Of a DNA stretch of 64,000 nucleotides, positions 1 to 64,000 are shown one piece after another. Under the pieces are notes generated by a model, which worked only from the letters and a program-made list of their open reading frames with translations, did not search any database and had not been told where the DNA came from. The DNA lies in assembly GCA_964603585.1 (NCBI GenBank), contig CAZRVK010000002.1:28282-92281 (forward strand), read 5' to 3'. The position numbers and the translations under genes are program-made. The stretch comes from an uncultured Planctomycetales bacterium. GTDB lineage: Bacteria > Omnitrophota > Gorgyraeia > Gygaellales > Profunditerraquicolaceae. How positions within the stretch are numbered: position 1 is the stretch's first letter; every line of letters begins with the position of its first letter.

Positions 1-578
1 GCGCCCCAGGCAGATTGATTCTTTTTGCAATAATTCACTGTGGCCAATAAGGTTTTCAGGTTTAAAAGCGGTTCCCCGCCGTAAAAATCAACTACCAGAT
101 CTTTGTCATTTCCGCTTAATCCTACCAGCATATCTACAGCTTTAAAGGCGATTTGTTCGGACATTTGTCCGCAAGACTCATCTCGGGACTCCTGTGTACG
201 CTTTTGCTCCTGGAAATTGGTATTGGAGTATTTGCCATAATCGTTCCAGCAATACCGGCATCGAAGATTGCATTGTGAAGTCAAATTAAGTGTTAAATCG
301 GTAAGTGAACCGGCGATCCCTTCTTCGGGAAGTGAATCCCCGGGATCCGGCAAGGGGAAAAGTTCGGTTATTTCTGGCGGGATTTTCTCCTGATCTGCCA
401 GATTTCTGGCTTGTTCCCGGGATAATTGTTCGGCGGTTTGGCGTAATTTAACATCCCAGTTCTTTAACGCAGAGTAGGTTTCAGAGGATAAATCATAAAA
501 ATCTCCGGTTACTGTGGAAACACCGAGATAACGCCCTAATTTCTCGAAAAGATAAAGCGGGGATTTAGAATTATCCAT
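1..578 (-). CDS. Radical SAM protein, probably SPASM/anSME-like peptide- or protein-modifying type. N-terminal ~190 aa only; the 3' end lies outside the window.
   Basis: I translated the minus strand from the ATG at 578. It gives MDNSKSPLYLFEKLGRYLG...LNLTSQCNLRCRYCW (a CxxxCxxC motif at residues 103-110) and ...VVDFYGGEPLL (the GGE SAM-binding motif). An unusual ~95-aa extension precedes the Cys triad. There is no obvious SD sequence. Confidence 0.6.
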   Translation of the reverse strand, partial: MDNSKSPLYLFEKLGRYLGVSTVTGDFYDLSSETYSALKNWDVKLRQTAEQLSREQARNLADQEKIPPEITELFPLPDPGDSLPEEGIAGSLTDLTLNLTSQCNLRCRYCWNDYGKYSNTNFQEQKRTQESRDESCGQMSEQIAFKAVDMLVGLSGNDKDLVVDFYGGEPLLNLKTLLATVNYCKKNQSAWG

Positions 579-584
579 TTGCGG

Positions 585-622
585 TTAAAAAATTACCGGC
601 ACGAATGATCTTGAGTGCCGGT
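585..622 (-). terminator. Rho-independent terminator-like hairpin on the minus strand. It has an 8-bp GC-rich stem (ACCGGCAC/GTGCCGGT), a 12-nt loop and a TTTTTT run.
   Basis: Perfect inverted repeat at 595-602 / 615-622. On the minus strand it is followed by AATTTTTTAA (585-594). It lies between a 27-aa micro-ORF and the radical SAM start. Confidence 0.4.
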
Positions 623-651
623 AATAAGTAATTTAAACAACTTTCTGGTTT

Positions 652-735
652 TTACCAAAGGACCCTGCCGGAACGGCAATAACGAGAAAGCTTCTTCTTG
701 GATTTGGTATCCTTATTGATCTTCTTGGCTTTCAT
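652..735 (-). CDS. Micro-ORF of 27 aa (MKAKKINKDTKSKKKLSRYCRSGRVLW). Lys-rich small peptide of unknown role.
   Basis: Not in the ORF track (<60 aa). Strong SD (GGAGGGG) 4 nt upstream of the ATG. It sits directly upstream of the terminator hairpin and the radical SAM/SPASM-like gene. It could be a precursor-like peptide, or spurious. Confidence 0.3.
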   Translation of the reverse strand: MKAKKINKDTKSKKKLSRYCRSGRVLW

Positions 736-802
736 AACCCCTCCTTTATTGTCTTTATTTAATTTTACCAGACCAAAAAACAAATGTCAAGGATAATACC
801 GT

Positions 803-2647
803 TTAGGTTTTTTCCTTGAACCGTGTGCGTGAATTTTTAAGCGCAAATAAACCAAGGCACAGACAAATAAACAAGATCATCCCTGAAAAACCCCAAACAA
901 AAGAAGAAGGCAGATAATAAAGAACGATCTTTGTATCGGCGGGGAGAACCCTGACCCCGATCAAACCATGATAACTGAACACCTTCTTCCCGAAAGAATG
1001 CCATCCGGGGAAATAATTCTGATTAACCACCAAAATATCCTCTCGCGCGGCATTTAGATCCAATACAAGCAAATTAGGGGAAAAAATCCTGCAGCCAACC
1101 TGGCCGCTATCTCCGACCAAGTAGTATTCACCCTTATACCCGTTTTCCTGGCGGGGAATGACCTTGCTTTCGATTTGATTGCCGATGCTATCATAGCCGG
1201 ATACTACCCCTTCATTTGCCCGGATGGAATCAAACATGTTTGCATGGTTGCCACGGGTCTGGGAAAAATCATTTTGCGGGCAAACAACCTCCGTCCGGTA
1301 ATTTATCGGCCTGGCATCTATTTTAAAGATCTTATCTGCCGGCAAAAATACGCCGCCTACGACCAGGATCAAGATCCCTGTATACAGAACAACCGCACCT
1401 TGGCGCGAAAGCCTAAGTTTTCTGAATAAATCCTGAACCACCAACCCTAAGATCACCGACCAACAAATCACGAATGGGGCAAAGAACATCTGCGGTTCAC
1501 GGTATGAGCTAAAGAAAAAATGCAATATTCGCCAAAGATTAACCGGGCTATTATCTCCTAAGGCCAGGAAAAAAGATATAATCCCGATTATTAAAATAGA
1601 CAACCTTTCTTTACGCAGTAAAAAAGGGGCTGCCATCAATGCTAAAATTGTGATGAAGGGGAAATTATACCCAAGCATATGTTCATGAGAAAAGAAAACA
1701 TCCACATATAAGTTGTGGCGGGAAAAAAAGAAATGCCCCGATTCCCGTAGAAACGAACTGAATACCTCGGGACTAAGAAAAACCGGCATAGCCGGCAATT
1801 GGATATGGCGCGGTAAAAGCCGCATCAGTTCATACAAAGGTAAAAGCTTAGGCCCGGCAAGAATCAGACAAACACACAACGCCTTTATAAAAAGGATAAC
1901 CGCCCTGTATTTCTTTTCTAAGATAAATCCCCAAAGAGATTCAATGCCTAAAACCATCGTGATTATGATGAAGGCATATACCGAACCGGAATAGACGCAA
2001 TGAGCCAATAAAAACGGTATTGGCCAAAAATAAACTACTTTTTCTTTGGCCTTTTTGAAAAACCAGAGCACCCAGGGTAAAAATGAGATATTTAAGAATG
2101 TAAAGCTCCCAACATAGGCAATGATATTGAATATATTCAACACAAATACCGCACTCAATAAACTAAATGGCCGGCCGGCCCCATAAAGGCGTGATAAGGC
2201 ATATACCCCCAGCATGGCTATAAAGGCCTGTACAAGGTATACAGATATCACTCCTAGGATTGAACCTAAAAAAATAACCGGCAGAAAGAAAAAAGACAGG
2301 AAATCGGACTCTGGATGCGCTAACCACGGCAGGCCGCCACCAATATACGGGTTCCAAAAAGGTAATTGGCAATACTCCAAGACAGCCTTACGCGATAGCT
2401 CATGATAGGTAAAAACCTTGTCCCAATCGGCACGATTAATTGGATGAAAATGACCAAATACTGTAAAAAACCACGCCGCACATACAATACAGAGACAAAG
2501 AACAAAAAAACGGTCATGATCGAATTTCTTCCGTACCAGAAATATTATCTCGTTTAGGCCCTTCATGGATTGCTCTCCAGAGACATGATTACTAACCGGT
2601 ATTTTTGCCTTCGCGCATGAATTCCAGCAATAGGACAATCGCGCCAT
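803..2647 (-). CDS. YfhO-family polytopic membrane protein (GT-C-fold glycosyltransferase-like).
   Basis: More than 10 hydrophobic helices. The C-terminal soluble domain contains NQNYFPGWHSFGKKV...GVRVLPADTKIVLYYLP, resembling the YfhO C-terminal signature. The true start is probably the internal M (MKGLNEII, about 2566), which would avoid overlap with the upstream radical SAM gene. Confidence 0.55.
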   Translation of the reverse strand: MARLSYCWNSCAKAKIPVSNHVSGEQSMKGLNEIIFLVRKKFDHDRFFVLCLCIVCAAWFFTVFGHFHPINRADWDKVFTYHELSRKAVLEYCQLPFWNPYIGGGLPWLAHPESDFLSFFFLPVIFLGSILGVISVYLVQAFIAMLGVYALSRLYGAGRPFSLLSAVFVLNIFNIIAYVGSFTFLNISFLPWVLWFFKKAKEKVVYFWPIPFLLAHCVYSGSVYAFIIITMVLGIESLWGFILEKKYRAVILFIKALCVCLILAGPKLLPLYELMRLLPRHIQLPAMPVFLSPEVFSSFLRESGHFFFSRHNLYVDVFFSHEHMLGYNFPFITILALMAAPFLLRKERLSILIIGIISFFLALGDNSPVNLWRILHFFFSSYREPQMFFAPFVICWSVILGLVVQDLFRKLRLSRQGAVVLYTGILILVVGGVFLPADKIFKIDARPINYRTEVVCPQNDFSQTRGNHANMFDSIRANEGVVSGYDSIGNQIESKVIPRQENGYKGEYYLVGDSGQVGCRIFSPNLLVLDLNAAREDILVVNQNYFPGWHSFGKKVFSYHGLIGVRVLPADTKIVLYYLPSSFVWGFSGMILFICLCLGLFALKNSRTRFKEKT

Positions 2648-4082
2648 GAACTTTGTTAAAAAGCTCTCTAAAGCTCCTGGTCCGCAATAAACTTCTTAAG
2701 ATAAAACCCGGACGCAGGTAAAATAAACGGTATCCGGCATTTACCAATAAAGACAATTCTTTTTCACTGAATAGGTCTGTGCAGATCTGGGGGATATACT
2801 GTTTCTGATACCCAAGCGGGTCTTTTGCGAACTTAAGCCAGAAATCTTCTTTGATCAAACCATTAGCCAAACAATCGCTGTAGAGTTTCGTTTTAGGATA
2901 TGCGGTCAAGAACCCGAATTGCACATAATCCAGATCCAACTCCCGGGCAAATTTAAAGGTATTGTAAATATGCTCCCTGCCCTCTCCCGGAAAACCAATG
3001 ATAAAGCTGCCTACGGCCAGGATCTTGTTTTTCTTGGTCAAAGCGACTGCATTACGGATATCTGCGACACAAACCTCTTTATTTATCTTCTTTAAGAATT
3101 GATCGCTTCCGGTCTCCAAGCCATAATGTATGCGCTCACAACCCGATTTTTTTGCAATACCCAGTAGTTCATCGGTTATCATATTTACCCGGGCACGAAA
3201 ACTCCAGGTAATGGGAAGCCGAGCCTTTAATATCGCAGCAGAGATATCTATCACGCGCTGTGTATTCAGATTAAATAGATCGTCATAAAAAAAGATTTCC
3301 CGTATCCCCAAAGCCGTTATTTGCTGTAACTCCTGTAAAATGTTGCCTGTGCTTCGCGTACGATAAGTCTTTTGGGGAGAATAACAGAATATACATTGGT
3401 ATGGGCATCCCCGACTGGAAATTATAGTCGCGACCACATTTTGGCTGCCCAGGGCACAGCGATATGCATAATTATCGATCATCGAACGGTCAATGACCGG
3501 CAAAGAATCCAGGTCATCAATATACCCCCGGTTTTCATTTATATATACGCTGCCTTTATCCCGGAAACCTATCCCTTTTATTTTATCCAACGCCTTATTC
3601 TCAACCAGATTATTCACCAGCTCAAAGAATGATTGCTCACCTTCCCCTCTAATAATGAAATCTACCGAGGGTTCTTCAAGCACTTGGTGCGGATAACAAT
3701 CGACGTGATGCCCGCCGAGCACGATAACCGCATGGGGATTGACGCTCTTAACCAGCCTGGATGTCAAAACAACATCGATCATTGCCGGAGTAAAAGTGGT
3801 GATTCCGACGATATCAGGCATAAAGGCAATGATCTTCTGCTCCAGTTGGGCATATGTAAGCTTATGGACCGCAGAATCGATAACTTTGACCTCTATCTCG
3901 CCGGGAAAGTTGGTTTTTAGATAGGCGGCAATAGATAATAGGCCTAACGGAGGATACTCCCCGATGGATGCGGTGATCGCCCGGGTTTTCTCCATCCTGA
4001 ACGTATTTTGGCGGGGCGGATTTATCAATAAAACCCTGTTCGCGCCAAGCCCTTTTTTCGGGACAGTCAAATCTTCGCTCAA
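2592..4082 (-). CDS. B12-binding (class B) radical SAM enzyme.
   Basis: N-terminal cobalamin-binding Rossmann-like domain (VLLINPP...PPLGLLSIAAYL...IVLGGHH...IIRGEGE). Followed by SSRGCPYQCIFC (CxxxCxxC). Confidence 0.85.
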   Translation of the reverse strand: MSEDLTVPKKGLGANRVLLINPPRQNTFRMEKTRAITASIGEYPPLGLLSIAAYLKTNFPGEIEVKVIDSAVHKLTYAQLEQKIIAFMPDIVGITTFTPAMIDVVLTSRLVKSVNPHAVIVLGGHHVDCYPHQVLEEPSVDFIIRGEGEQSFFELVNNLVENKALDKIKGIGFRDKGSVYINENRGYIDDLDSLPVIDRSMIDNYAYRCALGSQNVVATIISSRGCPYQCIFCYSPQKTYRTRSTGNILQELQQITALGIREIFFYDDLFNLNTQRVIDISAAILKARLPITWSFRARVNMITDELLGIAKKSGCERIHYGLETGSDQFLKKINKEVCVADIRNAVALTKKNKILAVGSFIIGFPGEGREHIYNTFKFARELDLDYVQFGFLTAYPKTKLYSDCLANGLIKEDFWLKFAKDPLGYQKQYIPQICTDLFSEKELSLLVNAGYRLFYLRPGFILRSLLRTRSFRELFNKVHGAIVLLLEFMREGKNTG

Positions 4083-4086
4083 CGGT

Positions 4087-5787
4087 TTAACCTTTCTTGA
4101 CTATAAAATAAGTGTTGATACCGCCCGATATTATATTCTCGATTTTAACCTGGATCGATGAGGCGCGGCAGAAATCCAGGAATTCAGCCAAAGATAATTC
4201 GTTGTGGGAATATCTCTGTGCACTGAAAATATAGTGATCATGCAGATCATCTTTGATGATTTTCTCTAATATTTCCCGTTTTCTTGCCCCATCCGCAGAA
4301 TAAAAAACCTGGGTGTAATGGATCGGCCGGATCTCGCCTCTTGACAAATACTCGGTTGACCCAATAAAAGCGTATTCAAAAGTAACCGGCTCGCGAATAT
4401 TTCTTTCTCTAAGATACCGGACTAATTCCTGATCCATATCCCCGGGAAAAGAAAATAAATATGGCCGGGCGACTCCAACAGTAACAATTGCGGCATTAAC
4501 AATAACACAGCTGAAGACTACGGTATAAATAATGCGTCTTACCGCAGGTATCGGATAATTATAGGATAATCGGCATAAAACGGCTGCGGATGCTATGAAT
4601 AAAAACGGCAATAAATTGATATAATAGCTTTCATTCCCCGGATAGCTTATTAATGTAATCAGCGCAAGCATTGCGGCCGGAAGGAACAGGAAAAATTTGA
4701 TCTTTTTAAAAGAATGATCTTTTATCCTCATATCTTTGTAGAAAAAAATAAAGATGAGAGCCGTAAAAAGCATAATAAAGGGTTCACTGCTATAAGCCCC
4801 AAGGGCAAAAGAGGTCATAAATCCCAGGTTTTTAGGGATCTTCGCAATAATTTCAGGTAATACTTTAATAAGAGAAGCGTCTGTCGAAGCCCCATCAAGA
4901 AAACGGTTAACCAGGAATAAAACACCCCCGCCAGATCCATCAATGTTATATAAAATCACGGGCAATGCACCCAGCACCAGGAACAATCCCGCAAATAAAA
5001 GCGGCACGGATTTTAATCTAACAGGGATCTTCATGATCAATAAAATCAATACCCAAGCAGAGAGCATAAAGATAACGGTCAGTTTAATATATAACGAAAC
5101 TCCTATGATAAAGAAAAGGAAGAACAATGCCGGCAAACTGCCCTCTTTTTGCCTATACTTATAAGCCAGTAAAAGAATGCCGATTTGCGCCAGCATGATG
5201 TAATTATCGCAAAAGCGTAAATTATTTATATTGCTCAAGAATGGCAGGGATGTCGCCAACAGAAGCACAGAGAGATTCGCTTCATCCAGGCCAAAGACAT
5301 GCCTTGATAATAACCAGGTAGCAACAAGGATCAACAGCCCAACCAGGTATGCATGGACCCTAAGAAAATCAAGATTATACATATCCCTGAACAAAAGCCC
5401 ATGAACATAAAAAGAGAGGTTGCCGCTTCCTCCATTTTTCATGATCGGCAGCCGCAGAGACGGGAATTGCCAAAGATAAGAAACAAAATTCGAATTACAC
5501 ACCGCTGTTTTTAGATTGCCGATCTGTCTTATACTTGCCGAGGAATATTTATCGGGGATGTCTTTATCAAAGATAGCATACCGGGGCTTATCATCTTCTG
5601 CAAACCCGGAAACTATCCTCGGGGAAACCGTCAAAAAAGGAGCTACCTCTTCGCTTATGAAATTATTATGAAAATGAAAATAGATCAGGCAACAAAGTGC
5701 CGCATATAATAAAAGTACCCCGGATAAAAAATACTTGCTTCTAAAAAAGATCCCAAAGGATACAATAGACAAATGAGGTATTTTCAT
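4087..5787 (-). CDS. Large polytopic membrane protein with a cytoplasmic or periplasmic C-terminal domain. Possible GT-C-like glycosyltransferase.
   Basis: About 12 predicted TM helices and a Gly-rich loop (NIDGSGGGV). Its stop/start is coupled to the neighbouring genes. No firm family motif recognised. Confidence 0.4.
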   Translation of the reverse strand: MKIPHLSIVSFGIFFRSKYFLSGVLLLYAALCCLIYFHFHNNFISEEVAPFLTVSPRIVSGFAEDDKPRYAIFDKDIPDKYSSASIRQIGNLKTAVCNSNFVSYLWQFPSLRLPIMKNGGSGNLSFYVHGLLFRDMYNLDFLRVHAYLVGLLILVATWLLSRHVFGLDEANLSVLLLATSLPFLSNINNLRFCDNYIMLAQIGILLLAYKYRQKEGSLPALFFLFFIIGVSLYIKLTVIFMLSAWVLILLIMKIPVRLKSVPLLFAGLFLVLGALPVILYNIDGSGGGVLFLVNRFLDGASTDASLIKVLPEIIAKIPKNLGFMTSFALGAYSSEPFIMLFTALIFIFFYKDMRIKDHSFKKIKFFLFLPAAMLALITLISYPGNESYYINLLPFLFIASAAVLCRLSYNYPIPAVRRIIYTVVFSCVIVNAAIVTVGVARPYLFSFPGDMDQELVRYLRERNIREPVTFEYAFIGSTEYLSRGEIRPIHYTQVFYSADGARKREILEKIIKDDLHDHYIFSAQRYSHNELSLAEFLDFCRASSIQVKIENIISGGINTYFIVKKG

Positions 5788-7325
5788 TTTCGTTGGCTGA
5801 ATGTAAGATGTTTTAAATAATATAATTCCAAACCGCTAAAGGATGTCTCTTTTAAAATAAGTTCCTGGCGGGACAAGTATTCATGCAATGGCTCTGAAAC
5901 CGGGACTACCCCTTCCTGCCAGGAGCCGCAAATCAGCCAGATCCCCTTTATTTTTACTGGTAATTTTGCCAGGTCTGTAATACCGATATGCGAAGTTCGC
6001 GTTATGGCATATAAGGCCTTATCCTGTCCGGAGTAACTTTCCTGGCTATCTACCAAAAAAATGTTTTTATGTAACGGCTCTGGCAGATAATAAAAAATGG
6101 GATAAATCAGGCTTGTATGGCTAACTGCGATAATATCACCCGGACGGTATAGCGTCTTAATAACCGCCGCCAATCCGGCAACCGGCTTTTTAACCACTAC
6201 CCCCACAGACGCAGAGAATTTTTCCTCCAAATAGTAGTTTTTAAGCGAAACGGCGGAAAAAACTGCCAGGATCAGGCAAAAAATAACAAAAACGGCCCTG
6301 TATTTCCTTAAAGATTCCATGCCGTATGCCAAGAGCATGTAGAAAAATACCGAAACTGTAATAAGTGTCCTGCTCATATACACCGGCCGCAACAGCAGCG
6401 AAACAATAAGAGTAAGCAGGCATGGGATCAGAATACAGCAAAATAACCATTTTCCCGCGGCTCGCGCATTATCACGGACAATATTTATAATACTAAACAC
6501 AAGGATCGCGGCGATAAATACCCCCTGGGATAGAGACAAGCCCCGCGTATAATACCCAAAAATAAAATCCTTAAAAACGACAAAAATATCTTTGATCGTT
6601 ATTCCGGGAGACCAAAAATATTCCTGCACGCGGGCAAAATGGTCGAAAAATACTCTACCCCATGGCAAAAATAATATTACAAGAATAAAGTTTGAGATCG
6701 CCCAGGATCTTAACAGTCCTACGGATCTATTTTTCCACAGGATATACAGTACCGCGCAATTTAATCCGGCTAAGAAAAAAAATGATGCGTATTGACAGTA
6801 TAAAGAAAGGGCTCCGGAAACGACATACCCGGCCAGATTTACTTTTTTCCCGGTATGCACCAGGCGAATGGCAAAATACGCGCTAAAAAGCGACAACATA
6901 AGATATAACGAATACATCTTTACTTCTTGCGCATAATAAATTTGAAACCCTGAAATGCTCATAAAAAGCGAGGTCCAAAGAGCAATCCTGCGGCCGCAAA
7001 GATCAACGGCAATTTTATAAGCCAGTAATATAGAGCATAGGCTAAAGATCACCGAGGGGAAACGTACTACCCACTCCGCTTGCCCAAGACCGGACCAGAA
7101 ATGCATAATCAACCTGAATAAGGGGGGATGCACCCCTTCGGCAGCACCACCCAACAAATCCGGGATATCCTTCCTGGATTCAAGCAATAAGAATGCTTCA
7201 TCAAACCAAAGGGATTTTGATCCTAACATGAAGATCCTTAAAGATATAGCCGCTAAAATAATGGCTATGAAATAAGAATTCCCCCTGAATATCCTGGCAG
7301 ATTTATCAATTAAGGTGTTTATCAT
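5784..7325 (-). CDS. GT39/GT83 (ArnT/PMT-like) GT-C-family glycosyltransferase.
   Basis: N-terminal TM helix followed by a first loop carrying SLWFDEAFLL (the DE(A) catalytic-loop motif of ArnT/PMT-type polyprenyl-phosphate-sugar transferases). Then about 11 TM helices and a C-terminal soluble domain. Confidence 0.6.
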   Translation of the reverse strand: MINTLIDKSARIFRGNSYFIAIILAAISLRIFMLGSKSLWFDEAFLLLESRKDIPDLLGGAAEGVHPPLFRLIMHFWSGLGQAEWVVRFPSVIFSLCSILLAYKIAVDLCGRRIALWTSLFMSISGFQIYYAQEVKMYSLYLMLSLFSAYFAIRLVHTGKKVNLAGYVVSGALSLYCQYASFFFLAGLNCAVLYILWKNRSVGLLRSWAISNFILVILFLPWGRVFFDHFARVQEYFWSPGITIKDIFVVFKDFIFGYYTRGLSLSQGVFIAAILVFSIINIVRDNARAAGKWLFCCILIPCLLTLIVSLLLRPVYMSRTLITVSVFFYMLLAYGMESLRKYRAVFVIFCLILAVFSAVSLKNYYLEEKFSASVGVVVKKPVAGLAAVIKTLYRPGDIIAVSHTSLIYPIFYYLPEPLHKNIFLVDSQESYSGQDKALYAITRTSHIGITDLAKLPVKIKGIWLICGSWQEGVVPVSEPLHEYLSRQELILKETSFSGLELYYLKHLTFSQRK

Positions 7326-8745
7326 GTTTTTTCCACAATCTTATCCTCGGCAGGAGCATATTCATCCCCGATCTTATATAATGTAAAAATTGCTTAAAAG
7401 ACTTTATTTTAAAAACTAACCGTACTATTTGTGATAGCCTTAGATAGAAGCCGCGATTAGCCAAAGAAACATATTTGCCGATCACATCCGGGGCAAAAAC
7501 TACTCCTGCGGCCTGCGGCGGAGTTGTCCAATCCTGTTCCTCAATAAACCTGCGCCAATAGTCATCTCCTCCGGAGCGCAAAAATGAATGGTAAAGCTCG
7601 GAATCGGGAAGCATCGTAAACTGGGTAAAGTGGACGAAATCAAGCCCCAACTGCCTGGATAATTCAATATCCTTTAAAATGTCTCCCCGGCCCTGGCCGG
7701 GTAAACCCAGCATAAAGAAACCAAATGCCATTATCCCGGCATTTCTGGTAAACCTGATGACCTCTTTGGTGCGTTCAAAAGAAACCCGGGGCCTGCCTAA
7801 CTGCTCAAGGCAAGGAGAATTAAATGATTCTATTCCATACATGACCATTTTGCAACCACTACCATACATAACTTTAAGCAAATCATTATCGATACAACTA
7901 AGATGCGTCCTTATCCGCCAGGATATATCCAGGCCTTTTTCCTTTATCCCTGCACACAGCCGATAAACCCGCTGTTTATCCGCAGTAAAAATCGAATCGT
8001 AAAAGTCTATCTCCCGGACCCCGAATTCATGATAACACTGGCTGATCTCATCCAGGATATCGTCAGCACTCCTTAAGAATAAATCTCCGGGCAAAGAACA
8101 ATAGCGGCATTTGAACAAACAACCTTGGGATCCGACAATCGAGGTGAAATTCTTTCTTTCCAAAAGTGGCGAATAGTATAATTTATTATTCAGTAACCTT
8201 CTCTCCGGAAAAGGAAGCCGGCTTATATTGGATGAATCTATCGCCGCAGAATTTACGATAATATCGCCATCCCTGCGAAAACACAAGCCGGGGATCTTAT
8301 CAAGCCGGGATTTATCCATAAATGAATCCAGAAAATCCGGAAGCGTCCCTACAGCGTTGCCAATAACCCCATAATCGATCGCCTGATGCTGCATTACCTG
8401 TTTAGGATACAGCTTCATCATAGAGCCGCCCACAATGACAGGTATATCCTGATATTTCTTGATCGCCGTTATCCATTCGAGTACACCGTAAAAAGTAGGG
8501 ATGGTTAGAGTAAAAGCGGTCGCATCGGCTCCGAATTCTTTTATCCTTTCGACTATTTGCTTAAGTTTCCAATTAAGGATATTTGCATCGATAATTACAG
8601 CTTGATGCCCGGAATTATTTATAAGCGCCGCCACATAAGCCAAACTAAGCGGAGGATATCCACTCATATTCTCAAGATAACCTTGCGGCCTGAAAGTACT
8701 GTCGTAATATTGAGTGATCCTGGGATATATTAGAGCTATTCTCAT
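7306..8745 (-). CDS. B12-binding (class B) radical SAM enzyme.
   Basis: IALIYPR...PPLSLAYVAAL...VIVGG (B12 domain). GSQGCLFKCRYC (CxxxCxxC). Confidence 0.85.
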   Translation of the reverse strand: MRIALIYPRITQYYDSTFRPQGYLENMSGYPPLSLAYVAALINNSGHQAVIIDANILNWKLKQIVERIKEFGADATAFTLTIPTFYGVLEWITAIKKYQDIPVIVGGSMMKLYPKQVMQHQAIDYGVIGNAVGTLPDFLDSFMDKSRLDKIPGLCFRRDGDIIVNSAAIDSSNISRLPFPERRLLNNKLYYSPLLERKNFTSIVGSQGCLFKCRYCSLPGDLFLRSADDILDEISQCYHEFGVREIDFYDSIFTADKQRVYRLCAGIKEKGLDISWRIRTHLSCIDNDLLKVMYGSGCKMVMYGIESFNSPCLEQLGRPRVSFERTKEVIRFTRNAGIMAFGFFMLGLPGQGRGDILKDIELSRQLGLDFVHFTQFTMLPDSELYHSFLRSGGDDYWRRFIEEQDWTTPPQAAGVVFAPDVIGKYVSLANRGFYLRLSQIVRLVFKIKSFKQFLHYIRSGMNMLLPRIRLWKKHDKHLN

Positions 8746-8749
8746 TTTC

Positions 8750-10180
8750 TTAGACCTGCTTACCCTTATATGCCAAGGTTAAGGTCATATTCCTAATGAT
8801 AATAAAGAGGTTGCGTGCATAATAGAAATAGTGGCCTGAAAATAAAACTTTCCGGAATAATCGCATGATCACCGAAGGGCGCAGATAAAAAGCACAATAC
8901 GCCTTAAAAACCAACGATTTTATTTTCTTATAAGAAAACCCCTTCGGGAGATATAGTATTTCCTCTATATTTTTAGAAGTAAAATTCTCCCACTCATGAA
9001 ATATCTTTCCCCCTTCCCGCACCTTAAGATCCATAAGCCCTGTTGCCGGGAATACAATCGGGGCGCTGAAAGATGCCATATCGATATATTCTCTGGCTAA
9101 TGCAAGCGTCTCTTCTGCCGTCTGATCAGTTTCTCCCGGGGCACCGATCAGGAAATTGCCAAAAGAAATTATCCCCTGCCTGCGGGTAGCCTTAAGATTC
9201 CTTAAACTGATATCCAAGGATGATTTTTTATTTAAACGGTCTAAAACCTGCTGTGACCCTGATTCGACGCCATAAAAAATCAGTTCGCACCCGGATTTTT
9301 TCATTAACTTCAAGGTTGTTTCATTTGCAAGGTCAGGCCTGGTAACACAAAACCATTTTATCCCCAAACCTCTATCCAAAAGCTCTTGGCAAAACAGTCG
9401 GCTCCAATTATCATCAGAAGTAAATATAGCATCCAGGAAATGGAACCTCTTTACTCCATATTTATTTTTGAGAACGCTGATTTCTTCAATTACGTTTGCG
9501 ACAGACCGCCTCCTAAGCTGATCCCTCCAGACAGAATTATTGCAAAATAAACACTTATAAAAACACCCGCGGGAACTAAGAATAGGCAAAATCAGTTCAC
9601 CAGGTACAGCGCTTGAGAACAAAACATGATGCAGTGCTACCTGATAATTATTTACATTAATAAAACTGTAATCGGCAAAACCCAGTTTATCGATATCCTC
9701 AACCAGTGAGGGCAAAGGGGTAGAGATTATTTTGCCCTGGGATTTGAACATTATGCCTTTTACATCCTCCAAAGGAGAATGATTCTTGACAGCAAAACAT
9801 AAGTTTACGAAAATACTCTCCCCTTCGCCTATAACTACGCAATCGCAACAGGGTGCATCCAGGCATCTGGCGGGGGCATTCGTCGGATAAACCCCTCCCA
9901 AGACTGTAAATATGCCCGAAGAGACCTTTTTAACCTGCTCGATAACACAAAGGGCATCTTTGTGCGTAAAAGCCATGGAAGTCACCCCGACTATATCCGG
10001 CTGAAAATCTACTATGCGTTCTTTAATCTGTCCTAAACTGTATTCGCATGCATTAGCATCGATTAAAGATATCTCCTTGAAACCATTGGATTTAAGTGAA
10101 GCCCCAATATAAAGCAGCCCGAGTGGAGGGTATTTATAGCTAAAGATACTGCTTCTGGGATTGACCAGCATTATACGCAT
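8750..10180 (-). CDS. B12-binding (class B) radical SAM enzyme.
   Basis: IMLVNPR...PPLGLLYIGASL...VIGEGE (B12 domain). SSRGCFYKCLFC (CxxxCxxC). Confidence 0.85.
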   Translation of the reverse strand: MRIMLVNPRSSIFSYKYPPLGLLYIGASLKSNGFKEISLIDANACEYSLGQIKERIVDFQPDIVGVTSMAFTHKDALCVIEQVKKVSSGIFTVLGGVYPTNAPARCLDAPCCDCVVIGEGESIFVNLCFAVKNHSPLEDVKGIMFKSQGKIISTPLPSLVEDIDKLGFADYSFINVNNYQVALHHVLFSSAVPGELILPILSSRGCFYKCLFCNNSVWRDQLRRRSVANVIEEISVLKNKYGVKRFHFLDAIFTSDDNWSRLFCQELLDRGLGIKWFCVTRPDLANETTLKLMKKSGCELIFYGVESGSQQVLDRLNKKSSLDISLRNLKATRRQGIISFGNFLIGAPGETDQTAEETLALAREYIDMASFSAPIVFPATGLMDLKVREGGKIFHEWENFTSKNIEEILYLPKGFSYKKIKSLVFKAYCAFYLRPSVIMRLFRKVLFSGHYFYYARNLFIIIRNMTLTLAYKGKQV

Positions 10181-10208
10181 AACTGCCTTCTTTTTTATGA
10201 GCTTAAAG

Positions 10209-10964
10209 TTATTTGCTTATGAGCTGATTATTGATCATCGCTTCTTTAAGTTCAAGCACTTCGACAAAAGACCCGCGGTATCTATTCATTAATGTCTTTT
10301 CCTCTGGTTTTCTGTATTCTATATGCGTAAATGGAATAAAGGTGTGTACCATTTTTACAAATCCGACTCCTTGGGCGATCCAAAAGTCATACGTATGCAT
10401 ATGTTTACTGACTCCTTTAAGATCACGATAAGTATGTCTTACAAAAAAATGAAGGCACAAGAAATCCCCTGCCGCAGACTGCACCATCTCTTTGCCCAGA
10501 TAGGTTATCCCCGCTTCCACAGCCTCTTTATCCAGGAGATTGCCCTGATAATCATATATTGATTGCACCGAAAAAGAAAACTGGTTTGGGTTCATTTGTG
10601 ATGGCAGCATAAGCAGCGGGGGCGAAAATCTCCGGATGACCTTATGCGGCACCTGACCTGTCAGCTGCTGGTTCTGAAAGAACAATATCCCTGCGGGTGT
10701 ACGCACATTGGTCATCAAGCGGTCATGGTATTTACCCCGCCACAAAAAATCAAACTGCCGGCCAAGATTTCCGTCGAAAACATTTTGGACAGTAATCGAG
10801 ACAATATCTGACTCTGCATCTTCGTGGTAGAGATAGACATACTTGTCTCCTTCGTTAAGAGGGAAATACTTTATAATATCATAGGAATCCTTCCATTTCG
10901 CCAGGAAATATATGCCGAATAAAATAACCACAAACAACATGGCCGCAACACGCTTATTCTTCAT
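10209..10964 (-). CDS. Hypothetical membrane-anchored protein with an N-terminal TM helix/signal anchor. Function unknown.
   Basis: N-terminus MKNKRVAAMLFVVILFGIYFLA is hydrophobic. No recognisable domain. Embedded in the radical SAM/GT-C cluster. Confidence 0.45.
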   Translation of the reverse strand: MKNKRVAAMLFVVILFGIYFLAKWKDSYDIIKYFPLNEGDKYVYLYHEDAESDIVSITVQNVFDGNLGRQFDFLWRGKYHDRLMTNVRTPAGILFFQNQQLTGQVPHKVIRRFSPPLLMLPSQMNPNQFSFSVQSIYDYQGNLLDKEAVEAGITYLGKEMVQSAAGDFLCLHFFVRHTYRDLKGVSKHMHTYDFWIAQGVGFVKMVHTFIPFTHIEYRKPEEKTLMNRYRGSFVEVLELKEAMINNQLISK

Positions 10965-11089
10965 CTCTTATCCCTTCATTATCTTAAAAACTGTGTTTTA
11001 ATATCCTACCTATCGAACATTCTTCATAAAAAATCAGATCCCTGCCTTTAAGATTGCCCCGGATCCATACCTAAAATACAACATAAACT

Positions 11090-12778
11090 CTACTCCGCGT
11101 TAGAAAAACTGTATACCTCTATTTTATTGCCCTTCCAATAATCTTTTTGTTTAAAGTAATGTTTAAGCCAACCCAGGTAATTTAAAAGGGCATTCCTGCG
11201 CATATGTTCTATCCCAAGATAATCTTCATATGGAACAATCACCCGTAGACACTCATTCTTATTCATGCGTTGTGCAATCTGAATGGGAGAAATACTACCT
11301 ACGATCGAAGTGAAAAATACATCCGGATCCCTGCCGAAAACGGCATTATATGAAGCATAAACAGCCCCATTAACCCATTCCGTAGGCCAAACGACCCTAT
11401 CCTGCGGCGTAAGCCTTTGTTTTATATATGCCATGGCCTCTCGATAAGCAGGATTCATGTTATTAATGATTATCGCTCCAGAAGAAATCAGGTTAAACGG
11501 CACAACAAGCAGGCAAAATAAGTAGCCGATAATCCGCTTATAGAATACTGTGGATTTAATTACCTCATGAATCAATCGGGAATACACAAGGCAAACAAAA
11601 GGGATCAGCCAAATATAATGTCGAACGTTAAAATATGCTACCCCTATACGGGATAAAACATAACTAAAATAACACCAGTAAACTATTGCTATCGCAAATA
11701 CGGAGATAGTCAGTGTAATAAACGGTGGATTGGGCCTTTTTGCATGAAAAACAAGATAAAGCAGGAAAAGAAGAATGAACGGCGCTGTATAAAATGATCC
11801 GTCTCCTGCAAAGCCAAAGATGATCTTTAGAATATGCCCGGTAAAATATAATAATTTATCCTTTTCTGGATAGAAAAGCATCCCCGCCCTCATCCCGGAA
11901 GAAGCTCCAGAATAATACAGGTTTATCGGTAACAATATTGCTGGTATATGCAATATAAACAAGAAATTAAAGATAAGAAGTGCTTTCACAAACCTCAAAA
12001 GATCAACCAAACCATCCCTATATTTAGTTATCCATAGAATGACCAAAGCCAAACCTTGAGAAATAATTACCTGCAAGGCCAGCATGTGCATAAGAAAACA
12101 CGCCATCGTGGCAAGGCAATATTTCCAGATTCCCCGGTCTTTTTTTAAAATAAAAGCCTCCCAGAAGTAATAGTAACTAAGCAGACTGAAAAAAAGAAAA
12201 ACCGCGTAGCTTTCGATCCTAAGGCTATAAAAAGTAAAAAGGATATGGGTTGATAAAAATAGGACTGATAGATACGCTATTGCTCTCTTCTTGAATATTC
12301 TTAACGACAGCTTAAAGAATATATATATGGACAAACTGCTAAAGAGTATTGATACGGCCCTGGCCAGGAATGTCCAAACCCTGAATTCGATAATTGATTT
12401 GAGTTCGTTGGAAAAAATCAGCACATACAAAAACTGGTGCATCACCGTATAGCATGCTTGCGCGACTGCTGCCAGGCTAAAATGCGGTACGGGGAAAATG
12501 TTAAATGCCTCAATAGCATCTTCGCTTAGCTTGAGAATAGAGATCAGCTTTATGCAGCCTAAAATAACTATCCCAATAATGACAAAAATATCTAAGCGCC
12601 GAAAACCCTTGCCAGCAGATTTATTCTCCATCTTAGATCCTGCTGACACTGGTTTCAAATGAGCCCCGAGTAAATACAATAGGCAGGCATTCAATGCGAT
12701 CAATATTAGAAGCAGCGGAAAGTAATACATATAATACTCCGCCAGAGAAAATGAGTTTAATAAAACCTTAGATAGCAT
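11090..12778 (-). CDS. Polytopic membrane protein, paralogue A of a three-member GT-C-like (glycosyltransferase family 39-like) family.
   Basis: Shares FTFYSLRIESYAVFLFFSLLSYYYFWEAF and a C-terminal ...YWKGNKIEVYSF with the ORFs at 12768-14402 and 15814-17502. Acidic first-loop motif (LSEDAIEAF). Confidence 0.55.
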   Translation of the reverse strand: MLSKVLLNSFSLAEYYMYYFPLLLILIALNACLLYLLGAHLKPVSAGSKMENKSAGKGFRRLDIFVIIGIVILGCIKLISILKLSEDAIEAFNIFPVPHFSLAAVAQACYTVMHQFLYVLIFSNELKSIIEFRVWTFLARAVSILFSSLSIYIFFKLSLRIFKKRAIAYLSVLFLSTHILFTFYSLRIESYAVFLFFSLLSYYYFWEAFILKKDRGIWKYCLATMACFLMHMLALQVIISQGLALVILWITKYRDGLVDLLRFVKALLIFNFLFILHIPAILLPINLYYSGASSGMRAGMLFYPEKDKLLYFTGHILKIIFGFAGDGSFYTAPFILLFLLYLVFHAKRPNPPFITLTISVFAIAIVYWCYFSYVLSRIGVAYFNVRHYIWLIPFVCLVYSRLIHEVIKSTVFYKRIIGYLFCLLVVPFNLISSGAIIINNMNPAYREAMAYIKQRLTPQDRVVWPTEWVNGAVYASYNAVFGRDPDVFFTSIVGSISPIQIAQRMNKNECLRVIVPYEDYLGIEHMRRNALLNYLGWLKHYFKQKDYWKGNKIEVYSFSNAE

Positions 12779-14402
12779 TTTTAGGCGTATATAGATAGAC
12801 TTTTATTTTATTCCCCGACCATACAGATATAAGATCCAATTGCTGATTTAAAAAATCCAGGTAGGTAGGGAATAAATTACTGTTCAAATGGGATGAGCCG
12901 AAATAATCTTCCTGGAAGATGATAATCCAGAACCGCTTGAATCTTTCTTTCTTCTTTAATATATTTCCGGGGTATAATTCTCCGGAATTCTCGAAATCAA
13001 GGTTAAGCCGCCCTTTGGAATTAAATTTAATGCACATGCGTATACAGCAAGGATAACCTAAAAAATCATTTTGGTGATCGATTTGCTGGCTTATATAACC
13101 TAATGCGCCATTATAATCAGAAACCCAAAGATCGGTTATTATCTCCTGTGATTTAGACAGGTTTATACCGCCCAAAAAAATGACTAAAACCAGCCCGGCA
13201 ACCTGAAAACACCTTTTTCCTGAACGCAGCAGGCGGATCAAACCATAACTGTATAAAATGGTCAAAAACGGGACAAGCCATAAGAGCTGGCGGATATTGA
13301 AATACAGTTTTCCGGAAATCGATATCATCCGCAGAAGAAAAAATGACTCATATAAAAAACCCGCAGTTAAAATAGATACGATCATCAGGAAAAAACTTTT
13401 ATTTTCTTTTGCTAATAAATACAAGAATATAAATGCTAGCAGGCAAAAACCCAGAGCAGGAATCAAAAAATAGGTCCCGGACAATAATCTAAGGATATCG
13501 CCTAAGACAGAGGAAAGGCTCTCTTTTCCTAACAAAAAACCACCGTCTGAACGGAATGTCTTATCCCAGAGAGCAAGATATCCAAGCGGCAAATAGAGAA
13601 TAAATAAGAAGCCGCCAATAAACACCGAACGCACAAACAACAGGGATTCCCGCTTGCCAACCAGTGATCTTGCCTTTAATAACAAGATGGCGCATATCTG
13701 CCCAAAAAGAAGAAAAATCGTCAAATAATGTGTTAAAAAAGAAATGATCAAAACAACCGCGTATTTAATCTGTGCTTGCCTGAAGCCCTGGACAAAAGCC
13801 TGCCAGAAATAGTAACAGCTCAAAAGCGACAAGAAGGAAAACGCAGTATATACTTCTATCCGGCGAGAATAAAAAACAAATAAAAAATGGATATTAAGCA
13901 AAATAAATGACGATATCGCAATATCTTTCCGGTTAAACACTACAAAACATAACTTGTAAGCCAGATATGCGGTAAGAACCCCGAATACTACAGAGAAAAA
14001 ACGTAAGGAGATTAAACCATATTGCGCGCCCGCAATATTATTTATGAATTCCGAGATAATGTGGTATAGCGGCTGATGGGAACAAAAGATCATATTGGTC
14101 AGGAAACTACCGATACCGGAATGAAGGAACATAAGATTGGTGGATTCCATTATATCAAAACTCTCTCTATCTAAATTAAAACTTTTCCAGGCTGTAAAAA
14201 ATACGGCCAATAAGACAACTGTTTGGCTAAACAATAAATTTGATCCCTGCGGGGAAGTTTTAGCTGCGGCGGTGTTGTCTTTATGCAAACGCCTGTTCAA
14301 AAAGAATAATATTATCCAGTTAATAAGCAGGCCGATGACTATACCCGGCCAGTAATCCGCATAAAGTTTAACTAATTTATCGATGAAATACCGTTCATCC
14401 AT
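12768..14402 (-). CDS. Polytopic membrane protein, paralogue B of the GT-C-like family.
   Basis: FVFYSRRIEVYTAFSFLSLLSCYYFWQAF. C-terminal VWSGNKIKVYLYTP. First-loop DIMES motif. Confidence 0.55.
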   Translation of the reverse strand: MDERYFIDKLVKLYADYWPGIVIGLLINWIILFFLNRRLHKDNTAAAKTSPQGSNLLFSQTVVLLAVFFTAWKSFNLDRESFDIMESTNLMFLHSGIGSFLTNMIFCSHQPLYHIISEFINNIAGAQYGLISLRFFSVVFGVLTAYLAYKLCFVVFNRKDIAISSFILLNIHFLFVFYSRRIEVYTAFSFLSLLSCYYFWQAFVQGFRQAQIKYAVVLIISFLTHYLTIFLLFGQICAILLLKARSLVGKRESLLFVRSVFIGGFLFILYLPLGYLALWDKTFRSDGGFLLGKESLSSVLGDILRLLSGTYFLIPALGFCLLAFIFLYLLAKENKSFFLMIVSILTAGFLYESFFLLRMISISGKLYFNIRQLLWLVPFLTILYSYGLIRLLRSGKRCFQVAGLVLVIFLGGINLSKSQEIITDLWVSDYNGALGYISQQIDHQNDFLGYPCCIRMCIKFNSKGRLNLDFENSGELYPGNILKKKERFKRFWIIIFQEDYFGSSHLNSNLFPTYLDFLNQQLDLISVWSGNKIKVYLYTPKNAI

Positions 14403-14412
14403 CTATTGCCCC

Positions 14413-15768
14413 CTAAAGATACGAGGTTACTGCTGAAAATCCGGTCTTTACCAGAAACACCAGGTCTTCCATGGTTTTTATTTTCTTGAATTGTTTAAAT
14501 AAATATGCCGGCCTTAAATAGAAACGCAAAAAAGAATTCCTGGCCGTTCGCTTCACCAATTCTTGAGATGGGAAATTAGAATTGCTTTTTTGGAACTCAT
14601 CATAAAAATCAGTTCCCGGCATAAGGTAAGTGGTATTAAATTGCGCATAATCCACTCCTAACTCCAAAGCAAAATTATACAAGTCTTTTATAGTTTGTAT
14701 GCTATCCCCCAGCATGCCATACATGAAAAGCCCCAGGACCTCCATCTGCGCTTCTTTTGCCCATTTAGCTGCCTGGCGCGACTGGGCGATAGTTATCCCT
14801 TTATTTGCAATATCAAGCGATTGCTGGCTTGAACTTTCAAAACCGAAAGAAATCTGGTAACAACCCGCCCGCCTCATTAAGGTTAAAAGCTCCTTATCTA
14901 CCAGATCAACCCGGGTAGAACTCCTCCAGGAGATATCAATCTTATTGGAAATGATATATTCACACATTTTCCAGGTCAGTTCCCTGTTACTGGTACAAAC
15001 CTGGTCCCTAAAAAAGATCTCTCCGATCTTATATTTATACACGATCTCATTCAATTCTTCCTTAATGGAATCGAAATCCCGGTAACGCATCTCCCTAAGC
15101 GTATAAAGCCAGGAAGTGCAGAACCTGCACTTGCTATGCGGGCACCCCCTGCTGGTTGACATTGCCGTAACAGGATTACGCCGGTTAAAAATCGCATACC
15201 TGTATGCCTGATTATCGATCAAATCCCGGGCCGGGATCGCCAATTCTTTCATATCTACTAACCTGCGGACACCTTGAAAGATCTTCCCGTTCTGCTTGTA
15301 TGCCACATTCTCATCATACTTGCCCTGCATGATATTCTCTAACGGTAATTCGAGTTCGCCAAGAGCGACAAAATCAACACTGCCATCATCCAGGGCGATT
15401 GCAGGATCCGATATGACCGGAGGGCCGCCAAAGATTATTTTGACCCGCGCAAGACTATCCTTAATAAGGCGGGCAAGCCATTTATCCTCTTCGACACTGA
15501 AATGAGTAGTGGATAAAGCCACATAATCCGGATTTTCCCGGACCACCATTTTTACCAGCTCCGGATGCCGGATATGTTTGATGCTGGCTTCGATGATCTT
15601 GGCCTCGAACCCCTTTTTACGCAGATAACCGGCCGCATACATTAAATCCAAAGGAGGAAACGGTACATATCCCAGGATATAAGCCGCAGACCAGTCTCGA
15701 AGCAGATGTATATGCTTATTTGAATCAGGCCTGCATCCTAAAGGGTCTAAAAGCAATATCTTGGCCAT
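14413..15768 (-). CDS. B12-binding (class B) radical SAM enzyme with non-canonical CX4CX2C cluster spacing.
   Basis: ILLLDPLG...IIFGGPP...ALGELE (B12 domain). TSRGCPHSKCRFC gives C-x4-C-x2-C rather than C-x3-C-x2-C. Confidence 0.8.
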   Translation of the reverse strand: MAKILLLDPLGCRPDSNKHIHLLRDWSAAYILGYVPFPPLDLMYAAGYLRKKGFEAKIIEASIKHIRHPELVKMVVRENPDYVALSTTHFSVEEDKWLARLIKDSLARVKIIFGGPPVISDPAIALDDGSVDFVALGELELPLENIMQGKYDENVAYKQNGKIFQGVRRLVDMKELAIPARDLIDNQAYRYAIFNRRNPVTAMSTSRGCPHSKCRFCTSWLYTLREMRYRDFDSIKEELNEIVYKYKIGEIFFRDQVCTSNRELTWKMCEYIISNKIDISWRSSTRVDLVDKELLTLMRRAGCYQISFGFESSSQQSLDIANKGITIAQSRQAAKWAKEAQMEVLGLFMYGMLGDSIQTIKDLYNFALELGVDYAQFNTTYLMPGTDFYDEFQKSNSNFPSQELVKRTARNSFLRFYLRPAYLFKQFKKIKTMEDLVFLVKTGFSAVTSYL

Positions 15769-15813
15769 TTGTATTCGCTCCTCTCAATGAAATATAAACT
15801 GCTCAATCGAATA

Positions 15814-17502
15814 TTATTTACTGGTTTCGAATAAATACACCTTGATCTTGTTGCCGCTCCACACGGAATTAAAGGAAAAATTGCGTTTCAGGAAAAACAT
15901 ATGTCCTAAGAATGTCCTCTCTGGTAAATGCAAAACCCCCAAAAAATCCTCCTTTGGAATCACCACCCACAGCCTTTTGCACATACCTTTCTTAGCCAAT
16001 AATTCTTTTGGAGTGGCACTTTTAAACATACAGAAATTTTCTTTCCAGCTGCCGCTTAAGAATGAATAGGCAGTTAATCCCATCACATGATCCATCAATT
16101 TCGTGCGCCAAATAATACCATCACCAGCCCTGCTTTTTTCATTTATATATTCCAAAGCTAAACGGTAGTCAGGATTGATATTCCTAACCACTATTCTACT
16201 AGAAATAATCACATTGAAAACCATAAAGATAACGAACACGGCAATCCCGGCCTTATGAATAAATTTATTGCGGACCAAGGTCAAGAAATAAGCCCCGTAT
16301 CCATACAATAAAGCTATAAACGGCAAAAACCATATAACATGCCTTAAATTAAAATATGCCCTATCGGCGTTTAAAAGCACAAAAATTATAAAGCAAATTT
16401 CATAAACAAAAAGCAGGCCAAAAGAAACAGCCATAAGCAGGAATAAGGGGGGATTTATCCTCTTTAGTTTTATAAAAATAATGGCGCAAACAAGTATGCA
16501 TAATAATACTGCAGCCATAGAGCCGGGAGAACCCAGAAGTATTCTAACCAGGTTAAAAACGATGTTCGGGATCTCATCCTTGCTTAAATAATCAATATTT
16601 TGCCACCGGATACCCTTAAAAGACGGCCTATTCATGTAAGCGCCAAAAAGCATGATTGGTAAGTACAATATCACTGCCATAAAAACCACTGTTACCGACT
16701 TAAGATATAACAGCCAGGCCCGGGGGTTTAAAGGAGAATTTCTTCTTAATCTAAGGATCCCCAGAGTCAAAAACTGTGATGCAACAACAAACAATGCTAT
16801 ATAATGCATCAAAAAAGCCAATATCGTTGCTATAGAATATTTGAATACGCTTTCCTCCTTCGAAACAATAAATGTGTTCCAATAATAATAATAACTAAGC
16901 ATCACGAAAAACAAAAAGAAAACATATACTTCCACCCTTAAGCTGTAAAATGTAAAAAAACCGTGTGATAAGAAAATGGCCGTTGCCCAATAAGCAATAA
17001 TCCTTTTAGCGGATATAGCATATGCGAATTTAAAAAACAGGCAGGCGGACAGGAAGCTAAAGAATACTGAAACAAAGCGGGCAAGAAAAAACCAGTAATG
17101 CGGATCAATATGATATAATGCGCCATTTAGGGCAAAGGGGTAAACTATTTGGTGGCCAAACATGGAAAAGGCCTCGATCCCTTCTATTAAGCTCCCTCCC
17201 ATCCTCGGGCCGAGGCTAACAGACTCCTGTATATCAATGCTTATTTTATACAAGTTAACAGTCTTGAAAAGGGTAACTATAAATGCGGCGATCATAACTA
17301 CAAACATATCTTTACTGAATAAACCGTGTCGAACCGTTCCATCCATTGAAACTTTTGGATTATCCCTGGCGGTAACACGGCTAAGCCAATAAAATAATGC
17401 TAAATCCATGATCCCCAATGCGATGATAAAAAACAGGTAGTGGTTATAATATTCTATTATGCTCGGTGAAGGATAAGAAAAAAAAGATAAGATCTTTTCC
17501 AT
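15814..17502 (-). CDS. Polytopic membrane protein, paralogue C of the GT-C-like family.
   Basis: FTFYSLRVEVYVFFLFFVMLSYYYYWNTF. C-terminal VWSGNKIKVYLFETSK. First-loop IDIQES motif. Confidence 0.55.
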   Translation of the reverse strand: MEKILSFFSYPSPSIIEYYNHYLFFIIALGIMDLALFYWLSRVTARDNPKVSMDGTVRHGLFSKDMFVVMIAAFIVTLFKTVNLYKISIDIQESVSLGPRMGGSLIEGIEAFSMFGHQIVYPFALNGALYHIDPHYWFFLARFVSVFFSFLSACLFFKFAYAISAKRIIAYWATAIFLSHGFFTFYSLRVEVYVFFLFFVMLSYYYYWNTFIVSKEESVFKYSIATILAFLMHYIALFVVASQFLTLGILRLRRNSPLNPRAWLLYLKSVTVVFMAVILYLPIMLFGAYMNRPSFKGIRWQNIDYLSKDEIPNIVFNLVRILLGSPGSMAAVLLCILVCAIIFIKLKRINPPLFLLMAVSFGLLFVYEICFIIFVLLNADRAYFNLRHVIWFLPFIALLYGYGAYFLTLVRNKFIHKAGIAVFVIFMVFNVIISSRIVVRNINPDYRLALEYINEKSRAGDGIIWRTKLMDHVMGLTAYSFLSGSWKENFCMFKSATPKELLAKKGMCKRLWVVIPKEDFLGVLHLPERTFLGHMFFLKRNFSFNSVWSGNKIKVYLFETSK

Positions 17503-17541
17503 TTTATGTGCGCAATAAATCCCTTCTTTAAAAAGTATCCC

Positions 17542-18954
17542 TTATGCAACCTCTGGCTTAAAAATGGTCCGAGAAAAGTAAACTTTAATCACCCGCAATA
17601 ATTTCGGCAGGTGCTTTAACTTTATATGTTTAATGATCTTAAATAACCTTTTTGGATTGTATATGTATGAACTTATAAATGCCCTGACAAAGATCCTGCG
17701 CAAGGCATCCTTTTTGACCATGCAGGTATCGAAAGGATTAGTAAAAACAAAACTCTCCCAAAGGATATCATTAATTTCACCATGCAAATACAATCTCTGG
17801 AACAATTCTGAACCCGGATAAGGAACGGCGAAAGAAAATACAACATAATCCAGCGGGGATCTTCTTGCGAACTCAACGGTTAATTCCAAAGTCTGCCGGG
17901 TATCATTTGGCAATCCGAGGATAAAGAAACCGAATGTTTCAAACCCATGCCTTTTTACCATCTCGATCTTTTTTAAAACCGTCGAGGCAGATAACGGTTT
18001 TTGATTTTTCTCTAAAACTTCACTGGAAACCGATTCTATGCCAAACCCCAATTGATAACATCCTGCCTGCTTCATAACGCTTAGCAACTCATCATCCAAA
18101 GAATCCAAACGCACGCCAACAGGGGTTTTCCAGGTAATATCCAGCCCCCTTTTTATTATCTCTGTGCATATAGCTATTGCATGTCCGCGGACTTCTGTAA
18201 AATTGTCATCAATTATATTTATCTCCTTAATACCAAAATCCTTGATCAGGCACTCAATTTCATTGACCACCGCATCCGCACTGCGCAACCGTATCTTCCG
18301 GCCATGAACTGCTTGAGAACAGCAAAAACTACAGTTATGCGGACATCCTCTTGAAGTAATGACCGGTGCGGCTGGATGGCGCAAACCAAAAATATGTCCC
18401 GGGGTATCGATATAAGAAGCAGGATCGATTAATTGCCATGCGGGAGTTTCTAAAGAGTCGAGGTCCTTAATTATATTTATTCCCTCCGTCCTGATTATTT
18501 CGTTATTTTTCTTAAAAACTACTCCCGGATAACCGCTAAGGTCATTTTCTTTTAAATTATAACCATAAGATTTGACCATATCGACAAAGACTTCTTCCGC
18601 TTCCCCAATAATGCCGATATCGGCTCCTAAATCCGCCAAAGCAAACTCCGGCAAGGCGGAAATATGCGGGCCTCCAATGACGATATTGACATCGGGCTTA
18701 AGATCCTTGAGCTGCGCAATTATTCCTTTTATCTTCCCATATGAAGGGGTAAAAACGCTTAAACCGACTATAACCGGCTCTTCTGCAAGAATCTTTAAAG
18801 CCGCATCCATAGGGGTACCTTTATAGACAGACAAATTCAATATTCCTGAATCTATCCCGTTCTTTATCAAAGCAGACGCGATATAGGATATGCCTAAATA
18901 GGGCGTGTGCGAGACTGTATTTGCAGGAGGGATAACCAGGAGTATCTTATGCAT
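17542..18954 (-). CDS. B12-binding (class B) radical SAM enzyme.
   Basis: ILLVIPPAN...IVIGGPH...IIGEAE. TSRGCPHNCSFC. Confidence 0.85.
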   Translation of the reverse strand: MHKILLVIPPANTVSHTPYLGISYIASALIKNGIDSGILNLSVYKGTPMDAALKILAEEPVIVGLSVFTPSYGKIKGIIAQLKDLKPDVNIVIGGPHISALPEFALADLGADIGIIGEAEEVFVDMVKSYGYNLKENDLSGYPGVVFKKNNEIIRTEGINIIKDLDSLETPAWQLIDPASYIDTPGHIFGLRHPAAPVITSRGCPHNCSFCCSQAVHGRKIRLRSADAVVNEIECLIKDFGIKEINIIDDNFTEVRGHAIAICTEIIKRGLDITWKTPVGVRLDSLDDELLSVMKQAGCYQLGFGIESVSSEVLEKNQKPLSASTVLKKIEMVKRHGFETFGFFILGLPNDTRQTLELTVEFARRSPLDYVVFSFAVPYPGSELFQRLYLHGEINDILWESFVFTNPFDTCMVKKDALRRIFVRAFISSYIYNPKRLFKIIKHIKLKHLPKLLRVIKVYFSRTIFKPEVA

Positions 18955-18969
18955 TTTCTATGGTTTTTC

Positions 18970-20391
18970 TTAAATATCGGCGGCCACAAATCTCATAAAA
19001 ACGATGAGATTGCGCAACATAGACCGCAAGCTGCTTAACTTTAAAAAAAGCGGCAAATACCGTATAAGGGCCCGGGGACGTAAATAAAATTCCCTATAGG
19101 CTTTCTTCCGTAACCTTAGAAGATCGCTCTTTGACAAAGCTTCGGTTTCAAATACCGGATCTCCATGCCATGAATATTTACTCCAATCCAAACTCCTTAA
19201 ATAACCCTTTTTCTTAAAATAGCTGAAAGATTTTGTCCCCGGCAAAGGCGATAAATATAAATATGTTGCATAAGTCGGGTTGATTCTCTTGGAAAACTTA
19301 ATGGTGTCTTCTACCGTAGCAACCGAATCCCCTTCACAGCCAATGATAAAAGTCGCCCAAGAATTTATACCAACCTTATTTATCAACTCAAACGCTTTAC
19401 AAATGGTGGCTGTATCGATATTCTTATTGCACTTTTTTAGGACTTCATCATTGCCGCTTTCAACCCCAACCTGGATCTCGACACACCCGGACTGCTTCAT
19501 CTCGCGCAATAATTCAAGCGACATATTATCGGCCCGGCCATGGCAAATCCATTTTAGCCCCGGGAAATATTTGCGTATCCCTTGACAGAACCGGACCACC
19601 CTTTCACAAGAACCAGTAAAATCATCATCATGCAAGAATAATAATGCCGCGTTATACCGTTTAATCAGATGTTCCATCTCCTTAAAAACGTTTTCCAGGC
19701 TTCTATACCGGGTCAGGCCATTCCAAATCAGGGAACTTGAACAAAAATCGCATTTATAGTTACAACCCCGAGAAGTAATAATAGAGTGGTAATAGGGGTT
19801 TTTTACCGGATATGGATAGATATGCCGGTAGGTATTTCTCGGCAACAGCTGGCGTGCGGGAAAATCCAATACATCCAGATCAACTATCAAACTGCGTTTT
19901 TTAGTAAGAAAATCACTGCCATTTTGTCTATAAGCGATACCCATAACCCGGCTGAAATCACGGTCTAAATCCTGACAAAATATGATATCTTTAAAAGTCT
20001 CTTCTCCTTCACCTACCACACAAATATCTGCAACATCAAGGTTTTCAAACGGCAAAGCAGAAACATGCGGCCCGCCAAAAACAATAAGCGTATCAGGAAG
20101 CGATTCCCGGATAGCTTGAGCCGTTTTTCTTGCGGATCCGGCCGTAATCGTAGAAAGAGTGATCCCGACTATCTCTGGGGCAAACTTAATTACCCGACCT
20201 AATACCTGTTGATGAGACATATTCAATCCGGCAGCATCACAAATATCAACTGCCGATCCCGGGAAGTTCTTTATTATTGATGAAGCCAAATAAGCCACAC
20301 CCAAAGGCTCGCTCTTATAGTTGACGGCGCCTTTTAGCAGGCCGGGGAAATAACTGTAATTGGGATTGATCAGCTGGATCCTTTTTGGCAT
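18970..20391 (-). CDS. B12-binding (class B) radical SAM enzyme.
   Basis: IQLINPNYS...IVFGGPH...VVGEGE. TSRGCNYKCDFC. Confidence 0.85.
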   Translation of the reverse strand: MPKRIQLINPNYSYFPGLLKGAVNYKSEPLGVAYLASSIIKNFPGSAVDICDAAGLNMSHQQVLGRVIKFAPEIVGITLSTITAGSARKTAQAIRESLPDTLIVFGGPHVSALPFENLDVADICVVGEGEETFKDIIFCQDLDRDFSRVMGIAYRQNGSDFLTKKRSLIVDLDVLDFPARQLLPRNTYRHIYPYPVKNPYYHSIITSRGCNYKCDFCSSSLIWNGLTRYRSLENVFKEMEHLIKRYNAALLFLHDDDFTGSCERVVRFCQGIRKYFPGLKWICHGRADNMSLELLREMKQSGCVEIQVGVESGNDEVLKKCNKNIDTATICKAFELINKVGINSWATFIIGCEGDSVATVEDTIKFSKRINPTYATYLYLSPLPGTKSFSYFKKKGYLRSLDWSKYSWHGDPVFETEALSKSDLLRLRKKAYREFYLRPRALIRYLPLFLKLSSLRSMLRNLIVFMRFVAADI

Positions 20392-21047
20392 TTTATAAAT
20401 ACATATCCTGTAAAGCCCTGGTTGAATTCATGCTTTTGAACAAGTTCAAAGCCGTGATTCTTAAATGATCCCCAGAATTCACTACGGCAATATTGGATCT
20501 TTTTTATGATCTCCTCAAGAAAAACCACTGTTTTCAAAATGATACTGCCCTGCTTGGATCCCGGGTCCAATTCAATAACAACGAACAACCCCTTATCCTT
20601 AAGCAGTAAAGCCGCCTCGGATAACAAAAACAGCCTCTTTTTTTCGGGCATATGGTGAAAAACATTGATAGCAAGGATAGCGTCAAAGGAATCCGGCTTA
20701 AAACATAAATTGTGGTTTCCACTTACGCAACAAAATCCGCTGGTCTTACTTTTTGCGAATTTTAAAGGAATAATATCCTTATCCACTCCGACATAGCGCA
20801 CACGAGAATCCCCCTTAAATGCATCATATGCAAAACCTTCTCCACAGCCAAAATCCAAGACCCGTACTTCTTCCTGACCATACCATTGTATGGACTGTTT
20901 TAAAAAAACCTTTTCTGCGCGGATATCGCGCGTTAAGAATTGCAGCCCATAATGTATTGCCGTAAACGGATAAAAAATTGAACAACCCAACAATCTAAGA
21001 TTATTACATCCTGCAACAATATCTTTGGGGCATGAATTTTGAGACAT
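20370..21047 (-). CDS. Class I SAM-dependent methyltransferase.
   Basis: Motif I VLDFGCGEGF. Post-I acidic residue (VGVDKD). LAINVFHHMPE (motif IV-like). Confidence 0.75.
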   Translation of the reverse strand: MSQNSCPKDIVAGCNNLRLLGCSIFYPFTAIHYGLQFLTRDIRAEKVFLKQSIQWYGQEEVRVLDFGCGEGFAYDAFKGDSRVRYVGVDKDIIPLKFAKSKTSGFCCVSGNHNLCFKPDSFDAILAINVFHHMPEKKRLFLLSEAALLLKDKGLFVVIELDPGSKQGSIILKTVVFLEEIIKKIQYCRSEFWGSFKNHGFELVQKHEFNQGFTGYVFIKCQKGSS

Positions 21048-21086
21048 AAGATTTAGTGCCTAAGCGATCTTTACGGATATTCCGGA

Positions 21087-22631
21087 CTATGGATATATCC
21101 TCTCAAGATATTGCAGCACTCTTTCATTATTGACAGTTCCAACGCATTTTTGAAGTATGATCCAGCTATCTTTAAAATCCAGTGTGGTATATCCGGAATT
21201 ATTCATGAGGCCCTTTAACCTGGGGATAAATTCCGCACGGCTGACCGGATAAAAATCATCCCGGGAAAGATCCAGGAAAATATACTCCCAGGAAACATCA
21301 TCCTTTATCAGCCAATTAGACAGATCACCAAGGGATCCGCACTGGGACAAATGTGGAGCTAATGATTGCATGGTTAAACAAGCGGCCCCGGGAGGGATTT
21401 TCTTCAACATCTCCTTACCTATCGAAACATGCTGTGTCTCGACTAATGACCCCAGACTAAAGTCGCGATTAAAGGGGATCTCAAGGTCCCCGCCGGCAAA
21501 AGTGCTTTTCGGCAGGCATAGATAATGCAAGAAACAAACCTTGACCAACACTATAACCGCAAACAGGTTTGCCAATAATGCATACCGCACTTCCGCAGTA
21601 ACCGCGTTTCTTCTTGGGATGATACCTGTAAGAAAATCCAGGAATTTCTTGATCCCGAACAAACCAGCATAAATTGTAAACGCAAGCAGCATGAAATGCC
21701 CGGTCGAATGATGGTTCCTTAAGAGCAAAAACAGGGTTTCCGGGATCAAAGGGATAAGCCGGAGTGGAGACAAAAAGGCAAAAATAAACGGAAACCCGAA
21801 GAAAACAGATGGCAGCATATTAAACGGATTAAAAATATTCCTTAACACTGCCAAAGGATCCGCTTTAATACTATTCAGCACTAAAAGAAAATTGTCGTTA
21901 TACTGCCCCAAATGCAATAACCCGAAAGGAAAATCCTTTTTTGCTATCGACAGATACAATAGGACCAAAACTGCAATAATTATCAGCCAAGATGCACAGA
22001 TGAAAAATGCCACCCTGGCGAATTTCTTTTGGCCTCTAAGAAAATACAGTACCAGGCTAAACAAAAGGTTAATCACAACAACGTCTATCTTTGCCGCATT
22101 CGATAGAACAAGAAAAATAGAAAACCAGAATATACTCCCCTTTTCCAGGGATAAAAACATCCCCAGAAGAAATAATAACCCTATCGCCAGAGGCATGTAC
22201 CCCAATAAAGAACCCGTTGTGACAACCGGATGCAAAAGATACGCTACCGATAGCGCAAATGAGAGAATACGACTCTTGACGATCCCTCTGGAAAGTAAAT
22301 AAACAAAAACCGCTCCTATAGACATAAAAGAACTTTGAAACCAAAGCAAAGCCTGCGGCTTTAAGATCAAACCGTAAATATGGGCAAAAATAAAATTGAT
22401 CGGGGTAAGGATGAAAAAAATAAACGCGTATTCCGGAAGGATAAACAACTCGAACGGACTCCGCCCATAGGCTATCTTTGGATAGATATGTATGAATTGC
22501 CAGCCGAAGGTTGTAGATGAAAAAATGTTAAACTTAGCCGCATTGATAAAACCAAAGGCGGAAGCGTAAAGAATCGATAGCAATATTACACCTATCAATC
22601 CAGCATCTATCTTATGGTTATCAGACATCAC
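21087..22631 (-). CDS. Polytopic integral membrane protein of unknown family, with a C-terminal soluble domain.
   Basis: About 10-12 hydrophobic helices. The C-terminal roughly 150 aa is hydrophilic. No family motif recognised. Confidence 0.45.
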   Translation of the reverse strand: MMSDNHKIDAGLIGVILLSILYASAFGFINAAKFNIFSSTTFGWQFIHIYPKIAYGRSPFELFILPEYAFIFFILTPINFIFAHIYGLILKPQALLWFQSSFMSIGAVFVYLLSRGIVKSRILSFALSVAYLLHPVVTTGSLLGYMPLAIGLLFLLGMFLSLEKGSIFWFSIFLVLSNAAKIDVVVINLLFSLVLYFLRGQKKFARVAFFICASWLIIIAVLVLLYLSIAKKDFPFGLLHLGQYNDNFLLVLNSIKADPLAVLRNIFNPFNMLPSVFFGFPFIFAFLSPLRLIPLIPETLFLLLRNHHSTGHFMLLAFTIYAGLFGIKKFLDFLTGIIPRRNAVTAEVRYALLANLFAVIVLVKVCFLHYLCLPKSTFAGGDLEIPFNRDFSLGSLVETQHVSIGKEMLKKIPPGAACLTMQSLAPHLSQCGSLGDLSNWLIKDDVSWEYIFLDLSRDDFYPVSRAEFIPRLKGLMNNSGYTTLDFKDSWIILQKCVGTVNNERVLQYLERIYP

Positions 22632-22638
22632 TACCTGG

Positions 22639-24123
22639 CTAATTAGCAGCAGTTGCTTTTAAAAGCTTTTTCGCTAACTCCACGGGCTTATTCAACAGGT
22701 ATTCAATATACATGGCAACCAAAATATACCCTCCGTAAAAAAGCTTCCCTATGCTGGTCTTTTTCCCAAATACATACTGGAAGATTATCTTTGGCCGGAC
22801 ATAAAAGTCAAACATGGCTTTTCTTTGCAGCCCCATAAGCTCCCTGCTTGTCATCCCGGGAGGGACATAAACAAGTTCCTTGGAATCATCTGCCCAATCA
22901 TACCAGCCGGTGAATTTCTCCGGGTCTACGATCTCGCCTTTATTCCTGTAAAATTCATCGAAAAATTTAGATCCGGGATAAGGTATCGCCAGATTAAATT
23001 TGGCGATATCACAATCCAGTTCCTTTGCAAGCCTGATGGTATTAAGGCATCCTTTTCTCGTCTCTCCGGGTAGGCCAAGCATGAACAATCCTAATGTATA
23101 TATTTTCAGCTCCTTTACCACTCTCATGACCTCTCGCGCCTGATTAACCGTGGTACGCTTATTCACCGAATCAAGCATATTCTGGTCTCCAGTCTCAAAC
23201 CCGAACATAATAAGGTGTACGCCGGCCTCTTTCATACGCCGGAGGACCTCTTCATTAACTAAATCCACCCGGGTCTCGGTTATCCATTTAATGCGTTTAT
23301 GCAACCCTCTTTTTATCAATTTGTCACAAAATTCTATTCCTGACTCTACTGAAAAAGGGAAATTCGCATCCATAAAACCAAATTTCTTTACGCCATATTT
23401 AGAATACATGAATTCGATCTCATCCAGGATCTTATCCAAGTTCCTATACCTGGGCGTCGGGTAAACTTTATCCTGGGCACAAAACATACACTTAAAAGGG
23501 CATCCCCGAGAACCCAAAAGAGGCAAAGCGCGTTCTCCGTATATTATCGCCAAAGGGACTTCATTGTAATTGTCCAGATCAAAAAGATGCCAGGCAGGAT
23601 ACGGCAGGGTATCCAGATCTTCAACGGGCTTCCTGTCCGGGTTAGTTACGACTTTGCCGTTTTTTAGAAAACTTACCCCGTCGATACCATCAAACCCCCT
23701 GCCTTCTTTTAAGGCATTGACTAACTCAAGCATGGTAATTTCGCCTTCGCCGCGAACTACCACATCAGCAATCTTTTCCTCTAAAAGCTCTTTTGCAAAA
23801 ATCGTTGGATGCATCCCCCCCAAAACAATCTTTGCCTTGCTGAATCGGCGTATCTCGGGGATAAGCATCCTCACCTTCTTCATTACAGGCGTCAAACAGG
23901 AGATCCCGATGATATCCGCATCATATTCCTTGATCTGCGCTAACAATTTATCATCGCTCATCCGGGTAGCGAATTGGTCCATTACCCTGACCTGGATCCC
24001 CGCATTTTCCAATACCGCGGCGATAGTACCTATCCCGGTAGGAAGGATCGGGGCAAAAAAAACACGCAACTTAACGCTCTTCTCAACTGATCCGGTGTTG
24101 GGGTTAATCAACAGCACTTTCAT
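22639..24123 (-). CDS. B12-binding (class B) radical SAM enzyme.
   Basis: VLLINPN...IVLGGMHPT...VVRGEGE. GSRGCPFKCMFC. Confidence 0.85.
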   Translation of the reverse strand: MKVLLINPNTGSVEKSVKLRVFFAPILPTGIGTIAAVLENAGIQVRVMDQFATRMSDDKLLAQIKEYDADIIGISCLTPVMKKVRMLIPEIRRFSKAKIVLGGMHPTIFAKELLEEKIADVVVRGEGEITMLELVNALKEGRGFDGIDGVSFLKNGKVVTNPDRKPVEDLDTLPYPAWHLFDLDNYNEVPLAIIYGERALPLLGSRGCPFKCMFCAQDKVYPTPRYRNLDKILDEIEFMYSKYGVKKFGFMDANFPFSVESGIEFCDKLIKRGLHKRIKWITETRVDLVNEEVLRRMKEAGVHLIMFGFETGDQNMLDSVNKRTTVNQAREVMRVVKELKIYTLGLFMLGLPGETRKGCLNTIRLAKELDCDIAKFNLAIPYPGSKFFDEFYRNKGEIVDPEKFTGWYDWADDSKELVYVPPGMTSRELMGLQRKAMFDFYVRPKIIFQYVFGKKTSIGKLFYGGYILVAMYIEYLLNKPVELAKKLLKATAAN

Positions 24124-24142
24124 AAGGTCAGCCTTTCTTTTA

Positions 24143-25321
24143 TTAATACTTGAATATCTCTCCGCTGTTAATCTCGTTTATAAAGAATTCGTATTCAGCG
24201 ATCAATTTCCGCCTGACATTTTCGTCGATATTTATCGCTTTAGCGGCTATTTTTCGGCAATAGCCACATTCATCACAAGACTTATCCCGGCATTGCTCTT
24301 CAATAAAATAATTAATGAATCCATCTAACTTTCTGTTATCTATATTTATATGGATATCCCTGACTAGCTTACTCATTTCGATAAGCTTGAAAATATTGAT
24401 CTTTAATGGATGAAAGAAATACTTGAGTTTATGGATGAAGTTCGGGTTTTTCACCCAAAGGCTTTTTGATGGATTGGCAAACAAATCATAAAGATTACCT
24501 TCGTAACTTCTGGAGGAATATGCTTCTGTTATTAAACTTAATGCATCTGAATGCATCGTTCTATCAACTATCTTGAATCTGTCTATACCTATTCCCTCGT
24601 AAACCTTTAAATCCTCCGGCCTAATCCATGCCGTACGTATTAAATTGGCAGGGTCTTTAAGCATCGCATATCTGCACATAATACGGCAATAATCAAAAAG
24701 ATACTCCCCTGGCCGGGTTATATCTTGAGACCCGTGCGAACTGGTATTATTATGGTAAAAATACCTTGGGCAATGCTGCAGACAATCCTCGTTTACAATA
24801 AGCTGAAGCCCGCATTCTACTCCTTTTCTTATCTTCGCAAGAAGTTTAAAATCACGGTTGACTTCACCCAATGACAGTGTAATAACAGACGCGCCCAAAT
24901 CCTGCCAGAATTTTGCCTTGGCTACCGAATTTACATTCGCAAAACAGGAAACCGAAAGTTCAAACTGCGGGTATTTCAATTTGATCAACTGAAAAAGGTA
25001 AGGGCTGGTCACCACCAGTCCATCCACTCTTACTTCTAAAAGCCAATCAAGCAGCTTATGGAGCTTTTTTTGGCCTTTTATGCTCCATTCTCTGTTTCCC
25101 AAACAGGAGGCATTTAAAAGATAGAAGAACTTCCATCCTTGCTTTTGGATCTGCCCGATGTGCGCTTTGGCATAATTCCTGGATACCCCGCGGATAACAC
25201 AAGTTGCTCTTCCTCCTCCAACAAAATCCTTATCCAGTTTACCGTATACCGTGTCCACGGACGGTTTTTTTATCTTAAGGACTAAATCTTCCTGCCAATT
25301 TGTAGGTACAGTTAGTTTCAT
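24143..25321 (-). CDS. U32-family protein (peptidase U32 / UbiV-RlhA-like; putative Fe-S O2-independent hydroxylase), copy 1.
   Basis: N-terminus MKLTVPTNWQ...FVGGGRA parallels the UbiV N-terminus MKYSLGPVLWYW. The central segment aligns by eye to the UbiV TIM-barrel region. Cys-rich stretches CLQHCPRYF, CRIMC and CDECGYC. Tandem paralogue of 25338-26531. Confidence 0.55.
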   Translation of the reverse strand: MKLTVPTNWQEDLVLKIKKPSVDTVYGKLDKDFVGGGRATCVIRGVSRNYAKAHIGQIQKQGWKFFYLLNASCLGNREWSIKGQKKLHKLLDWLLEVRVDGLVVTSPYLFQLIKLKYPQFELSVSCFANVNSVAKAKFWQDLGASVITLSLGEVNRDFKLLAKIRKGVECGLQLIVNEDCLQHCPRYFYHNNTSSHGSQDITRPGEYLFDYCRIMCRYAMLKDPANLIRTAWIRPEDLKVYEGIGIDRFKIVDRTMHSDALSLITEAYSSRSYEGNLYDLFANPSKSLWVKNPNFIHKLKYFFHPLKINIFKLIEMSKLVRDIHINIDNRKLDGFINYFIEEQCRDKSCDECGYCRKIAAKAINIDENVRRKLIAEYEFFINEINSGEIFKY

Positions 25322-25337
25322 TTGTTTTTAATAATTA

Positions 25338-26531
25338 TTACTTTCTCCCACGGACGTAAAATGCTCTTCCCGAAACAATATCATCCAAAAGGCGGACCGA
25401 CAAATCCAATTTCTGCCGATAGGCATCTTCTTTCGGCAGGCGTAACGCCGAAGCAGCAACATCCTTGCAATAAGAACAACCGTCGCAATCATGCCTACAC
25501 TTACCGGAAACAAAAAAATCGAGAAATCCCTCAAGCTTTTGATTGTCCAGAAAAAAACCGTTACAATCAAGCAACTTTTGCAGTTTCTGCATCTTAAAAA
25601 TATCCGCTTTAAAAGGATGGAAGAAATATTTCAATTTATGAAACAGATAGGGTTTGGCGAATAATAAACATTTATTCTTATCCAATGTAAATAGATCAAG
25701 CAGGTTCCCTTCATATTTATTTTCGGTGTATGCTTGAACGATACTAAGGATAAATTCGGTTTTCATGATCCTATCTACGAGTTTTATACGATCTATGCCT
25801 ATCTCCTCATAATAATGAAGATCCTCCGGGCGGATCCAGCCGGAAGAAATCAACCGGTAAGGCTCCTGGAGCCGCACATGCCTGCAGGAAAGAGAGCAGT
25901 AATCAATGACAAACCCGCCGTTAGGATCATTTACTTGAGAGGCATGGCTGGTTAATCCAGCATGGTATAAATGGTATGGGCAGCCATAAAGGCATGGCAG
26001 GTTTGCAATAAGCTGCAGCCGGCAAGAAACCGCCTTCCTGATCTTACGCAAAACTTCGAAGTCACGGTTGATTTCTGTAAAAGAAAGTGTTATCTGGTCC
26101 GCACCCATATCCTGCCAATATCTTGCGCTTATAGGGTTATTTACAGCGGCCATTACAGAGACATGAACCTTTAAGGAGGGGTAACATTTCTTCACAACCT
26201 GCAAAAGATACGGTAAAGACACTGTTACGGATTCAACACCTAAAACCAACAACCAATCAAGCAATTTTTGGATGTTTTTCTGGCCTCGATGATTCCATTC
26301 CCGGTTGCCAAGACAGGATGAATTAAGCAGATAATTAAAAGCAATACCTTTTTTATGTATTGAACGAATATGCTCTGCCGCCTTCTTTCTTTGTATGACA
26401 GGGCCAAGGGCAGAAGCCCTTCCCCCCCCAAAAAAATCGGCGTGTAGTTTGCCATAGATCTGATCTATGTTCCGAACATCGAGATTTTCCAACAAATCGG
26501 TCTGCCAATTAGTAGGCACGGATAACTTCAT
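25338..26531 (-). CDS. U32-family protein (UbiV/RlhA-like), copy 2.
   Basis: MKLSVPTNWQTDLL...FFGGGRA. CLYGCPYHLYH, CSLSC and CDGCSYC. C-terminal FFHPFKADIFKM versus FFHPLKINIFKL in copy 1. Confidence 0.55.
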   Translation of the reverse strand: MKLSVPTNWQTDLLENLDVRNIDQIYGKLHADFFGGGRASALGPVIQRKKAAEHIRSIHKKGIAFNYLLNSSCLGNREWNHRGQKNIQKLLDWLLVLGVESVTVSLPYLLQVVKKCYPSLKVHVSVMAAVNNPISARYWQDMGADQITLSFTEINRDFEVLRKIRKAVSCRLQLIANLPCLYGCPYHLYHAGLTSHASQVNDPNGGFVIDYCSLSCRHVRLQEPYRLISSGWIRPEDLHYYEEIGIDRIKLVDRIMKTEFILSIVQAYTENKYEGNLLDLFTLDKNKCLLFAKPYLFHKLKYFFHPFKADIFKMQKLQKLLDCNGFFLDNQKLEGFLDFFVSGKCRHDCDGCSYCKDVAASALRLPKEDAYRQKLDLSVRLLDDIVSGRAFYVRGRK

Positions 26532-26635
26532 ATTCCCCTTTATCTTTATCGTTTATGGATAAAAATCACGTCAACATTATACCATAAAACACCTTTTGCG
26601 ATATTTAATTGTGCCCGGCTTAAAACGAAGCGGTA

Positions 26636-28081
26636 TTAATAAAGTGTCAGGTTGCGCAGGCCGAATTTAATACATTCAAAATATGTTAATCGATTGGCCT
26701 TTTTATAACGATACGCGAAAGTAACGGCAAAAACCATATGGTATAATAAATCCAGAGGTAATCGGATAAGCAGTTTCACCAGCGCCAATAATGCCGGGAA
26801 TCTTACTGCCAGATAAAAAAGTTTCTGCAGCCTTATTATTTTATCTATATCTTTATAGGAAAAATTGCTGCGCCTAAAGAATGTAGGTGAAAAACAGCCT
26901 TTATCTGTGGGATGCAAAAAGCCATTCTTAATGGAGACCTCTTCGATCTTTGTGCCCGGATAGGGCTGTAATATTGAACACCAGGGATAATCCGGTTTAA
27001 TACGGATATTGATTGCGACGGTTTTAAGCGCCCCAGACAAGGTCTCCCCGGGCAATCCAAGCATATTATTCGTCAAGATCTTGATACCGTGCCGATGCAA
27101 ACACTCTGCGGCATATAAGATTTGCTGGTCGGTAATATTCTTATTGAGAAGATTTATCCGGGAGTTTTCATCTCCCGTTTCAACCCCCATTGAAACACGG
27201 AAACAACCGCCAGTTTTGAGCATTCTTGACACATCTTCATCAACTAATGAAGCATGGACATTACAGATAAAGGGGATCCTGATGTGCTTATTGTACTCGA
27301 AAAGAAAACCCTCAAGCCATGCCTTATCATATATAAAAATATCATCATCAAAAACCACAGTTCTTAAAGGGTACCTGGTTTTTACCTGTTTTATCTCCTT
27401 GATTATATGCCCGGGGCTTCTGAATCTAAGCGGATTCCTCTCACCCTTATAAAGATCCTTTAAAACATGGTTATAACAATAATTGCAATTGAACAAACAT
27501 CCGCGAGAAGCCATAAAATGCTTTACGCCCTGCCTTTGGAAATCTTTATACTTATCATAAATAGACCGGTCTGGAATAGGCAAATGATCCAGGCAGGGGA
27601 TCAAAGGGCCCATATCATTTCGTATTATTTTATCCGATAACTTAACATAAAGACTTTTTATATGTGGATTTACCTTGCCGGCATTTAAAGAATCTGCGAG
27701 TTCAATGAGAGGGGTTTCGCCTTCCCCCCGGCAAACAGCATCAATGCCCGGCAAATCAATGATATCTGGAGCGAATGTGGGGTGGCTGCCACCAAACAAC
27801 ACAAAAACATTAGCCAGCGCTTTCAACTCTTTAGCGGTCTTGAGTGCCCAAAGATGCTCGCCAGATGAACAAGAGAAACCAACCAACCCGGGTTTCATCT
27901 GGACTATCTTCCGCAAAATATGATTTTCGGCCACACCAATAAAAACATCTACCTCATAACCCCTTGCCTTTAAAACTGCCGAAAGGGACATAACCCCGAT
28001 GTTCTCAAACCATGATCTTTGCACTAAAGCTATTCTCATTTTACAGGCAGCTAACCTCGTTATACAATAAATCCCTGTCAT
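26636..28081 (-). CDS. B12-binding (class B) radical SAM enzyme.
   Basis: IALVQRS...VLFGGSH...VCRGEGE. ASRGCLFNCNYC. Confidence 0.85.
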   Translation of the reverse strand: MTGIYCITRLAACKMRIALVQRSWFENIGVMSLSAVLKARGYEVDVFIGVAENHILRKIVQMKPGLVGFSCSSGEHLWALKTAKELKALANVFVLFGGSHPTFAPDIIDLPGIDAVCRGEGETPLIELADSLNAGKVNPHIKSLYVKLSDKIIRNDMGPLIPCLDHLPIPDRSIYDKYKDFQRQGVKHFMASRGCLFNCNYCYNHVLKDLYKGERNPLRFRSPGHIIKEIKQVKTRYPLRTVVFDDDIFIYDKAWLEGFLFEYNKHIRIPFICNVHASLVDEDVSRMLKTGGCFRVSMGVETGDENSRINLLNKNITDQQILYAAECLHRHGIKILTNNMLGLPGETLSGALKTVAINIRIKPDYPWCSILQPYPGTKIEEVSIKNGFLHPTDKGCFSPTFFRRSNFSYKDIDKIIRLQKLFYLAVRFPALLALVKLLIRLPLDLLYHMVFAVTFAYRYKKANRLTYFECIKFGLRNLTLY

Positions 28082-28161
28082 TAAAACATCTTTATTATAT
28101 AATAGTATCTAACCGCTTAAAAGTTAATCTTTCGGTTTGATCCATTGAGAATATCATTAAA

Positions 28162-29622
28162 ATGATCGACATCCTTTTAGTTCAACAATCCGCCGGCAGC
28201 TGGGAACGTCCAATCAAAAATCACATTTTGCCGCTCTCGCTTATCTCTGCGACAAGGCAAATCCCTAAGGATTTTAACATTAAACTGATAGATGTCAGGA
28301 TCCATGGCAAAAAAGCGCTCTTGCCCTATATCCGACAAAAGAATATCCTGATCGGCTTATCTGTTCTGACCGGACAATCGATCAAAAATGCTCTGGGAAT
28401 AATCCGATTTATAAAAGAGATCAACCCTTCCGCCCAAATAATCTTAGGGGGGATTCATCCAACTATTCAGCCGGAACAAACCTTAGCTTCTCCACTGGTT
28501 GATTACATCGTTACCGGACCTGGAGAAACTGCTTTAAAAGAGTTTTTAATACACAGGAGCGGGCCAAGGATAAGCAATCCGGACAACATCGAAGGCCTTG
28601 GATATAAAGACAGCGGTAAATTATTCATTAACCAGCCGTCGAAGTTGACTCCAGAAAAAATCGATTCCTTCGGTCTTCCCTCGTACGATCTCGTAGATAT
28701 CAAGCAATACCTGATTGATTATGACGGAAAACCAAGCATCCAAATAGAAAGCTCGCGCGGCTGTAATCAAAGATGTGCATTTTGTGTAAATTCCGCGCTA
28801 CGGCAAAATTGGGTTCCGTATTCCGCTGATTTCGTAATTAAGCACATTGAACACCTTTACTATACTTATGGCGTTAAAAGCTTCATTTTTATCGATTGGG
28901 ATTTCTTCACCGATTTAGAAAGGGCAAGACAAATTTGCCTGCAATTGATACAAAAGAAAATCGGGATCTCCTGGGTCTCTCAAGGGATTCATGTTAACGA
29001 ATTACTAAAGATCGATGATAAATTCATGAGATTACTTAAAGAAAGCGGATTTGTCGAATTCTGCGCTATAGGAGTCGAAAGCGGTTCAAAAAGGATCTTA
29101 AAAACAATGAATAAGGGGTATAATATGGAGGAACTTATTTCATTAAATAAGAACCTTTCCCGTTACAGAATTGCCCTAAAATACACCTTCATCATAGGTA
29201 CACCTTACGAACAATACAAAGATCTCCAGGAAACTATATCTTTAGCCCTGAAACTAAATTCAGATAATCCTTATGCGGCCAACTCCAGCTTCTATATTTA
29301 CACCCCCTATCCCGGGACAAAATTCTTTGATCAAGCGGTTAATTTGGGGTTTAACCCACCCTCAACACTGGAAGAATGGGGAGATGTCAGGGGCTGGATA
29401 ACTTCGTGGCAGCGCAACCGAGGGCCAAGGAGCAAGCTCGAAAAGATCCATTTTCTATCGTTGTTCACCACAGCAGTCTATTGGCAAAAATATCTTAAAC
29501 GTTTCAAACTGCTCAAGCCCGTTTTTCTTATATATAGTAAAATCGCCGTATTTAGATTAAAAAAAGGGTTTTTTCCCTTCATGCCGGAGTTCTTAATCTG
29601 GAAACAGCTAAGAAGGAATTAA
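28162..29622 (+). CDS. B12-binding (class B) radical SAM enzyme. Tandem paralogue 1 on the plus strand.
   Basis: ILLVQQSAGSWERP...IILGGIHPT...IVTGPGE. SSRGCNQRCAFC. Highly similar to the next ORF. Confidence 0.85.
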   Translation: MIDILLVQQSAGSWERPIKNHILPLSLISATRQIPKDFNIKLIDVRIHGKKALLPYIRQKNILIGLSVLTGQSIKNALGIIRFIKEINPSAQIILGGIHPTIQPEQTLASPLVDYIVTGPGETALKEFLIHRSGPRISNPDNIEGLGYKDSGKLFINQPSKLTPEKIDSFGLPSYDLVDIKQYLIDYDGKPSIQIESSRGCNQRCAFCVNSALRQNWVPYSADFVIKHIEHLYYTYGVKSFIFIDWDFFTDLERARQICLQLIQKKIGISWVSQGIHVNELLKIDDKFMRLLKESGFVEFCAIGVESGSKRILKTMNKGYNMEELISLNKNLSRYRIALKYTFIIGTPYEQYKDLQETISLALKLNSDNPYAANSSFYIYTPYPGTKFFDQAVNLGFNPPSTLEEWGDVRGWITSWQRNRGPRSKLEKIHFLSLFTTAVYWQKYLKRFKLLKPVFLIYSKIAVFRLKKGFFPFMPEFLIWKQLRRN

Positions 29623-29682
29623 CCACTTTGCCGTACGCGTTTATAGCACTTTTGCAGCTAAATCTAAAATCATTTTAAAATC

Positions 29683-31143
29683 ATGCTTAGCGCCTTATTG
29701 GTTCAACAGTCTTCCGGCAGCTGGGAAAAAGCCGTGTCTTCACCCACATTGCCTTTATCTTTGATTTCTGCCGCAAGACAAATCCCTAAAGAATACAAAA
29801 TCAAATTATTCGACGCCAGGATAGAAGATGAAAAAGATATCCTTGTGCATCTTAAACAGCCCGGGCTTCTTCTTGCCTTCTCGGTCCTTACCGGAGCCTC
29901 GATCAAAAATATGCTTTCGTTTGTTAAAAAAGCAAAAGCCATTAACCATAGCCTGAAAATACTTTTAGGCGGCATACATCCATCGATATTACCGGAACAG
30001 ACACTCGCTTGCCCTTTGGTGGATTATATCATTACCGGCCCGGGAGAATTACCATTAAAAGAATTGATCATCCAACGGAGTAAAAATACCGGCTTCAACC
30101 CGCGGGGGATCCCCGGTCTCGGGTTCAAAGAAGAAAACCGGATAATAATCAACCCCAAAAAACATCCAGATGCAAAAGAGATCAACAGCTGGGATCTTCC
30201 AAATTACAAGTTAGTAGAAATCAGAAAATACCTGTTCGATTACAACGGCAAACCTACTATCTATATCGAAAGTTCACGCGGCTGTAACCACACCTGTTCA
30301 TTCTGTTCAAATGTGCCTCTGCATAACAGATGGGTACCCTATCTTCCTGAACGGGTAGTAGCACATATACGCTATCTCTATGAAAATTACGGCATAAAAA
30401 GTTTTTTATTCATTGATTTGGATTTCTTCACTGATCTGGAGCGCGCCAGGCGGATTTGCGAGCTTATCATCAAAGAAAAACTCGGTATTTCCTGGCATAC
30501 CCAGGGAGTACGCGTCGCCGAACTGATGCAGATGAAAGAAGATTTTATCAATCTTTTAAAAGAAAGCGGATTCAGGGAATTCGAGGCGATCGGCGTAGAA
30601 AGCGGGTCTCAACACCTGATCAATCTGATAAAAAAAGGATTTAATGTTGCAGATCTGCCAAAACTCAATGCGTCTTTTATGAATTTCGCTATCCCTATGC
30701 GGTATAATTTTATGATCGGCTTCCCTAATGAAACATACGAAGACACAAAGCAAACCATAGACATGGCACTAACCTTGAACAGGCAAAATCCCCACGCCTC
30801 AAATTCGATGTTTTATATTTACACCCCTTACCCCGGGACAGAATTCTATCGCCAGGCAATTGAATTGGGATTTAAAGCCCCTGACAATCTCCAGGAGTGG
30901 GGAAATATCCAGGGATGGATAACTTCTCCGATACATGGGAGAAAAATACAGGATAGATTGGAAAGGATACATTTCTTGTCGATTTTCACCACAATGACAT
31001 ATTGGAGCAAATTCTTCAGGCGCTATCATATATTGTGGTTATTCTTTGCTGTCTATAGATATATCGCCCTCTTCAGGCTTAATAAGAAATTCTTCCGCTT
31101 AATGCCTGAATTCCTGATCTGGAAATTCATCCGAATGCGTTAA
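29683..31143 (+). CDS. B12-binding (class B) radical SAM enzyme. Tandem paralogue 2 on the plus strand.
   Basis: ALLVQQSSGSWEKA...ILLGGIHPS...IITGPGE. SSRGCNHTCSFC. Collinear similarity with 28162-29622 over the full length (for example YIYTPYPGT, ERIHFLS, MPEFLIWK). Confidence 0.85.
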   Translation: MLSALLVQQSSGSWEKAVSSPTLPLSLISAARQIPKEYKIKLFDARIEDEKDILVHLKQPGLLLAFSVLTGASIKNMLSFVKKAKAINHSLKILLGGIHPSILPEQTLACPLVDYIITGPGELPLKELIIQRSKNTGFNPRGIPGLGFKEENRIIINPKKHPDAKEINSWDLPNYKLVEIRKYLFDYNGKPTIYIESSRGCNHTCSFCSNVPLHNRWVPYLPERVVAHIRYLYENYGIKSFLFIDLDFFTDLERARRICELIIKEKLGISWHTQGVRVAELMQMKEDFINLLKESGFREFEAIGVESGSQHLINLIKKGFNVADLPKLNASFMNFAIPMRYNFMIGFPNETYEDTKQTIDMALTLNRQNPHASNSMFYIYTPYPGTEFYRQAIELGFKAPDNLQEWGNIQGWITSPIHGRKIQDRLERIHFLSIFTTMTYWSKFFRRYHILWLFFAVYRYIALFRLNKKFFRLMPEFLIWKFIRMR

Positions 31144-32708
31144 AAATCATCTTGCCTTATACGCACGATCCCGGCATAACTTGAAATATAAAAATACCCG
31201 TTATCCGCACAGATCGCTTCGGGAGACTGTCCGATATAATACGATCTTTCCAACTTACGGGAAGCCCTTGATAAGATATAACAATACCCGTCATTATAAC
31301 TGAAGAACACGACCTTTTGGTTATTCAAGGCATAAACCTGTCTCGCTCCAATAGGGGCCGCATAGGTATTAATTATCCCTAAATCGGGCAGCGAGAGTTC
31401 CCAAAGCCTTGTATCGCTTACTGCCGATATCAAAAGGCTGTTATGAAAGCCATCGTAGGCAAAAGAAGCTCCCTGTGATGGAAGACGGACTTTTTTAGTG
31501 ATCATAAACCGCTGCGGATCCAGTTCAAAAAGCGAGTCTTTTGCAGGAAACAGCAAAAAATAAAGCTTGCCGGTAGCGGGGATATATTGCGCCTTCCAGA
31601 TATCCCCGACATTTCCGGAAGATTCACTTTTTAAATCGATAATGCCAAGGATATTATCATTTGAAATGCTGTATTTAACTATTTTTTTTGAACGATTAAA
31701 GAAAAAAATCAGGATGTCATTCCCGTCGAAATAGAAGGTTATTAATTCTTCCTCATTCTTAAATAACCGGTTAAATTCAATTGCAAATAACTGTTTGAGG
31801 CTGTCTTTATCCACAACCTGGATCTTGGCCGGAAGCCATATCCCAATGAATATCCGGCTATTTTGATTATCGATCCTAAATGCCCTCACCCCCGATACAG
31901 GAATTGCTTTGATCTCTCGCGTCAGCAAATCTACCCTTAAAAAAGAAGGTGGATTAGTGATTTGCTGGATATCGGAAGCATACGAAACATAGGCAGAATT
32001 TCCCGAAACAACCAGATCTCGCGGCCTGGGCCAGAATCCGAATAATTTCCACCCCCACCCCTGTTTTATAAGATCATTTTCCCTTGCCCAATCTTTTATC
32101 TGGGTTAAAGGAAAAACTACTTCTACCTCTTTCTGCGCGTAAATCTTCTTGAGAGAAAACTCATTTTCTCCCGCCGCATAATAGCCAAAAACAACCAAAA
32201 CGGCAATAGATAGCGGCAGTAAAACCGTGATCGTAAAGCGCAAGATCTTTTTTCTCACCACAAAAAACGAATAAAACAAAATGTACAAACATATCATTGA
32301 TAAGGATAGCTTATAATGCACCCAAAAAAATGGTTTAAGGTATGCCGATAGGGTACTCAAGGCATATTCTGCCCCCTGGATCAACCCTGAATATTTGGGG
32401 AATAAAATGGTTGCTTCCTCACTGCGCGGGATATTTATGACAAGAAAAAAAAGAAAGACTAATATTACCGCTTTAACTAAGACTTGCAAATAGAATTTAA
32501 GGACTCCGGATTGCTTTTTGTCATAGTATTTGCTCATCAGGAATTCAAAGCAGATAAGAAGCGCTGGGAAAATGATTATTTGCAATAATGACAGCCTTGT
32601 CCTGCTGGAATATTCAAGGATAAGAAAAAGGCAGGATATGACCAAGACTCCGATAAAGAAAGGGAAAAAGATCCTGGCTGCCTGGCAGCAAAAACGGCAT
32701 AATTTCAT
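31140..32708 (-). CDS. Membrane-anchored protein. About 5 N-terminal TM helices plus a C-terminal, probably beta-rich (propeller-like), domain. Unknown function.
   Basis: N-terminal hydrophobic segments. The C-terminal roughly 330 aa is hydrophilic with repeated aromatic/Gly segments. No family motif recognised. Confidence 0.4.
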   Translation of the reverse strand: MKLCRFCCQAARIFFPFFIGVLVISCLFLILEYSSRTRLSLLQIIIFPALLICFEFLMSKYYDKKQSGVLKFYLQVLVKAVILVFLFFLVINIPRSEEATILFPKYSGLIQGAEYALSTLSAYLKPFFWVHYKLSLSMICLYILFYSFFVVRKKILRFTITVLLPLSIAVLVVFGYYAAGENEFSLKKIYAQKEVEVVFPLTQIKDWARENDLIKQGWGWKLFGFWPRPRDLVVSGNSAYVSYASDIQQITNPPSFLRVDLLTREIKAIPVSGVRAFRIDNQNSRIFIGIWLPAKIQVVDKDSLKQLFAIEFNRLFKNEEELITFYFDGNDILIFFFNRSKKIVKYSISNDNILGIIDLKSESSGNVGDIWKAQYIPATGKLYFLLFPAKDSLFELDPQRFMITKKVRLPSQGASFAYDGFHNSLLISAVSDTRLWELSLPDLGIINTYAAPIGARQVYALNNQKVVFFSYNDGYCYILSRASRKLERSYYIGQSPEAICADNGYFYISSYAGIVRIRQDDF

Positions 32709-32736
32709 CTTGCGGGTTAATCGCAGTGTAAGCGCA

Positions 32737-34305
32737 TCACGAATCGTACCATTGAGGTTTTTTCATATGCATGAAGGCCGTTACCCCTTCAAATTTCTTC
32801 CGCCTGAAGAGCGTATCGGTTATCTCGACAAACATCATCCTTGCGGTATTTACAAAAAACCACCAATATAAATTGCGTTTATGTTTGTGGGGAGAAAATA
32901 ATCCCCGAACCAGCCAATGAGGACGGTAAAGAACATAACGTTTATTTAACTCCATATTCAATTTAGCAAATTCGTCGCGCGAAATACCAGAGGTAGAACG
33001 CATGGTAGGAGTAGCCCAATCATAATTCTTAAAATCGGTTTCCTCCAGCAAGCCTTTTTCCTTTGCCTCTTGATATAAATAAGTCCCGGGTACGGGTGCT
33101 ACAGGATGGAAGGCAGGATAATCGATATCGATCTCTCTGGCATAGTCAACCAGGCTCAACATGGACTTTCGGGTATCAAACGGCAAACAGGTCACGAATG
33201 TCCCCTGCCTGAACACATGCGGATATTTTTTCTTAAAGATCATAAAAACTTCTTTTACCATTTCCCGAGTGTAAACTGATTTCTTGATCTTTCGCAGATC
33301 TTCTGTGCAGCCACGCTCCACCCCGATCAATGGATGCACTAAACCGGCTTTGACCATTTTTCCTAAAACCCCAAGCCGTTCATCCCTTAGCACAAAATCA
33401 GCCCGCAGAAAAGCCCACCAAAACAGGTCTTTATAATTGCGCTTAATGAGCTTTTCGCAGAAATCTTCCGTCCATTTACTATCCACATTAAAAGTAGGAT
33501 CAGCCCAAATAAGATACCTGCGATTATACTTATTATAAAGGATATCCACCTCTTCAAGCGTTCTTTCAACACTCTTTGTCCGATACTCCGGGTTAACCTC
33601 CAATCGGCCTTTCTCGATATTTGTATCGGTCTGCCTGCCCCAAAAAGTCCAGAGAGAACAAAAATTACACCGATCAATACAACCACGTGAATGCTCTATG
33701 GTAGCGCTCTGCGGCCAAAGGTAGCCAAAAGGCGCGTATTTACCCATTGGCATAAGATCATAAGCTGGCATCGGTAAAGAATCGAGGTCTTTTATTAAAG
33801 GCCTTATCGCGGTCTTAATGATCTTGCCGCCGTTTTTATATGCGATGCCTTGGACGTTTAAAAGGTCTGTATTATCAATTAAAGCCCGGATTAAATCTAC
33901 AACTGTCTGGTCTCCCTCAAATCTTACAATAATATCGATTGGGTATTGGGCAAAACTGTAATCCGTCATCCAGGAGAAGAAATGCCCTCCAGCCATGGTA
34001 ATCACTTTGGGATTCAACTCTTTTGCCAGCTCAAATAACTTAACCGCCTCATGATGATAAAGTGCCTCTTCTCCGGCTCCGACAATATCCGGATTCTCTT
34101 TTTGGAGGATTCCCTTCAAACTACTCCAACCGATCTTCAGAGGAGGACAGTCGATAATCTTAACTTCGACCCCGGGGACTTTTTCTCTGATAGCTGCCGC
34201 AATAGAAGGTAATCCTAAAGGCAAAAGAAAGTTATCGGATTCATTGATAAACGGCCATAAATACCTGGGGGGACGCACCAAAACCACTTTTTTAAGAGTT
34301 TTCAT
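32737..34305 (-). CDS. B12-binding (class B) radical SAM enzyme.
   Basis: HSRGCIDRCNFC. VVLVRPPRY...PLGLPSIAAAI...TMAGGHF...IVRFEGD. I placed the start at the internal MKTLKKVVLVRPP (34305). The track ORF start (34359) would overlap the upstream GT9 gene by 47 nt. Confidence 0.8.
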   Translation of the reverse strand: MKTLKKVVLVRPPRYLWPFINESDNFLLPLGLPSIAAAIREKVPGVEVKIIDCPPLKIGWSSLKGILQKENPDIVGAGEEALYHHEAVKLFELAKELNPKVITMAGGHFFSWMTDYSFAQYPIDIIVRFEGDQTVVDLIRALIDNTDLLNVQGIAYKNGGKIIKTAIRPLIKDLDSLPMPAYDLMPMGKYAPFGYLWPQSATIEHSRGCIDRCNFCSLWTFWGRQTDTNIEKGRLEVNPEYRTKSVERTLEEVDILYNKYNRRYLIWADPTFNVDSKWTEDFCEKLIKRNYKDLFWWAFLRADFVLRDERLGVLGKMVKAGLVHPLIGVERGCTEDLRKIKKSVYTREMVKEVFMIFKKKYPHVFRQGTFVTCLPFDTRKSMLSLVDYAREIDIDYPAFHPVAPVPGTYLYQEAKEKGLLEETDFKNYDWATPTMRSTSGISRDEFAKLNMELNKRYVLYRPHWLVRGLFSPHKHKRNLYWWFFVNTARMMFVEITDTLFRRKKFEGVTAFMHMKKPQWYDS

Positions 34306-34312
34306 TTTATCC

Positions 34313-35536
34313 TTATCCTGCAGTTCGGAAACAAACGGTTTGAAGTTGTGAATATACATCTTCTGGTTTAATAAACTTCAAGCATTTATTATCCCGGCAG
34401 GCCGATTCCCGGTGATTGAATGCCGAAAAACACGGTGCACAGGGAATTCCTGAATAGAAGATCCTGGTATTCCCGGATAAAGGCGCGTACACCTGTGGAC
34501 TTTCCGGGCCGAAAATAATAAATTCCTTTACCCGCGTTAATGCAGCCAAATGGGCAAGCCCGCAATCATTAGAGATAAACGCATGCGCCATGGTTAAAAG
34601 GGCCAACACTTCTTCTAATTTCGTGGCGTTAACCAGATTAATGCACCGGGCATCATTCAAACGGCACTGTATCTGATTTGCCTTGGACAAAGAACCCTGC
34701 ATACCCACAAGCACCAAATAGTTATGTTTATCAAGCAAAATATTCTCTGCCAACGAAATAAAGTTATTTAAAGGCCAGACCCGAAGAGGGATATTTTCCT
34801 CCCCGGGATTCATTAAGACAAGCCTGGACCCAGAGCTAAATCCCGCAGATAACAACATCTCCTGCATCTTTTTTTTTATCTCTTCCGGAGGATAATACTG
34901 CGGCAAAACCAACTCCTCATCTTCGATCTTACGATTAAATTCAGGGGAAGATTTATCTTCTTCTTTGACAGCATCCCAGAACGAGATAAACGATTTACTG
35001 ATATGCAATAAAGGATTATATTGTACTTTATGGGTCAATAGATCCCCTCTATATAAGCCTTCGCTACAATAACGCCAGAAACCCACTCTTTTTACTGCAC
35101 CGCTTAGATACGCAAGAATGGCGGTGAATCTGGAGAATAATTCAAGATCCAAGGCAATATCTATCCTCTCCCTGCGTAATCTACGGATAACCCGCAAAAG
35201 ATCAAGAACGAACACGCCCAAGCTGTCTTCTCTGATAGTCAACACTTCTATGGCCGGGCTAAGATTAAGAGCGCTAAAAACTTCCTGATTCTTTCGAAAA
35301 GTCAAAAAAAATATCCTTGCCCCAGGATAGGCATTTTGCACCCGATAAATAAGCGGGTAAGTCAAAATAATACTCCCCATTTCAGATAATTTGATAAAGA
35401 GCACTTTATTAAAACTACCGCCGGTGACTTTGCGGTGGAAATTTAATAAACAAAATAAATAACGTAAACCCGTGATAAAGAAACAAAACGGGATACCAAG
35501 CCAATAATCTAATTGTCGCATAAATGCGTTGGGCAT
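34313..35536 (-). CDS. Glycosyltransferase family 9 (ADP-heptose:LPS heptosyltransferase-like).
   Basis: C-terminal LVLMNPGEEN...VNATKLEEVLALLTMAHAFISNDCGLAHLAALTRVKEFIIFGPESPQVYAP matches the GT9 signature (NDSGxMHLAAAxG...FGPT). Carries an N-terminal hydrophobic extension. Confidence 0.7.
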   Translation of the reverse strand: MPNAFMRQLDYWLGIPFCFFITGLRYLFCLLNFHRKVTGGSFNKVLFIKLSEMGSIILTYPLIYRVQNAYPGARIFFLTFRKNQEVFSALNLSPAIEVLTIREDSLGVFVLDLLRVIRRLRRERIDIALDLELFSRFTAILAYLSGAVKRVGFWRYCSEGLYRGDLLTHKVQYNPLLHISKSFISFWDAVKEEDKSSPEFNRKIEDEELVLPQYYPPEEIKKKMQEMLLSAGFSSGSRLVLMNPGEENIPLRVWPLNNFISLAENILLDKHNYLVLVGMQGSLSKANQIQCRLNDARCINLVNATKLEEVLALLTMAHAFISNDCGLAHLAALTRVKEFIIFGPESPQVYAPLSGNTRIFYSGIPCAPCFSAFNHRESACRDNKCLKFIKPEDVYSQLQTVCFRTAG

Positions 35537-35675
35537 GTTAAGGAAATAACACTAAAAACGATCGTTTCGTTATATGATAACATCCCTTGAGCAAATAAAA
35601 AAGCGTTTTCTTCGATCCTGGTCACCTGCAATAGGAACAATAATGTTTGGATTTAACCCGGGTTAGCGGTAAAAT

Positions 35676-36542
35676 ATGAATATGAAAGATAGAAATAAAC
35701 TGGTGCTTTCTGCGGGCTTTAAACAGGCAAAAGGCATTACCAGAAAATACGCTAAAACCTTTTACTTCTCTTCTTTTTTTCTGCCTAAGGATAAAAGATA
35801 CGCTGCTTACTCAATCTATGCCATCTGCCGGGTAAGCGATGAAGCAGTAGACGAACCAAACAGTTGGAACGCAAATAAAATCAACCGGATCAAAGTTGAT
35901 ATTGAAAAGGTCTATACGGGCCACCCCCTGGATGATAATTTATTACTGGCTTTTCGGGAGACTATAAATAAATACAACCTGCCTAAAGAATATTTTGACC
36001 AACTGCTGGAGGGTATGTATTGCGATATAAATAAGGACCGCTACGCCGATTTTACTGAACTAAAACTCTACTGTTATAAAGTCGCCGGTGTAGTAGGGCT
36101 AATGATGCTTAGAATCCTGGGATATAACTTGGCGGCAGAAAAATATGCCATAAATCTGGGGATTGCAATGCAGCTTACTAACATCATTCGGGATATAAAA
36201 GAGGATTTCGATAGAAAAAGAGTTTACCTGCCGCAGGATGAATTGACACGATTCGGGGTCACAGAAAATGATATAGCATCCGGAAAAGTAAACCAAAAGA
36301 TGAAATCATTACTTCTATTCCAAATAAAAAGAGCCAGGGATTTCTACGCGGCAGCTAATGCCGGGATCAAATTAATCCCGGATAGGCGATCCCGTCTTGT
36401 AATTTTGTGCATGAAGGAAATCTATGCCGGGATCTTGGCAGCCATAGAAAGAAATGGCTATGATGTCTTCACAAAACGTGCACATGTAAATATATCGGAA
36501 AAGATTATTAAATCGTTTAAAATACTTAGAAAGGGAAGATAA
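35676..36542 (+). CDS. Squalene/phytoene synthase-family protein (CrtB/HpnD-like head-to-head prenyl synthase).
   Basis: YAICRVSDEAVDE (first Asp-rich motif), YCYKVAGVVGLMMLRILG, and NIIRDIKEDFDRKRVYLPQDEL (second Asp-rich region). Confidence 0.75.
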   Translation: MNMKDRNKLVLSAGFKQAKGITRKYAKTFYFSSFFLPKDKRYAAYSIYAICRVSDEAVDEPNSWNANKINRIKVDIEKVYTGHPLDDNLLLAFRETINKYNLPKEYFDQLLEGMYCDINKDRYADFTELKLYCYKVAGVVGLMMLRILGYNLAAEKYAINLGIAMQLTNIIRDIKEDFDRKRVYLPQDELTRFGVTENDIASGKVNQKMKSLLLFQIKRARDFYAAANAGIKLIPDRRSRLVILCMKEIYAGILAAIERNGYDVFTKRAHVNISEKIIKSFKILRKGR

Positions 36543-37382
36543 ATGAAAATTAACTTGGCATCCTCCGCAGGATTTTGTTCCGGGGTAAAAAGGGCTTTAA
36601 AAATAGCGCTCGAATTGTCAAAAACCGGGCAGAATATAGAGATGCTGGGGGATATCGTACACAATGAGGATGTAGTCAAAGAAATAGAAAAATCCGGGAT
36701 CAAAAAAGTAAAAATGCTTAGGAAAGGAAGTAACAAGACGCTTTTAATCCGTGCGCATGGAGCAGCTAAACGCACATTAGAAAGAGCCGCCAGATTAGGA
36801 TACAAAATCGTTGATGCCACCTGTCCAATGGTAAAAGAGATCCACCGTATCGTAAGCGAGATGGAAAAAGAAGGGTATCAGATTATTATTATCGGGGACA
36901 AAGAACACGACGAGGTGCAAGGGATCGCCGGACAGCTAAAAACAAAGGCCATGAAGATCGACACACAGAATGATATCCCCAAGAATCCCAAACACGGCTG
37001 GCAAAGGGCCTGTGTAGTCGTGCAATCAACCCAACAACTTGAGAAGGCCTTAAAGATCGTGAAAAACCTCGAGGCACGGATCAAGGAATTGAAGTTCTTC
37101 AATACTATCTGTCTGCCGACAAGGATAAAACAAGAAGAAATCAAAACCTTACCGCTAAAGAATGACGTAATCATAGTCATCGGTTCAAAGAACTCCGCGA
37201 ACAGCAAAAGATTATATGAAATTTCCCGTTCCCTGAATAAAAAGACCTATTGGGTGCAATCCAAGGATGAGATCAAGCTACGGTGGCTGAAAAAGGCGAA
37301 AACGGTAGGAATAACTTCCGGTGCATCAACTCCTGATACAACTACAAAAGAAATCATTAAGTATATCCGGTCGATCACTTAA
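36543..37382 (+). CDS. ispH: 4-hydroxy-3-methylbut-2-enyl diphosphate reductase IspH.
   Basis: SAGFCSGVKRALKIALE. HNEDVVKEIEKSGI. TCPMVKEIHR. NTICLPT (conserved Cys triad). SANSKRL. Confidence 0.85.
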   Translation: MKINLASSAGFCSGVKRALKIALELSKTGQNIEMLGDIVHNEDVVKEIEKSGIKKVKMLRKGSNKTLLIRAHGAAKRTLERAARLGYKIVDATCPMVKEIHRIVSEMEKEGYQIIIIGDKEHDEVQGIAGQLKTKAMKIDTQNDIPKNPKHGWQRACVVVQSTQQLEKALKIVKNLEARIKELKFFNTICLPTRIKQEEIKTLPLKNDVIIVIGSKNSANSKRLYEISRSLNKKTYWVQSKDEIKLRWLKKAKTVGITSGASTPDTTTKEIIKYIRSIT

Positions 37383-38820
37383 CCTGAGAAATCATATCCG
37401 CAACTATCCTCGAACTTGCAATTACCACCGGCAACCCTCCCCCGGGTTGAGTACTGGCCCCTACGAAATACATTCCTTTTATCGAATGGTCATAATTGAC
37501 CGGCCTAAAGAAAGCGCTTTGCATCAAATTATGAGCTAAACCAAAAGTAGCTCCATATTTAATATTATAACGATCAATGAAATCCTGCGGATAAAACCGA
37601 TGCTCAACTTCAATCAAATCTTCAAGGTTATCTCCAATAACCGCACTGATTTTCTCAAAAACAATTTTTCTAAGACGTTGTTCGTGCCGACTGATATCAT
37701 CCTTAAGCCCTTTCAGGTTGGGAACTGGGACCAGAATATAAACTATATCTTTTCCTTGGCATGCCAGAGAAGGATCAGTTACCGTCGGCACATGCGCATA
37801 AAAAGATGGTTCGATCGGGATTACTTTATCTTTAAATATCTGATCCAAGTTTTTATCTAAATCATTGGAAAAGAATAAGTTGTGGTGAACTAATCCCCTG
37901 ATCTTTTTCTTCAGGCCAAGATAGATCAAATAAACCGAACATGAATATTTGTAATCAACTAATTTGCGTCCCAAAAGAACATCTTGTGTATAGGCATAAT
38001 CCGCATTAGCAACTGCAATATCGGCAACAATTGTTCTGTCTGAAAGCTCTAATCGGATAGAACCTTTTTGACGCCTGACCCGTTTTACCGGAGCATTATA
38101 ATGAAATTCTACACCAAAATCCCTGGCTAATCTTTCCAAAGCAAGCGGTATTTCATACATCCCCCCAATCGGATGAAATATTTTCTGCATATGATCAGCG
38201 TAACTGATAACACTATAAAAAGCCGGGGCCTGCCGGGGAGAAACCCCCATAAACATTGCCTCAAAGGTCATAGCATAACAAAGTTTATCGCTCTTAAAGA
38301 ATTTATGTGCTAAGGCCCAATAAGACTCGAAAGCTTTTATCCTCGCGGCTAAAGACCAATAATTTGGATTTAATAAAGCGGCTGGAGAAAAGCATTTATA
38401 CAGAATAGGCCTCACAGCTTGATAGATACGGGCGGTTGCAATAATAAACTTGTCATAGGCTAAAGCCGCTCCTGGTTCTATTTTCTCCAGAGCTTCTTTA
38501 GTCTTGATAGGATCATTGTAAACAACCAAAGAGTCTTCGTCAGGATAGAAGATCTTATAATGAAGATCTAAAGCTTTGAAATTCAAGTAGTCCGGAAGGG
38601 ATTTACCACAAGATTGAAACAGTTCCTCGAAGAAATCCGGCATGAGCACAAAGGAAGGGCCCATATCGAATTTAAAGCCTTGATCTTCCAGTAAATTGTT
38701 GCGCCCGCCGCAATTAGGCAGTTTTTCATATACGGAAACTTTGAATCCGCATGATCCTAACCGGATTGCCGCAGCCAAACCGCCAACTCCTGCGCCGATA
38801 ATTGCAACTCGTTTCTTCAT
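37375..38820 (-). CDS. CrtI-family (phytoene desaturase-like) FAD-dependent oxidoreductase.
   Basis: N-terminal dinucleotide-binding motif VAIIGAGVGGLAAAIRL...VYEKLPNCGGR. About 480 aa, the typical CrtI/CrtD/CrtN size. C-terminal FVGASTQPGGGLP. Confidence 0.75.
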   Translation of the reverse strand: MKKRVAIIGAGVGGLAAAIRLGSCGFKVSVYEKLPNCGGRNNLLEDQGFKFDMGPSFVLMPDFFEELFQSCGKSLPDYLNFKALDLHYKIFYPDEDSLVVYNDPIKTKEALEKIEPGAALAYDKFIIATARIYQAVRPILYKCFSPAALLNPNYWSLAARIKAFESYWALAHKFFKSDKLCYAMTFEAMFMGVSPRQAPAFYSVISYADHMQKIFHPIGGMYEIPLALERLARDFGVEFHYNAPVKRVRRQKGSIRLELSDRTIVADIAVANADYAYTQDVLLGRKLVDYKYSCSVYLIYLGLKKKIRGLVHHNLFFSNDLDKNLDQIFKDKVIPIEPSFYAHVPTVTDPSLACQGKDIVYILVPVPNLKGLKDDISRHEQRLRKIVFEKISAVIGDNLEDLIEVEHRFYPQDFIDRYNIKYGATFGLAHNLMQSAFFRPVNYDHSIKGMYFVGASTQPGGGLPVVIASSRIVADMISQVK

Positions 38821-38823
38821 AAC

Positions 38824-39000
38824 TCAACGCATCATCGCGGCAATCTTTTTCTCAATGATTTTCTTATGCTTGTATTCTTCGTTCAACAGATCAAGCAGCA
38901 GGTCTCTAATTACGGCGTGCTGATTAGCTAATCGAGAATACAACCTTATCGAGGCATTTTCTTTTTTTAAAGCCAGCTCCAAGGCATCGGCAGGAGTCAT
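38824..39000 (-). CDS. Unannotated 58-aa ORF (MTPADALELALKKENASIRLYSRLANQHAVIRDLLLDLLNEEYKHKKIIEKKIAAMMR). Possible half ferritin/rubrerythrin-like helical protein.
   Basis: Strong SD (GGAGGG, 5-nt spacer). Its stop is 3 nt before the ATG of the CrtI-like gene, indicating translational coupling. E...Y...L and EEYKH motifs are reminiscent of a single ExxH ferritin-like half-site. Confidence 0.5.
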   Translation of the reverse strand: MTPADALELALKKENASIRLYSRLANQHAVIRDLLLDLLNEEYKHKKIIEKKIAAMMR

Positions 39001-39022
39001 CTGTTCCCTCCAATTCTTACGG

Positions 39023-40366
39023 CTATATCTTAGGCAAGTCTTTTAAGGATCGTTTGATATCTTCCAAGGGGTGGGCGTAATTCTTAAGTTCACCGTTCAT
39101 ATATTTATCATAAGAGGCCAAATCCAAAAACCCATGGCCACTAAGATTAAAAACTATACAACTTTCCTTTTTAACTTTTTTAGCAATATCAATAGCGGCC
39201 TTGATGGCATGCGAGGTTTCCGGGGCAGGGATAATCCCCTCTGTCCTGGCAAAAAGAAGTGCGGCTTTAAACACTTCCAGCTGATTATATGCTACAGCGC
39301 TGATAATCCCTTTTTCCTGCAAAGCACTGACAATAGGAGAACATCCATGGTAACGCAACCCTCCGGCATGTATCCCTGCCGGGATAAAATTATGCCCGAG
39401 AGTGAACATCTTGATCAAGGGAGTCAATGATACCGTATCACCATAATCATATCTATACATGCCTCTTGTTAAACTGGGGCAGGCAGATGGTTCCACCGCC
39501 AGGATCTTTAAGCCTGTATTGCCCAGGACATCTTTTACAAAAGGGAACACAAACCCGGCGAAATTACTGCCTCCGCCTACACAACCAATTAAATAATCCG
39601 GTTTTTCTTTAGCTAACCTTAGTTGTTTTTGTACCTCCAGCCCAATCACCGTCTGATGCAGCATTACATGGTTTAAAACACTGCCCAAAGCATAGTTGGT
39701 ATATTTATTCTTGGCGGCATCCTCCACCGCCTCGGAAATAGCGATCCCTAAACTCCCCATACAATTCGGATCGCGCTTTAAGATCAGTCTACCGCTTTCT
39801 GTAAGTTCCGAGGGAGAAGCGACAACTTCAGAACCCCAAGCACGCATCAAAGACTTACGGAAAGGCTTTTGCTGAAAACTCACCTTAACCATATAAACCC
39901 GGCAATCGAGCCCGAATACGTTACAAGCAAAACTTAATGCCGCACCCCATTGACCAGCCCCGGTTTCCGTAGATATCCGTTTTATCCCGGCCTTCTTATT
40001 ATAATAAGCCTGGGGGATTGCCGTATTGGTCTTATGGCTGCCTGTCGGAGAAGAACTTTCATCCTTATAATATATCCTTGCCTTGGTCTTTAATGCCTTT
40101 TCCAGGTTCCTTGCCCGCCTTAAAGGCGTTGGCCGCCAAAGCCTGTAAATATCAACCACTTCTTGCGGCACATCGATCCATTTTTCCTGGGACATTTCCT
40201 GTTTAATTAAACTTAAAGGGAATATCGGCCGCAGGTCATCGGCAGTTACAGGCTTAAAAGTCTTTGGGTTGACTGGAGGAGGCAATTGAAAAGGCAGATC
40301 TCCGGGAAGATTATACCAACGGCGTGGAATATCCTTCTCACTAAGAATAAACTTATAATTTTCCAT
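39023..40366 (-). CDS. trpB: Tryptophan synthase beta chain, TrpB2 type (PLP-dependent). Stand-alone.
   Basis: [43 protein letters not shown] (the TrpB PLP lysine region, with the TrpB2-type insertion pattern). GSNFAG. No trpA adjacent. Confidence 0.8.
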
Positions 40367-40483
40367 AAGTTAATTATAGTAAAAAAACAAGAAAATGCAA
40401 CTGGTTAATGTTTTTAACAAAGTATAGCTTCCAGTATATGGTTTTGTCCGGAATTATACTATAACCGCCGCGATATAAAATAA

Positions 40484-40564
40484 TTAACCTAAATTAGGCC
40501 TTCTGCCTTTATTAGCTTTTTTGGAACGCCAATTAAGCTTTCCCCTACGTTTACGTTTTCCCAT
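40484..40564 (-). CDS. 26-aa highly basic micro-ORF (MGKRKRRGKLNWRSKKANKGRRPNLG). Candidate 30S ribosomal protein bTHX.
   Basis: Strong SD (GAGGGAG, about 4 nt from the ATG). Size and RRGK[IL]xWR pattern resemble Thermus Thx ([25 protein letters not shown]). Not in the ORF track. Confidence 0.4.
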   Translation of the reverse strand: MGKRKRRGKLNWRSKKANKGRRPNLG

Positions 40565-40599
40565 GATCTCCCTCGCGAATCTCCCTGATCTAACAGGGG

Positions 40600-41259
40600 T
40601 TAGTCATATTTATAATAATACTGCGGGATATTATATGTAATATACCGCATGGCCTCAAAAATGCAAAGCCGGATTGCTTTTTCCATTGGGGTATGCATAT
40701 AAACTGCCAGGTCTTTGTTCAAGTTCACGTCATCGGAAAAATCATAGGCTATTGCCGATTGAGAATCATTTGCCTGCCCTTTCAAGCGCGTAGCTGCCAG
40801 AAGATCTCCAAATGATGTTGCTTTTACTATACGTATATCCAGGCTTAAATGGGCTTTATTTAAAGATGTCCCCAACAGTCCCCCTAACAATCCGCTGGAT
40901 GAACTCCCCCCTCCTCCTACACCTGACCTGCCACCTGATACCTGGGTCTCAAATTCAGACAACGTAATACTAATAAGTATATCTGCCTTTTGCCCGGAAG
41001 CCCGGGAAACAATTAAAAACCGGTTGCTCTCTAAAAGCTCCGTAATTAACATTTCACGCAAACCCCGGGCTATTTCATTTGTCGCCTTTGCTGATTTGAC
41101 CTCAAAATCAATTACTTCAATACTGGCCTTTGCGCCACTATAAGCAGGCGTATGCTTGAGTGCCGAACCGCTTGACCTTGACGGTTTCCAGAAAGCGACA
41201 CAACCACTTAGCATAAAAGCGGAATATATTAAAATGAACACGTATGCTATTTTCTTCAT
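40600..41259 (-). CDS. CsgG-like lipoprotein (curli production/secretion component family).
   Basis: Lipoprotein signal with lipobox (FMLSGCV). LITELLESNRFLIVSRA and DIRIVKATSFGDLLAA resemble CsgG-family conserved segments. Gly/Ser-rich loop. Confidence 0.45.
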   Translation of the reverse strand: MKKIAYVFILIYSAFMLSGCVAFWKPSRSSGSALKHTPAYSGAKASIEVIDFEVKSAKATNEIARGLREMLITELLESNRFLIVSRASGQKADILISITLSEFETQVSGGRSGVGGGGSSSSGLLGGLLGTSLNKAHLSLDIRIVKATSFGDLLAATRLKGQANDSQSAIAYDFSDDVNLNKDLAVYMHTPMEKAIRLCIFEAMRYITYNIPQYYYKYD

Positions 41260-41503
41260 TTTTAATAAAGACCTATAGATTACCTACAAGGCAGGTTAAT
41301 TCTACAATATAAAGAATGCGCGGTCAAGGTAAAAGGCAAAATACTTAACCACCATGCATACCAGCTACCACAAACCACGATGATTATTTCCCCCAAGGTA
41401 TTACAAGGCATACACTTGCAATTGAGTATTACCCAACGGATAAAAACATCCTTATTTTGTAAGCATATAAACTGTAATCGCTTGCGTAAAGCATCCGTTT
41501 GAT

Positions 41504-42157
41504 CTACTTATCCTTTGGAAAAAGTCTTATAAGATGGCTAATTTTCTTAATCATACGGTACGGCCGTTGCGACTTGATCTCAACAATACTGCTTGAACCT
41601 CCCAGAACAACCACTGACTTTACCCGTGCATTTTGAGCAGTTTGAGCATCGATAGTCATATCACCTACAAAAACTGTCTGGCGGGGTAAAACACCGAGCC
41701 TATGCATGATACGATGAAGGACTTCCGGATCAGGCTTCATATTCTTTAATTTATCTCCACAAAGCATGAAATCAAAATATTTCCGTATTTTAAGGTGCCG
41801 AACGATAATCCCAGAAAAACGCGTCGGTCGATTGGTAGCTACTGCCAGTTTATACCCTTGCCGGTATAACCTATCCAACACCTTATGTGCTCCTGGCAAT
41901 AGATGCGCCCATTTAACCAAAGAATGACGATGATGCCTGCGGTATACAATCAAGGCCTTGGATAAATCCTTGCTTTGCACAAAAGGCTTTAGTAAATTTC
42001 TGTCCCCGAAACCAACTGCCCTGCGGATCTTGAAAGCAGATTGATCCGGCAGGCCGAATTGCTGCATGGTATAATTAAAACTCTTAATGATCGCCGGATA
42101 GGCATCTACCAGGGTGCCGTCCAGGTCAAAAACCACCAGTTTAATGCCTTTTAGCAT
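41504..42157 (-). CDS. HAD-superfamily hydrolase (phosphoglycolate phosphatase-like, subfamily IA).
   Basis: Motif I VVFDLDGTLVD. Motif II VATNRP. Motif III/IV K...VFVGDMTID. Confidence 0.8.
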   Translation of the reverse strand: MLKGIKLVVFDLDGTLVDAYPAIIKSFNYTMQQFGLPDQSAFKIRRAVGFGDRNLLKPFVQSKDLSKALIVYRRHHRHSLVKWAHLLPGAHKVLDRLYRQGYKLAVATNRPTRFSGIIVRHLKIRKYFDFMLCGDKLKNMKPDPEVLHRIMHRLGVLPRQTVFVGDMTIDAQTAQNARVKSVVVLGGSSSIVEIKSQRPYRMIKKISHLIRLFPKDK

Positions 42158-42221
42158 AGAAAATATTTGAGGCAGGAAAATATTCCTGCCTCAAATTAGT
42201 TTACAAATCTTATTTGCCTTG

Positions 42222-42761
42222 TTAGTTAATCTTTCCTTCCATACCTGCCGGCTGGTTTTCTCCCGGAGGCAGCATCCCGGGGTTTAAAACATCCGCGGGG
42301 GGCGCGGGATCCATAACACCGCCTTCGGTTTTAGGATCTATGGCAGGGACGCCGGGAAGATCCAAAGACTCTTCCGGTTTTTCCATAATTATGTTCTTGG
42401 CGATATTAGACCCGTCCGTGCCGGAAGAATAATCGATGCTCAAGGTGTCTTTTGGTTTAAGCTCGGCGATCGAAGCAAAATTCTCGTAAGTAGTCGCATC
42501 ATTAACTCCGATAATGATCTCTTTCTCCACATCATTCTCATAATCCAGATATTTAACTCCGATCTTCTTGCCGGGGGTATCTACCATGCTAACTTCCCCC
42601 CAAACCCATTGAGAATCCGGAGTAGAAAAAACCGGTTGTGTCTCGGAAGCCGGGGGAACGGCATCTGTAGATACTTGGCTAAAAGCTGTGCTTGTGCTTA
42701 AAAGAAGCAGAAAAGAAATAAAAACCACTCCTAACCTCTTGCCCAGTTTCATTTTTTGCAC
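42222..42761 (-). CDS. Secreted hypothetical protein (signal peptide).
   Basis: N-terminal signal MKLGKRLGVVFISFLLLLSTSTAFSQ. Pro-rich termini. No domain recognised. Confidence 0.5.
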   Translation of the reverse strand: MQKMKLGKRLGVVFISFLLLLSTSTAFSQVSTDAVPPASETQPVFSTPDSQWVWGEVSMVDTPGKKIGVKYLDYENDVEKEIIIGVNDATTYENFASIAELKPKDTLSIDYSSGTDGSNIAKNIIMEKPEESLDLPGVPAIDPKTEGGVMDPAPPADVLNPGMLPPGENQPAGMEGKIN

Positions 42762-42839
42762 CTCCTTAAAAGTAAATCTGAATTTTTATTTTATACCACA
42801 AAATCATAAATTTGTCAATATCTCCTACACTCTCGAGAT

Positions 42840-44231
42840 CTAATGATAACCAGGGACAAAAACCAAAACTATCCAGGCAATGCAAGTAGTAAAAACCCCT
42901 ACCACTAAACCTAACCAAAACCATTGAAAGAATGTAACATGCATCTTTTTTTCTTTTTCTAAGATCCCCAAGGCAATAATATTGGCAGTTGAACCTACCA
43001 CAGTAATATTGCCTCCCAGGCAACCCCCAAAAAGCAATGCCCACCATAACGGTGCTAAATTCATATCCAAGGCCTCGAATCCCTGAACTATGGGGATAAA
43101 TGCGGCAACTAAAACCACGTTATCCAGAATACTTGAACCTATGGCGCTCATCCAGAGAATCGCGCCGGTTAAAAAATGGGGATTGTTCCCGGTGACGCCA
43201 ATTATCTTCTGCGCCAGGATATCTGTCGCGCCGGTATATTTAAGTGTCCCTGCCTGCGCAAAAAGTAGTAAAAAAAACAGCAACGACCACCATTCAACGT
43301 CTTTTTCGATGTAATCGCGCGCTTTATTTCGCTTCCACATCATAATTAAGCCGCTGGAAACAAGAGGTATCACCAAAAGCACCGTATTGACCGGCAGTCC
43401 CCAGAGGACTTCCAATCTGTGGCTGATGGAGATCACAAAAAGCGTTACGGCAAAAATCCCCAGGCTGATTTTAAGGCGAGAATCAGCAGGCACAGAGATA
43501 AGCTTGATCAATATCTCGTTATTGCCAAATTCACGCATATGCATATCCAGTTTCTTTAAATGGCTCTTATACCAGAAAATAACAATAAAAATAACAAAGA
43601 TCAAACAAACAAAAGCCAGAGGAAAAGCCTTAAACAAGAAATCCTCAAAAGTAAGCCCGGCCTTAGAAGCAATTAAGATCCCAATGGGGTTGCCTAAAAC
43701 AGTTGCGGCGCTGCCAATGTTAGTAGCCAATACGGCGATTATAAGATACGGCACAGGATTAACTTCAAAATAATCGCAAATTTCCAGGATAGCGGCAATA
43801 ATAAAAATAATGGAAGTCACTTCGTCGACCACGCAGGCAAGCAGCGCTGAACCTACGGCAACAATTACTACGAATTTCTTTGCGGTCAAATTCTTTGCCT
43901 GCAGTATCAACTGCACGATCCAGGCAAAAAATCCCTCGTTTTTCAAGAGCCCGATAATAACCATCATCCCAATGAGGAATAATATCACCTCCAGCGATGA
44001 GAACCTTATTAAGTGCTCTAAATCGATTGTCTTGGTCATCATAAGGACTGCCGTACCAAGAAAGGCAAAACTAAGGCGAAAGCTCCAGAAAAACAATGTC
44101 CCTAACATAGAAACGCAGAATATCGAGATAGATAACGCCTGGTGAGAATTCATTCCGAGGCCAACAGAGAAAATCCCCAAAAAGACTGATATGGAAATAA
44201 GCAGGAGGAATTTAAAAGCAAATGGCTTCAT
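42840..44231 (-). CDS. ArsB/NhaD-superfamily permease (anion/Na+ transporter-like).
   Basis: 12 or more TM helices. Repeated halves with a conserved G..N.GSAAT..GNP motif, typical of the ArsB/NhaD/CitT ion transporter superfamily. Confidence 0.6.
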   Translation of the reverse strand: MKPFAFKFLLLISISVFLGIFSVGLGMNSHQALSISIFCVSMLGTLFFWSFRLSFAFLGTAVLMMTKTIDLEHLIRFSSLEVILFLIGMMVIIGLLKNEGFFAWIVQLILQAKNLTAKKFVVIVAVGSALLACVVDEVTSIIFIIAAILEICDYFEVNPVPYLIIAVLATNIGSAATVLGNPIGILIASKAGLTFEDFLFKAFPLAFVCLIFVIFIVIFWYKSHLKKLDMHMREFGNNEILIKLISVPADSRLKISLGIFAVTLFVISISHRLEVLWGLPVNTVLLVIPLVSSGLIMMWKRNKARDYIEKDVEWWSLLFFLLLFAQAGTLKYTGATDILAQKIIGVTGNNPHFLTGAILWMSAIGSSILDNVVLVAAFIPIVQGFEALDMNLAPLWWALLFGGCLGGNITVVGSTANIIALGILEKEKKMHVTFFQWFWLGLVVGVFTTCIAWIVLVFVPGYH

Positions 44232-44252
44232 AATTTTAATTTAATAATATAT

Positions 44253-44690
44253 TTATAAGAACAGGAATTTCATTATGTCAACGCGGGCGATTATCCCTAC
44301 AACCTCATTATTATTGTTCAGCACCGGGATCCTCCGCGTTTTCTCTTTGATCATTATGCGCGCTATCTCAAAAATAGAAGTATCCTCACGGACCGAGATC
44401 ACCTCTGTGCGCATTATGTCTTTAACGGTCAAAAGCAACAGGGCGTTAATTCTTTCTTTTATGGTTTTCTTTGCGACATCGTAGGCAACCATGCCTATAT
44501 TATTAAGATAAGAAGGCAGGATATTGGTGAGGATCTCTTTCTCGGTGAACATCCCGACTAAATGGTTCTTCTCGTCTATCACCGGTAAACCGCTGATTTG
44601 CAGCCTTTCCAAAAGGTCCAACGCTTCCTTTGCAGACATCCCAGGAGAAATACTTTTAACCTGCTTATTCATAACCTCTTTGACCTGCAT
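44253..44690 (-). CDS. CBS-domain pair protein.
   Basis: Two CBS repeats (MSAKEALDLLERLQISGLPVID... and RTEVISVREDTSIFEIARIMIKEKTRRIPVLN). Confidence 0.75.
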   Translation of the reverse strand: MQVKEVMNKQVKSISPGMSAKEALDLLERLQISGLPVIDEKNHLVGMFTEKEILTNILPSYLNNIGMVAYDVAKKTIKERINALLLLTVKDIMRTEVISVREDTSIFEIARIMIKEKTRRIPVLNNNNEVVGIIARVDIMKFLFL

Positions 44691-44739
44691 ACCAACCTCC
44701 TGTTTGAACGGACAAAACCTCGAAACCGCCAGGATAAAG

Positions 44740-45312
44740 TCAGATCACGCTTTGGATGCGGGGATTTAACCTTAAATAGAGCGCCGCAGCTAATCCGGCC
44801 TTGATCAAATCGCCCGGAATAAACGGCAATACCCCTATCATAAGATAATTATTTATGTCGCCTCCCAGAATAAGCTTAAGCCAGATAGCGCCGGAGAAAA
44901 GCAAAATACCATCTGCAAGGCAAAACAGGCTAAACAGGCTAATAAAACTATACTTTACAGACCTGATGTAATACCCTAAGAACAAAACCGATAAAATAAA
45001 CCCAAATAAATACCCGGCTGTCGGGCCGGCCAGATATGATAAACCGCTGGAGGCTCCGCTAAATATCGGCAAACCCAAAACCCCTAAGGATATATAAGTA
45101 ATCTGGGTAATGCTCCCTAACCCCCTTCCTAAAAAAGCCCCCGACAATAAAACAAAAAAAGTCTGCAAAGTCAATGGCACAGGGGTAAAAGGTAGAGGGA
45201 TACGCACAAAAGCGCCTAAACTGATCAATGAAACAAATGATAAAACTGCAAATATCCGGCATAATGTCCTATTTACTAAGATTTCCCTGCGCAAGACTGT
45301 TTCCATAACCAA
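44740..45312 (-). CDS. bioY: Biotin transporter BioY (ECF S-component).
   Basis: PVPLTLQTFFVLLSGAFLG and overall 5-6 TM architecture match BioY. Confidence 0.7.
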   Translation of the reverse strand: MVMETVLRREILVNRTLCRIFAVLSFVSLISLGAFVRIPLPFTPVPLTLQTFFVLLSGAFLGRGLGSITQITYISLGVLGLPIFSGASSGLSYLAGPTAGYLFGFILSVLFLGYYIRSVKYSFISLFSLFCLADGILLFSGAIWLKLILGGDINNYLMIGVLPFIPGDLIKAGLAAALYLRLNPRIQSVI

Positions 45313-45410
45313 TTACCTCCTAATGATTATTAATATTGACCCCACCTACCATTATACTGAAAAAAACGAAATCGCAAAGCAATTAAACCTATTTTTAAAC
45401 CGACCCTGTT

Positions 45411-45623
45411 TTATTCCTTGGCCATCACCAGAATAACAACACCGACTAATAAAAAGAATATTCCCAGGCTTCCCTGAATCAGTATCTTAAAACTGTCAAA
45501 CCAATTCAGCAAAACCCATACACCTAATGTCAAAAACGCCAGGCCTAAAACAACTTTAACCATGACTGAAGGTAATCCTGATCCTGGTTGCGCCTCTTCT
45601 TCTTTTTTCATCTCTTCAGTCAT
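45411..45623 (-). CDS. Small two-TM membrane protein (70 aa).
   Basis: Two hydrophobic helices. Its stop abuts or overlaps the start of the LpxL-like gene, indicating coupling. Confidence 0.4.
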   Translation of the reverse strand: MTEEMKKEEEAQPGSGLPSVMVKVVLGLAFLTLGVWVLLNWFDSFKILIQGSLGIFFLLVGVVILVMAKE

Positions 45624-46573
45624 TATCTGCCTCCTTTATCACTTGGCTTACTTTTCCACCGGCGATGGATCCAACCCCATTCCGCGGGATATTTGCGTAT
45701 ATAGAATTCAATGATATCTGTGAGTTTTTGTATATTCAGAGTGATCGTTTCACTGGGGCTGGATCCTTCTTTAAGCACAATTGGCGGCTCAAAAAATATC
45801 GTATGTGTATCATCGGATTGTCTAACGATGAAACAAGGCACGATCGCCGCCTTGGTCCGCTGGGCAAAAACTACCGGACCTGTGGCTGTAGCCGCCTTTT
45901 GCCCGAAGAAATCCACAAACACCCCTGCGGTCCCGAAATTCTGATCTATGGGAATAAAAACCAGGCCGTTATTGCGTAAAAACCGTATGGTCATATCCAC
46001 ACAGGTATTTCTGGGTTGGCTGTAAATGGTTTGGACATGATACTTCCGCCGTTTATCTTCAAAGATCTTTTCGACCCGGCTATCCCGCATCGGGCGCATG
46101 ATCCCGGATGCTTTATACCCTTCTAAACTCAATCTCGCCAAAAGCAAAGGGAAATTGCCGAAATGCGCGCTCACCAAGATCACTCCATTACCGCCTGATA
46201 ATGCCGCATCTAAGTTATTCTTACCAGAAAAACCGATGCGTTGTTTTAAAAGCTGCGGTTTATCCATCATGAACATAAGCTCAACCGCAGACTTCGCCAT
46301 ATAAATAAAGCTTTTTTTTGCGATATTTTCGATCTCCTGCCGGGATTTCGCCTGGCCAAAAGCGATCTGTAAACTTTCTAAAGCGATATTTCTTTGTTTA
46401 GCCACAAAACGGTATCCCAAAGCCGCTAAATTATCGGCAAACCCGTAAAGCATGCGCCCAGGGATGAATTTAACGATAAAAGAACAAACCACCAGGGCGA
46501 TCCATGCAAAAAACCTGCCAATACTCTTATTTATTTTCTTGAAATCCATGGTTTTGATAGTATAGCAAAGCAA
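45623..46573 (-). CDS. Lipid A biosynthesis lauroyl/myristoyl acyltransferase (LpxL/LpxM/HtrB family).
   Basis: N-terminal TM helix. GNGVILVSAHFGNFPLL (HX4D-type acyltransferase region of the LpxL family). C-terminal WGWIHRRWK. Confidence 0.7.
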   Translation of the reverse strand: MLCYTIKTMDFKKINKSIGRFFAWIALVVCSFIVKFIPGRMLYGFADNLAALGYRFVAKQRNIALESLQIAFGQAKSRQEIENIAKKSFIYMAKSAVELMFMMDKPQLLKQRIGFSGKNNLDAALSGGNGVILVSAHFGNFPLLLARLSLEGYKASGIMRPMRDSRVEKIFEDKRRKYHVQTIYSQPRNTCVDMTIRFLRNNGLVFIPIDQNFGTAGVFVDFFGQKAATATGPVVFAQRTKAAIVPCFIVRQSDDTHTIFFEPPIVLKEGSSPSETITLNIQKLTDIIEFYIRKYPAEWGWIHRRWKSKPSDKGGR

Positions 46574-46587
46574 CGAAAGTTTTCAAG

Positions 46588-47073
46588 CTAAAGTTTATAT
46601 CCAGTCTTTCGTAAGAATCCGTGACGCCACTCTTTATCTTCATTGTTTTCAATACCTTTTGGCTTTAATCCATCAATTACCCCCATAATCCCACAGCCGG
46701 AATCAGTCTCGGCAATAATCACCTCTACAGGATTAGCAGTAGCACAATACACCCCGCATACTTCCGGAACACCTTTTATGGCATTAAGTAAATTGATCGG
46801 GTAAGCATTCTTAAGAAGTACCAGAAAACTATGCCCGGCACCCAAAGCAAGTAAATTTTCTTCTGCTAATTTCTTAAGATCACTGTCAGTGCCTTCTGAA
46901 CGTATCTTACATGACCCGGACGATTCAGCAAAGGCAAATCCGAATTTTATACCTGGGACATTATTGACCATAACCTCATAAAGGTCCTCCACGGTCTTAA
47001 TAAAATGGCTCTGGCCAAGGATAAGGTTAACATCATCCGGCTTATTTATCTTTACAGATTTGAATTTTAACAT
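46588..47073 (-). CDS. PF04008-type (adenosine-specific kinase-like) small protein.
   Basis: VNLILGQSHFIKTVEDLYE...VPGIKFGFAF...GAGHSFLVLLKNAYPINLLNAIK...GVIDG, which I recall as the conserved pattern of this roughly 160-aa family. Confidence 0.45.
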   Translation of the reverse strand: MLKFKSVKINKPDDVNLILGQSHFIKTVEDLYEVMVNNVPGIKFGFAFAESSGSCKIRSEGTDSDLKKLAEENLLALGAGHSFLVLLKNAYPINLLNAIKGVPEVCGVYCATANPVEVIIAETDSGCGIMGVIDGLKPKGIENNEDKEWRHGFLRKTGYKL

Positions 47074-47076
47074 TGC

Positions 47077-48570
47077 TCACTCCTTCCTTAGCTTAACTTT
47101 CACAAATCCCACGGAATTAGCGGGCACTTTCCGAGGATGCGTCTTGGCGGCAAGCAGGATAAAATCCGGATCCCCTAACAGGCTCAATGGGACATTGAGC
47201 ACGATTTCAGTTTCTCCAAAATTAAGGGTCATCCCTGCAGGCTCAATCCTTTTATCTTTATCGAACATGCGGAAACTTTTATGCTTAGTAAAAATTGTTA
47301 TCTTGGGCATTGCCGGGAAAGGAGTCTTATAACTGTACCCGAAACAATACAGCATTGTGCTAAACCTGCGGTTAAGCTCTTTAGTTTTTTCGATACGTAT
47401 CAACAAGGATCCGCCTTCTTTGGCATACTGTACGCCTAATCCGCCTTGTTTATTCTGTGGAGATGGGCTTTTTATTTGGCCCGTAAATATGTTCGATACT
47501 CCTAAGTTTTCCTTGAGCCGGGCCACCAGCCAACCCCAATCCCTGGCTTGGCTTTTACCACCCTGAAGGATCTCGCCGGTTAAATCAATTTCCGGATAAC
47601 TCCCAAACAACTCATTCCGGCGGGCAAAAGCTAAAAGATAAAAAGCGCTGGATTGGGTCTGCGATGGATACTTTAAGATTGCCTGATATTTCTTTGTCAG
47701 ATAATAAGGGCTGATCTCCTGCTTGAGCCAAGAGATCGGCTGGGTACTTAGGGGTGCCGGAGGTAAAAGCGGGAGTTTCGGATGATAATGCCTGGGTAAT
47801 GGCCAACCTAAGAAATGCACTAAATACGGGTAGATTTTTGGCCTTTGTAAATCATTACGCAAATCAGCTAAAGCTATCTCCAGGAACAAATACAGCGATT
47901 TATGGTCAACATTCACATCCGCATGATGAGAAACAAAAACTTTAGTTGGCTGAAATATCCTTATTACTTCTTTTAAATCCTCCAGGATGCTTTCCCCCTG
48001 ATAAGGCGCGCCATAAGAGAGGTTATCCTTATAAGGAACTTTCGTGATCCTTGTCAACATGCTTTTATATGAACGTTTACTGCCCCAAAAGTCCTTAAAG
48101 ATCCTGAAAGTCCCAAAATCCGGATACCCTAAGAAAACCAGATCAGACTCCTTTAAACCCAACAGATTCATTGCGTTGATCGCCTCTTTTTGACGCTTCT
48201 GCCCCATATAAATAAACCCTGTGGAGCGAAAAACAATCCGTTTTTCGGAAACAATAAAAGCAAACTCGTTGTGATCGCCATTGGTTAAATAAACAATACG
48301 GATATCCGCACCGGCACGCCTGGCTATCTGGATAACCCCGGCACAGCCTATAGCCTCATCATCGGGATGCGGAGCGAGGATCATTACCCGGTCATCTTTC
48401 GTAAACGGCTCTAAATCGCCTATTAAAGCAGGTTCAAATAAAGGGTTTTGGAATTGTTCGCAATAACCTTTGCCGAAAAAGATAATCAAGAATAATACAG
48501 ACAAAATGATCTTTTCAGCCATAATCTTAAAGTAATATCTGGTAACGCCTAAAAAAACTATATTATACAT
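47077..48570 (-). CDS. PIG-L/LmbE-family N-acetylglucosaminyl deacetylase fused to an about 250-aa C-terminal domain of unknown function. Carries an N-terminal signal/anchor.
   Basis: MILAPHPDDEAIGCAGVI...VYLTNGDHN (PIG-L zinc-binding motif). N-terminal hydrophobic segment. C-terminal half not recognised. Confidence 0.65.
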   Translation of the reverse strand: MYNIVFLGVTRYYFKIMAEKIILSVLFLIIFFGKGYCEQFQNPLFEPALIGDLEPFTKDDRVMILAPHPDDEAIGCAGVIQIARRAGADIRIVYLTNGDHNEFAFIVSEKRIVFRSTGFIYMGQKRQKEAINAMNLLGLKESDLVFLGYPDFGTFRIFKDFWGSKRSYKSMLTRITKVPYKDNLSYGAPYQGESILEDLKEVIRIFQPTKVFVSHHADVNVDHKSLYLFLEIALADLRNDLQRPKIYPYLVHFLGWPLPRHYHPKLPLLPPAPLSTQPISWLKQEISPYYLTKKYQAILKYPSQTQSSAFYLLAFARRNELFGSYPEIDLTGEILQGGKSQARDWGWLVARLKENLGVSNIFTGQIKSPSPQNKQGGLGVQYAKEGGSLLIRIEKTKELNRRFSTMLYCFGYSYKTPFPAMPKITIFTKHKSFRMFDKDKRIEPAGMTLNFGETEIVLNVPLSLLGDPDFILLAAKTHPRKVPANSVGFVKVKLRKE

Positions 48571-50164
48571 GCCGTTTTCTTAACCTCAAGATTAACTCTA
48601 TGCATAAAATCGAAAAACAGGCTATAACCAATAAATCTCCAAACCGGGTATAAAAACCAATACGGCGGCGGCAGGATAAATATAATTCTCTGGTATCATA
48701 CCCCTCAATAAACAGATTCTTTCCGGATTTATCCGCAACTAAAGAAATAATCTTGCCGGAAGGGGCGATAAAACCAGACACTCCGGTATTCGTACTGCGC
48801 ACCACAGGGACACGGTTCTCTACCGCACGGAATATGGATGCCTGTAGGTGCTGGTAAGGAGCAGAAGTTTGCTTATACCAGGCATCGTTAGTAATATTGA
48901 CCAGGAATGTTGCGCCCCTTTTAACGAACTGCCTGGATAAAACCGGAAAAAGATCTTCAAAACAGTCTAAAACTGCAAATTTGTATTGAAAATCATCCCC
49001 TTTATGATTGTCTGCAAATTTGACCGCAGAGGTAGTTTCTGTTTTCGGAAGATAAAATATGGTATACTCTTTGCCCGGCTCAATATCCCCGATCGGCGCG
49101 ATCGCGGCTAACCAGGGGAAAATATCCCTAAAAGGTATAAACTCTCCGAAAGGAACCAGGTGTAGTTTGTCATACCGCGTCAAAGTGTTTGCTCCAGGAG
49201 AAACAAGTATTGCGCTGTTGTAATACCGCTCATCCCGCAAAGTAACCGCCCCTAAAAGCAGCGGCGTATTTATTTCTGCGACTAACATTCTGACTTGCTC
49301 AAAATATTCCGGTTCCTCCTCTAAAACACACGGTAAAGCTGCTTCAGGCCAGACGATCAGCTGCGGGCGTTTAATGGAAGCCTCCCGGGTTATCCTAAAA
49401 TATTTATCCAGGATAAACCTCTTATAAAGCGGATCCCATTTCAGTTCTTGAGGAATACTGGGCTGAATGATAGAAACCTTCAATTGTTGCCCACCCGGGC
49501 TATAGTATCCTTGATACAGCCGAAAATACCCATACCCCAGGGATAAAACCAAAATCGCTATTGGAATCACGAATTTTATTTTTCTTGATTTGTAGCTCTC
49601 TCCTGGAATACGGAAGGACGGATCGAAAAAAACAGCGTATATCGAAACATTGGACATCGCTACCAGAAAAGACACTCCTAAAACACCGCTTACGTCTGCA
49701 ATCTGAATAACCGCCAGATTAGAAGACTGGGAATAGCCTAAAAGCGCCCAACCAAAGCCAGTGAACAGATGACTGCGAATGTATTCCAACAAAACCCATA
49801 TCGAGGGAATAAGAAGGAAATGACTTGTAGCAAAGAAGCGGTTTTTTGCAAGACAAAACCGTGAAACCATGATCCCGAAAAGCCCAAAATACAATGCTAA
49901 ATACAAAACCAGCACAATCGTACCGATAATGGTAACATGTACCAGCCAATAAACAGCTCCGCTCCAGAAAACAACACCGGTAAAATAAGCCAAACAAAAT
50001 GCCCGGGAAAAGGATTTATCCTTGAGTGCGATAAATAAAGGCACTAAACCAAACCATGCCGTGAACCAAAGATTGAAATTCGGAAAAGATAAAACAAGAA
50101 GGGATGCTGAAAGAAAGCAAAGCAATAAACTATTGGTTCCTTGTAATTTCAACTGCCGCAGCAT
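48563..50164 (-). CDS. lnt: Apolipoprotein N-acyltransferase Lnt.
   Basis: N-terminal about 6 TM helices plus a C-terminal CN-hydrolase domain ([15 protein letters not shown]..., [11 protein letters not shown]...NITNDAWY). Confidence 0.75.
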
Positions 50165-53079
50165 TTCTTATACTTTTTGCCTGAACCACACGGACAAGGG
50201 TCATTTCTTCCAACCTTTTCATGCGCCGCAGGAGTCGCTGGATTCTGAACCTTGGGATGATTTAACGACGGCATCTCCGGCATAGGCGCGTTTTCGGCCG
50301 GGGGTTCAAATTTGACTGCCTCTGGATGTAAAAGCTCCTGGGAAACAGAACTGAATACACCCCTAAACCTTTCCTCTTTAGGCGGGGCCAGCTTAAATAC
50401 AACCTCAACTGCCTCTTCTTCAATGTTCGAGATCATTTCCGAGAACATATTAAAACCTTCCCGTTTGTATTCGATCAAAGGATCGCGCTGGCCGTAAGCA
50501 CGCAATCCGATACCTTCCCGCAAAATATCCATCGCATACAAATGCTCTTTCCATTTAGTGTCAATTGCCTGTAAAAACACCATACGTTCTAAATGCCTCA
50601 TCAATTCCTGGCCAATCGAATTCTCCTTATCGGCATAGAATTGCTGGATATGCCCAAACAAATATTCCTTTAATCTGTCCTGTCCAAAATCATCGATTTG
50701 CTCACCGAGAACCTCAATGCCGAACTTAGCCCGGACAGCATTAGCCAGTCCCGGAATATCCCAATCTTCCCGGCCAACATTATCCTGGGTATATACATTA
50801 ACCATATCATCGATTAACTTCTCCGTAATATCCAGGATATTGTCTTTTAATGAAATCCCTTCCAAGATCTGGCGGCGCTGTGTGTAGATCACCTCCCGTT
50901 GTTTATTCATGACGTTATCATATTCCAGAAGCTGTTTTCGGATCTCGAAATTATGCTGTTCTACCCGGCGTTGTGCGACCTCAATGGATTTGCTGATCCA
51001 GGGATGCTCGATCACCTGGCCCTCCTCAAGGCCAAGCATATTCATCATCCCGATTATCTTCTCCGATCCGAAAAGACGCATTAATTCATCTTCCAGGGAA
51101 ACATAAAAACGGGATGATCCGGGATCCCCCTGCCTGCCGGAGCGCCCGCGCAACTGATTGTCAATCCTGCGGGCCTCATGGCGTTCGGTACCTAAAACAT
51201 GCAATCCGCCAAGGCCTACAACCTTAACATGCTCTGCCTCGGTTTCGGTTTTATACTTGGCTAAAAGCAAATCATACTCCGCCTGATATTCAGGGTCTTC
51301 AGGCCGGTATTTCTGGCGGGCAATACTGCGCGCAATAAAACCCGGGTTGCCGCCTAAGAGGATATCCGTCCCGCGTCCCGCCATATTGGTAGCAATAGTC
51401 ACTCCTTTATACCTTCCAGCCTGGGCTACGATCTGCGCTTCCATTTCATGGTATTTAGCATTTAAAACCTGATGCGCTATCCCTTTGCGTTTAAGCATAT
51501 CCGAAAGCCGTTCGGATTTGTCGATAGTGATCGTCCCGACTAAGACCGGTTTCCCCTGCGCGTAAAGCCCAGCGATCTCCTCAACCACAGCATTGAATTT
51601 TTCTTTTTCTGTCTTATAGATACAATCCGGGAAATTTGTTCTGATTAACGGTTTGTTCGTCGGGATCACCACTACATCTAATTTATAGATCGCCTTAAAC
51701 TCATTCGCCTCGGTAAACGCGGTCCCGGTCATCCCCGCCAGCTTCTCATACATCCGGAAATAATTCTGGAAGGTAACCGTAGCCAAAGTCTGGTTCTCTC
51801 TTTCGATCTTCATTCCTTCTTTGGCCTCTACCGCCTGGTGCAATCCGTCAGACCAACGCCTGCCTGGCATCATTCTGCCGGTAAATTCATCGACAATAAT
51901 TACCTCGCCTTCTTTAACCACATAATCCACGTCCTTCTGAAAAAACTCTTTAGCCCGCAGAGCTTGAATAGTATGGTGCCGGTATTCGATAGTATCGATA
52001 TTATGCAAGCTCTCCACCCCCCATAAGCGGGTGGCCTTTGCCTCCCCCTCTTCGCTTAAAGCAATGGTGTGGCCTTTTTCATCCGCAAGATAATCAAACC
52101 CTTTTGACAGATCAACGCCTTTATGCTTAGCATCGATCTCATCTTTTTCCGTAATCCTGCGCCCTCGTAACTGCTCGGAGATCTTCTTGGCAGTGTAATA
52201 TTTATCCGTTGCCTCTTCTGCCGGCCCGGAAATGATCAAAGGCGTACGCGCCTCATCCACCAGGATAGAATCCACTTCATCGACGATGGCATAATAAAAA
52301 GGCCTCTGCACCAGATCATCCATACTGTATTTCATATTATCACGCAAATAATCAAACCCAAACTCGTTGTTGGTGCCATAAGTGATATCACAGGCATAGG
52401 CGACTTTTCTCTGTTGATCGGACATCTCATGCTGGATCGTTCCTACGGTCAAACCCAGGAATTCGTAAACCGGCCCCATCCATTCACGGTCGCGCCGGGC
52501 AAGATAGTCATTGACTGTAACTACATGCACCCCCTTATCCAAAAGCGCGTTCAAATAAGCCGGCAGTGTGGCTACCAGGGTTTTACCTTCGCCGGTAGCC
52601 ATTTCTGCGATCCTGCCTTCATGCAAAACTATACCTCCAGCGATCTGCGAATCAAAATGACGCAAGCCAATGGTCCGCTTGGCGGTCTCCCGCACTACCG
52701 CAAAAGCCTCTGGCAATATTTGCTCAAAAACTTTATTTCTTACAAGCTTAAGCTTTTCTTTGACTTTGTCTTTCTCTTCCGGAATAGCCGAATGCAATAA
52801 TAATTCCTGCAGCTCTTTTATCTGCGGCTGTAATTTTATTGAATTTTCCGCAATATGCGCCTTGAACTGCCCGGTTTTAACCTTAAGCTCTTCGTCGGTA
52901 AGCGCACTGATCTTAGGCTCCCAGGAATTCACCTGGTCGACAATCTTAGCCATTTCTACGATCTTACTGATCGACGGGGGAGGCATATCCGGATGCAGAA
53001 CTATATGCGCCGAAGGGAACTTCTTGTTAATCTTGTTTTGTTTTTGTTTTAAAAGCTGCTGCCTAATAAAACCTAACAT
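50149..53079 (-). CDS. secA: Preprotein translocase ATPase SecA.
   Basis: Walker [25 protein letters not shown]-like [22 protein letters not shown]-terminal Zn finger [14 protein letters not shown]. Confidence 0.95.
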
Positions 53080-53082
53080 GTT

Positions 53083-54190
53083 CTAAGCCCTTTCTCTGGC
53101 CTGGGATTTCAGGTATGCTTCAATAAATTCATCTATCCCGCCGTTCATTACTTTATTGACATCCCCGGTCTCATGATCAGTGCGGTGGTCTTTGACCAAG
53201 GTATATGGCTGCATCACATAAGAACGGATCTGACTGCCCCATTCAATCTTCTTTTTTTCCGTCCCGTAATTCTTAGCCAGCTCATCTTCTTTTTTCTGCC
53301 TGGCCATTTCATAAAGCCTGGCTTTTAAGATCTTCATCGCCGTTTGCTTGTTCTGGAACTGCGAACGCTCATTTTGGCACTGGGCGACGATCCCGGAAGG
53401 GATGTGGGTGATCCTTACTGCAGAATCCGTAGTATTGACGCTTTGTCCTCCTGCCCCCTTAGAGCGGTAGACATCAATACGCAAATCACCTTCATCTATC
53501 TTTAGATCAATCCCCTCCTCGACTTCAGGAATCACATCAACCGAGGCAAAAGAAGTATGCCGGCGTTTATTGGCGTCAAAAGGAGAGATCCTTACCATCC
53601 GGTGCACGCCCCGTTCCGACTTCAAATATCCATAGGCATATTCACCAGTAATAATAGCGGTGATATTCTTTATCCCGGCTTCCTCACCCGGAAGTGTATC
53701 GATGGTCTTTATGTTAAAACCGCGGTCTAAAGACCAGCGGGTATACATGCGAAAAAGCATCGATACCCAGTCACATGACTCTGTACCTCCAGCACCGGCG
53801 TTTATGCTTAAGATCGCGTTGTTTTTATCGAATTCTCCGCTCAAAAGCGTCTTGAATTCCAGCTTATTTAATTCATCGGAAAGGAGTTCAAGGTTCCGAC
53901 TCAAATCCGCCAGTAATGAACCGTCTTCGGCGGAGGTAATATCCGCCATTTCCTTCAATTCCTGGTATTTATCATGCGCGCTCACCCAGGGCTCAACTAT
54001 ACCTTTTAAGGATTTTATCTCTTTGACTATTTTGGAAGAATTCTCGCTGTTATCCCAAAAACCGGAATCTGACATTTGCAGAGTGAGTTCCTCAATCTGC
54101 TTTTTCTTATTCTCTACATCAAAGATAACCTCTTAGTTGTTCCAGACAAATTCCCAGAGATGAAAGCTTTGATTGTATATTTTCGAGCAT
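53083..54190 (-). CDS. prfB: Peptide chain release factor 2, with a programmed +1 ribosomal frameshift. Frame 0 runs 54190-54122; frame +1 runs 54120-53083.
   Basis: Frame 0 is MLENIQSKLSSLGICLEQLRGYL followed by an in-frame UGA. The +1 frame continues DVENKKKQIEELTLQMSDSGFWDN... into the track ORF. SD-like AGAGG lies upstream of the CUU UGA slip site. GGQ motif GAGGQSVN. SPF-type recognition region. Confidence 0.9.
54119..54136 (-). promoter_or_regulatory. prfB autoregulatory +1 frameshift site (internal SD AGAGG, then CUU UGA).
   Basis: The minus strand reads ...CUA AGA GGU UAU CUU UGA UGU... Confidence 0.8.
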
Positions 54191-54208
54191 TTAAAACCTC
54201 CTGTTACT

Positions 54209-55300
54209 TTATACCTTCCGGATACCTCTTAAAGACAGGTAAAATTCCTCTTTATTATCAGAGAATGCAGCTGCTTCATCCTCACTAACCTGGCCTGCCT
54301 TAACCAATCTGACCAGGGACTGGTTAAACGATTGCATATCAAAAACCGTGCCTTCCTCGATAAACTGCGGTATTTCCCATATCTTGCCTTCTCTGATCAG
54401 CCGGCTGATAGTGGGAGTAAGCAGCATGATCTCATAGGCCGGGATACGGCCGACGGCATCCTTCAAAGGCAGAAGGCGTAAAGAAATCACCCCCTTAAGC
54501 AAAGATGCTAATTGAGTGCGGATCTGCTGGTGCTGATGAGGAGGGAAAAAATTAATGATCCTCTCTACGCTTTGGCTGGCATTAACGGTATGTAAAGTAC
54601 TTAAAACCAACACCCCAGTCTCTGCCGCAGTCAAAGCCGCAGACATAGTCTCATAATCCCGGATATTGCCAATGAATATTATGTCCGGGCTTTGCAAAGT
54701 AAATGCGCGCAGTCCAACCGCATAAGAAGAAACATCTAAACCCAATTCTCTTTGGTTGATAATGGATTTTTTATCCTGGAAGGTAAACTCCACCGGTTCT
54801 TCTATAGTTAAGACGTGTTTGGCGGTGTTTTGATTGATATACTCGATCATGCTGGCGATAGCCGTGGACTTACCACTGCCCATACTGCCGGTTAAAAGCA
54901 CTAACCCCCGTTTCTCCAGCGAAAGGCGCTTTAAAACCTCCTCCGGAAGGTTCAAATCATTAAAAGTAGCAGTGGTCTGGCGGACATTCCTGATAACAAT
55001 AGAAGGAGAATTACGCTGCATAAAAATGCTTACTCGAAAACGATGATCTAATTCGCTGGAATACAAAGCATAATCGATATCGAGATTCTTGCTAAAATAC
55101 TCTCTTTGCGTAGGGGTAGTGATGGTCTCGATTGATTTATTCACATCCGCAACGGTCAGTTTTTCTTCCGAGACATTAATGATCTTTCCGTCTAAACGCA
55201 GATGCGGAGTGCCTCCACTGCGATAAAACAGATCCGAGGCATCCCTCTGGACCATTTCCTTGAGCAAATCTTTTATTGTCATAAATCTACCTCCGTCCAT
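54209..55300 (-). CDS. pilT: Type IV pilus retraction ATPase PilT (twitching motility).
   Basis: Walker A GLVLLTGSMGSGKST. Asp/His boxes. C-terminal GKI...E of the PilT family. Confidence 0.85.
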   Translation of the reverse strand: MDGGRFMTIKDLLKEMVQRDASDLFYRSGGTPHLRLDGKIINVSEEKLTVADVNKSIETITTPTQREYFSKNLDIDYALYSSELDHRFRVSIFMQRNSPSIVIRNVRQTTATFNDLNLPEEVLKRLSLEKRGLVLLTGSMGSGKSTAIASMIEYINQNTAKHVLTIEEPVEFTFQDKKSIINQRELGLDVSSYAVGLRAFTLQSPDIIFIGNIRDYETMSAALTAAETGVLVLSTLHTVNASQSVERIINFFPPHQHQQIRTQLASLLKGVISLRLLPLKDAVGRIPAYEIMLLTPTISRLIREGKIWEIPQFIEEGTVFDMQSFNQSLVRLVKAGQVSEDEAAAFSDNKEEFYLSLRGIRKV

Positions 55301-55377
55301 TTAATACAGGAAAATCTCATACCTATTCCATGCTGATGCCCAATTTTAGGCGCCTTGCATCCTGATGAATTAGGTTA

Positions 55378-55722
55378 TTATAACATTAAATCCCGAATCT
55401 GTCTTTCCAAATTTAAAAGTAACTGTTTATTCTTACTGCCCCAGGCATACCCTCCCAATTGTCCGTTAGAACTGATCACCCGATGGCAAGGGATGATTAA
55501 CGGGTATGGATTGCGTTTTAGCAACTGCCCCACGGCCCTGGCGGCTTTCGGGGAACCGATCTTTTGGGCCACCCATTTATAAGTGCGCACCTCTCCCAAA
55601 GGAATGGATAATACCGCTTTATAGACCTTGGCCGCAAAAGGGCTCAATCGACAATCCCGGCTCATGGCTCTTGGCTCATCGTTCATACACGCCTTAATCC
55701 CCAATAGGCACCCCACAACCAA
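55378..55722 (-). CDS. Short MGMT-family protein. Only the O6-alkylguanine-DNA alkyltransferase DNA-binding/active-site domain is present.
   Basis: IPCHRVISSNGQLGGYAWG (PCHRV active-site Cys motif). Preceded by VPLGEVRTYKWVAQKIGSPKAARAVGQ (HTH). The N-terminal domain is absent. Confidence 0.75.
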   Translation of the reverse strand: MVVGCLLGIKACMNDEPRAMSRDCRLSPFAAKVYKAVLSIPLGEVRTYKWVAQKIGSPKAARAVGQLLKRNPYPLIIPCHRVISSNGQLGGYAWGSKNKQLLLNLERQIRDLML

Positions 55723-55758
55723 ACCTTATTCGCATGCATTAGTATTAAATTATCAGGA

Positions 55759-56997
55759 TTATTTCCCAAGGATATTCTTTCTTCTCAACAGATGATGATA
55801 GGAAACAGCAAAACGGTGCGCTTCATCACGGACCCGGCGGATAAGGTTCAATGCCGGGGACCCTCGCCTATACCTTAACGGCAATACCTTGCCTTGCAAG
55901 TAAATATTTTCTTTTTCCTTGGCAATACTGATCACTGTTAGCTTAAGGCCTAGATCGCGTATTGCATTATCAGCCACAGCGAGATGCTGTTTCCCCCCGT
56001 CAATCAAAACCAGGTCGGGTAAAGGGCGTTCTTCATTTATAAGACGAAAATACCGACGATAAACTACTTCGGCCATCATCTTGTAATCATCGACCTTGGA
56101 CACGGTCTTTATCTTGAACCGGCGGTAGTTATTTTTATCCGGCAGGCCGTCGTAAAAGCTGACCATCGATCCAACAGCTGATTTCCCGGAAATATTGGAG
56201 ATATCAAACCCTTCGATCCTCCGCGGCAACTTATCCAATTTCAACAGGCGCTTTAAGTCTTCTACTTCATTTAACCCGGCATCTGGCCCGGATTCCTGTA
56301 TCGCAGACAAAGCGCTTATCTGGTCCCTAAAGCGCGCTGCATCCTCAAATCTTTTTTGTTTTGCCGCAAGAGACATCTGCCGGACAAGATTAACGGATAA
56401 CTCTTCGTATCTTGACCCCAAAAACAGCCGGATATCCTCAATGATCTTCTGGTATTCTTCATGGGTAATCAAACCAATGCAAGGCGCCGGGCAAAGCTTC
56501 AAACGAAAATAAAGGCACTCCCTATCCGGCATATTCCGGCAGGTACGAAAACCGAAGATCCTGCGCGTTAAGTTAAAAACTTCCCGTAAGGCCTGGGAAT
56601 CGGTATAGGGGCCTAAGTATTGCGCAGTATCCCCCGGCAAAGGTTTTTTCCTGCGGCAGATCGAAACAACCGGGAATGCCTCGTCAGTGATTTTGATCAA
56701 CGGAAATGATTTATCATCCTTGAGGTCAATATTATACTGCGGCTGTTTTTCACTGACCAGGGCGGCTTCTAAAACTTGCGCCTGCGATTCACTCTGCGTC
56801 AGGCGATACTCTATATCGGCGATCTTAGAAACCAAGGCCTGATTCTTCCCTGACTGCGGCCGGCCAAAATAAGAAGCCACTCTCTTATGCAGGGATTTAG
56901 CCTTACCGATATAAATAACCGCTCCGGTTGCGTCCTTAAACAAATAAACCCCCGGAGCTTCTGGCAAGGCGGTTATTTTTTCTCGAAGTTTACTCAT
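55759..56997 (-). CDS. uvrC: UvrC-like excinuclease subunit. GIY-YIG, Cys-rich, UVR and RNase H-like endonuclease domains are present, but the C-terminal (HhH)2 domain is missing.
   Basis: GVYLFKDATGAVIYIGKAKSLHKRVASYF (GIY-YIG). RFEDAARFRDQISAL (UVR). EGFDISNISG...RRFKIK and RDEAHRFAVSYH (endonuclease domain). Stops at 412 aa, with no room downstream for an HhH domain. Confidence 0.75.
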   Translation of the reverse strand: MSKLREKITALPEAPGVYLFKDATGAVIYIGKAKSLHKRVASYFGRPQSGKNQALVSKIADIEYRLTQSESQAQVLEAALVSEKQPQYNIDLKDDKSFPLIKITDEAFPVVSICRRKKPLPGDTAQYLGPYTDSQALREVFNLTRRIFGFRTCRNMPDRECLYFRLKLCPAPCIGLITHEEYQKIIEDIRLFLGSRYEELSVNLVRQMSLAAKQKRFEDAARFRDQISALSAIQESGPDAGLNEVEDLKRLLKLDKLPRRIEGFDISNISGKSAVGSMVSFYDGLPDKNNYRRFKIKTVSKVDDYKMMAEVVYRRYFRLINEERPLPDLVLIDGGKQHLAVADNAIRDLGLKLTVISIAKEKENIYLQGKVLPLRYRRGSPALNLIRRVRDEAHRFAVSYHHLLRRKNILGK

Positions 56998-58549
56998 TTT
57001 TATTCCGTTTTAAAAGCAGGGACCACAACTCCTGCATTTCCCTGACCCGCAACAAGAGGCAAAATACAATATAAGAAACAACCCCTGACGCAAGTAGCAC
57101 CGCCAAATACACAGATTTCGATAAAATCCCCTGACCGGGAATAATTTGCCGGGAGAGGAAAAAACATACCCCGGCCATGGCTAAACTGGCTAAAAATATA
57201 CGTAAAACCGAAGATAAGATCCCTTTTAGATCAATCCCGTTAAGCCTGCGATTAAGGATGATAAATAACACCGCCGCAGAAATTATCCCCGATAAAGAAG
57301 TAGCCAAAGCAATCCCGGAAATCTGCATGGGAAATATCAGTACAGCATTTAAAACGATATTAAGAAAAAGCGCCAGGGCAGAAACCTTGGTCGGGGTAAC
57401 TGTGTTTTTTAAGGCAAAAAAACATGCCTGCAAAACTTTTACCGCAGCATATGCCGATAACCCCAGGGCATAAAATACAACTGCCTTTGCCGTCATTATA
57501 GTAGAGTAACTGTCGAACTGGCCCCTTTCGTAAATAACCCGTACGATCGGATAAGCTAACACCACTAGCCCCAAGGAAGCCGGAAGCATCAGAAAAAATA
57601 TTGCACGTATTCCAAAGGATAATGTATTCTTCAGGCGGTCATAGCCGCTCTCTAACGCACGTATAGAAAGTTCCGGCAGGATCGCCTGAAAAAGAGCATT
57701 ACTGAATATCCCCAAGGGAAACTGGATCAACCGATAAGAAAAATACAATACCGCCACACCGCCTTGACCGGCCAGAAACGCCAATGAACCGAATGCCGAA
57801 TCCACTAAATTATTCAATTGATATATCCCGGAACTTAAGATCCTGGGCAACATCAGTTGGCCGATGGTTTTAGCCTCCGGATGCCGGAAGCGCCGGAATA
57901 ATTGCAAACGCCATCCCTTTTTATATAATACCATTACCTGGGCCAAAAGCTGTAAGACCCCGCCCACCAACACCCCTAAAGCCAGACCCATAACCCCTTC
58001 GCCAAAAATCAGGGCAAAAACGATCATGGAAATATTCAATAAACACGGGGCAAATGCCGGGACGGAAAAATGCTTAAGGGAATTTAAAAGCGCCATGGTG
58101 TATGCTGCCAGGCAAATCAACAAACAATACGGGAACAAAACCCTGGTGAGAGATACGGTTATAGCTAATTTGTCCGCATCGGCTATAAATCCGGGGGCAA
58201 AAATACGCACTAAGAAGGGGGCAAAAGTCATCCCCAAAAGAGTAATTGTGGCAAGCACAACTAAAAGCAGATTAAGTACCACATTAGCCAAATCCCAAAA
58301 AGCCTCTTTGCTGTGTCTATCCTGGTATTGGCTGAATACAGGTACCATTGCGGCATTTGCCGCACCTTCACCCAGTAGATCACGGAATAAATTAGGGATG
58401 CGGAATGCTACAACAAAAGCATCGGCATAGGCATAAACTCCAAAAAGCCCGGCAATAACCATATCCCTGGCTAAACCAAGAATACGGGAACACAAAGTTG
58501 CAGCACCAATAATGCCGGCAGATCTGGCTATGGATTTGTGGGTTGACAT
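56990..58549 (-). CDS. murJ: Lipid II flippase MurJ.
   Basis: MSTHKSIARSAGIIGAATLCSRILGLARDMVIAGLFG is the canonical MurJ/MviN N-terminus. 14-TM architecture. Confidence 0.9.
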   Translation of the reverse strand: MSTHKSIARSAGIIGAATLCSRILGLARDMVIAGLFGVYAYADAFVVAFRIPNLFRDLLGEGAANAAMVPVFSQYQDRHSKEAFWDLANVVLNLLLVVLATITLLGMTFAPFLVRIFAPGFIADADKLAITVSLTRVLFPYCLLICLAAYTMALLNSLKHFSVPAFAPCLLNISMIVFALIFGEGVMGLALGVLVGGVLQLLAQVMVLYKKGWRLQLFRRFRHPEAKTIGQLMLPRILSSGIYQLNNLVDSAFGSLAFLAGQGGVAVLYFSYRLIQFPLGIFSNALFQAILPELSIRALESGYDRLKNTLSFGIRAIFFLMLPASLGLVVLAYPIVRVIYERGQFDSYSTIMTAKAVVFYALGLSAYAAVKVLQACFFALKNTVTPTKVSALALFLNIVLNAVLIFPMQISGIALATSLSGIISAAVLFIILNRRLNGIDLKGILSSVLRIFLASLAMAGVCFFLSRQIIPGQGILSKSVYLAVLLASGVVSYIVFCLLLRVREMQELWSLLLKRNKNE

Positions 58550-58632
58550 TTTTAGTAATTTATGCTATACATAGTGCTTAAGAAAAACCCTTCAAAATCA
58601 ATATGCGGTTACGAATTTAAGGAGAAGATACT

Positions 58633-58896
58633 ATGCCAAGACGCAGAAGTTCAATAAAAAGAAGCCGGGTGGATGAAAAGAAACACCTGCGTAATGTCCG
58701 GGTAAAAACCCGCTTAAAGAAAACATTAAAGAAATTCCAAGGATTATTAGCTGCTAAAAACAGCGCTGAAGCTAAAGCCTTTATGCATAAAGTGTTTTCC
58801 GAGTTAGACAAAGCAGCAAAAAAGAAAATCATTCACTCCAAGACTGCTGATCGTAAGAAATCTCGTATAGCCTTAAGCCTTAAAAAGGCCGCATAA
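58633..58896 (+). CDS. rpsT: 30S ribosomal protein bS20.
   Basis: MPRRRSSIKRSRVDEKKHLRNVRVKTRLKKTLKKF. Strong SD (AAGGAGAAG). Confidence 0.9.
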   Translation: MPRRRSSIKRSRVDEKKHLRNVRVKTRLKKTLKKFQGLLAAKNSAEAKAFMHKVFSELDKAAKKKIIHSKTADRKKSRIALSLKKAA

Positions 58897-59553
58897 ATTC
58901 ATTACCAGCCTTTCTAAAGCAAACTCCGGTTTTATTTTGCTGGTTTTTATATCCAAATCACAGGCCAAGAGAAGCTTAAGCCTTCTCTTGGTTTCCGCAG
59001 AGCTTGTGTTATCCCTTTCGCAGGAATAACGCAACCCGCCTAAAATGAGTTCCGGTTTTTGACCGTCCTTTAAAAGCTGATTTAGGACCTTTAACGCAGC
59101 TCCCGGAGGGCCGAGTTTTATCTGGTCAAAAAGCAGAAAAGCAGATGGATGTTCAACGGACTTAAAATGGTATACTTGCGCATACTTGGAAACAGTATTG
59201 ATAAATTCATCCCGGGATAAGGCAAGGCCTGCATCTAAAACCAAACTGATCTGGGGATAAGGCTTTTTAAAATAACGCAGAAGGTACTCCTTAACATCTG
59301 GGCGCAGGCTTTGGGCATCTTTGATCAACAATAACCTTGCCTGTCCCGCGCCAGGCAAGGCAATCAGGCGTTCCTGTAAAGTTTTCAGGTGTAATTCCCT
59401 GGCGTAGAGGATATCAAAATTAAAATCCTGGGTATCGCGGCTAAAACATGACTGTTTTATTTTCTGCAGGGTAATTTCTTTTTGAGAGGCACCTGTATCG
59501 CTGATAATATCCTGTCCAATAAACAGATGGATCATTAACGAGTTATTCACCAC
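58873..59553 (-). CDS. holA: DNA polymerase III delta subunit (HolA)-like. Short form.
   Basis: N-terminal clamp-loader delta-like pattern (IHLFIGQD..., LLLIKDAQSL). Conserved leuS-lptE-holA-type synteny with the upstream LptE-like gene. Shorter than E. coli HolA. Confidence 0.5.
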   Translation of the reverse strand: MVNNSLMIHLFIGQDIISDTGASQKEITLQKIKQSCFSRDTQDFNFDILYARELHLKTLQERLIALPGAGQARLLLIKDAQSLRPDVKEYLLRYFKKPYPQISLVLDAGLALSRDEFINTVSKYAQVYHFKSVEHPSAFLLFDQIKLGPPGAALKVLNQLLKDGQKPELILGGLRYSCERDNTSSAETKRRLKLLLACDLDIKTSKIKPEFALERLVMNLCGLFKA

Positions 59554-60116
59554 TGCTCTACAGTACGTTCGACAATCCTGCGGGCAAGGTCAGCAACAGC
59601 TTCATTTATAGCGGTAGATTCAGGCTTGGCCAAAGACCCGATCACGAAATAAGAATACTGGCCAGTAAAACCATCCTCCTTCCAGATAAGCGAACCATTC
59701 TTATTATCGATAAGCTTGATATTCACTACTAAATTCAGCCTGTATTCCGCAACATCATTGCTATCCGTATACCTTAACGGGTCGCGCCGGAAATCAATCA
59801 ATTCCCCTATTAAAACCACATCCGCCGCCTCCTTAGATACCGGCTTTAGATTACCGTCAAAAAGATATTTATTATTTACCGATTTGGTAATATCGGTTTC
59901 CAGTAATGGCCGGGAAACTTTATATTTATTGCCGGTATAAGAATCATTAGTAATATCTATCTTATTCACAAAAGGGGTAATATATATCCGCTGGTATTTA
60001 CTGGAGATCATCGAACGCGTTGTATAACCGCAGCCGGAAAGGCATGCCCCACAGGCCATAAACAGCAGGCTCAAAACCAAGAAACCGATACTTTTTACTG
60101 CTATCTTCCTCTTCAT
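59547..60116 (-). CDS. lptE: LPS-assembly lipoprotein LptE-like.
   Basis: Lipoprotein signal with lipobox (LSGCGYT). About 190 aa. Located immediately upstream of holA as in many diderms. I set the start at the internal MKRKIAVK. Confidence 0.5.
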   Translation of the reverse strand: MKRKIAVKSIGFLVLSLLFMACGACLSGCGYTTRSMISSKYQRIYITPFVNKIDITNDSYTGNKYKVSRPLLETDITKSVNNKYLFDGNLKPVSKEAADVVLIGELIDFRRDPLRYTDSNDVAEYRLNLVVNIKLIDNKNGSLIWKEDGFTGQYSYFVIGSLAKPESTAINEAVADLARRIVERTVEQW

Positions 60117-61054
60117 TTTTTCTTCTCCAACTCCTCTAAACGCAACTTTGCCTTTTGGGCCCATTCCGTATCAAAATAATTATCAATGGTATCCTGATAA
60201 TATATCTTAGCGGCTTCATAAGCCTTTTGCTTTTCATAGAAACCGGCGATCTCATAATTACTCTTTGCTTCTTTCGCCTTCAACTCCTGAATGTTCTTTT
60301 CCGCCTCACTGGATAAAACTGCGTCCGGATGCTCTTTAATAAACTCCTCAAACTTCTGTTTTGCGTCCCCAGCTGCCCCCTGGTCATATTCCGGACCGCG
60401 CGATAAAGCTGCCCGGCAGGAAGCAATTTGAAATTTCGCCGGTTCTACCCATTCACTATCCGGATACTTAGAGATCACATTACTAAAAGCATCTTCGGCT
60501 TCATAGAATCTGCTTAAACCCTTAAGCACCAGGCCCAGCTTATATTGTGTTTTGGCAGCAAGCGGGCCATACGTAGAATTTTCAATCACCTTATTGAATA
60601 TTTCTATCGCCGGGTTTTCTACCGGTAACGCCATCCCCAAAGCCTTGCGTTTAGCACCTGCCATGAAAGCCTCGCCGATCTTATATTCCTTCTCTATGAT
60701 CTCCTGAACCCTTTGTGAAAAAGGATATTTATCAATTACTTTTTGATAATCCTGGAAGGCTTCATACAAATTATCCTGCGCCTCATTAATCAGCCCAAGA
60801 TAATACTGTGCTTCTGAAGCTTCAAATGATTTCGGGTAATGCTGGACCAGTTTTTTCATTTCTTTCTTGGCCTCTTCATAACTCTTGATATCATAAAGGC
60901 TTTTAGCAAAATCAAACTGCTCTTTTGGGGTAGGTTTGACTGCGGTCTTTGGATTGATCCACTTTTTAGTCTTGGGAGTCCAGATCCAGTAAGGATAAGC
61001 AGTATTAGCCGTAAAGGCAAAAACAATAATCAGACACAAAAGTATACGTCTCAT
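60113..61054 (-). CDS. TPR-repeat periplasmic protein, BamD/YbgF-like.
   Basis: Signal peptide. Multiple TPR-like Y..A...Y..G pairs (YYLGLINEAQDNLYEAFQDYQKVIDKYP..., AKTQYKLGLVL...AEDAFSNVISKYPDSEW). Confidence 0.6.
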   Translation of the reverse strand: MRRILLCLIIVFAFTANTAYPYWIWTPKTKKWINPKTAVKPTPKEQFDFAKSLYDIKSYEEAKKEMKKLVQHYPKSFEASEAQYYLGLINEAQDNLYEAFQDYQKVIDKYPFSQRVQEIIEKEYKIGEAFMAGAKRKALGMALPVENPAIEIFNKVIENSTYGPLAAKTQYKLGLVLKGLSRFYEAEDAFSNVISKYPDSEWVEPAKFQIASCRAALSRGPEYDQGAAGDAKQKFEEFIKEHPDAVLSSEAEKNIQELKAKEAKSNYEIAGFYEKQKAYEAAKIYYQDTIDNYFDTEWAQKAKLRLEELEKKK

Positions 61055-61065
61055 AAGGTGTTATA

Positions 61066-61094
61066 AATTTATCATACCAACGGAGTTTTGTCAA
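61066..61094 (-). promoter_or_regulatory. Candidate sigma70-like promoter (TTGACA, 17 nt, TAAATT) for the TPR/BamD-like gene.
   Basis: The minus strand reads TTGACAaaactccgttggtatgaTAAATT, with the -10 ending about 11 nt before the ATG (near-leaderless). Confidence 0.2.
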
Positions 61095-61141
61095 ATATAA
61101 ACCGCGCAAAACCACTCCTCCGCAGTAAACAGAAAATCCGC

Positions 61142-62026
61142 TTAAACCGGCAAATCAGCAGGTAAGCTCTTTTTGAGATACCTGTTGATATTAGCCTTTT
61201 TGCCCTGACCAACAAGAGAATTGCAAACCCAGCAATCAGCCCTTTTTTCATCCCGGCAATCTCTGAATACCCCGCGCATCCCTTTATAAGTCACTCTGCG
61301 GTTAGGTAAACGCAGCCCGGTCACCAGCATTAAAAACTCCGTTACCGCCAATCCAGCAATCACCCCATTCAAAGAAATGACCGCCGGGTCTGGAATCCCC
61401 GGGCCTAACCCGTACCCAATTTTCTTCCGGTAGATCTTCTCTGTGGGGCTCTCCAGCTCCTGCCGGGCTGTTTCCAGGTCGATCTGGCCGGCGCATAATA
61501 AACAAAAATCTCCCGGGCAGGCTACGATCACCCTGCCGCCAAATTCCTGAAAATCATGCCGGTTGATTATTTCCGCCGCCGAATCGATCAAGGTTTTATT
61601 ATATGCGGCGGCCACCTCCGTAAGGATCAAACGCGCGCTATCATTATCCACACAGCCAAAGATTATTCCGGGCAGACGGGATAAACAATCCAGAGACTCT
61701 TGCTCCCGTAAATTTTTAAAGACCGCTTTTATCCTCGCTTTGGGGTTAATGGAATGGATTACTTTCTTTGCAACCTCGATTTTCGGGGTTTTGGCCCTTG
61801 CCTGTTTCAAGGATGCTCCAACCAGGCGGTTCAAATTCGATTTTTCTACAATATCATCATCGATTAAAAGAAAATCCCCTACCCCCAAATATGCCAGCAT
61901 CTGCACAATAAGAGAACCTGTCCCGCCCAAACCGACAACACCTACTTTAGCCTGAAGGATCTTTTTCTGGCCATTTTTTCCGAACGCCAATATCTGACGG
62001 GAAAACCTATCCTGATGCATACTCAT
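61142..62026 (-). CDS. E1-like ThiF/MoeB/HesA-family adenylyltransferase (the E1 of a Ubl conjugation operon).
   Basis: VGVVGLGGTGSLIVQMLAYLGVGDFLLIDDDIVEKSNLNRL (Rossmann/ATP motif). Two CxxC pairs (FCLLCAG, DCWVC). Confidence 0.8.
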   Translation of the reverse strand: MSMHQDRFSRQILAFGKNGQKKILQAKVGVVGLGGTGSLIVQMLAYLGVGDFLLIDDDIVEKSNLNRLVGASLKQARAKTPKIEVAKKVIHSINPKARIKAVFKNLREQESLDCLSRLPGIIFGCVDNDSARLILTEVAAAYNKTLIDSAAEIINRHDFQEFGGRVIVACPGDFCLLCAGQIDLETARQELESPTEKIYRKKIGYGLGPGIPDPAVISLNGVIAGLAVTEFLMLVTGLRLPNRRVTYKGMRGVFRDCRDEKRADCWVCNSLVGQGKKANINRYLKKSLPADLPV

Positions 62027-62496
62027 TAATTAATGATCCTGATCTCGCTTATCGGTAAAGGCTCCTTCTTCATCGGTAGCCAAACCTGCCCGGTAACATC
62101 ATTCTCGGTCCATACCAGCGCACCATAGATCTTACCCGGGAGCTTCCACCAGACATACTCTATAAATTCATTTAAACCATATTTATCGCTTGAAGACAAC
62201 TGGGCGACGCCAAAGGTACAATGCGAATGGCATTCAACCAAATCATGGTTGTTTCGCCTGGCCATAAGCATGATCTTTACTTTTTCCTTTTCTTTTAATT
62301 CAAGATGAAAACTGCTTTGGTAGTCCCAGCGGTCATTTTTTATGAGATGAATATGTTTTATATTCAAATTTATTACCCCGCCGTTTATCTGGGTATCCGA
62401 AAATAAAAAACAGCCCTGCTCATTTGCATCTTTAAAAAGATGCGGTTTTATCAAACGATAAACCCTTCTGGGGATGGAAAGTAAGACAACCATCAA
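62026..62496 (-). CDS. JAB/MPN+ (JAMM) metalloprotease (deubiquitinase-like).
   Basis: JAMM motif ECHSHCTFGVAQLSSSD (HxH...S..D). Upstream Glu. Confidence 0.65.
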   Translation of the reverse strand: MMVVLLSIPRRVYRLIKPHLFKDANEQGCFLFSDTQINGGVINLNIKHIHLIKNDRWDYQSSFHLELKEKEKVKIMLMARRNNHDLVECHSHCTFGVAQLSSSDKYGLNEFIEYVWWKLPGKIYGALVWTENDVTGQVWLPMKKEPLPISEIRIIN

Positions 62497-62879
62497 TCAG
62501 CCTCGCGCAGCCTTAGGTTAACCGCTTTAATGAAAGATACCAGGTTATCTGCCTTATGATAATCATCCACTGGCCGCCAGATCTCCGGATGCCAGGAGAA
62601 ATAACCCCAGCTCCCACCCACCGGGACATTCATGTGCTCATTGTAGTTAGAAGGGAAATTGCCGTTAACAAGCCTTAATCCAACCTCGACATAAAAACAA
62701 TCCGGTGCGACATGAGGGTAGGTAAGCGGGATCAAAAACAGCAATTTTGTACTTTTACGGTTATATCCGTTCGGCAGAGGGAAATCCGGGATCATCACCC
62801 AATCGTAATTTGCGCCATGCTCAAGATCAGGATACTTCTCTTTTAAAACCGCTATCTCCTGTATGGCTCTTTCTTGCAA
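62493..62879 (-). CDS. E2-like (UBC-fold) ubiquitin-conjugating enzyme homologue.
   Basis: YPHVAPDCFYV resembles the HPN...C catalytic segment of UBC enzymes. About 128 aa. Positioned between the Ubl and JAB genes, overlapping the JAB start by 4 nt. Confidence 0.55.
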   Translation of the reverse strand: MQERAIQEIAVLKEKYPDLEHGANYDWVMIPDFPLPNGYNRKSTKLLFLIPLTYPHVAPDCFYVEVGLRLVNGNFPSNYNEHMNVPVGGSWGYFSWHPEIWRPVDDYHKADNLVSFIKAVNLRLREAD

Positions 62880-62881
62880 AC

Positions 62882-63127
62882 TTATCCTCGCCTAAATCTG
62901 GGAGCCCGGCCATATCTATGCCCTAGTTTCAATAAAACCGTATCGGTATCGGCAAGAGTTCTCTCTGTGCCATCGGGAAACTCTTCTACAACCGGTAGAT
63001 CCGGAGGTAAGCTGGCTAATTCACGCATCTGCTTGACCGTAATGATCTTGCCGTCCCATGGCCACTCTACTCCTTCGATATTAACATAAAATTCCTTTGC
63101 TGCAGCCTTTTGTTTCGCCCGCGCCAT
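62882..63127 (-). CDS. Ubiquitin-like beta-grasp protein (81 aa) ending in a C-terminal Gly.
   Basis: MARAKQKAAAKEFYVNIEGVE...ITVKQMRELASLP...TVLLKLGHRYGRAPRFRRG, terminating with G. Size and position match the Ubl of E1-E2-JAB operons. Confidence 0.5.
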   Translation of the reverse strand: MARAKQKAAAKEFYVNIEGVEWPWDGKIITVKQMRELASLPPDLPVVEEFPDGTERTLADTDTVLLKLGHRYGRAPRFRRG

Positions 63128-63148
63128 AGCCGTTACCTCCTTTTAAAT

Positions 63149-63715
63149 TCATTCCCTGACAAACTTATCGCTTGCCCAAACCCAAGTTTCCCAATCCGGG
63201 ATAAGATTTGGGGAATAATTGCGCTGAAAAACCTTGCCGATCCTTATCCGGGGGATCACCAAAAAATCGGTTTCTATCCCATATTCGCTGGAGGCATAAA
63301 ATATTTTCGACAGCTTATTGTTCCGCAGATGATAAATGGCTATACACGAAAGGTCATCCTCCCCTTCAAAAGTAACCACCAGCCTTTCCTGCTGATCAAG
63401 ATTTAATTCGGTGAATTCGATTTTTTTTATCTTGCCGGGGACGGTTATCCGGTCTATCTCCGGGCTTTTGGCATTTTTCTTGACGGTCACAATGGTAATG
63501 CCGTCTGTGGCGGTTTTATCTTCACTTTCAACAAGCTCTTTGTTGCCATCACCATCCAGGTCCGCAGCATATTTCTTAAAAAGTGACTTGTCGGCTTTAT
63601 TAGCAGAGGATTTGTTCTGGGTGGCACAACCAGAAACCAGGAAAAATACTGAAACTAAAACGGCCAGGGGAATTGATTTCACCACTGCTCCTTCTGTCTT
63701 ATACCGCTTAAACAT
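63149..63715 (-). CDS. Lipoprotein, hypothetical.
   Basis: Signal plus lipobox LVSGCATQ. No recognised domain. Confidence 0.5.
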   Translation of the reverse strand: MFKRYKTEGAVVKSIPLAVLVSVFFLVSGCATQNKSSANKADKSLFKKYAADLDGDGNKELVESEDKTATDGITIVTVKKNAKSPEIDRITVPGKIKKIEFTELNLDQQERLVVTFEGEDDLSCIAIYHLRNNKLSKIFYASSEYGIETDFLVIPRIRIGKVFQRNYSPNLIPDWETWVWASDKFVRE

Positions 63716-63998
63716 CTTTCAAGGCCTGGGGGTGGATGTCCGAGCAAATAAATTGCGCCGCTTTCTTTAACAGAGATCTCAAATTATCCAATTCCAGGAT
63801 ATCTTCTGCCCGGGATAAGCTAAGCCACCGGAAATCAGCAATTTCTTCTTTATCCACAGTTATTTCACTGCTTGATGTTTGCGCCAGAAAATACACTGCA
63901 TGCTTTTCTATAACCTGCCCGGCAAACGGCGGCCTTTTACTTATGGTGTTATAAACCATTTCTTCTCGAAAGTTCGGGATAAATTCCACTTGGCGCAA
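63708..63998 (-). CDS. Hypothetical protein, possibly the C-terminal part of a NUDIX-like hydrolase. Likely 5'-partial at the window edge.
   Basis: EIADFRWLSLSRAEDILE resembles the C-terminal region of Nudix proteins. The ORF runs to the end of the window. Confidence 0.3.
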   Translation of the reverse strand: MRQVEFIPNFREEMVYNTISKRPPFAGQVIEKHAVYFLAQTSSSEITVDKEEIADFRWLSLSRAEDILELDNLRSLLKKAAQFICSDIHPQALKDV

Positions 63999-64000
63999 TC

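Follow-up and report, generated by a model that had tools for sequence, protein, structure and literature searches.

A near-invariant micropeptide and an adjacent RRE-radical SAM-SPASM enzyme: a probable two-gene RiPP cassette in Omnitrophota and Elusimicrobia

Introduction

At the start of the 64,000-nucleotide stretch of DNA analysed here (hereafter the window), the minus strand carries a micro-ORF of 27 codons, a hairpin and the 5' part of a radical SAM enzyme gene. This arrangement leads us to question whether the small peptide is the substrate of the enzyme encoded beside it. A first-pass annotation of the window had considered that the two might form a RiPP-like pair and had left the matter open; the genomic coupling of the two genes and the architecture of the complete enzyme, both described below, now support it. 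We assign a probability of about 0.82 to the interpretation that they are a precursor/maturase pair, that is, a two-gene RiPP cassette.

Gene layout and expression signals

The strong Shine-Dalgarno site and the 27-codon ORF previously described on the minus strand are present (Table 1), and the encoded peptide is Lys-rich, with a net charge of about +10. Its promoter agrees with the consensus at 11 of 12 positions and is the top-ranking site in 3 kb. Across the family, a promoter-like site (at least 10 of 12 positions) lies within 130 nt 5' of the peptide gene at 38 of 104 loci against 2% of random windows, which is about 18-fold above background; a match of at least 5 of 6 positions to AGGAGG stands 5' of 99 of these 104 genes, and 103 of them start with ATG.

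Table 1. Features of the peptide and enzyme genes in the window.
Feature	Position	Strand	Details
Promoter of the peptide gene, sigma-70-type	762..790	-	-35 TTGACA 790-785, 17-nt spacer, extended -10 TGgTAAAAT 770-762 (TG 770-769, TAAAAT 767-762)
Shine-Dalgarno site	740..744	-	GGAGG, 4 nt 5' of the peptide ATG
Probable precursor peptide gene	652..735	-	27 codons + TAA; MKAKKINKDTKSKKKLSRYCRSGRVLW; common to 104 distinct loci
Proposed RRE recognition motif	712..720	-	I-N-K, codons 6-8; inferred
Core of the peptide	655..681	-	YCRSGRVLW, codons 19-27, abutting the stop codon; Cys20 and Trp27 invariant
Terminator-like hairpin + T6	587..625	-	Between peptide stop and enzyme start; arms 625-615 and 602-592 (11 bp), 12-nt loop, T-run 592-587
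RRE-rSAM-SPASM enzyme (probable maturase), 5' part	1..578	-	192 of 499 codons; full protein P0038
N-terminal RRE (PqqD-like winged helix)	303..578	-	Residues 1-92; predicted fold
Radical SAM cluster motif	249..272	-	C103-N-L-R-C107-R-Y-C110; invariant in 88-90 family members
GGEP, SAM-binding motif	69..80	-	G167-P170; invariant in the family

The intergenic hairpin with its T-run had also been noted, although the real stem is 3 bp longer than first described, and the enzyme ATG, thought to follow after 14 nt, lies 8 nt past the last T and 13 nt past the stem. The hairpin has a folding z-score of -3.6, and equally good folding arose in 0-1 of 200 shuffles. No Shine-Dalgarno site is evident at the enzyme start in the window. 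When related loci were scanned for a terminator-like feature, 13 of 48 passed, of which about 6-8 are convincing. The terminator is therefore lineage-specific and not conserved family-wide, and we rejected it as a feature of the family. The earlier proposal of an attenuating terminator applies to no more than a minority of loci, and we hold the chances that the terminator functions as an attenuator to be evenly balanced.

The full-length enzyme

The enzyme gene begins with the ATG at 578, and its reading frame leaves the window at the window's start after 192 aa. Both the radical SAM Cys triad and GGEPLL, the latter from G167 onward, are found in this portion, as the first-pass annotation had read them. 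It had further proposed that extending the contig might reveal a SPASM domain, and this proved to be the case. Contig L141, which is identical to the window across 10,578 nt (0 mismatches), completes the enzyme as a protein of 499 aa (P0038, L141 positions 10001-11500, 100% identity to the part in the window). L141 was located via the protein database; a motif scan of the metagenome collection did not recover the window's contig. The architecture of P0038 is an N-terminal RRE, a radical SAM barrel with CX3CX2C and a seven-Cys SPASM domain whose cysteines (C368, C386, C423, C426, C432, C438 and C457) do not vary across 90 sequences; the Pfam SPASM model scores 21.0 bits, with a gathering threshold of 21.5. 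Beyond these, C184 is near-invariant, as is C300 in type A (one of three peptide-enzyme types, A to C). These two residues might serve as the remaining ligands of auxiliary cluster I, which would weaken the thiolate-binding step of the mechanism proposed below.

The long N-terminal extension had been suspected of being a recognition domain. In the AF2 model of P0038 (pLDDT 88.8), residues 8-71 adopt the beta-beta-beta-alpha-alpha-alpha topology of an RRE (strands 8-13, 16-21 and 27-30; helices 32-47, 54-63 and 68-71), with block-mean pLDDT values of 84-98 across residues 11-80. The RRE proteins McbB and lasso B1 were among the structural matches to a model of the enzyme fragment; that model, built on a 5-sequence alignment, was poor outside the RRE and was replaced by the full-length one. 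Charge complementarity between an acidic RRE and the cationic leader was considered and rejected, the RRE charge being -8 in the window with a family median of +5 and a range of -10 to +13.

A Foldseek search with the P0038 model placed CteB first (E = 4e-30, TM 0.82-0.84, about 480 columns including the RRE) and anSME second (TM 0.80 to target, with only about 400 columns aligned). By phmmer, the homolog at locus L006 matches CteB (5WGG) with E = 6e-41, and all seven SPASM cysteines align. The best NCBIfam models for P0038 were PapB (224 bits), nif11-like (201 bits, 8-477), QhpD (193 bits) and ScfB (182 bits), and the protein falls under every NCBIfam family cutoff.

Conservation of the peptide

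One striking feature of the peptide is its C-terminus, [Y/F]CR[S/C]GRVLW followed directly by the stop codon, which is near-invariant across loci. The last 12 codons exist in 40 different DNA versions, in which the core residues C, R, G, R, V, L and W are constant, yet each is written with 2-5 synonymous codons, the single-codon Trp excepted; the sole exception found to this constancy is a G to A replacement in L043. The peptide ends at Trp throughout, and the core octapeptide stays near-invariant across phyla while the enzyme falls to about 35% identity. The peptide gene is thus real and subject to protein-level selection: more than 100 distinct loci pair the same ORF with the same enzyme, and in seven of the last eight codons all changes are synonymous, so that the micro-ORF is more than a chance occurrence.

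Family peptides are 25-53 residues long and carry one Cys in the core, or two in type B; Asp, Glu, Thr and Asn, which could serve as acceptors, are all missing from the core. The remainder of the peptide, the leader, varies in sequence and length except for one motif, hydrophobic-Asn/Ser-Lys/Arg, which keeps a constant spacing of about 12 residues to the Cys and whose Asn is at least 90% conserved in types A, B and C. We propose that this motif is what the RRE of the enzyme recognises.

Genomic coupling and neighbourhood

The peptide and enzyme occur as a unit in more than 100 loci of uncultured Omnitrophota, Elusimicrobia and a few other lineages, and the peptide gene accompanies orthologous and paralogous enzymes alike, which answers the earlier call for a conservation check of the micro-ORF. 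Searching from the enzyme, we found the micro-ORF at 44 of 45 assessable loci, and in a DNA scan starting from the peptide, 70 of 74 peptide genes had the enzyme as a neighbour, 16-170 nt apart (merely 16-24 nt in some loci). Each of the peptide types A, B and C is matched to its own enzyme clade. In five loci (L019, L025, L031, L035 and L096) the two genes converge, with the peptide gene at the 3' end of the enzyme gene, which means that the linkage outlasts rearrangement. The peptide gene is therefore genetically coupled to the enzyme family. No peptide was detectable at one enzyme locus (L036), and three peptide genes (L066, L067 and L105) have no adjacent maturase; one of these orphans adjoins an IS element, suggesting a disrupted locus.

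In the neighbourhoods compared, no other gene is conserved and there is no conserved protease or transporter; no sulfatase, protease or transporter gene adjoins the enzyme, and a search of the 10 kb to each side, in L141 and in the window, found no sulfatase. A B12-binding radical SAM group lies directly 3' in about 10 loci. We considered it as a third partner and left it outside the system because in the window the ortholog sits at a distance of 32 kb.

Comparison with known systems

The closest known counterpart is the SCIFF/ScfB system of Clostridia (CteA/CteB, Tte1186a/Tte1186), which likewise combines an RRE, a radical SAM domain and a seven-Cys SPASM domain, and whose maturase CteB is the closest solved structure to P0038. 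As here, SCIFF consists of a small peptide and one maturase found lineage-wide with no linked protease or exporter, a pattern that in the case of SCIFF has been read as evidence against an antibiotic function (PMC8326336). The ScfB model aligns end to end with type-B enzymes (3-449 against 1-444), but P0038, L006 and L041 reach 182, 193 and 250 bits, respectively, under the cutoff of 425 (TIGR03974). The precursors differ as well: a SCIFF precursor (TIGR03973-type) of about 45 residues contains six Cys and has Thr acceptors, whereas the peptides described here, 25-53 residues long, contain 1-2 Cys, have a polycationic leader and a Trp-ending core, and occur in Omnitrophota and Elusimicrobia instead of Clostridia.

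PapB, the maturase of freyrasin-type ranthipeptides, provides the top NCBIfam model, with 224-246 bits over the whole radical SAM and SPASM region, under the family cutoff of 340 (NF047865). The model begins at enzyme residue 92, leaving the RRE outside. The presumed chemistry here would be PapB-like, a sulfur-to-carbon thioether with the Cys on the auxiliary cluster (PMC10177961). PapA substrates, however, contain repeated Cys-X3-Asp, and the present core has neither Asp nor Glu. The third-best model is that of another thioether-forming SPASM enzyme, QhpD (193-223 bits, cutoff 453). The QhpD substrate comes to carry a Cys-Trp-derived cofactor (CTQ), which may be compared with the invariant Cys and invariant Trp of the core. 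Unlike our peptide, that substrate is an approximately 80-residue protein subunit in which Asp/Glu are the acceptors, and no qhp genes were found near the enzyme.

The models for the nif11-like maturases (TIGR04064, aligned over 8-477) and CcpM (TIGR04068, 28-472) align through the N-terminal domain too, so that the RRE is homologous; the scores are 201 bits against a cutoff of 519 and 168 against 500, and the corresponding precursors (Nif11-leader and Cys-rich peptides) are unrelated to the peptide studied here. Mycofactocin offers an analogy only: MftA is a small peptide whose core ends in a C-terminal aromatic residue and is modified by the radical SAM/SPASM enzyme MftC, and the mycofactocin product is intracellular, not secreted. 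MftA ends in GVY, whereas our peptide ends in RVLW, and mycofactocin has a separate MftB chaperone where the RRE is here fused to the enzyme. For the type-B homolog L041 the MftC model (TIGR03962) scores 66 bits, the cutoff being 265, and it does not appear in the list of the 25 top families for P0038; no mft genes lie beside the enzyme. With respect to the StrB/SuiB enzymes (streptide, KxxxW), the core reads R-V-L-W and the four residues nearest to the Trp include no Lys, and SuiB is a distant structural match only (TM 0.54, rmsd about 16 A).

Discussion

We regard the peptide and its probable maturase as a new RiPP family that belongs to an established kind. Judging from the genomic coupling and the class of the enzyme, the peptide is very likely the substrate, and the product of the cassette is almost certainly an undescribed modified peptide. 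In the mechanism that we propose, whose five steps are modelled on characterised relatives, the micro-ORF would be expressed from its own strong promoter and strong ribosome-binding site as a 27-residue polycationic precursor, made of a Lys-rich leader of variable length and the essentially invariant core YCRSGRVLW at the free carboxyl terminus. The RRE would dock the leader as an additional beta-strand and the core would go into the barrel, where the invariant Cys would place its thiolate on the open iron of auxiliary cluster I. The 5'-deoxyadenosyl radical would then take a hydrogen from a downstream core residue, and a sulfur-to-carbon thioether would form, giving a small C-terminal macrocycle with a mass change of -2 Da. 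Binding of the leader by the RRE has been reported for CteB (PMC8326336), and that of a Cys to the open auxiliary-cluster iron has been described as well (PMC10177961). In this genome, the intergenic hairpin and T-run probably stop most transcripts, and termination between the genes would leave peptide mRNA in excess of enzyme mRNA.

We rank a thioether from the invariant Cys as the most likely modification and give it an even chance. Since the core has no acceptor of the PapB, QhpD, ScfB or NxxcB type, another cross-link (Arg-Trp or Cys-Trp) or chemistry at the C-terminal Trp is possible, and the lack of any known thioether-SPASM acceptor motif makes it likely that either the acceptor residue or the cross-link is new. 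With no linked protease or exporter, the product may act intracellularly, possibly with its cationic tail retained. The same lack, together with the near-invariant octapeptide and the constant Trp end, leaves room for a bolder interpretation that we regard as unlikely: that the product, a counterpart of SCIFF, mycofactocin or PQQ in Omnitrophota and Elusimicrobia, is a modified peptide with a cofactor-like or regulatory role inside the cell and not a secreted antibiotic. This peptide would be made by new chemistry (for instance a C-terminal Trp that is oxidised or cross-linked to Cys, Arg or Val), and its polylysine tail would be kept, targeting the mature molecule to RNA, DNA, ribosomes or anionic lipids.

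Two other explanations accept the peptide as real but not as the substrate. It could be a cis-acting leader or arrest peptide in the style of TnaC or SecM, whose conserved C-terminus would hold up ribosomes as they reach the stop codon and, jointly with the hairpin, govern transcription or translation of the radical SAM gene downstream. The conserved stretch does end precisely at the stop, with the terminator next in the window and an enzyme start that lies 8 nt past the T-run with no evident Shine-Dalgarno site, and the shortest gaps in some loci could permit coupling. We nevertheless find this explanation very improbable. In the five convergent loci the peptide gene lies 3' of the enzyme gene on the opposite strand, where no cis action on the latter is possible, and both the small share of loci with a convincing terminator and the wide range of spacings weigh against it as well. 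The enzyme bears an RRE, the members of its clade are all peptide modifiers, and no other conserved candidate substrate lies nearby; the distance of the leader motif from the Cys is also that expected for RRE recognition. Scarcely more probable is that the peptide is an independent small basic protein, such as a binder of ribosomes, nucleic acids or membranes, which is merely syntenic with an enzyme whose substrate is unlinked. It resembles the Lys-rich tails of nucleic-acid-binding proteins (the H1-like match, E = 0.3, is insignificant), its neighbourhood offers no protease or exporter, and three peptide genes have no enzyme. Mere synteny, however, fits poorly with 95% co-occurrence in both search directions, with peptide types that co-diversify with enzyme clades, and with a linkage kept in the convergent layout where all other synteny is lost; as for the enzyme-less genes, the one next to an IS element points to disruption.

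The remaining alternatives deny the peptide any role. That the enzyme is an anSME or another non-RiPP SPASM enzyme, with the micro-ORF irrelevant, draws on anSME being the second-best structural match and on weak matches to the anSME models, but the scores of these models (TIGR03942 and NF010321), 81 and 69 bits, fall short of the cutoffs of 349 and 441, anSME has no N-terminal RRE and aligns over fewer columns than CteB, and the sulfatase search came up empty. This explanation is effectively refuted. The first-pass annotation had itself named a sulfatase maturase with a sulfatase neighbour, and an unconserved micro-ORF, as what would speak against the pair; we found neither. The notion of a chance ORF in an AT-rich, A-rich spacer could appeal to a length of only 27 codons, a biased composition and the fact that gene callers and annotators mostly ignore it. 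It is refuted by the codon-substitution pattern, the frame, the ATG and the Shine-Dalgarno site being common to 104 loci, with an invariant C-terminus and synonymous third positions.

In these ultra-small, uncultured bacteria, few short sequences are conserved as strongly as the peptide of the precursor/maturase pair thus favoured. As a SCIFF-like, widely conserved pair that comes without export machinery, the two genes touch on the question of 'housekeeping' roles of RiPPs, and since the whole system comprises 27 + 499 residues, direct synthesis of the peptide and co-expression of the pair are feasible.

For annotation, a specific maturase name can now replace 'Radical SAM protein' in these genomes, and a missing gene can be added. 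Gene callers mostly miss the peptide because most copies (25-36 residues) are under typical calling thresholds. We found no Pfam or NCBIfam model that covers it and no source name or paper; its NCBIfam matches are limited to insignificant ones with histone H1-like proteins, and the matches of a peptide profile search (at least 26) are all unnamed or 'hypothetical'; this search scored the 8000 candidates with the most shared words, among which Lys-rich sequences probably predominated. Full-text literature searches with core motif strings and with Omnitrophota plus ranthipeptide or SPASM returned nothing relevant, and Rfam gave no above-threshold match, the only one being to L20_leader (20 bits against 58.7, E = 0.42). 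The first homologs that we encountered were interrupted, by an in-frame TAG in L002, a TGA in L003 and a frameshift in L004. Stop-codon recoding was rejected as the cause, because the stops differ in kind and position and all 46 copies from the genome collection are intact; assembly errors or decay are more likely.

Locus organization and the complete enzyme

On the minus strand of the window, the order read by the first-pass annotation, a 27-codon micro-ORF, then a hairpin with a T-run, then the ATG of a radical SAM (rSAM) gene, is borne out, with small differences in coordinates. The micro-ORF promoter is the top-scoring site in 3 kb, and the hairpin has a folding z-score of -3.6 against dinucleotide shuffles. 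The 192-aa enzyme fragment in the window carries the cysteine triad, as C103-x3-C107-x2-C110, and GGEPLL, both of which had been noted earlier. An Rfam search gave no significant RNA element at the micro-ORF/hairpin region; an L20_leader match at 581-705 (minus strand), overlapping both peptide gene and hairpin, scored 20 bits (gathering threshold 58.7, E = 0.42) and is considered a chance match.

Features of the cassette and its surroundings (window positions unless a contig is named)
Feature	Position	Strand	Remarks
614-aa membrane-protein gene	stop at 803	-	just before cassette region
Promoter	-35 TTGACA 790-785; -10 TAAAAT 767-762	-	17-nt spacer, TG before -10; consensus match 11/12
Shine-Dalgarno GGAGG	744-740	-	ahead of micro-ORF
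Micro-ORF, 27 codons	735-652	-	product MKAKKINKDTKSKKKLSRYCRSGRVLW
Hairpin, 11 bp + T6	625-615 paired with 602-592	-	after micro-ORF
rSAM gene start	ATG at 578	-	8 nt past T-run; 192 codons inside window, then edge
Isoprenoid cluster	L141 11604-16233		past window start, directly after maturase
B12-binding rSAM proteins	2592-4082, 7306-8745, 8750-10180, 14413-15768, 17542-18954, 18970-20391	-	in 803-35536 run
PMT_2 membrane proteins	4087-5787, 5784-7325, 12768-14402	-	in 803-35536 run
DUF2079 membrane protein	21087-22631	-	in 803-35536 run
Membrane proteins without family	803-2647, 11090-12778, 15814-17502	-	in 803-35536 run
~520-aa B12-rSAM group, window member	32737-34359	-	32 kb from cassette
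~520-aa B12-rSAM group, other loci	L008 6780-8393, L011 7558-9117, L015 7625-9190, L017 7588-9153, L018 7503-9062, L027 7539-9110, L034 7545-9104		directly downstream of maturase

Searching with a full-length homolog as query recovered the complete 499-aa enzyme, P0038, which is 100% identical to the window's fragment. Its contig, L141 (Logan assembly of SRR15237810), overlaps window 1-10578 with 0 mismatches and extends 5,898 nt past the window edge; the same locus is present in a second run, SRR15237811. P0038 consists of an rSAM core and a SPASM domain, with Cys368, 386, 423, 426, 432, 438 and 457 invariant in a 90-sequence alignment, a pattern that an 88-sequence alignment repeats; the Pfam SPASM model gives 21.0 bits (gathering threshold 21.5). 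All four top NCBIfam models belong to peptide maturases, three of them thioether-forming: PapB (224 bits), nif11-like (201, with the alignment spanning residues 8-477), QhpD (193) and ScfB (182).

The AlphaFold2 model (90-sequence alignment) is confident, with a mean pLDDT of 88.8 and a pTM of 0.89, and predicts for residues 8-71 three strands followed by three helices, the topology of a RiPP recognition element (RRE), as had been suspected of the long N-terminal segment. Foldseek ranks the SCIFF maturase CteB first (E = 4e-30), with a TM-score of 0.82-0.84 normalised to CteB over ~480 aligned columns that include its RRE. A PDB sequence search with the L006 homolog returned CteB again (E = 6e-41), all seven SPASM cysteines being aligned. 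The type-A maturase end, ...LFGFDPVGRRGNKLY-stop (P0038 residues 484-499, L141 11450-11497), is very well conserved, and type-B maturases terminate instead in ...IPEYYAARG+R; AlphaFold2 confidence is low at this tail.

Conservation of the peptide gene

An enzyme-first survey (identity at least 32%) covered 47 genome loci, the majority in Candidatus Omnitrophota, a smaller share in Elusimicrobia and the remaining few in MAGs that carry the labels Myxococcales, delta-proteobacterium or Planctomycetes. After two loci truncated upstream were set aside, a homologous micro-ORF adjoins the enzyme in 44 of the 45 assessable ones; the same scan found none beside the distant SPASM enzymes L052-L065. Peptide-first, a degenerate DNA pattern for [Y/F]CR[S/C]GRVLW-stop run over a metagenome collection returned 75 loci, 74 real and one a chance match. 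The enzyme lies on the same strand 16-170 nt downstream in 69/74 and is convergent in one; other neighbours stand beside three peptide genes (one adjoining an IS element), and one locus with only 85 nt of downstream sequence was left unassessed. In L019, L025, L031, L035 and L096 the two genes converge, with the peptide gene on the other strand immediately past the enzyme's 3' end, so the linkage survives rearrangement. Each peptide type has its own enzyme clade: A (...[V/I]NKTTKAKKKLSRYCRSGRVLW), B (MIRLLNRRKNRRxYRAAFCRCGRVLW) and C (M.MH[I/V]R..SK...RRTR[F/Y]CRSGRVLW).

Across 104 distinct loci the peptides are 25-53 residues long (modes 27, 36 and 26) with a median net charge of +10; ATG is the start in 103 and 99 have a Shine-Dalgarno site that matches at 5/6 positions or better. 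Promoter-like sites scoring 10/12 or higher occur in the 130 nt upstream of 37% of the genes, compared with 2% of random windows. Repetition of Lys-rich units gives the leader its variable length; it retains a hydrophobic-Asn/Ser-Lys/Arg motif ~12 residues ahead of Cys, and Trp is without exception the last residue. Comparison of the last 12 codons in 40 distinct DNA versions shows C, R, G, R, V, L and W unchanging (L043, with Ala for the core Gly, is an outlier), and each except single-codon Trp is written with 2-5 synonymous codons: selection acts here on the protein rather than on any RNA or DNA element. Judged from these comparisons, the micro-ORF is a genuine gene, conserved and linked to the enzyme.

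Alternative explanations

A cis-regulatory arrest peptide would account for conservation reaching the stop codon, but the convergent arrangements contradict it, as do the variable spacing between peptide and enzyme, the unconserved terminator and the enzyme's own peptide-binding domain. The idea of an unrelated small basic protein, merely syntenic with the enzyme, is contradicted by a two-way co-occurrence of ~95% and by the co-diversification of peptide types with enzyme clades, while an invariant core with synonymous codon variation excludes a chance ORF. An anaerobic sulfatase-maturating enzyme (anSME) with a sulfatase neighbour, which the first-pass annotation had named as one outcome fatal to its proposal, is also excluded: anSME models give P0038 only 81 and 69 bits, anSME comes next in Foldseek with only ~400 aligned columns that lack the RRE, and no sulfatase is among the neighbours on the downstream side in L141 or the upstream side in the window. 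Those neighbours include no protease or transporter either.

Proposed mechanism and product

In architecture the pair matches a RiPP precursor with its RRE-rSAM-SPASM maturase, in agreement with the pairing first proposed, and its mode of working resembles that of ranthipeptide and sactipeptide systems, SCIFF/ScfB among them. Among characterised enzymes the closest are PapB, ScfB/CteB/Tte1186 and QhpD, all of which form Cys sulfur-to-carbon thioethers. Since Cys20 is also the sole universally conserved nucleophile in the core, our best guess, at roughly even odds, is that its sulfur becomes joined in a thioether to a carbon of some residue further along, closing a small ring at the C-terminus. 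Two leads are Val25 and Arg24: the former is at i+5 from Cys20, the offset reported for the Thr in SCIFF peptides, and the latter at i+4, the offset of the PapA Asp. Because Asp, Glu, Thr and Asn acceptors are missing from the core, which always ends at Trp, room is left for other chemistry involving this terminal residue. Binding of the substrate Cys to auxiliary-cluster iron is established for PapB and Tte1186 (PMC10177961). By analogy with CteA, which forms a beta-strand against the CteB RRE (PMC8326336), the leader motif is taken to be the recognition element.

The attenuating terminator proposed earlier probably holds for this genome, where the hairpin with its T-run would stop part of the transcription and leave more peptide than enzyme transcript; such a hairpin occurs in only a minority of loci and is therefore kept outside the family definition. 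The absence of a linked protease or exporter, shared with SCIFF, suggests a possible intracellular role for the product, which may retain its cationic tail.

We classify the cassette as outside every defined family, a new precursor/maturase family within a familiar class, because P0038 is below the curated/equivalog cutoff of every NCBIfam model, no Pfam or NCBIfam model matches the peptide, and a full-text literature search for the core motif returned nothing relevant. Relatives are likewise unnamed: those of the peptide, among the matches listed, are without name or 'hypothetical protein', and at least 161 close enzyme clusters are called only 'radical SAM protein' or 'uncharacterized protein'. 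New rSAM-RiPP families turn up regularly; this one is distinguished by an octapeptide near-invariant across phyla, a tiny polycationic precursor, an uncultured Omnitrophota host and a core without a known acceptor motif, which make new chemistry likely and cheaply testable.

Gene neighbourhood and additional cassettes

Besides peptide and enzyme, no neighbour is conserved across the compared loci. The isoprenoid cluster comprises two small lycopene-cyclase-family genes (Lycopene_cyc, PF18916), a TPR gene, a polyprenyl synthase, a UbiA prenyltransferase and a Pyr_redox_2 FAD oxidoreductase. Upstream, window 803-35536 (minus strand) is a nearly unbroken run of ~25 co-oriented genes, B12-binding rSAM genes alternating with large polytopic membrane proteins. 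One orthologous group of B12-binding rSAM proteins, of ~520 aa, has a mutual identity of 72-87%, far above the conservation of the SPASM maturase; no NCBIfam model reaches its cutoff on this group (BchE, 185 vs 481). L030, L049 and L050 have 521-aa B12-rSAM ORFs in the same position after the maturase and are candidate members of the group.

One Omnitrophota contig (L012) holds type-A and type-B cassettes ~5 kb apart (at 283-387 and 5216-5296), and one MAG has two type-A cassettes (L014 and L018), so the peptide/maturase families are paralogous and able to coexist. Orphan type-B peptide genes without an adjacent SPASM maturase occur at L066 1368-1463 (a different 379-aa rSAM-like ORF before, IS3-like transposase ORFs after), L067 5460-5591 (a B12-rSAM-like gene directly after) and L105 1354-1488 (a glycosyltransferase after). 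Metagenomic maturase copies are interrupted at L002 3511 (TAG), L003 3512 (TGA; also without a peptide gene) and L004 near 2550 (frameshift). Recoding is disfavoured, as the sites differ and none of the 46 genome-collection copies is interrupted; errors in assembly, or copies in decay, are the likelier explanation.

Follow-up and report, generated by a model that had tools for sequence, protein, structure and literature searches.

A gene island of ~37 kb in the genome of an uncultured bacterium, most likely of the phylum Omnitrophota, combines enzyme and peptide genes in an architecture undescribed in the literature, and probably directs the anaerobic synthesis of an extensively modified glycopeptide or glycoconjugate of the cell envelope. 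The island lies in a 64-kb window (the whole stretch of DNA analysed) and comprises 11 B12-dependent radical enzymes, seven membrane glycosyltransferases (GT-C), two U32 proteins and a strongly conserved 27-residue peptide with its own maturase (Table 1). An earlier note on this DNA recognised no characterised pathway in the array, and our literature search likewise found no paper on this architecture. The note's observation is confirmed as a whole, nearly all family assignments being upheld by Pfam, paralogy or fold. Its interpretation is partly supported: the general logic of cytoplasmic anaerobic radical and Fe-S tailoring, followed by outer-face GT-C transfer from polyprenyl-phosphate-linked donors, is reasonable, whereas its argument from isoprenoid neighbours did not hold and the peptide and SPASM maturase were missed.

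Table 1. Features of the island and its right flank (TM, transmembrane; rSAM, radical SAM)
Feature	Position	Strand	Basis or remark
Radical SAM/SPASM maturase, N-terminal 192 aa	1-578, runs off left window edge	-	45% identical to L084 gene
27-aa precursor-like peptide MKAKKINKDTKSKKKLSRYCRSGRVLW	652-735	-	Conserved small ORF
Promoter-like site, TTGACA / 17-nt spacer / TAAAAT / TG extension	762-790	-	Consensus match only
YfhO-like GT-C	803-2647; probable true gene 803-2566 (587 aa)	-	PF09586 of homologues, AlphaFold fold
B12-binding rSAM	2592-4082	-	Pfam
GT-C (PMT_2 above threshold)	4087-5787	-	Pfam; ~11 predicted TM helices
GT-C (PMT_2 above threshold), WFDEA loop motif	5784-7325	-	Pfam
B12-binding rSAM	7306-8745	-	Pfam; orthologues 42-46% identical in other loci
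B12-binding rSAM	8750-10180	-	Pfam
Exported or membrane-anchored 251-aa protein, weakly DUF3108-like	10209-10964	-	Absent from earlier list
GT-C paralogue, no direct Pfam match	11090-12778	-	BLASTP; ~12 predicted TM helices
GT-C (PMT_2 above threshold)	12768-14402	-	Pfam
B12-binding rSAM, CX4CX2C	14413-15768	-	Pfam; conserved orthologue group, 54-64% identity
GT-C paralogue, PMT match below threshold	15814-17502	-	Pfam, BLASTP
B12-binding rSAM	17542-18954	-	Pfam
B12-binding rSAM	18970-20391	-	Pfam
Class I SAM methyltransferase	20370-21047	-	Pfam
DUF2079 polytopic membrane protein	21087-22631	-	Pfam
B12-binding rSAM	22639-24123	-	Pfam; conserved orthologue group, 46-59% identity
U32 family, putative O2-independent hydroxylase	24143-25321	-	Pfam
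U32-family paralogue, 47% identical to 24143-25321	25338-26531	-	Pfam, BLASTP
B12-binding rSAM	26636-28081	-	Pfam
B12-binding rSAM, member of 54%-identical pair	28162-29622	+	ORF map, Pfam, BLASTP
B12-binding rSAM, other member of 54%-identical pair	29683-31143	+	ORF map, Pfam, BLASTP
Membrane protein, ~5 TM helices and beta-rich C-terminal part	31140-32708	-	Rare family
B12-binding rSAM, the system's most conserved	32737-34359	-	Pfam; orthologues 63-83% identical
GT9, heptosyltransferase-like, first gene of minus-strand array	34313-35536	-	Pfam
SQS_PSY, flank, probably outside system	35676-36542	+	Pfam
IspH, flank, probably outside system	36543-37382	+	Pfam
CrtI-like oxidase, flank, probably outside system	37375-38820	-	Pfam

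The left boundary formerly placed at 803 was wrong, as the peptide and radical SAM/SPASM genes also belong to the cluster. Between 803 and 35536 the ORF map contains 24 ORFs of at least 150 aa, 22 on the minus strand and two on the plus strand, correcting an earlier count of 23 genes with 21 on the minus strand. The description of the cluster as mostly unidirectional is true but not special, most ORFs across the 64 kb sharing this direction; GC skew is negative, in the same sense, throughout. Some of the gene overlaps reported previously are artefacts of over-long ORF calls, for example at 803-2647, whose protein is 587 aa long in its database cluster. As stated before, Pfam detects no GT2, GT4, Wzx/Wzy, NRPS or PKS domain in the interval. 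The window also holds the LPS genes LpxL-like, LptE and MurJ.

The N-terminal part of the peptide is rich in Lys and contains a K-[IV]-N-K motif; the C-terminal part, LSRYCRSGRVLW, is invariant. The peptide ends in KLSRYCRSGRVLW-stop, a C-terminus that also occurs directly upstream of maturase orthologues in loci L010, L013, L084 and L141, and the peptide-maturase pair is thereby present in all five loci located by position, the window included. A motif scan recovered the peptide from 52 metagenome contigs, with the maturase alongside in 50, and positions -13 (Leu) and -12 (Ser), which lay outside the scan pattern, are invariant in all 52 sequences, with synonymous codon changes. The promoter-like site upstream of the peptide gene (11 of 12 matches) has the top score in window positions 1-19000. 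The maturase, 499 aa in full as seen in L140 (495 aa in the L084 orthologue), belongs to an orthologue group carrying Radical_SAM, Fer4_12 and SPASM domains, and its best PDB match is CteB (5wgg, E=1.5e-38). In sequence it resembles the thioether-forming RiPP maturases PapB, ScfB/CteB and QhpD: the best NCBIfam matches of the L084 orthologue are PapB, the SCIFF maturase and QhpD, and an N-terminal extension of ~95 aa is present, as in CteB. In the SCIFF, ranthipeptide and QhpD systems, too, the radical SAM/SPASM enzyme has the gene of a short, Cys-containing precursor as its direct neighbour. The window's pair nevertheless differs from them in scoring below every curated cut-off (235 versus 340 bits for PapB), in its very short, Lys-rich leader and in being embedded among B12 radical SAM, U32 and GT-C genes; its core offers only one Cys, and an Asp or Glu partner of the PapB type is absent.

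Consistent with the eleven class-B radical SAM paralogues listed earlier, exactly 11 proteins carry both PF02310 and PF04055, all above Pfam gathering scores. The three-Cys cluster motif is kept in all of them, as CX3CX2C in ten and CX4CX2C in 14413-15768. Apart from the 54% pair they are old paralogues, 22–31% identical to one another; an equivalent opposite-strand radical SAM gene group occupies the place of 28162-29622 in L139, the closest relative. The listed orthologues of the most conserved member, 32737-34359, are ~520 aa long, and those of 22639-24123 mostly adjoin U32 genes. Scanned against NCBIfam, ten B12 enzymes all match HpnJ and BchE best (90–245 bits), yet none of the ten reaches a curated equivalog threshold (HpnJ, HpnR, BchE or others), scores falling far below cut-offs of 481–650 bits; unlike the HpnJ, HpnR, BchE, GrsA and GrsB pathways, the related loci lack hopanoid, chlorophyll and tetraether genes. 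Because no curated threshold is reached, the B12 chemistry may be methylation or rearrangement, which counts against the pathway proposed below. Polytheonamide, a proteusin, offers a partial parallel: PoyB and PoyC are B12 radical SAM C-methyltransferases that act on a ribosomal peptide. Here too, several class B enzymes are clustered with a ribosomal precursor and multiple C-methylations at unactivated carbons may occur, but the island has no nitrile-hydratase-like leader, epimerase or dehydratase, its peptide core is invariant, eleven paralogues stand against two B12 enzymes, U32 proteins replace the O2-dependent hydroxylase, and GT-C are present.

Pfam, paralogy or fold identifies seven of the membrane proteins as GT-C. 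Although 803-2647 itself has no Pfam match, its earlier designation as a YfhO-like GT-C is supported by PF09586 (YfhO) in its homologues and by the fold of its AlphaFold model (pLDDT 90.4), which in structure comparison resembles AglB, STT3, PglB, AftA, Pmt4, AftD and DPY19; the DWD motif after its TM1 is invariant. Acidic first-loop motifs were confirmed in the GT-C, and the GT39/ArnT-like enzyme previously credited with a DEA loop motif is 5784-7325, the GT-C type commonest in related loci. Three proteins once termed close GT-C-like paralogues are indeed paralogous (BLASTP of 11090-12778 gives 1e-72 to 15814-17502 and 8e-47 to 12768-14402) but not close (28–32% identity). The polytopic 21087-22631 belongs to DUF2079, a family that we take to be part of the GT-C clan, and its type adjoins the U32 genes, as a conserved feature, in L002, L004, L007 and L141. 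One protein that the note called polytopic, 31140-32708, is not a GT-C: it has ~5 TM helices and a beta-rich C-terminal part, probably a beta-propeller. Genes similar to the DUF3108-like 10209-10964 occupy equivalent positions in L002, L004 and L141. ArnT (with ArnC and ArnD), Rhizobium RgtA-E and the mycobacterial Emb and Aft enzymes are periplasmic GT-C that use polyprenyl-phosphate sugar donors. The PMT_2, YfhO and DUF2079 enzymes with their acidic motifs are like these; in related loci they are joined by a small GT2 and a polysaccharide deacetylase, as in Arn, and L083 adds UbiA plus a polyprenyl synthase, as in GT-C envelope systems. GT2 and deacetylase genes are missing from the window, in contrast to Arn-type systems; its single array of seven GT-C genes also sets it apart, and nothing in the Arn, Rgt or Emb/Aft systems corresponds to the interleaved radical SAM enzymes.

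Pfam also bears out the tandem U32 genes, the class I methyltransferase (with a weak UbiG-like match) and the heptosyltransferase-like GT9 named earlier, the U32 match covering only the first 67 of 233 profile positions. Nine Cys are invariant or nearly so in the U32 proteins. UbiU/UbiV take their oxygen from prephenate, and prephenate-dependent aromatic-ring hydroxylation is the chemistry proposed for the U32 family (PMC10990095). Since a chorismate mutase gene lies between the U32 genes of L084, the earlier suggestion that these are O2-independent hydroxylases is strengthened, the activity remaining putative. In Desulfuromonadales and Binatia the same U32 subfamily adjoins type III PKS and UbiE-like methyltransferase genes, which implies an aromatic substrate. 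The window's pair shares with UbiU/UbiV, TrhP and RlhA the U32 N-terminal domain and conserved Cys that could bind Fe-S clusters, and with UbiU and UbiV the tandem arrangement. It is unlike UbiU and TrhP in its equivalog scores (17–29 bits against cut-offs of 440–534), unlike all of these in a distinct C-terminal CX4CX2CX2C motif, and unlike UbiU/UbiV in having no UbiT or quinone pathway genes alongside.

Comparison with ~140 related loci places these genes in a conserved order. In nine non-redundant loci the maturase is directly followed by the orthologue of 32737-34359, within a compact series of peptide, maturase, 32737-34359 orthologue, GT-C, 14413-15768 orthologue, U32, U32 and 22639-24123 orthologue. 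In both the window and its relative (L139 plus L141), the same co-directional array carries the peptide-maturase pair at its far end. L139 begins with GT9 and then radical SAM as the window does, its upstream genes differ, and it has seven B12 genes versus 11. Computation thus establishes gene order and peptide conservation, along with family membership and the GT-C fold of the YfhO-like protein.

We tentatively favour, at somewhat under an even chance, a single pathway in which the peptide is modified and then the peptide or the envelope is glycosylated; every chemical step, the step order and the acceptor are inferred. The pathway would lead from the ribosomally made 27-aa peptide to an envelope product that is heavily modified and glycosylated. 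Recognition of the peptide would fall to the N-terminal domain of the maturase, and the enzyme would form a thioether-type cross-link from the peptide's single Cys. The 32737-34359 enzyme, perhaps with some paralogues, would then C-methylate or rearrange the peptide, after which the two U32 proteins would hydroxylate an aromatic ring (Tyr or Trp) with prephenate and without O2, and the hydroxyl so formed may be capped by the class I methyltransferase. Finally, GT9 in the cytoplasm and the seven GT-C at the outer face would add sugars from polyprenyl-phosphate-linked donors, either to the peptide itself or to an envelope acceptor produced together with it, while extra B12 paralogues would tailor those sugars or donors. 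Several observations tell against this pathway: a cytoplasmic peptide would have to reach outer-face GT-C, yet no transporter, signal sequence or leader peptidase is apparent; a polyprenyl-phosphate sugar synthase of the GT2 type is missing from the window; some U32 and radical SAM clusters lack the peptide, for example those of the Elusimicrobia loci L008 and L009; and the ordered pairing of radical SAM then GT-C is not enriched (0.32 versus 0.27 in shuffled orders, with 467 of 2000 shuffles reaching the observed value).

It is possible, if rather unlikely, that one variable envelope island houses two systems, a surface-glycan tailoring set and, independent of it, a small RiPP that resembles the SCIFF of Clostridia and simply tends to lie nearby. 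The B12, U32, GT9 and GT-C proteins would then build an LPS-core, O-antigen or glycoprotein-type glycan, with polyprenyl-phosphate-linked sugars C-methylated or rearranged in the cytoplasm. Glycan genes (GT2, GT4, WecA-like, polysaccharide deacetylase, carbamoyltransferase, WbuX-like amidotransferase, Acyl_transf_3 and GH5) recur in related loci, LPS genes share the window, the difference in B12 gene number from the closest relative is typical of surface-glycan diversification, and in L091, L109 and L120 the peptide-maturase pair stands alone, with no B12, U32 or GT-C gene within 5–8 kb. A constant peptide beside a variable, separate glycan also fits better than one product because the peptide core is invariant while B12 and GT-C counts range from none nearby to eleven. 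However, in the nine loci only short gaps (14 nt in L138, for instance) separate the maturase from the 32737-34359 orthologue downstream of it, GT-C and U32 genes coming next, and operon order conserved across genomes so diverged usually means one pathway. In addition, the U32 chemistry as now proposed wants an aromatic substrate, which sugars do not offer, and, to our knowledge, no LPS or capsule pathway has a characterised B12 radical SAM enzyme.

The flanks bear on an improbable reading, close to that of the earlier note, in which an isoprenoid or prenylated aromatic membrane lipid (carotenoid or quinone-like) is methylated or cyclised by the B12 enzymes, hydroxylated by U32 and glycosylated by GT-C. 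Carotenoid-type genes do flank the island on both sides in this genome: SQS_PSY, IspH and CrtI-like on the right, and two lycopene-cyclase-domain genes, a polyprenyl synthase, a UbiA gene and an FAD oxidoreductase on the left (L140). L083 carries polyprenyl synthase and UbiA inside its cluster, directly before a radical SAM gene and the 32737-34359 orthologue; the U32 subfamily's phenolic-lipid-type neighbours in other phyla and the UbiG-like match of the methyltransferase agree with such a lipid. Yet SQS_PSY, IspH and CrtI homologues occur in none of the ~140 related loci, the closest relative included, where glycan genes recur instead; polyprenyl synthase or UbiA genes occur in only three; no radical SAM enzyme scanned reaches the HpnR, HpnJ or BchE thresholds; the window has no hopanoid-type cyclase; and the peptide and maturase are left unexplained. 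Very improbable is a role for the small ORF as a cis-acting regulatory leader, a ribosome-arrest peptide controlling the downstream radical SAM gene instead of serving as substrate. Arrest peptides such as TnaC and SecM have invariant last residues, and here the last 12–13 residues are invariant up to the stop codon, a Lys-rich tract is present and the ORF always lies directly upstream of the same gene. Against this, the apparent spacing to that gene, measured to maximal ORF starts, ranges from -27 to 522 nt, the search for a conserved RNA element was negative, and the downstream enzyme has the typical N-terminal extension of a family that acts on neighbouring short peptides.

The peptide and SPASM maturase, overlooked earlier, alter the view of the system's core. 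Under the single-pathway reading, the differing numbers of radical SAM and GT-C genes among relatives would provide strain-specific decoration, and the pathway would be specific to one lineage, probably of the phylum Omnitrophota.

The array of B12 radical SAM genes runs past the left edge of the window, where a small peptide gene and a radical SAM/SPASM maturase lie that were overlooked by the earlier note, which had let the cluster end at 803 (genes are named here by their start in the window). The maturase is cut by the window edge and is complete, with 499 aa, in L140, a 20.8-kb Logan contig from the same sample, SRR15237810, from which the left flank was taken (window coordinate = 12567 minus L140 coordinate). 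Its orthologues carry Radical_SAM, Fer4_12 and SPASM domains, and their best family matches, none of which reaches its cut-off, are to PapB, ScfB, QhpD and CcpM, peptide maturases that form thioethers (PapB 235 bits versus 340, SCIFF maturase 207 versus 425, QhpD 203 versus 453). Among solved structures the best match is CteB (5wgg, E = 1.5e-38), which likewise has about 95 residues before the radical SAM core. Ahead of the peptide gene is the best promoter-like site of the first 19 kb. A short precursor ORF adjoining a radical SAM/SPASM maturase is the arrangement of a RiPP system, and the peptide is accordingly a predicted precursor of the radical SAM/SPASM RiPP type with a putative thioether. 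It is not assignable to the ranthipeptide/SCIFF family, as the maturase scores below the curated cut-offs and the core lacks the family Cys pattern, with one Cys versus six in SCIFF.

A peptide ending in KLSRYCRSGRVLW before the stop codon is found immediately upstream of the maturase orthologue in the related loci L010, L013, L084 and L141, which were found by position and comprise every locus with this region available. Searching metagenomes with a degenerate DNA pattern of the final ten residues gave 52 contigs, in 50 of which the maturase follows; the other two end less than 300 nt downstream of the peptide. The pattern demanded R-Y-C-R-S-G-R-V-L-W-stop and the invariance of these ten residues among the 52 matches is therefore circular, so that independent support for an invariant peptide is confined to two unforced upstream residues and the five loci found by position. 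Those residues, a Leu and a Ser before the ten, are invariant in all 52 contigs with synonymous variation free, a sign of selection on the protein; a role of the small ORF as a regulatory leader peptide appears highly improbable. Peptide lengths in the contigs L086-L137 and the window are mostly 27 or 36 aa, with a 47-aa form in one contig, and the longer peptides carry one extra Lys-rich unit of nine residues (approximately KKAKAKKVN) with a second K-[IV]-N-K motif.

Features of the island, its flanks and the wider window, in window coordinates unless L140 is stated
Feature	Position	Strand	Remark
Radical SAM/SPASM maturase, first 192 aa	1-578	-	Non-B12 radical SAM protein
Small ORF, peptide MKAKKINKDTKSKKKLSRYCRSGRVLW	652-735	-	Directly upstream of maturase
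Promoter-like site	790-762		
YfhO-like protein	803-2647		GT-C
PMT_2 protein	4087-5787		GT-C
PMT_2 protein	5784-7325		GT-C
B12 radical SAM	7306-8745		Conserved orthologue group
Exported protein	10209-10964		Weakly DUF3108-like
Membrane protein	11090-12778		Paralogue of 12768
PMT_2 protein	12768-14402		GT-C
B12 radical SAM	14413-15768	-	Conserved orthologue group
Membrane protein	15814-17502		Paralogue of 12768
DUF2079 protein	21087-22631		
B12 radical SAM	22639-24123		Conserved orthologue group
Membrane protein	31140-32708		
B12 radical SAM	32737-34359		Conserved orthologue group
SQS_PSY, IspH, CrtI-like	35676-38820		Right flank
Two lycopene-cyclase-domain genes (102, 98 aa), TPR, polyprenyl synthase, UbiA, FAD oxidoreductase	L140 13592-18221		Left flank
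LpxL-like lipid A acyltransferase	45623-46573		
prfB (RF2), main ORF	53083-54075	-	
prfB upstream frame MLENIQSKLSSLGICLEQLRGYL	54075-54190	-	
MurJ	56990-58549		
LptE	59547-60164		

Between 803 and 35536, where 23 genes had been counted earlier with 21 on the minus strand, we find 24 ORFs with a length of 150 aa or more, of which 22 lie on that strand. The claim of eleven B12 radical SAM enzymes was upheld exactly, since 11 proteins combine a B12-binding with a Radical_SAM domain and all exceed the Pfam gathering thresholds for both (PF02310 40.7-82.8 bits, cut-off 32.1; PF04055 45.3-84 bits, cut-off 29.5). All eleven are assigned to class B, with cobalamin binding predicted from the domain. 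The three cysteines of the SAM-binding 4Fe-4S cluster align in every protein, as CX3CX2C in ten and as CX4CX2C (CPHSKCRFC) in place of the canonical motif in 14413. The enzymes are old paralogues at 22-31% identity, the exception being the plus-strand pair (54%), and the array is therefore not a recent amplification. To our knowledge, eleven B12 radical SAM genes in 35 kb exceed the number in any characterised cluster. Four of them fall in conserved orthologue groups, among which the 32737 orthologues, typically about 520 aa long, share 63-83% identity among the 120 clusters listed (508 homologues, E ≤ 1e-30); identities are 54-64% for 14413, 46-59% for 22639 and 42-46% for 7306. An NCBIfam scan of ten of the eleven reached no curated equivalog cut-off (BchE, HpnJ, HpnR, PhpK, ApyD, BzaD and others), so that by this measure none of the ten falls into a named family. 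The nearest models are BchE (best score 245 bits versus 481) and HpnJ (at most 219 versus 578), both below cut-off, and HpnR gives at most 98 versus 650.

Unidirectionality, previously taken as a mark of the cluster, is a property of the entire 64-kb window. The window lies on one replication arm with its genes co-oriented: GC skew is negative in 31 of 32 windows of 2 kb and nearly all ORFs (1-64000) are on the minus strand. Some of the overlapping start and stop codons reported for the array stem from over-long ORF calls. A 252-aa ORF with a TTG start (23570-24328, plus strand) lies antisense inside radical SAM gene 22639 and is almost certainly spurious. An Rfam scan of the window detected no cobalamin riboswitch and no other RNA family. 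Elsewhere in the window, prfB has a programmed +1 frameshift around 54124, a classic feature of RF2 genes; its upstream frame runs to CTT TGA, with an AGAGG Shine-Dalgarno-like element before it, and reading resumes in the +1 frame.

Pfam confirmed the two U32 genes, the class I methyltransferase and the GT9 gene described earlier, and equally found no GT2, GT4, Wzx/Wzy, NRPS or PKS gene in 803-35536. The GT9 protein scores 75.1 bits with PF01075 (cut-off 22) and 93.2 versus 134.6 with the heptosyltransferase II equivalog. For the U32 pair, PF01136 scores of 42.8 and 43.5 bits (cut-off 22.4) cover only profile positions 2-67; a profile of the subfamily matches structure 5d88 (E = 9e-19), and nine Cys, among them those of a C-terminal CX4CX2CX2C motif, are invariant or almost invariant. 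The pair lies outside the characterised subfamilies UbiU, UbiV, TrhP and RlhA (TrhP 28.5 bits versus 534, UbiU 16.7 versus 440). UbiU and UbiV take their oxygen from prephenate, and the proposed U32 mechanism begins with oxidation of an aromatic ring (PMC10990095); the window's U32 proteins, by analogy putative O2-independent hydroxylases, therefore most likely act on an aromatic substrate. The sole aromatic substrate encoded in the system would be the invariant Tyr or Trp of the peptide. The window has no chorismate mutase gene; the related locus L084 encodes a 95-aa chorismate mutase (CM_2, 13454-13741) between its U32 genes and beside the 32737 orthologue, an arrangement that would fit prephenate supply for U32 hydroxylation. 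The same subfamily (36-39% identity) also occurs in Desulfuromonadales and Binatia MAGs (L070 5835-12042, L059, L067 7640-11290) beside genes for a type III polyketide synthase, an MMPL transporter, a UbiE/COQ5-type methyltransferase and a flavin monooxygenase, a context suggestive of anaerobic synthesis of phenolic lipids that are hydroxylated and methylated.

Proteins were counted as GT-C when polytopic, with 8-13 TM helices and either a family HMM match or a GT-C fold, and the earlier assignments to this clan stand in most cases. PMT_2 is above threshold for 4087, 5784 and 12768, while 11090 and 15814 are GT-C by paralogy with the last of these; 21087 matches DUF2079 (77.6 bits, cut-off 28.2), which we take to belong to the GT-C clan. 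The protein at 803, described earlier as a YfhO-like GT-C, itself has no match in Pfam or NCBIfam, yet several homologues carry YfhO, and its AlphaFold model, built from 40 homologues (pLDDT 90.4, pTM 0.91), has a GT-C fold, with GT-C enzymes as the only top Foldseek matches in the PDB (AglB, STT3, PglB, AftA, Pmt4, AftD, DPY19). Acidic motifs lie in what topology predicts to be the first extracytoplasmic loop: WFDEA in 5784, SEEVA in 4087, a D-x-x-E invariant in the three paralogues and a DWD invariant in the YfhO-like family. Profile-profile comparison of the unannotated membrane proteins with GT-C, using alignments of only 2-3 sequences, gave probabilities below 7% and carries no weight here; the assignments draw on Pfam labels of homologues and on predicted structure. 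The protein at 31140, listed earlier as a further polytopic membrane protein, has about five N-terminal TM helices followed by a beta-rich C-terminal part, which rules it out as GT-C. That part is probably a beta-propeller, as 5 of 26 homologues match the propeller family PQQ_2 and others match related propeller families; a single-sequence AlphaFold model was poor (pLDDT 42.5), and the family is rare (41 representatives among 1.8 billion proteins). The exported protein at 10209 was absent from the earlier gene list.

Database labels place the great majority of the closest homologues of the U32, radical SAM and membrane proteins in Candidatus Omnitrophota or Omnitrophica, which makes Omnitrophota, judged by best hits, the probable source. 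Such labels as 'Patescibacteria group' and 'uncultured Planctomycetales', borne by a few, probably reflect binning. An anammox (Brocadiales) origin, with a ladderane or S-layer glycan cluster, was rejected, as the labels point to Omnitrophota and the literature searched yielded nothing for it. The U32 subfamily occurs at no fewer than 594 loci among species-representative genomes, and loci from Omnitrophota and some Elusimicrobia hold B12 radical SAM and GT-C genes at high density, the former present in 57 and the latter in 33 of 85 loci, with at most eight B12 radical SAM genes per 21 kb in the related loci compared. The 32737 orthologue begins within tens of bases after the maturase in nine non-redundant loci; behind it usually come a PMT_2 GT-C, a 14413-type radical SAM, two U32 genes and a 22639-type radical SAM. 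The window and its closest relative (L139 and L141) are rearranged, so that the GT9 and 32737-type genes open the array and the peptide and maturase close it. The relative has seven B12 genes versus eleven in the window, whose extra material is the block from the methyltransferase gene to 4087, with five GT-C genes in it, including the three paralogues. A radical SAM gene lies upstream of five of the seven GT-C genes in the window; across 77 genome loci this adjacency is no commoner than in shuffled gene orders, and cognate pairs in which each radical SAM serves its downstream GT-C thus find no support. Co-occurrence of the two families holds only at the level of the locus (Spearman 0.64) and is partly explained by taxon structure.

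Other gene sets are found at related loci. In L002 (18506-21179), L004 (14402-17421) and L007, genes for a Fer4_5 iron-sulfur protein, an HGD-D (2-hydroxyacyl-CoA-dehydratase-like) protein and a BcrAD/BadFG-type activase adjoin U32, DUF2079 and radical SAM genes; the window lacks this module, a further set of oxygen-sensitive radical enzymes. Two Elusimicrobia MAG loci, L008 and L009, have a U32 homologue (52% identity) amid about ten radical SAM genes of B12 and small non-B12 types, with neither a GT-C gene nor the peptide motif. They may be related to the radical-SAM-rich loci beside nitrogenase paralogues in groundwater Elusimicrobia (10.1101/765248), which we considered as a parallel to the island and judged to be a different system.

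We tentatively favour a reading in which the peptide, maturase, conserved B12 enzyme, U32 and GT-C proteins are linked in one pathway, since the gene order persists even where the proteins of different genomes retain only 40-60% identity. In the rival reading, an envelope-glycan island of variable content and a conserved small RiPP simply lie together, which would account for the invariance of the peptide beside a variable enzyme set, for the lack of a visible exporter or leader peptidase, and for the separate occurrence of both modules, the peptide module alone in L091, L109 and L120 and U32 and radical SAM clusters without the peptide in L008 and L009; set against the retained gene order, we consider this less likely. 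Glycan genes do recur in related loci, including a small GT2 (20 loci), GT4, a WecA-like gene, polysaccharide deacetylases, carbamoyltransferases, a WbuX-like amidotransferase, and Acyl_transf_3, GH5 and GDSL esterase genes. The LpxL-like, LptE and MurJ genes of the window point to a diderm envelope with LPS, which may serve the GT9 and GT-C enzymes as acceptor.

An isoprenoid or prenyl-aromatic lipid as substrate is improbable. Carotenoid-type genes lie on both flanks, so that in this genome the island is sandwiched in such a gene set, the two flanks together resembling a C50-carotenoid-type set split by about 37 kb, and L083 has a polyprenyl synthase and UbiA within the cluster. However, linkage to backbone genes is not conserved: the squalene/phytoene synthase-ispH-CrtI linkage stressed in the earlier note did not recur, homologues of SQS_PSY, IspH and CrtI-like proteins and of the lycopene cyclases being absent from all related loci, and the GT9 gene of the closest relative has quite different upstream neighbours. 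Of the polyprenyl genes whose co-occurrence the note proposed to check, polyprenyl synthase and UbiA occur solely in L083, L069 and this genome. We read the carotenoid flank as local context, the island having possibly been inserted into a carotenoid locus.

The earlier note recognised no characterised pathway in the architecture, and the literature searched contained no such combination, although every component is a member of a known superfamily. The peptide, the maturase, the ten scanned B12 enzymes and the U32 subfamily all lie outside the curated family models. The island extends two known kinds of system, radical-SAM RiPPs and GT-C envelope modification. That it represents a new class, a peptide-derived glycoconjugate or cofactor made by oxygen-free synthesis and widespread in the phylum, is a real possibility, though not the likelier one. 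Such a route would begin with cross-linking of the conserved ribosomal peptide by the SPASM enzyme; the B12 radical SAM enzymes might then C-methylate it, the U32 enzymes would next hydroxylate its rings with oxygen from prephenate, and the GT-C enzymes would act last, glycosylating it from polyprenyl-phosphate donors. Given its invariant core, the product might serve these very small cells as a conserved cofactor or as an envelope anchor.

If the components do form one pathway, the role of U32 hydroxylases would extend beyond quinone and RNA modification, these would be the first GT-C enzymes known to work with a ribosomal peptide, and the pathway would be the first for a peptide known to employ U32 hydroxylases or GT-C transferases, showing how strict anaerobes replace oxygen-dependent tailoring chemistry. 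The 27-residue putative substrate offers a concrete experimental handle. Little is understood of the envelope and host interactions of Omnitrophota, which are abundant, uncultured cells of very small size, and core radical SAM orthologues at 63-83% identity together with an invariant peptide make this system a candidate for central Omnitrophota biology.

Follow-up and report, generated by a model that had tools for sequence, protein, structure and literature searches.

What one locus would build with eleven cobalamin-type (class-B) radical SAM enzymes, and on which scaffold they would act, is the question raised by a gene cluster of about 36 kb (positions 1–35536) in the 64,000-nucleotide stretch of DNA analysed here, referred to as the window (Table 1). 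Versions of the cluster recur in uncultured bacteria, mostly under Omnitrophota names; no description was found in the literature, and as a gene cluster of Omnitrophota-like bacteria it is undescribed.

Gene content of the cluster

The original prediction placed eleven class-B ORFs of one layout between positions 2592 and 34359. All are present exactly there, and each carries a B12-binding domain (PF02310, 40.7–82.8 bits; Pfam gathering cut-off 32.1) and a radical SAM domain (PF04055, 45.3–84 bits; cut-off 29.5), the three cluster cysteines being invariant columns in the alignment of the eleven proteins. By domain content and cysteines, R1–R11 are genuine class-B radical SAM enzymes. The literal motif strings ascribed to every copy are less general: [IV]LL[IV]NP occurs in 2/11, PLG[LIV] and [VI][LF]GG.H each in 4/11, [VI][RT]GEGE in 2/11, and [ST]SRGC...C..C in 6/11. 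R1 has CPYQCIFC at residue 226, and the cluster loop of R4 is CX4CX2C, not CX3CX2C, its CPHSKCRFC being kept in the 57% identical orthologue of locus L090. The R11 ORF extends to 34359, but M19 is probably its start, since its orthologues measure 519–522 aa.

Domain order and fold are those of characterised class-B enzymes, which provide the best partial NCBIfam matches (HpnJ, BchE, and AprD4) and the best structural ones (an AlphaFold model of R11, pLDDT 83.5, gives TM 0.60–0.66 to AprD4, OxsB, TsrM, MgmA, CysS, and TokK). However, identity in the structure alignments is 14–19%, none of the eleven reaches an NCBIfam family cut-off, RiPP methylase families included (R1 scores 219 bits to HpnJ, far under 578), and hopanoid, chlorophyll, and aminoglycoside partner genes are absent here. 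HpnJ, BchE, and AprD4 act on a lipid-linked sugar, a porphyrin, and an aminoglycoside, respectively.

Table 1. Features of the cluster in window coordinates.
Feature	Position	Strand	Basis
SPASM, radical SAM/SPASM peptide-maturase-like enzyme, N-terminal 192 of 499 aa	1–578	-	translation
Terminator-like/attenuator-like hairpin between peptide and SPASM genes	586–625	-	11-bp stem + U6
Candidate precursor peptide, 27 aa + stop	652–735	-	ORF with ribosome-binding site
Promoter-like site before peptide gene	762–790	-	TTGACA-17-TAAAAT with TG, 11/12 matches
X1, polytopic membrane protein, about 11 segments	803–2566	-	gene call
R1, class-B radical SAM	2592–4082	-	PF02310 74.4 bits, PF04055 84 bits
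G1, PMT_2 (GT-C-type) polytopic membrane protein	4087–5787	-	PF13231 31.3 bits
G2, PMT_2 GT-C-type membrane protein	5784–7325	-	PF13231 46.6 bits
R2, class-B radical SAM	7306–8745	-	Pfam domains
R3, class-B radical SAM	8750–10180	-	Pfam domains
X2, signal-anchored protein, relatives annotated DUF3108-like	10209–10964	-	
X3, GT-C-type paralogue of G3 and G4	11090–12778	-	BLASTP E 3e-71 to G4; hhalign probability 100%
G3, PMT_2 GT-C-type membrane protein	12768–14402	-	PF13231 30 bits
R4, class-B radical SAM, non-canonical loop	14413–15768	-	Pfam domains
G4, PMT-like GT-C-type membrane protein	15814–17502	-	PMT 19.3 bits, under cut-off
R5, class-B radical SAM	17542–18954	-	Pfam domains
R6, class-B radical SAM	18970–20391	-	Pfam domains
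Class-I SAM-dependent methyltransferase	20370–21047	-	Methyltransf_11/25/12 domains
DUF2079 polytopic membrane protein, conserved member	21087–22631	-	PF09852 77.6 bits
R7, class-B radical SAM, core member of conserved system	22639–24123	-	Pfam domains
U32a, divergent U32 Fe-S protein, candidate O2-independent hydroxylase subunit	24143–25321	-	PF01136 42.8 bits
U32b, U32a paralogue (47%)	25338–26531	-	PF01136 43.5 bits
R8, class-B radical SAM	26636–28081	-	Pfam domains
R9, class-B radical SAM, plus-strand pair gene 1	28162–29622	+	Pfam domains
R10, class-B radical SAM, plus-strand pair gene 2	29683–31143	+	Pfam domains
X4, N-terminal membrane segments + C-terminal domain without family match	31140–32708	-	
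R11, class-B radical SAM, most conserved member (probable start)	32737–34305	-	Pfam domains
GT9 (heptosyltransferase-family), first gene of minus-strand array	34313–35536	-	PF01075 75.1 bits

About eight polytopic membrane proteins accompany these enzymes, six of them GT-C-like. G1 has about nine hydrophobic segments, the first membrane segment of G2 is followed by an acidic motif, WFDE, and relatives of G2 occur in 8 related loci, and G4 is paralogous to G3 (E 6e-56). Polytopic form, PMT_2 matches, and the acidic motif recall ArnT/PMT-type GT-C enzymes, whereas six such paralogues in one locus, with no donor-synthesis genes beside them in the window, do not. X1, which probably starts at 2566, and X4 have no match in Pfam or NCBIfam and no detectable relation to GT-C-type proteins; their orthologues are 45% (L008) and 32% (L090, in syntenic position) identical, respectively. 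Orthologues of X2 (51–53% in L007 and L008) adjoin R7/DUF2079, a faint DUF3108_like match being confined to that of L008 and the L007 protein having no Pfam match; those of the DUF2079 protein (L007, L008, L010, and L090) are 39–43% identical. The GT9 protein, at 93 bits under the 134.6 cut-off for Heptosyltransferase II, has a 58% orthologue beside R11 in L090.

The same eight cysteines are conserved in U32a (170/180/184/216 and 344/349/352/355) and U32b; U32a has relatives in 438 representative clusters at E<=1e-30 and a 72% orthologue in L090. The pair shares the U32 domain and conserved cysteine sets with UbiU–UbiV, TrhP, and RlhA, and its two adjacent paralogues recall the UbiU–UbiV heterodimer, but only 66/233 Pfam profile positions are matched, the equivalog models, with cut-offs >400, give 28 bits, and the cysteine spacing differs, being C-x9-C-x3-C-x31-C with an extra C-terminal CX4CX2CX2C set. 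U32 hydroxylases depend on prephenate (PMC10990095, PMC6747719), and a chorismate mutase gene amid the U32 genes of L093 agrees with prephenate-dependent hydroxylation. Across a small sample of related loci anchored on R7 and R11, orthologues of these two are accompanied by U32 paralogues (adjoining R7), GT-C/PMT_2, DUF2079, and X2 genes in changing order.

A small peptide gene and its SPASM enzyme

The count of eleven holds for the class-B enzymes but not for radical SAM genes as a whole, as a twelfth, of SPASM type, begins just beyond the range first considered; its remainder lies past the window edge, and the full gene was taken from L091. Directly upstream is the gene for a candidate precursor peptide, MKAKKINKDTKSKKKLSRYCRSGRVLW, whose ATG follows a strong ribosome-binding site, AAAGGAGG, at a distance of five to six nt. 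The hairpin between the two genes has a fold energy of -21.9 kcal/mol (z -4.6 against shuffles), and the peptide gene of L094 likewise has a hairpin 3' of it. The SPASM enzyme matches PapB (224 bits) and the nif11-type, QhpD, and SCIFF maturases, all under cut-off, and its best solved relative is CteB (5wgg, 136 bits).

In 5/5 loci (the window, L093, L094, L014, and L019) the SPASM orthologue is immediately preceded by a small ORF whose product ends in CR(S/C)GRVLW; this C-terminus is invariant in all five, and the codons of its invariant residues vary only synonymously. In three of the five, the peptide gene comes first in an operon that includes the R11 orthologue, in the orders peptide–SPASM–R11–U32 and onward (L093), peptide–SPASM–R11–rSAM–rSAM and onward (L094), and peptide–SPASM–R11–R7 (L014), with short gaps or overlapping genes. 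No other co-directional small ORF in the gaps of 2592–34359 fits. The earlier interpretation is partly supported: the ideas of many radical SAM enzymes in one pathway and of a single scaffold both find support, a candidate scaffold not noticed at first being this 27-residue peptide, whose gene is linked in five loci to that of the SPASM enzyme and to the R11/R7/U32 core. On present evidence the likeliest substrate of the cluster is the conserved ribosomal peptide.

Among known systems, in the ranthipeptides/SCIFFs (CteA–CteB, PapA–PapB) too, the radical SAM/SPASM gene comes right after the gene for a short, Cys-containing precursor. The SPASM enzyme here is extended at its N-terminus by about 95 residues, as theirs are, and these systems supply its best solved and best NCBIfam matches. 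Unlike theirs, the window enzyme scores under every family cut-off, window-type cores have one or two Cys rather than many, with CR(S/C)GRVLW at the very C-terminus, and up to eleven class-B enzymes, U32, and GT-C-like proteins stand alongside. The mycofactocin pathway (MftA-F, MftM) also starts from a small peptide whose C-terminus is conserved, employs a SPASM enzyme that has a part for peptide recognition, is conserved in its distribution and not strain-specific, and yields a peptide-derived product that is later glycosylated and methylated (PMC7491314). However, MftB, MftD, and MftE homologues were not detected here, a cytoplasmic GT2 glycosylates mycofactocin whereas the candidates here are GT-C and GT9, and mycofactocin synthesis uses neither class-B nor U32 enzymes.

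Candidate substrates of the pathway

The best explanation, which we hold tentatively, is a single biosynthetic cluster in which the eleven class-B enzymes, the SPASM enzyme, the U32 pair, the methyltransferase, GT9, and the membrane proteins modify the 27-residue peptide. The product would probably be one heavily modified peptide or glycopeptide built without oxygen, and the best reading of the whole is an anaerobic RiPP-like hyper-modification pathway in which glycosylation may take part. Its own promoter would supply the peptide in excess, and the basic leader would be bound by the SPASM N-terminal domain, with a thioether formed from the invariant Cys to another residue. The class-B enzymes, probably acting at one site each, would take hydrogen from unactivated carbons of the invariant core (Y/F)CR(S/C)GRVLW, followed by methyl transfer from methylcobalamin or other radical chemistry. 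U32a/U32b would hydroxylate without O2, prephenate serving as oxygen donor, and the membrane GT-C-like proteins together with GT9 may then glycosylate the product, attach it, or export it at the envelope.

Several observations weigh against a peptide substrate. Typical RiPP parts are lacking, neither a leader peptidase nor an ABC exporter having been found in the cluster, and we know of no role for GT-C enzymes in RiPP pathways. With 10-kb flanks read, the peptide gene was not seen in most R7/R11 loci (L095, for instance, has R11 without it), and the best partial NCBIfam matches of the class-B proteins (HpnJ, BchE, and AprD4) act on non-peptides. In the window, 30 kb separate R11 from the peptide gene, which is served by a promoter of its own, and the sugar genes of related loci fit a glycan substrate at least equally.

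Those sugar genes bear on an alternative that we consider less likely, in which the targets of the class-B and U32 enzymes are cytoplasmic sugars or an intermediate linked to lipid (altered by C-methylation, deoxygenation, ring contraction, or hydroxylation), GT9 and the GT-C proteins assemble the product on the LPS core, on a glycolipid, or on a protein of the cell surface, and the peptide and SPASM genes are separate or accessory. The genes for six GT-C-like proteins, including G2 with its acidic motif, and for GT9 are interspersed among those of the radical SAM enzymes; related loci carry GT2, GT4, Glycos_transf_4, polysaccharide deacetylase, carbamoyltransferase, Acyl_transf_3, MBOAT with a carrier protein, GDSL, and a member of the polyprenyl-phosphate sugar-phosphate transferase family; lipid A acyltransferase, PIG-L, Lnt, and LptE genes lie near the window cluster; and sugar-acting HpnJ and AprD4 are among the closest sequence and structure matches. 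Such envelope tailoring nevertheless leaves unexplained the peptide and maturase found in, or heading, the same operons in 5/5 loci, and no polyprenyl-phosphate sugar synthase or flippase was found in the window cluster. Glycan loci that hold a dozen radical SAM enzymes were absent from the literature searched, and to our knowledge none has been described.

It is improbable that there is no single pathway at all, with unrelated anaerobic tailoring functions lying side by side in a variable envelope/secondary-metabolism island. Related loci do differ strongly in gene order and content, the window cluster interrupts a carotenoid gene set, and other long metagenome arrays of class-B genes, such as the nine in L042, have different partners. 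However, R7, R11, U32, G2-type GT-C, DUF2079, X2, and peptide/SPASM recur together across organisms whose proteins share 40–80% identity, and the window genes are tightly packed: over 35 kb, the distance from one gene to the next ranges from -56 to 125 nt.

A further reading, which has little probability, makes the cluster a tailoring set for an isoprenoid (carotenoid, quinone, or polyprenyl lipid) that the flanking genes would produce. Isoprenoid genes do lie on both sides (a CrtB-like synthase, IspH, and a CrtI-family desaturase at 409.6 bits, over its cut-off, on the right; two lycopene-cyclase-domain genes, a polyprenyl synthase, and a UbiA prenyltransferase on the left), UbiA stands directly upstream of rSAM-R11 in L095, and a prenylated ring is what U32 proteins of the UbiU/UbiV type hydroxylate (PMC6747719). 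Yet no relative of the CrtB-like or CrtI-like proteins was found in 80 metagenome loci, L007–L009, or L090, the last of which, the closest syntenic relative, carries different genes past GT9; the left-flank UbiA is only UBIAD1/MenA-like, and 0/11 class-B proteins reach the hopanoid methylase or HpnJ cut-offs.

Age of the class-B paralogues

Pairwise identity among R1–R11 is 19–32%, the R9/R10 pair excepted, and at least eight of the eleven have closer relatives in other organisms than in the window. The best identity elsewhere is 83% for R11 (>120 clusters at 63–83%, almost all named Omnitrophota), 61% for R7 (>2500 homologues; orthologues at 46–61%, named Omnitrophota for the most part), 57% for R4, 54% for R8 (in syntenic position in L090), 43–44% for R2/R3 (R2, 42–43% in L015, L026, and L092; R3, 44% in L016), and 55–59% for R9/R10. 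Judged by this divergence, the eleven are ancient, long-diverged paralogues and not a fresh amplification.

A lineage-specific eleven-fold amplification into a methylase set of the polytheonamide/gentamicin kind, as originally predicted, is therefore scarcely credible, despite the architecture common to all copies and the several class-B enzymes that those pathways hold in one locus: no NHLP-type or Nif11-type long leader, epimerase, dehydratase, or aminoglycoside core genes were found, and the neighbours are GT-C-like, U32, and GT9 genes. Polytheonamide, a proteusin, does offer class-B C-methyltransferases (PoyB/PoyC) that act on unactivated carbons of a ribosomal peptide, but the precursor here has 27 aa and no nitrile-hydratase-like leader, neither a PoyD-type epimerase nor an N-methyltransferase set was found, and many distinct paralogues stand against two iterative enzymes there.

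R9 and R10 are indeed the most similar pair, at 54% protein identity. Their supposed very recent duplication within a local inversion is refuted because, beyond that value and 58% nucleotide identity, four-fold sites are identical at 0.41 and synonymous sites near saturation, the longest exact common run is 14 nt, no window of raised identity marks a gene-conversion tract, and the same arrangement, a plus-strand block of two tandem copies flanked by R8 and X4, occurs in L090, a relative whose proteins are only 32–83% identical to their window counterparts. The two are not sisters in the tree: R9 is 53–55% identical to P0128–P0130 from other organisms, and R10 is nearer to P0129 of L090 (58–59%) than to R9.

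Class-B radical SAM genes and the age of their divergence

All eleven class-B radical SAM genes of the original prediction (R1–R11) were recovered with identical coordinates, and the layout claimed for them, combining a B12-binding with a radical SAM domain, was confirmed, PF02310 (40.7–82.8 bits) and PF04055 (45.3–84 bits) both exceeding the Pfam gathering thresholds in 11 of 11. The three cluster cysteines form invariant columns in the alignment of R1–R11, with CX3CX2C spacing in ten copies; the exception, R4, carries CX4CX2C (CPHSKCRFC), as does its 57% identical orthologue in L090, a related locus of another organism. The motif strings ascribed to every copy held at the level of the family and not to the letter: [IV]LL[IV]NP and [VI][RT]GEGE are each found in 2/11, PLG[LIV] and [VI][LF]GG.H each in 4/11, and [ST]SRGC...C..C in 6/11, so that the common layout is a family-level resemblance and not a set of identical strings. 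None of the eleven reaches any NCBIfam family cut-off, the best partial matches being HpnJ and BchE. A profile of R1–R11 retrieved the solved structures AprD4, OxsB, MgmA (9ccb), TsrM, CysS, and TokK, and an AlphaFold model of R11 (pLDDT 83.5, pTM 0.86) gave TM-scores of 0.60–0.66 to these six, confirming the class and offering no clue to the substrate. AprD4, the closest solved relative, works without using cobalamin, and cobalamin use in catalysis by R1–R11 is a prediction that no sequence motif decides. The hopanoid enzymes HpnJ, HpnP, and HpnR were considered and rejected, with HpnJ at best 219 against a cut-off of 578, HpnR at most 98 against 650, and an adjoining desaturase of the CrtI family and not HpnE.

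The same genes had been described as an eleven-fold expansion that included a very recent tandem duplicate, R9 and R10, inside a locally inverted segment. Pairwise identity is 19–32% for all pairs except R9/R10 (54%), and at least eight of the eleven copies have a closer relative in other organisms than any paralogue in the window (best identity elsewhere 83% for R11, 61% for R7, 57% for R4, 55–59% for R9 and R10, 54% for R8, and 43–44% for R2 and R3); the best relatives of R1, R5, and R6 within the sampled loci reach just 33–35%. The eleven copies are thus old subfamilies, each conserved separately, and do not stem from a recent expansion. R9 and R10 share 58% of their DNA sequence and 0.41 of four-fold degenerate sites, their longest exact common run is 14 nt, and none of the 30-codon windows in which gene conversion was sought exceeds 0.73 nucleotide identity, so neither recency nor conversion is supported. 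The order in L090, namely DUF2079-R7-U32a-U32b-R8, an opposite-strand block with two tandem R9/R10-type genes, and X4-R11-GT9, is that of the window (identities of 61% for R7, 72% for U32a of the U32 Fe-S pair, 83% for R11, and 58% for the heptosyltransferase-family GT9). R10 is nearer to one L090 copy (58–59%) than to R9, and the two are not sisters in a bootstrapped distance tree that is otherwise poorly resolved. The shared layout and the closeness of R10 to the L090 copy show that the opposite-strand pair has long been conserved and did not arise by a fresh inversion. A metagenome contig, L042, holds nine tandem class-B genes in 21 kb with different partners; long class-B arrays are thus not unique, and the mere number of eleven is not what sets the cluster apart.

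Coordinates of features in the window and in related loci (L091 is the left-hand continuation of the window)
Feature	Position	Strand
Densely packed array, GT9 to X1	35536-803	minus
R1–R11	2592-34359	
R4	14413-15768	minus
R9	28162-29622	plus
R10	29683-31143	plus
Peptide gene region	586-790	minus
Promoter	790-762	minus
Peptide ORF	735-652	minus
SPASM gene (start at 578)	1-578; L091:11989-13488	minus
CrtB-like synthase, IspH, CrtI-family desaturase	35676-38820	
Left-flank genes	L091:13592-18221	
Diderm housekeeping genes	45623-61054	
Release factor 2	53083-54190	minus
Frameshift site	54119-54124	minus
E1-like, 156-aa, and Prok-E2_E genes	61142-62879	
Chorismate mutase (CM_2)	L093:13454-13741	
Ferredoxin, HGD-D, activase	L007:17287-20270; L008:13182-16201	
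Dlt-like acylation set, GDSL/TPR proteins	L009:1-3185	
Nine tandem class-B genes (JADDYB010000005.1)	L042, about 8000-21146	

Membrane and U32 neighbours across related loci

The minus-strand array (gaps of −56 to 125 nt) runs GT9, R11, X4, (R10 and R9 on the plus strand), R8, U32b, U32a, R7, DUF2079, a SAM methyltransferase, R6, R5, G4, R4, G3, X3, X2, R3, R2, G2, G1, R1, X1, where G1–G4 are GT-C-type membrane proteins and X1–X4 other members of the array. G1, G2, and G3 exceed the Pfam cut-off for PMT_2, G4 and X3 join this group by paralogy, and G2 carries an acidic WFDE behind its first membrane segment; the polytopic PMT match with acidic motif that defines GT-C (PMT_2/ArnT-like) proteins is thus present in the cluster. 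It was found in neither X1 nor X4, and profile comparison of X1, X4, and DUF2079, which we take to be a GT-C clan member, with the PMT_2 group gave no signal from shallow alignments. U32a and U32b are 47% identical, and PF01136 scores above cut-off in both, with the match confined to profile positions 2–67. Scores for the U32 equivalogs (UbiU/UbiV, TrhP, RlhA) lie far under cut-off. The Fe-S cysteines of U32 enzymes have been described (PMC6747719); the U32a subfamily keeps C170, C180, C184, and C216 along with a C-terminal CX4CX2CX2C set, so that, relative to UbiU/UbiV, TrhP, and RlhA, the cysteines are kept but differently spaced and the C-terminal set is additional. Among 1.84 billion representatives, the subfamily comprises 438 clusters at E≤1e-30 and 1672 at E≤0.001, and is distinct and modest in size.

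The comparative base consists of about twenty informative loci with 10-kb flanks, anchored on the two core proteins R7 and R11. R7 has more than 2500 homologues (best 46–61% identical) and R11 more than 120 clusters at 63–83% identity, and their named sources are nearly always Candidatus Omnitrophota or Omnitrophica; judged by these names, the window probably belongs to the same phylum. The window proteins themselves are singletons at 90% identity, from a 320,864-bp NCBI contig and the Logan runs SRR15237810 and SRR15237811, and a genome-collection scan with R7 alone returned just relatives of at most 31%, without synteny. The R7/R11 loci recurrently hold U32 paralogues (up to five), G2-type PMT_2, DUF2079, X2, additional radical SAM genes of the class-B and SPASM types, and sugar genes (GT2, GT4, GT9, deacetylase, carbamoyltransferase, acyltransferases), in varying order and number. 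A Pfam census of 62 unmatched neighbour ORFs yielded mainly more radical SAM, TPR, GDSL, SPASM, and PMT_2. An anammox S-layer glycan was considered and rejected: a cluster of radical SAM genes is not mentioned in the paper on the Kuenenia S-layer, and the homologues belong mostly with Omnitrophota and not with anammox bacteria.

Several loci carry further genes. L007 and L008 carry genes, not seen in the window, for a protein with multiple ferredoxin domains, a 2-hydroxyacyl-CoA dehydratase-like (HGD-D) protein, and an activase of the BcrAD/BadFG type; these proteins could provide low-potential electrons or a dehydration step. L009 has a Dlt-like acylation set made up of an MBOAT protein, a carrier protein, and a fusion of radical SAM and AMP-binding parts, beside large GDSL/TPR proteins. 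L093 has, flanked by U32 genes and beside the R11 orthologue, a gene for a 95-aa type-II chorismate mutase, of which neither the window nor the other loci yielded a homologue. The position of this gene agrees with published work in which U32 enzymes take their oxygen from prephenate (PMC10990095), and hints that these U32 proteins, too, may use prephenate.

A conserved 27-residue peptide and its SPASM enzyme

The peptide and SPASM genes lie beyond the range covered by the original prediction and became central to the explanation. A near-consensus promoter (TTGACA-17-TAAAAT, 11/12 matches) and a strong ribosome-binding site precede a 27-codon ORF encoding MKAKKINKDTKSKKKLSRYCRSGRVLW; a terminator-like hairpin (11-bp stem, U-run, z −4.6) separates this ORF from the gene of a 499-aa radical SAM/SPASM enzyme. 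The best NCBIfam matches of this enzyme are peptide maturases (PapB, nif11-type, QhpD, and SCIFF), all under cut-off (PapB 224 bits vs 340; SCIFF maturase 182 vs 425), and CteB is the best among solved structures. Its orthologues are 37–56% identical, and in every locus of the set that holds one a small ORF with the same C-terminal residues lies directly upstream. The invariant core of the peptide, (Y/F)CR(S/C)GRVLW, contains one invariant Cys, the candidate site of a thioether. In the DNA alignment of the peptide genes, every codon for the invariant C, R, G, R, V, and L shows synonymous variation, the mark of a translated, constrained peptide. It matches no NCBIfam family model, and its motif is absent from the literature searched.

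Peptides and gene order of four related loci (L094 joins L008 on one contig; the L014 peptide is given by its last residues)
Locus	Peptide	Genes
L093	MSIRKINKVMRITRKLSRYCRSGRVLW	peptide, SPASM, R11 orthologue, U32, gene without assignment, chorismate mutase, U32
L094	VVRLLNRRKSTRKYRAAFCRCGRVLW	peptide, SPASM, R11, two class-B, further radical SAM, deacetylase, DUF2079, U32, R7-like, U32, R7, X2
L014	...RRRRKLSYPSAFCRCGRVLW	peptide, SPASM, R11, R7
L019	MVRLLNKKKRGRRTYRAAFCRCGRVLW	R7, U32a-like gene, peptide, SPASM

As in ranthipeptide/SCIFF systems, a short precursor gene stands beside a SPASM maturase gene in the window, L093, L094, L014, and L019, but the SPASM enzyme does not reach the defined maturase family membership. 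The linkage in 5/5 loci ties peptide and maturase functionally to the class-B/U32 core. The pathways previously invoked as models fit poorly: against a polytheonamide-type pathway, the precursor has just 27 aa and no NHLP/Nif11-type leader; the window ORFs scanned (Pfam, NCBIfam) include neither an epimerase-like nor a dehydratase gene; and of a gentamicin-type core, 2-deoxy-scyllo-inosose synthase, aminocyclitol aminotransferases, and dehydrogenases are all absent from the ORFs of at least 100 aa searched with Pfam and NCBIfam. The original prediction fails on recency, inversion, and family membership.

A RiPP-like pathway acting on the peptide is the most economical reading, held tentatively and at rather less than even confidence; the role of the peptide as substrate of the class-B enzymes and all the chemical steps are what we infer. 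The SPASM enzyme would recognise the leader and build a thioether at the invariant Cys, the class-B enzymes would methylate carbons of the core at specific sites by radical chemistry, or carry out related reactions there, the U32 pair would hydroxylate without O2, and the membrane proteins would glycosylate, attach, or export the product. A glycan or glycolipid as the substrate is a possible though doubtful alternative, which is favoured by how many sugar genes, GT-C and GT9 among them, are present and by the resemblance to HpnJ and AprD4 but leaves the peptide linkage without explanation; a glycopeptide product would reconcile the two. An isoprenoid substrate is very improbable: carotenoid-type genes on both flanks of the cluster and a UbiA gene beside R11 in L095 point towards it, but relatives of the CrtB-like or CrtI-like protein are encoded in none of the related loci screened (L007–L009, L090, and 80 metagenome loci). 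A mere accumulation of unrelated genes is unlikely, as the same families recur together.

The Omnitrophota, a widespread phylum of uncultured anaerobes, most of them ultra-small, have a cell biology about which hardly anything is known. The bacterium of the window, which appears to be one of them, devotes about 36 kb of sequence and twelve radical SAM enzymes to one conserved product, and the retention of R11 at 63–83% across more than 120 clusters makes this product likely to be important to these bacteria. The parts are of known kinds (class-B, SPASM, U32, GT-C); what matters is the conserved peptide-centred system. If the peptide is the substrate, it would represent a new RiPP-like family with an enzyme set for site-specific anaerobic C-H methylation and hydroxylation, would give the first hint of U32 prephenate-dependent hydroxylases outside quinone and RNA modification, and would imply a strong cobalamin demand in these small-genome organisms. 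More speculatively, a phylum-wide Omnitrophota-like pathway might convert one conserved 27-residue peptide into a hyper-modified product, through a thioether, multiple C-methylations by a dozen radical SAM enzymes, and prephenate-dependent U32 hydroxylation, all of them oxygen-free, and then GT-C glycosylation or anchoring, giving a new peptide-derived cofactor or envelope component. Such a pathway would be the first to connect U32 hydroxylases with class-B radical SAM chemistry and GT-C enzymes in the maturation of a peptide. With a glycan as substrate, the locus would exceed every described envelope locus in its wealth of radical SAM genes. In the literature searched, no description was found of the U32/B12/GT-C combination, the peptide family, or the U32 subfamily.

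Flanking genes and the remainder of the window

The cluster interrupts a carotenoid-type gene set, an adjacency found in none of the related loci. On the right lie a CrtB-like synthase, IspH, and a CrtI-family desaturase, and on the left two small genes with a lycopene-cyclase domain together with genes for a TPR protein, a polyprenyl diphosphate synthase, an FAD oxidoreductase, and a UbiA prenyltransferase resembling UBIAD1 and MenA. A hopanoid reading of these neighbours was rejected, the desaturase scoring 409.6 bits as CrtI family and just 46 bits as HpnE; the synthase is ambiguous (CrtB 244 bits, HpnD 240 bits, both under cut-off), and the lycopene-cyclase-domain genes lie across the cluster from both. 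Also rejected was UbiA as a polyprenyl-phosphoribose synthase feeding GT-C, its sole solved relative being UBIAD1 and its best family match MenA. The window gave no hit in Rfam or tRNA scans, and promoter and terminator sites in 26400–36000 were no more frequent than in shuffled sequence.

The right half of the window holds diderm housekeeping genes (lipid A acyltransferase, PIG-L deacetylase, Lnt, SecA, PilT-like ATPase, UvrC, MurJ, LptE, and a BamD-like TPR lipoprotein), which indicates that the cluster is chromosomal. The release factor 2 gene contains a classical programmed +1 frameshift site, TAT CTT TGA T, with AGAGG ahead of it, and the listed ORF therefore lacks the N-terminus. Further on, genes for a ThiF-type E1-like protein, an unassigned 156-aa protein, and Prok-E2_E mutually overlap; the similarity of the E1-like protein to the E1 portion of the PADLOC E1-E2 models is weak, and the three may form a prokaryotic ubiquitin-like conjugation module.
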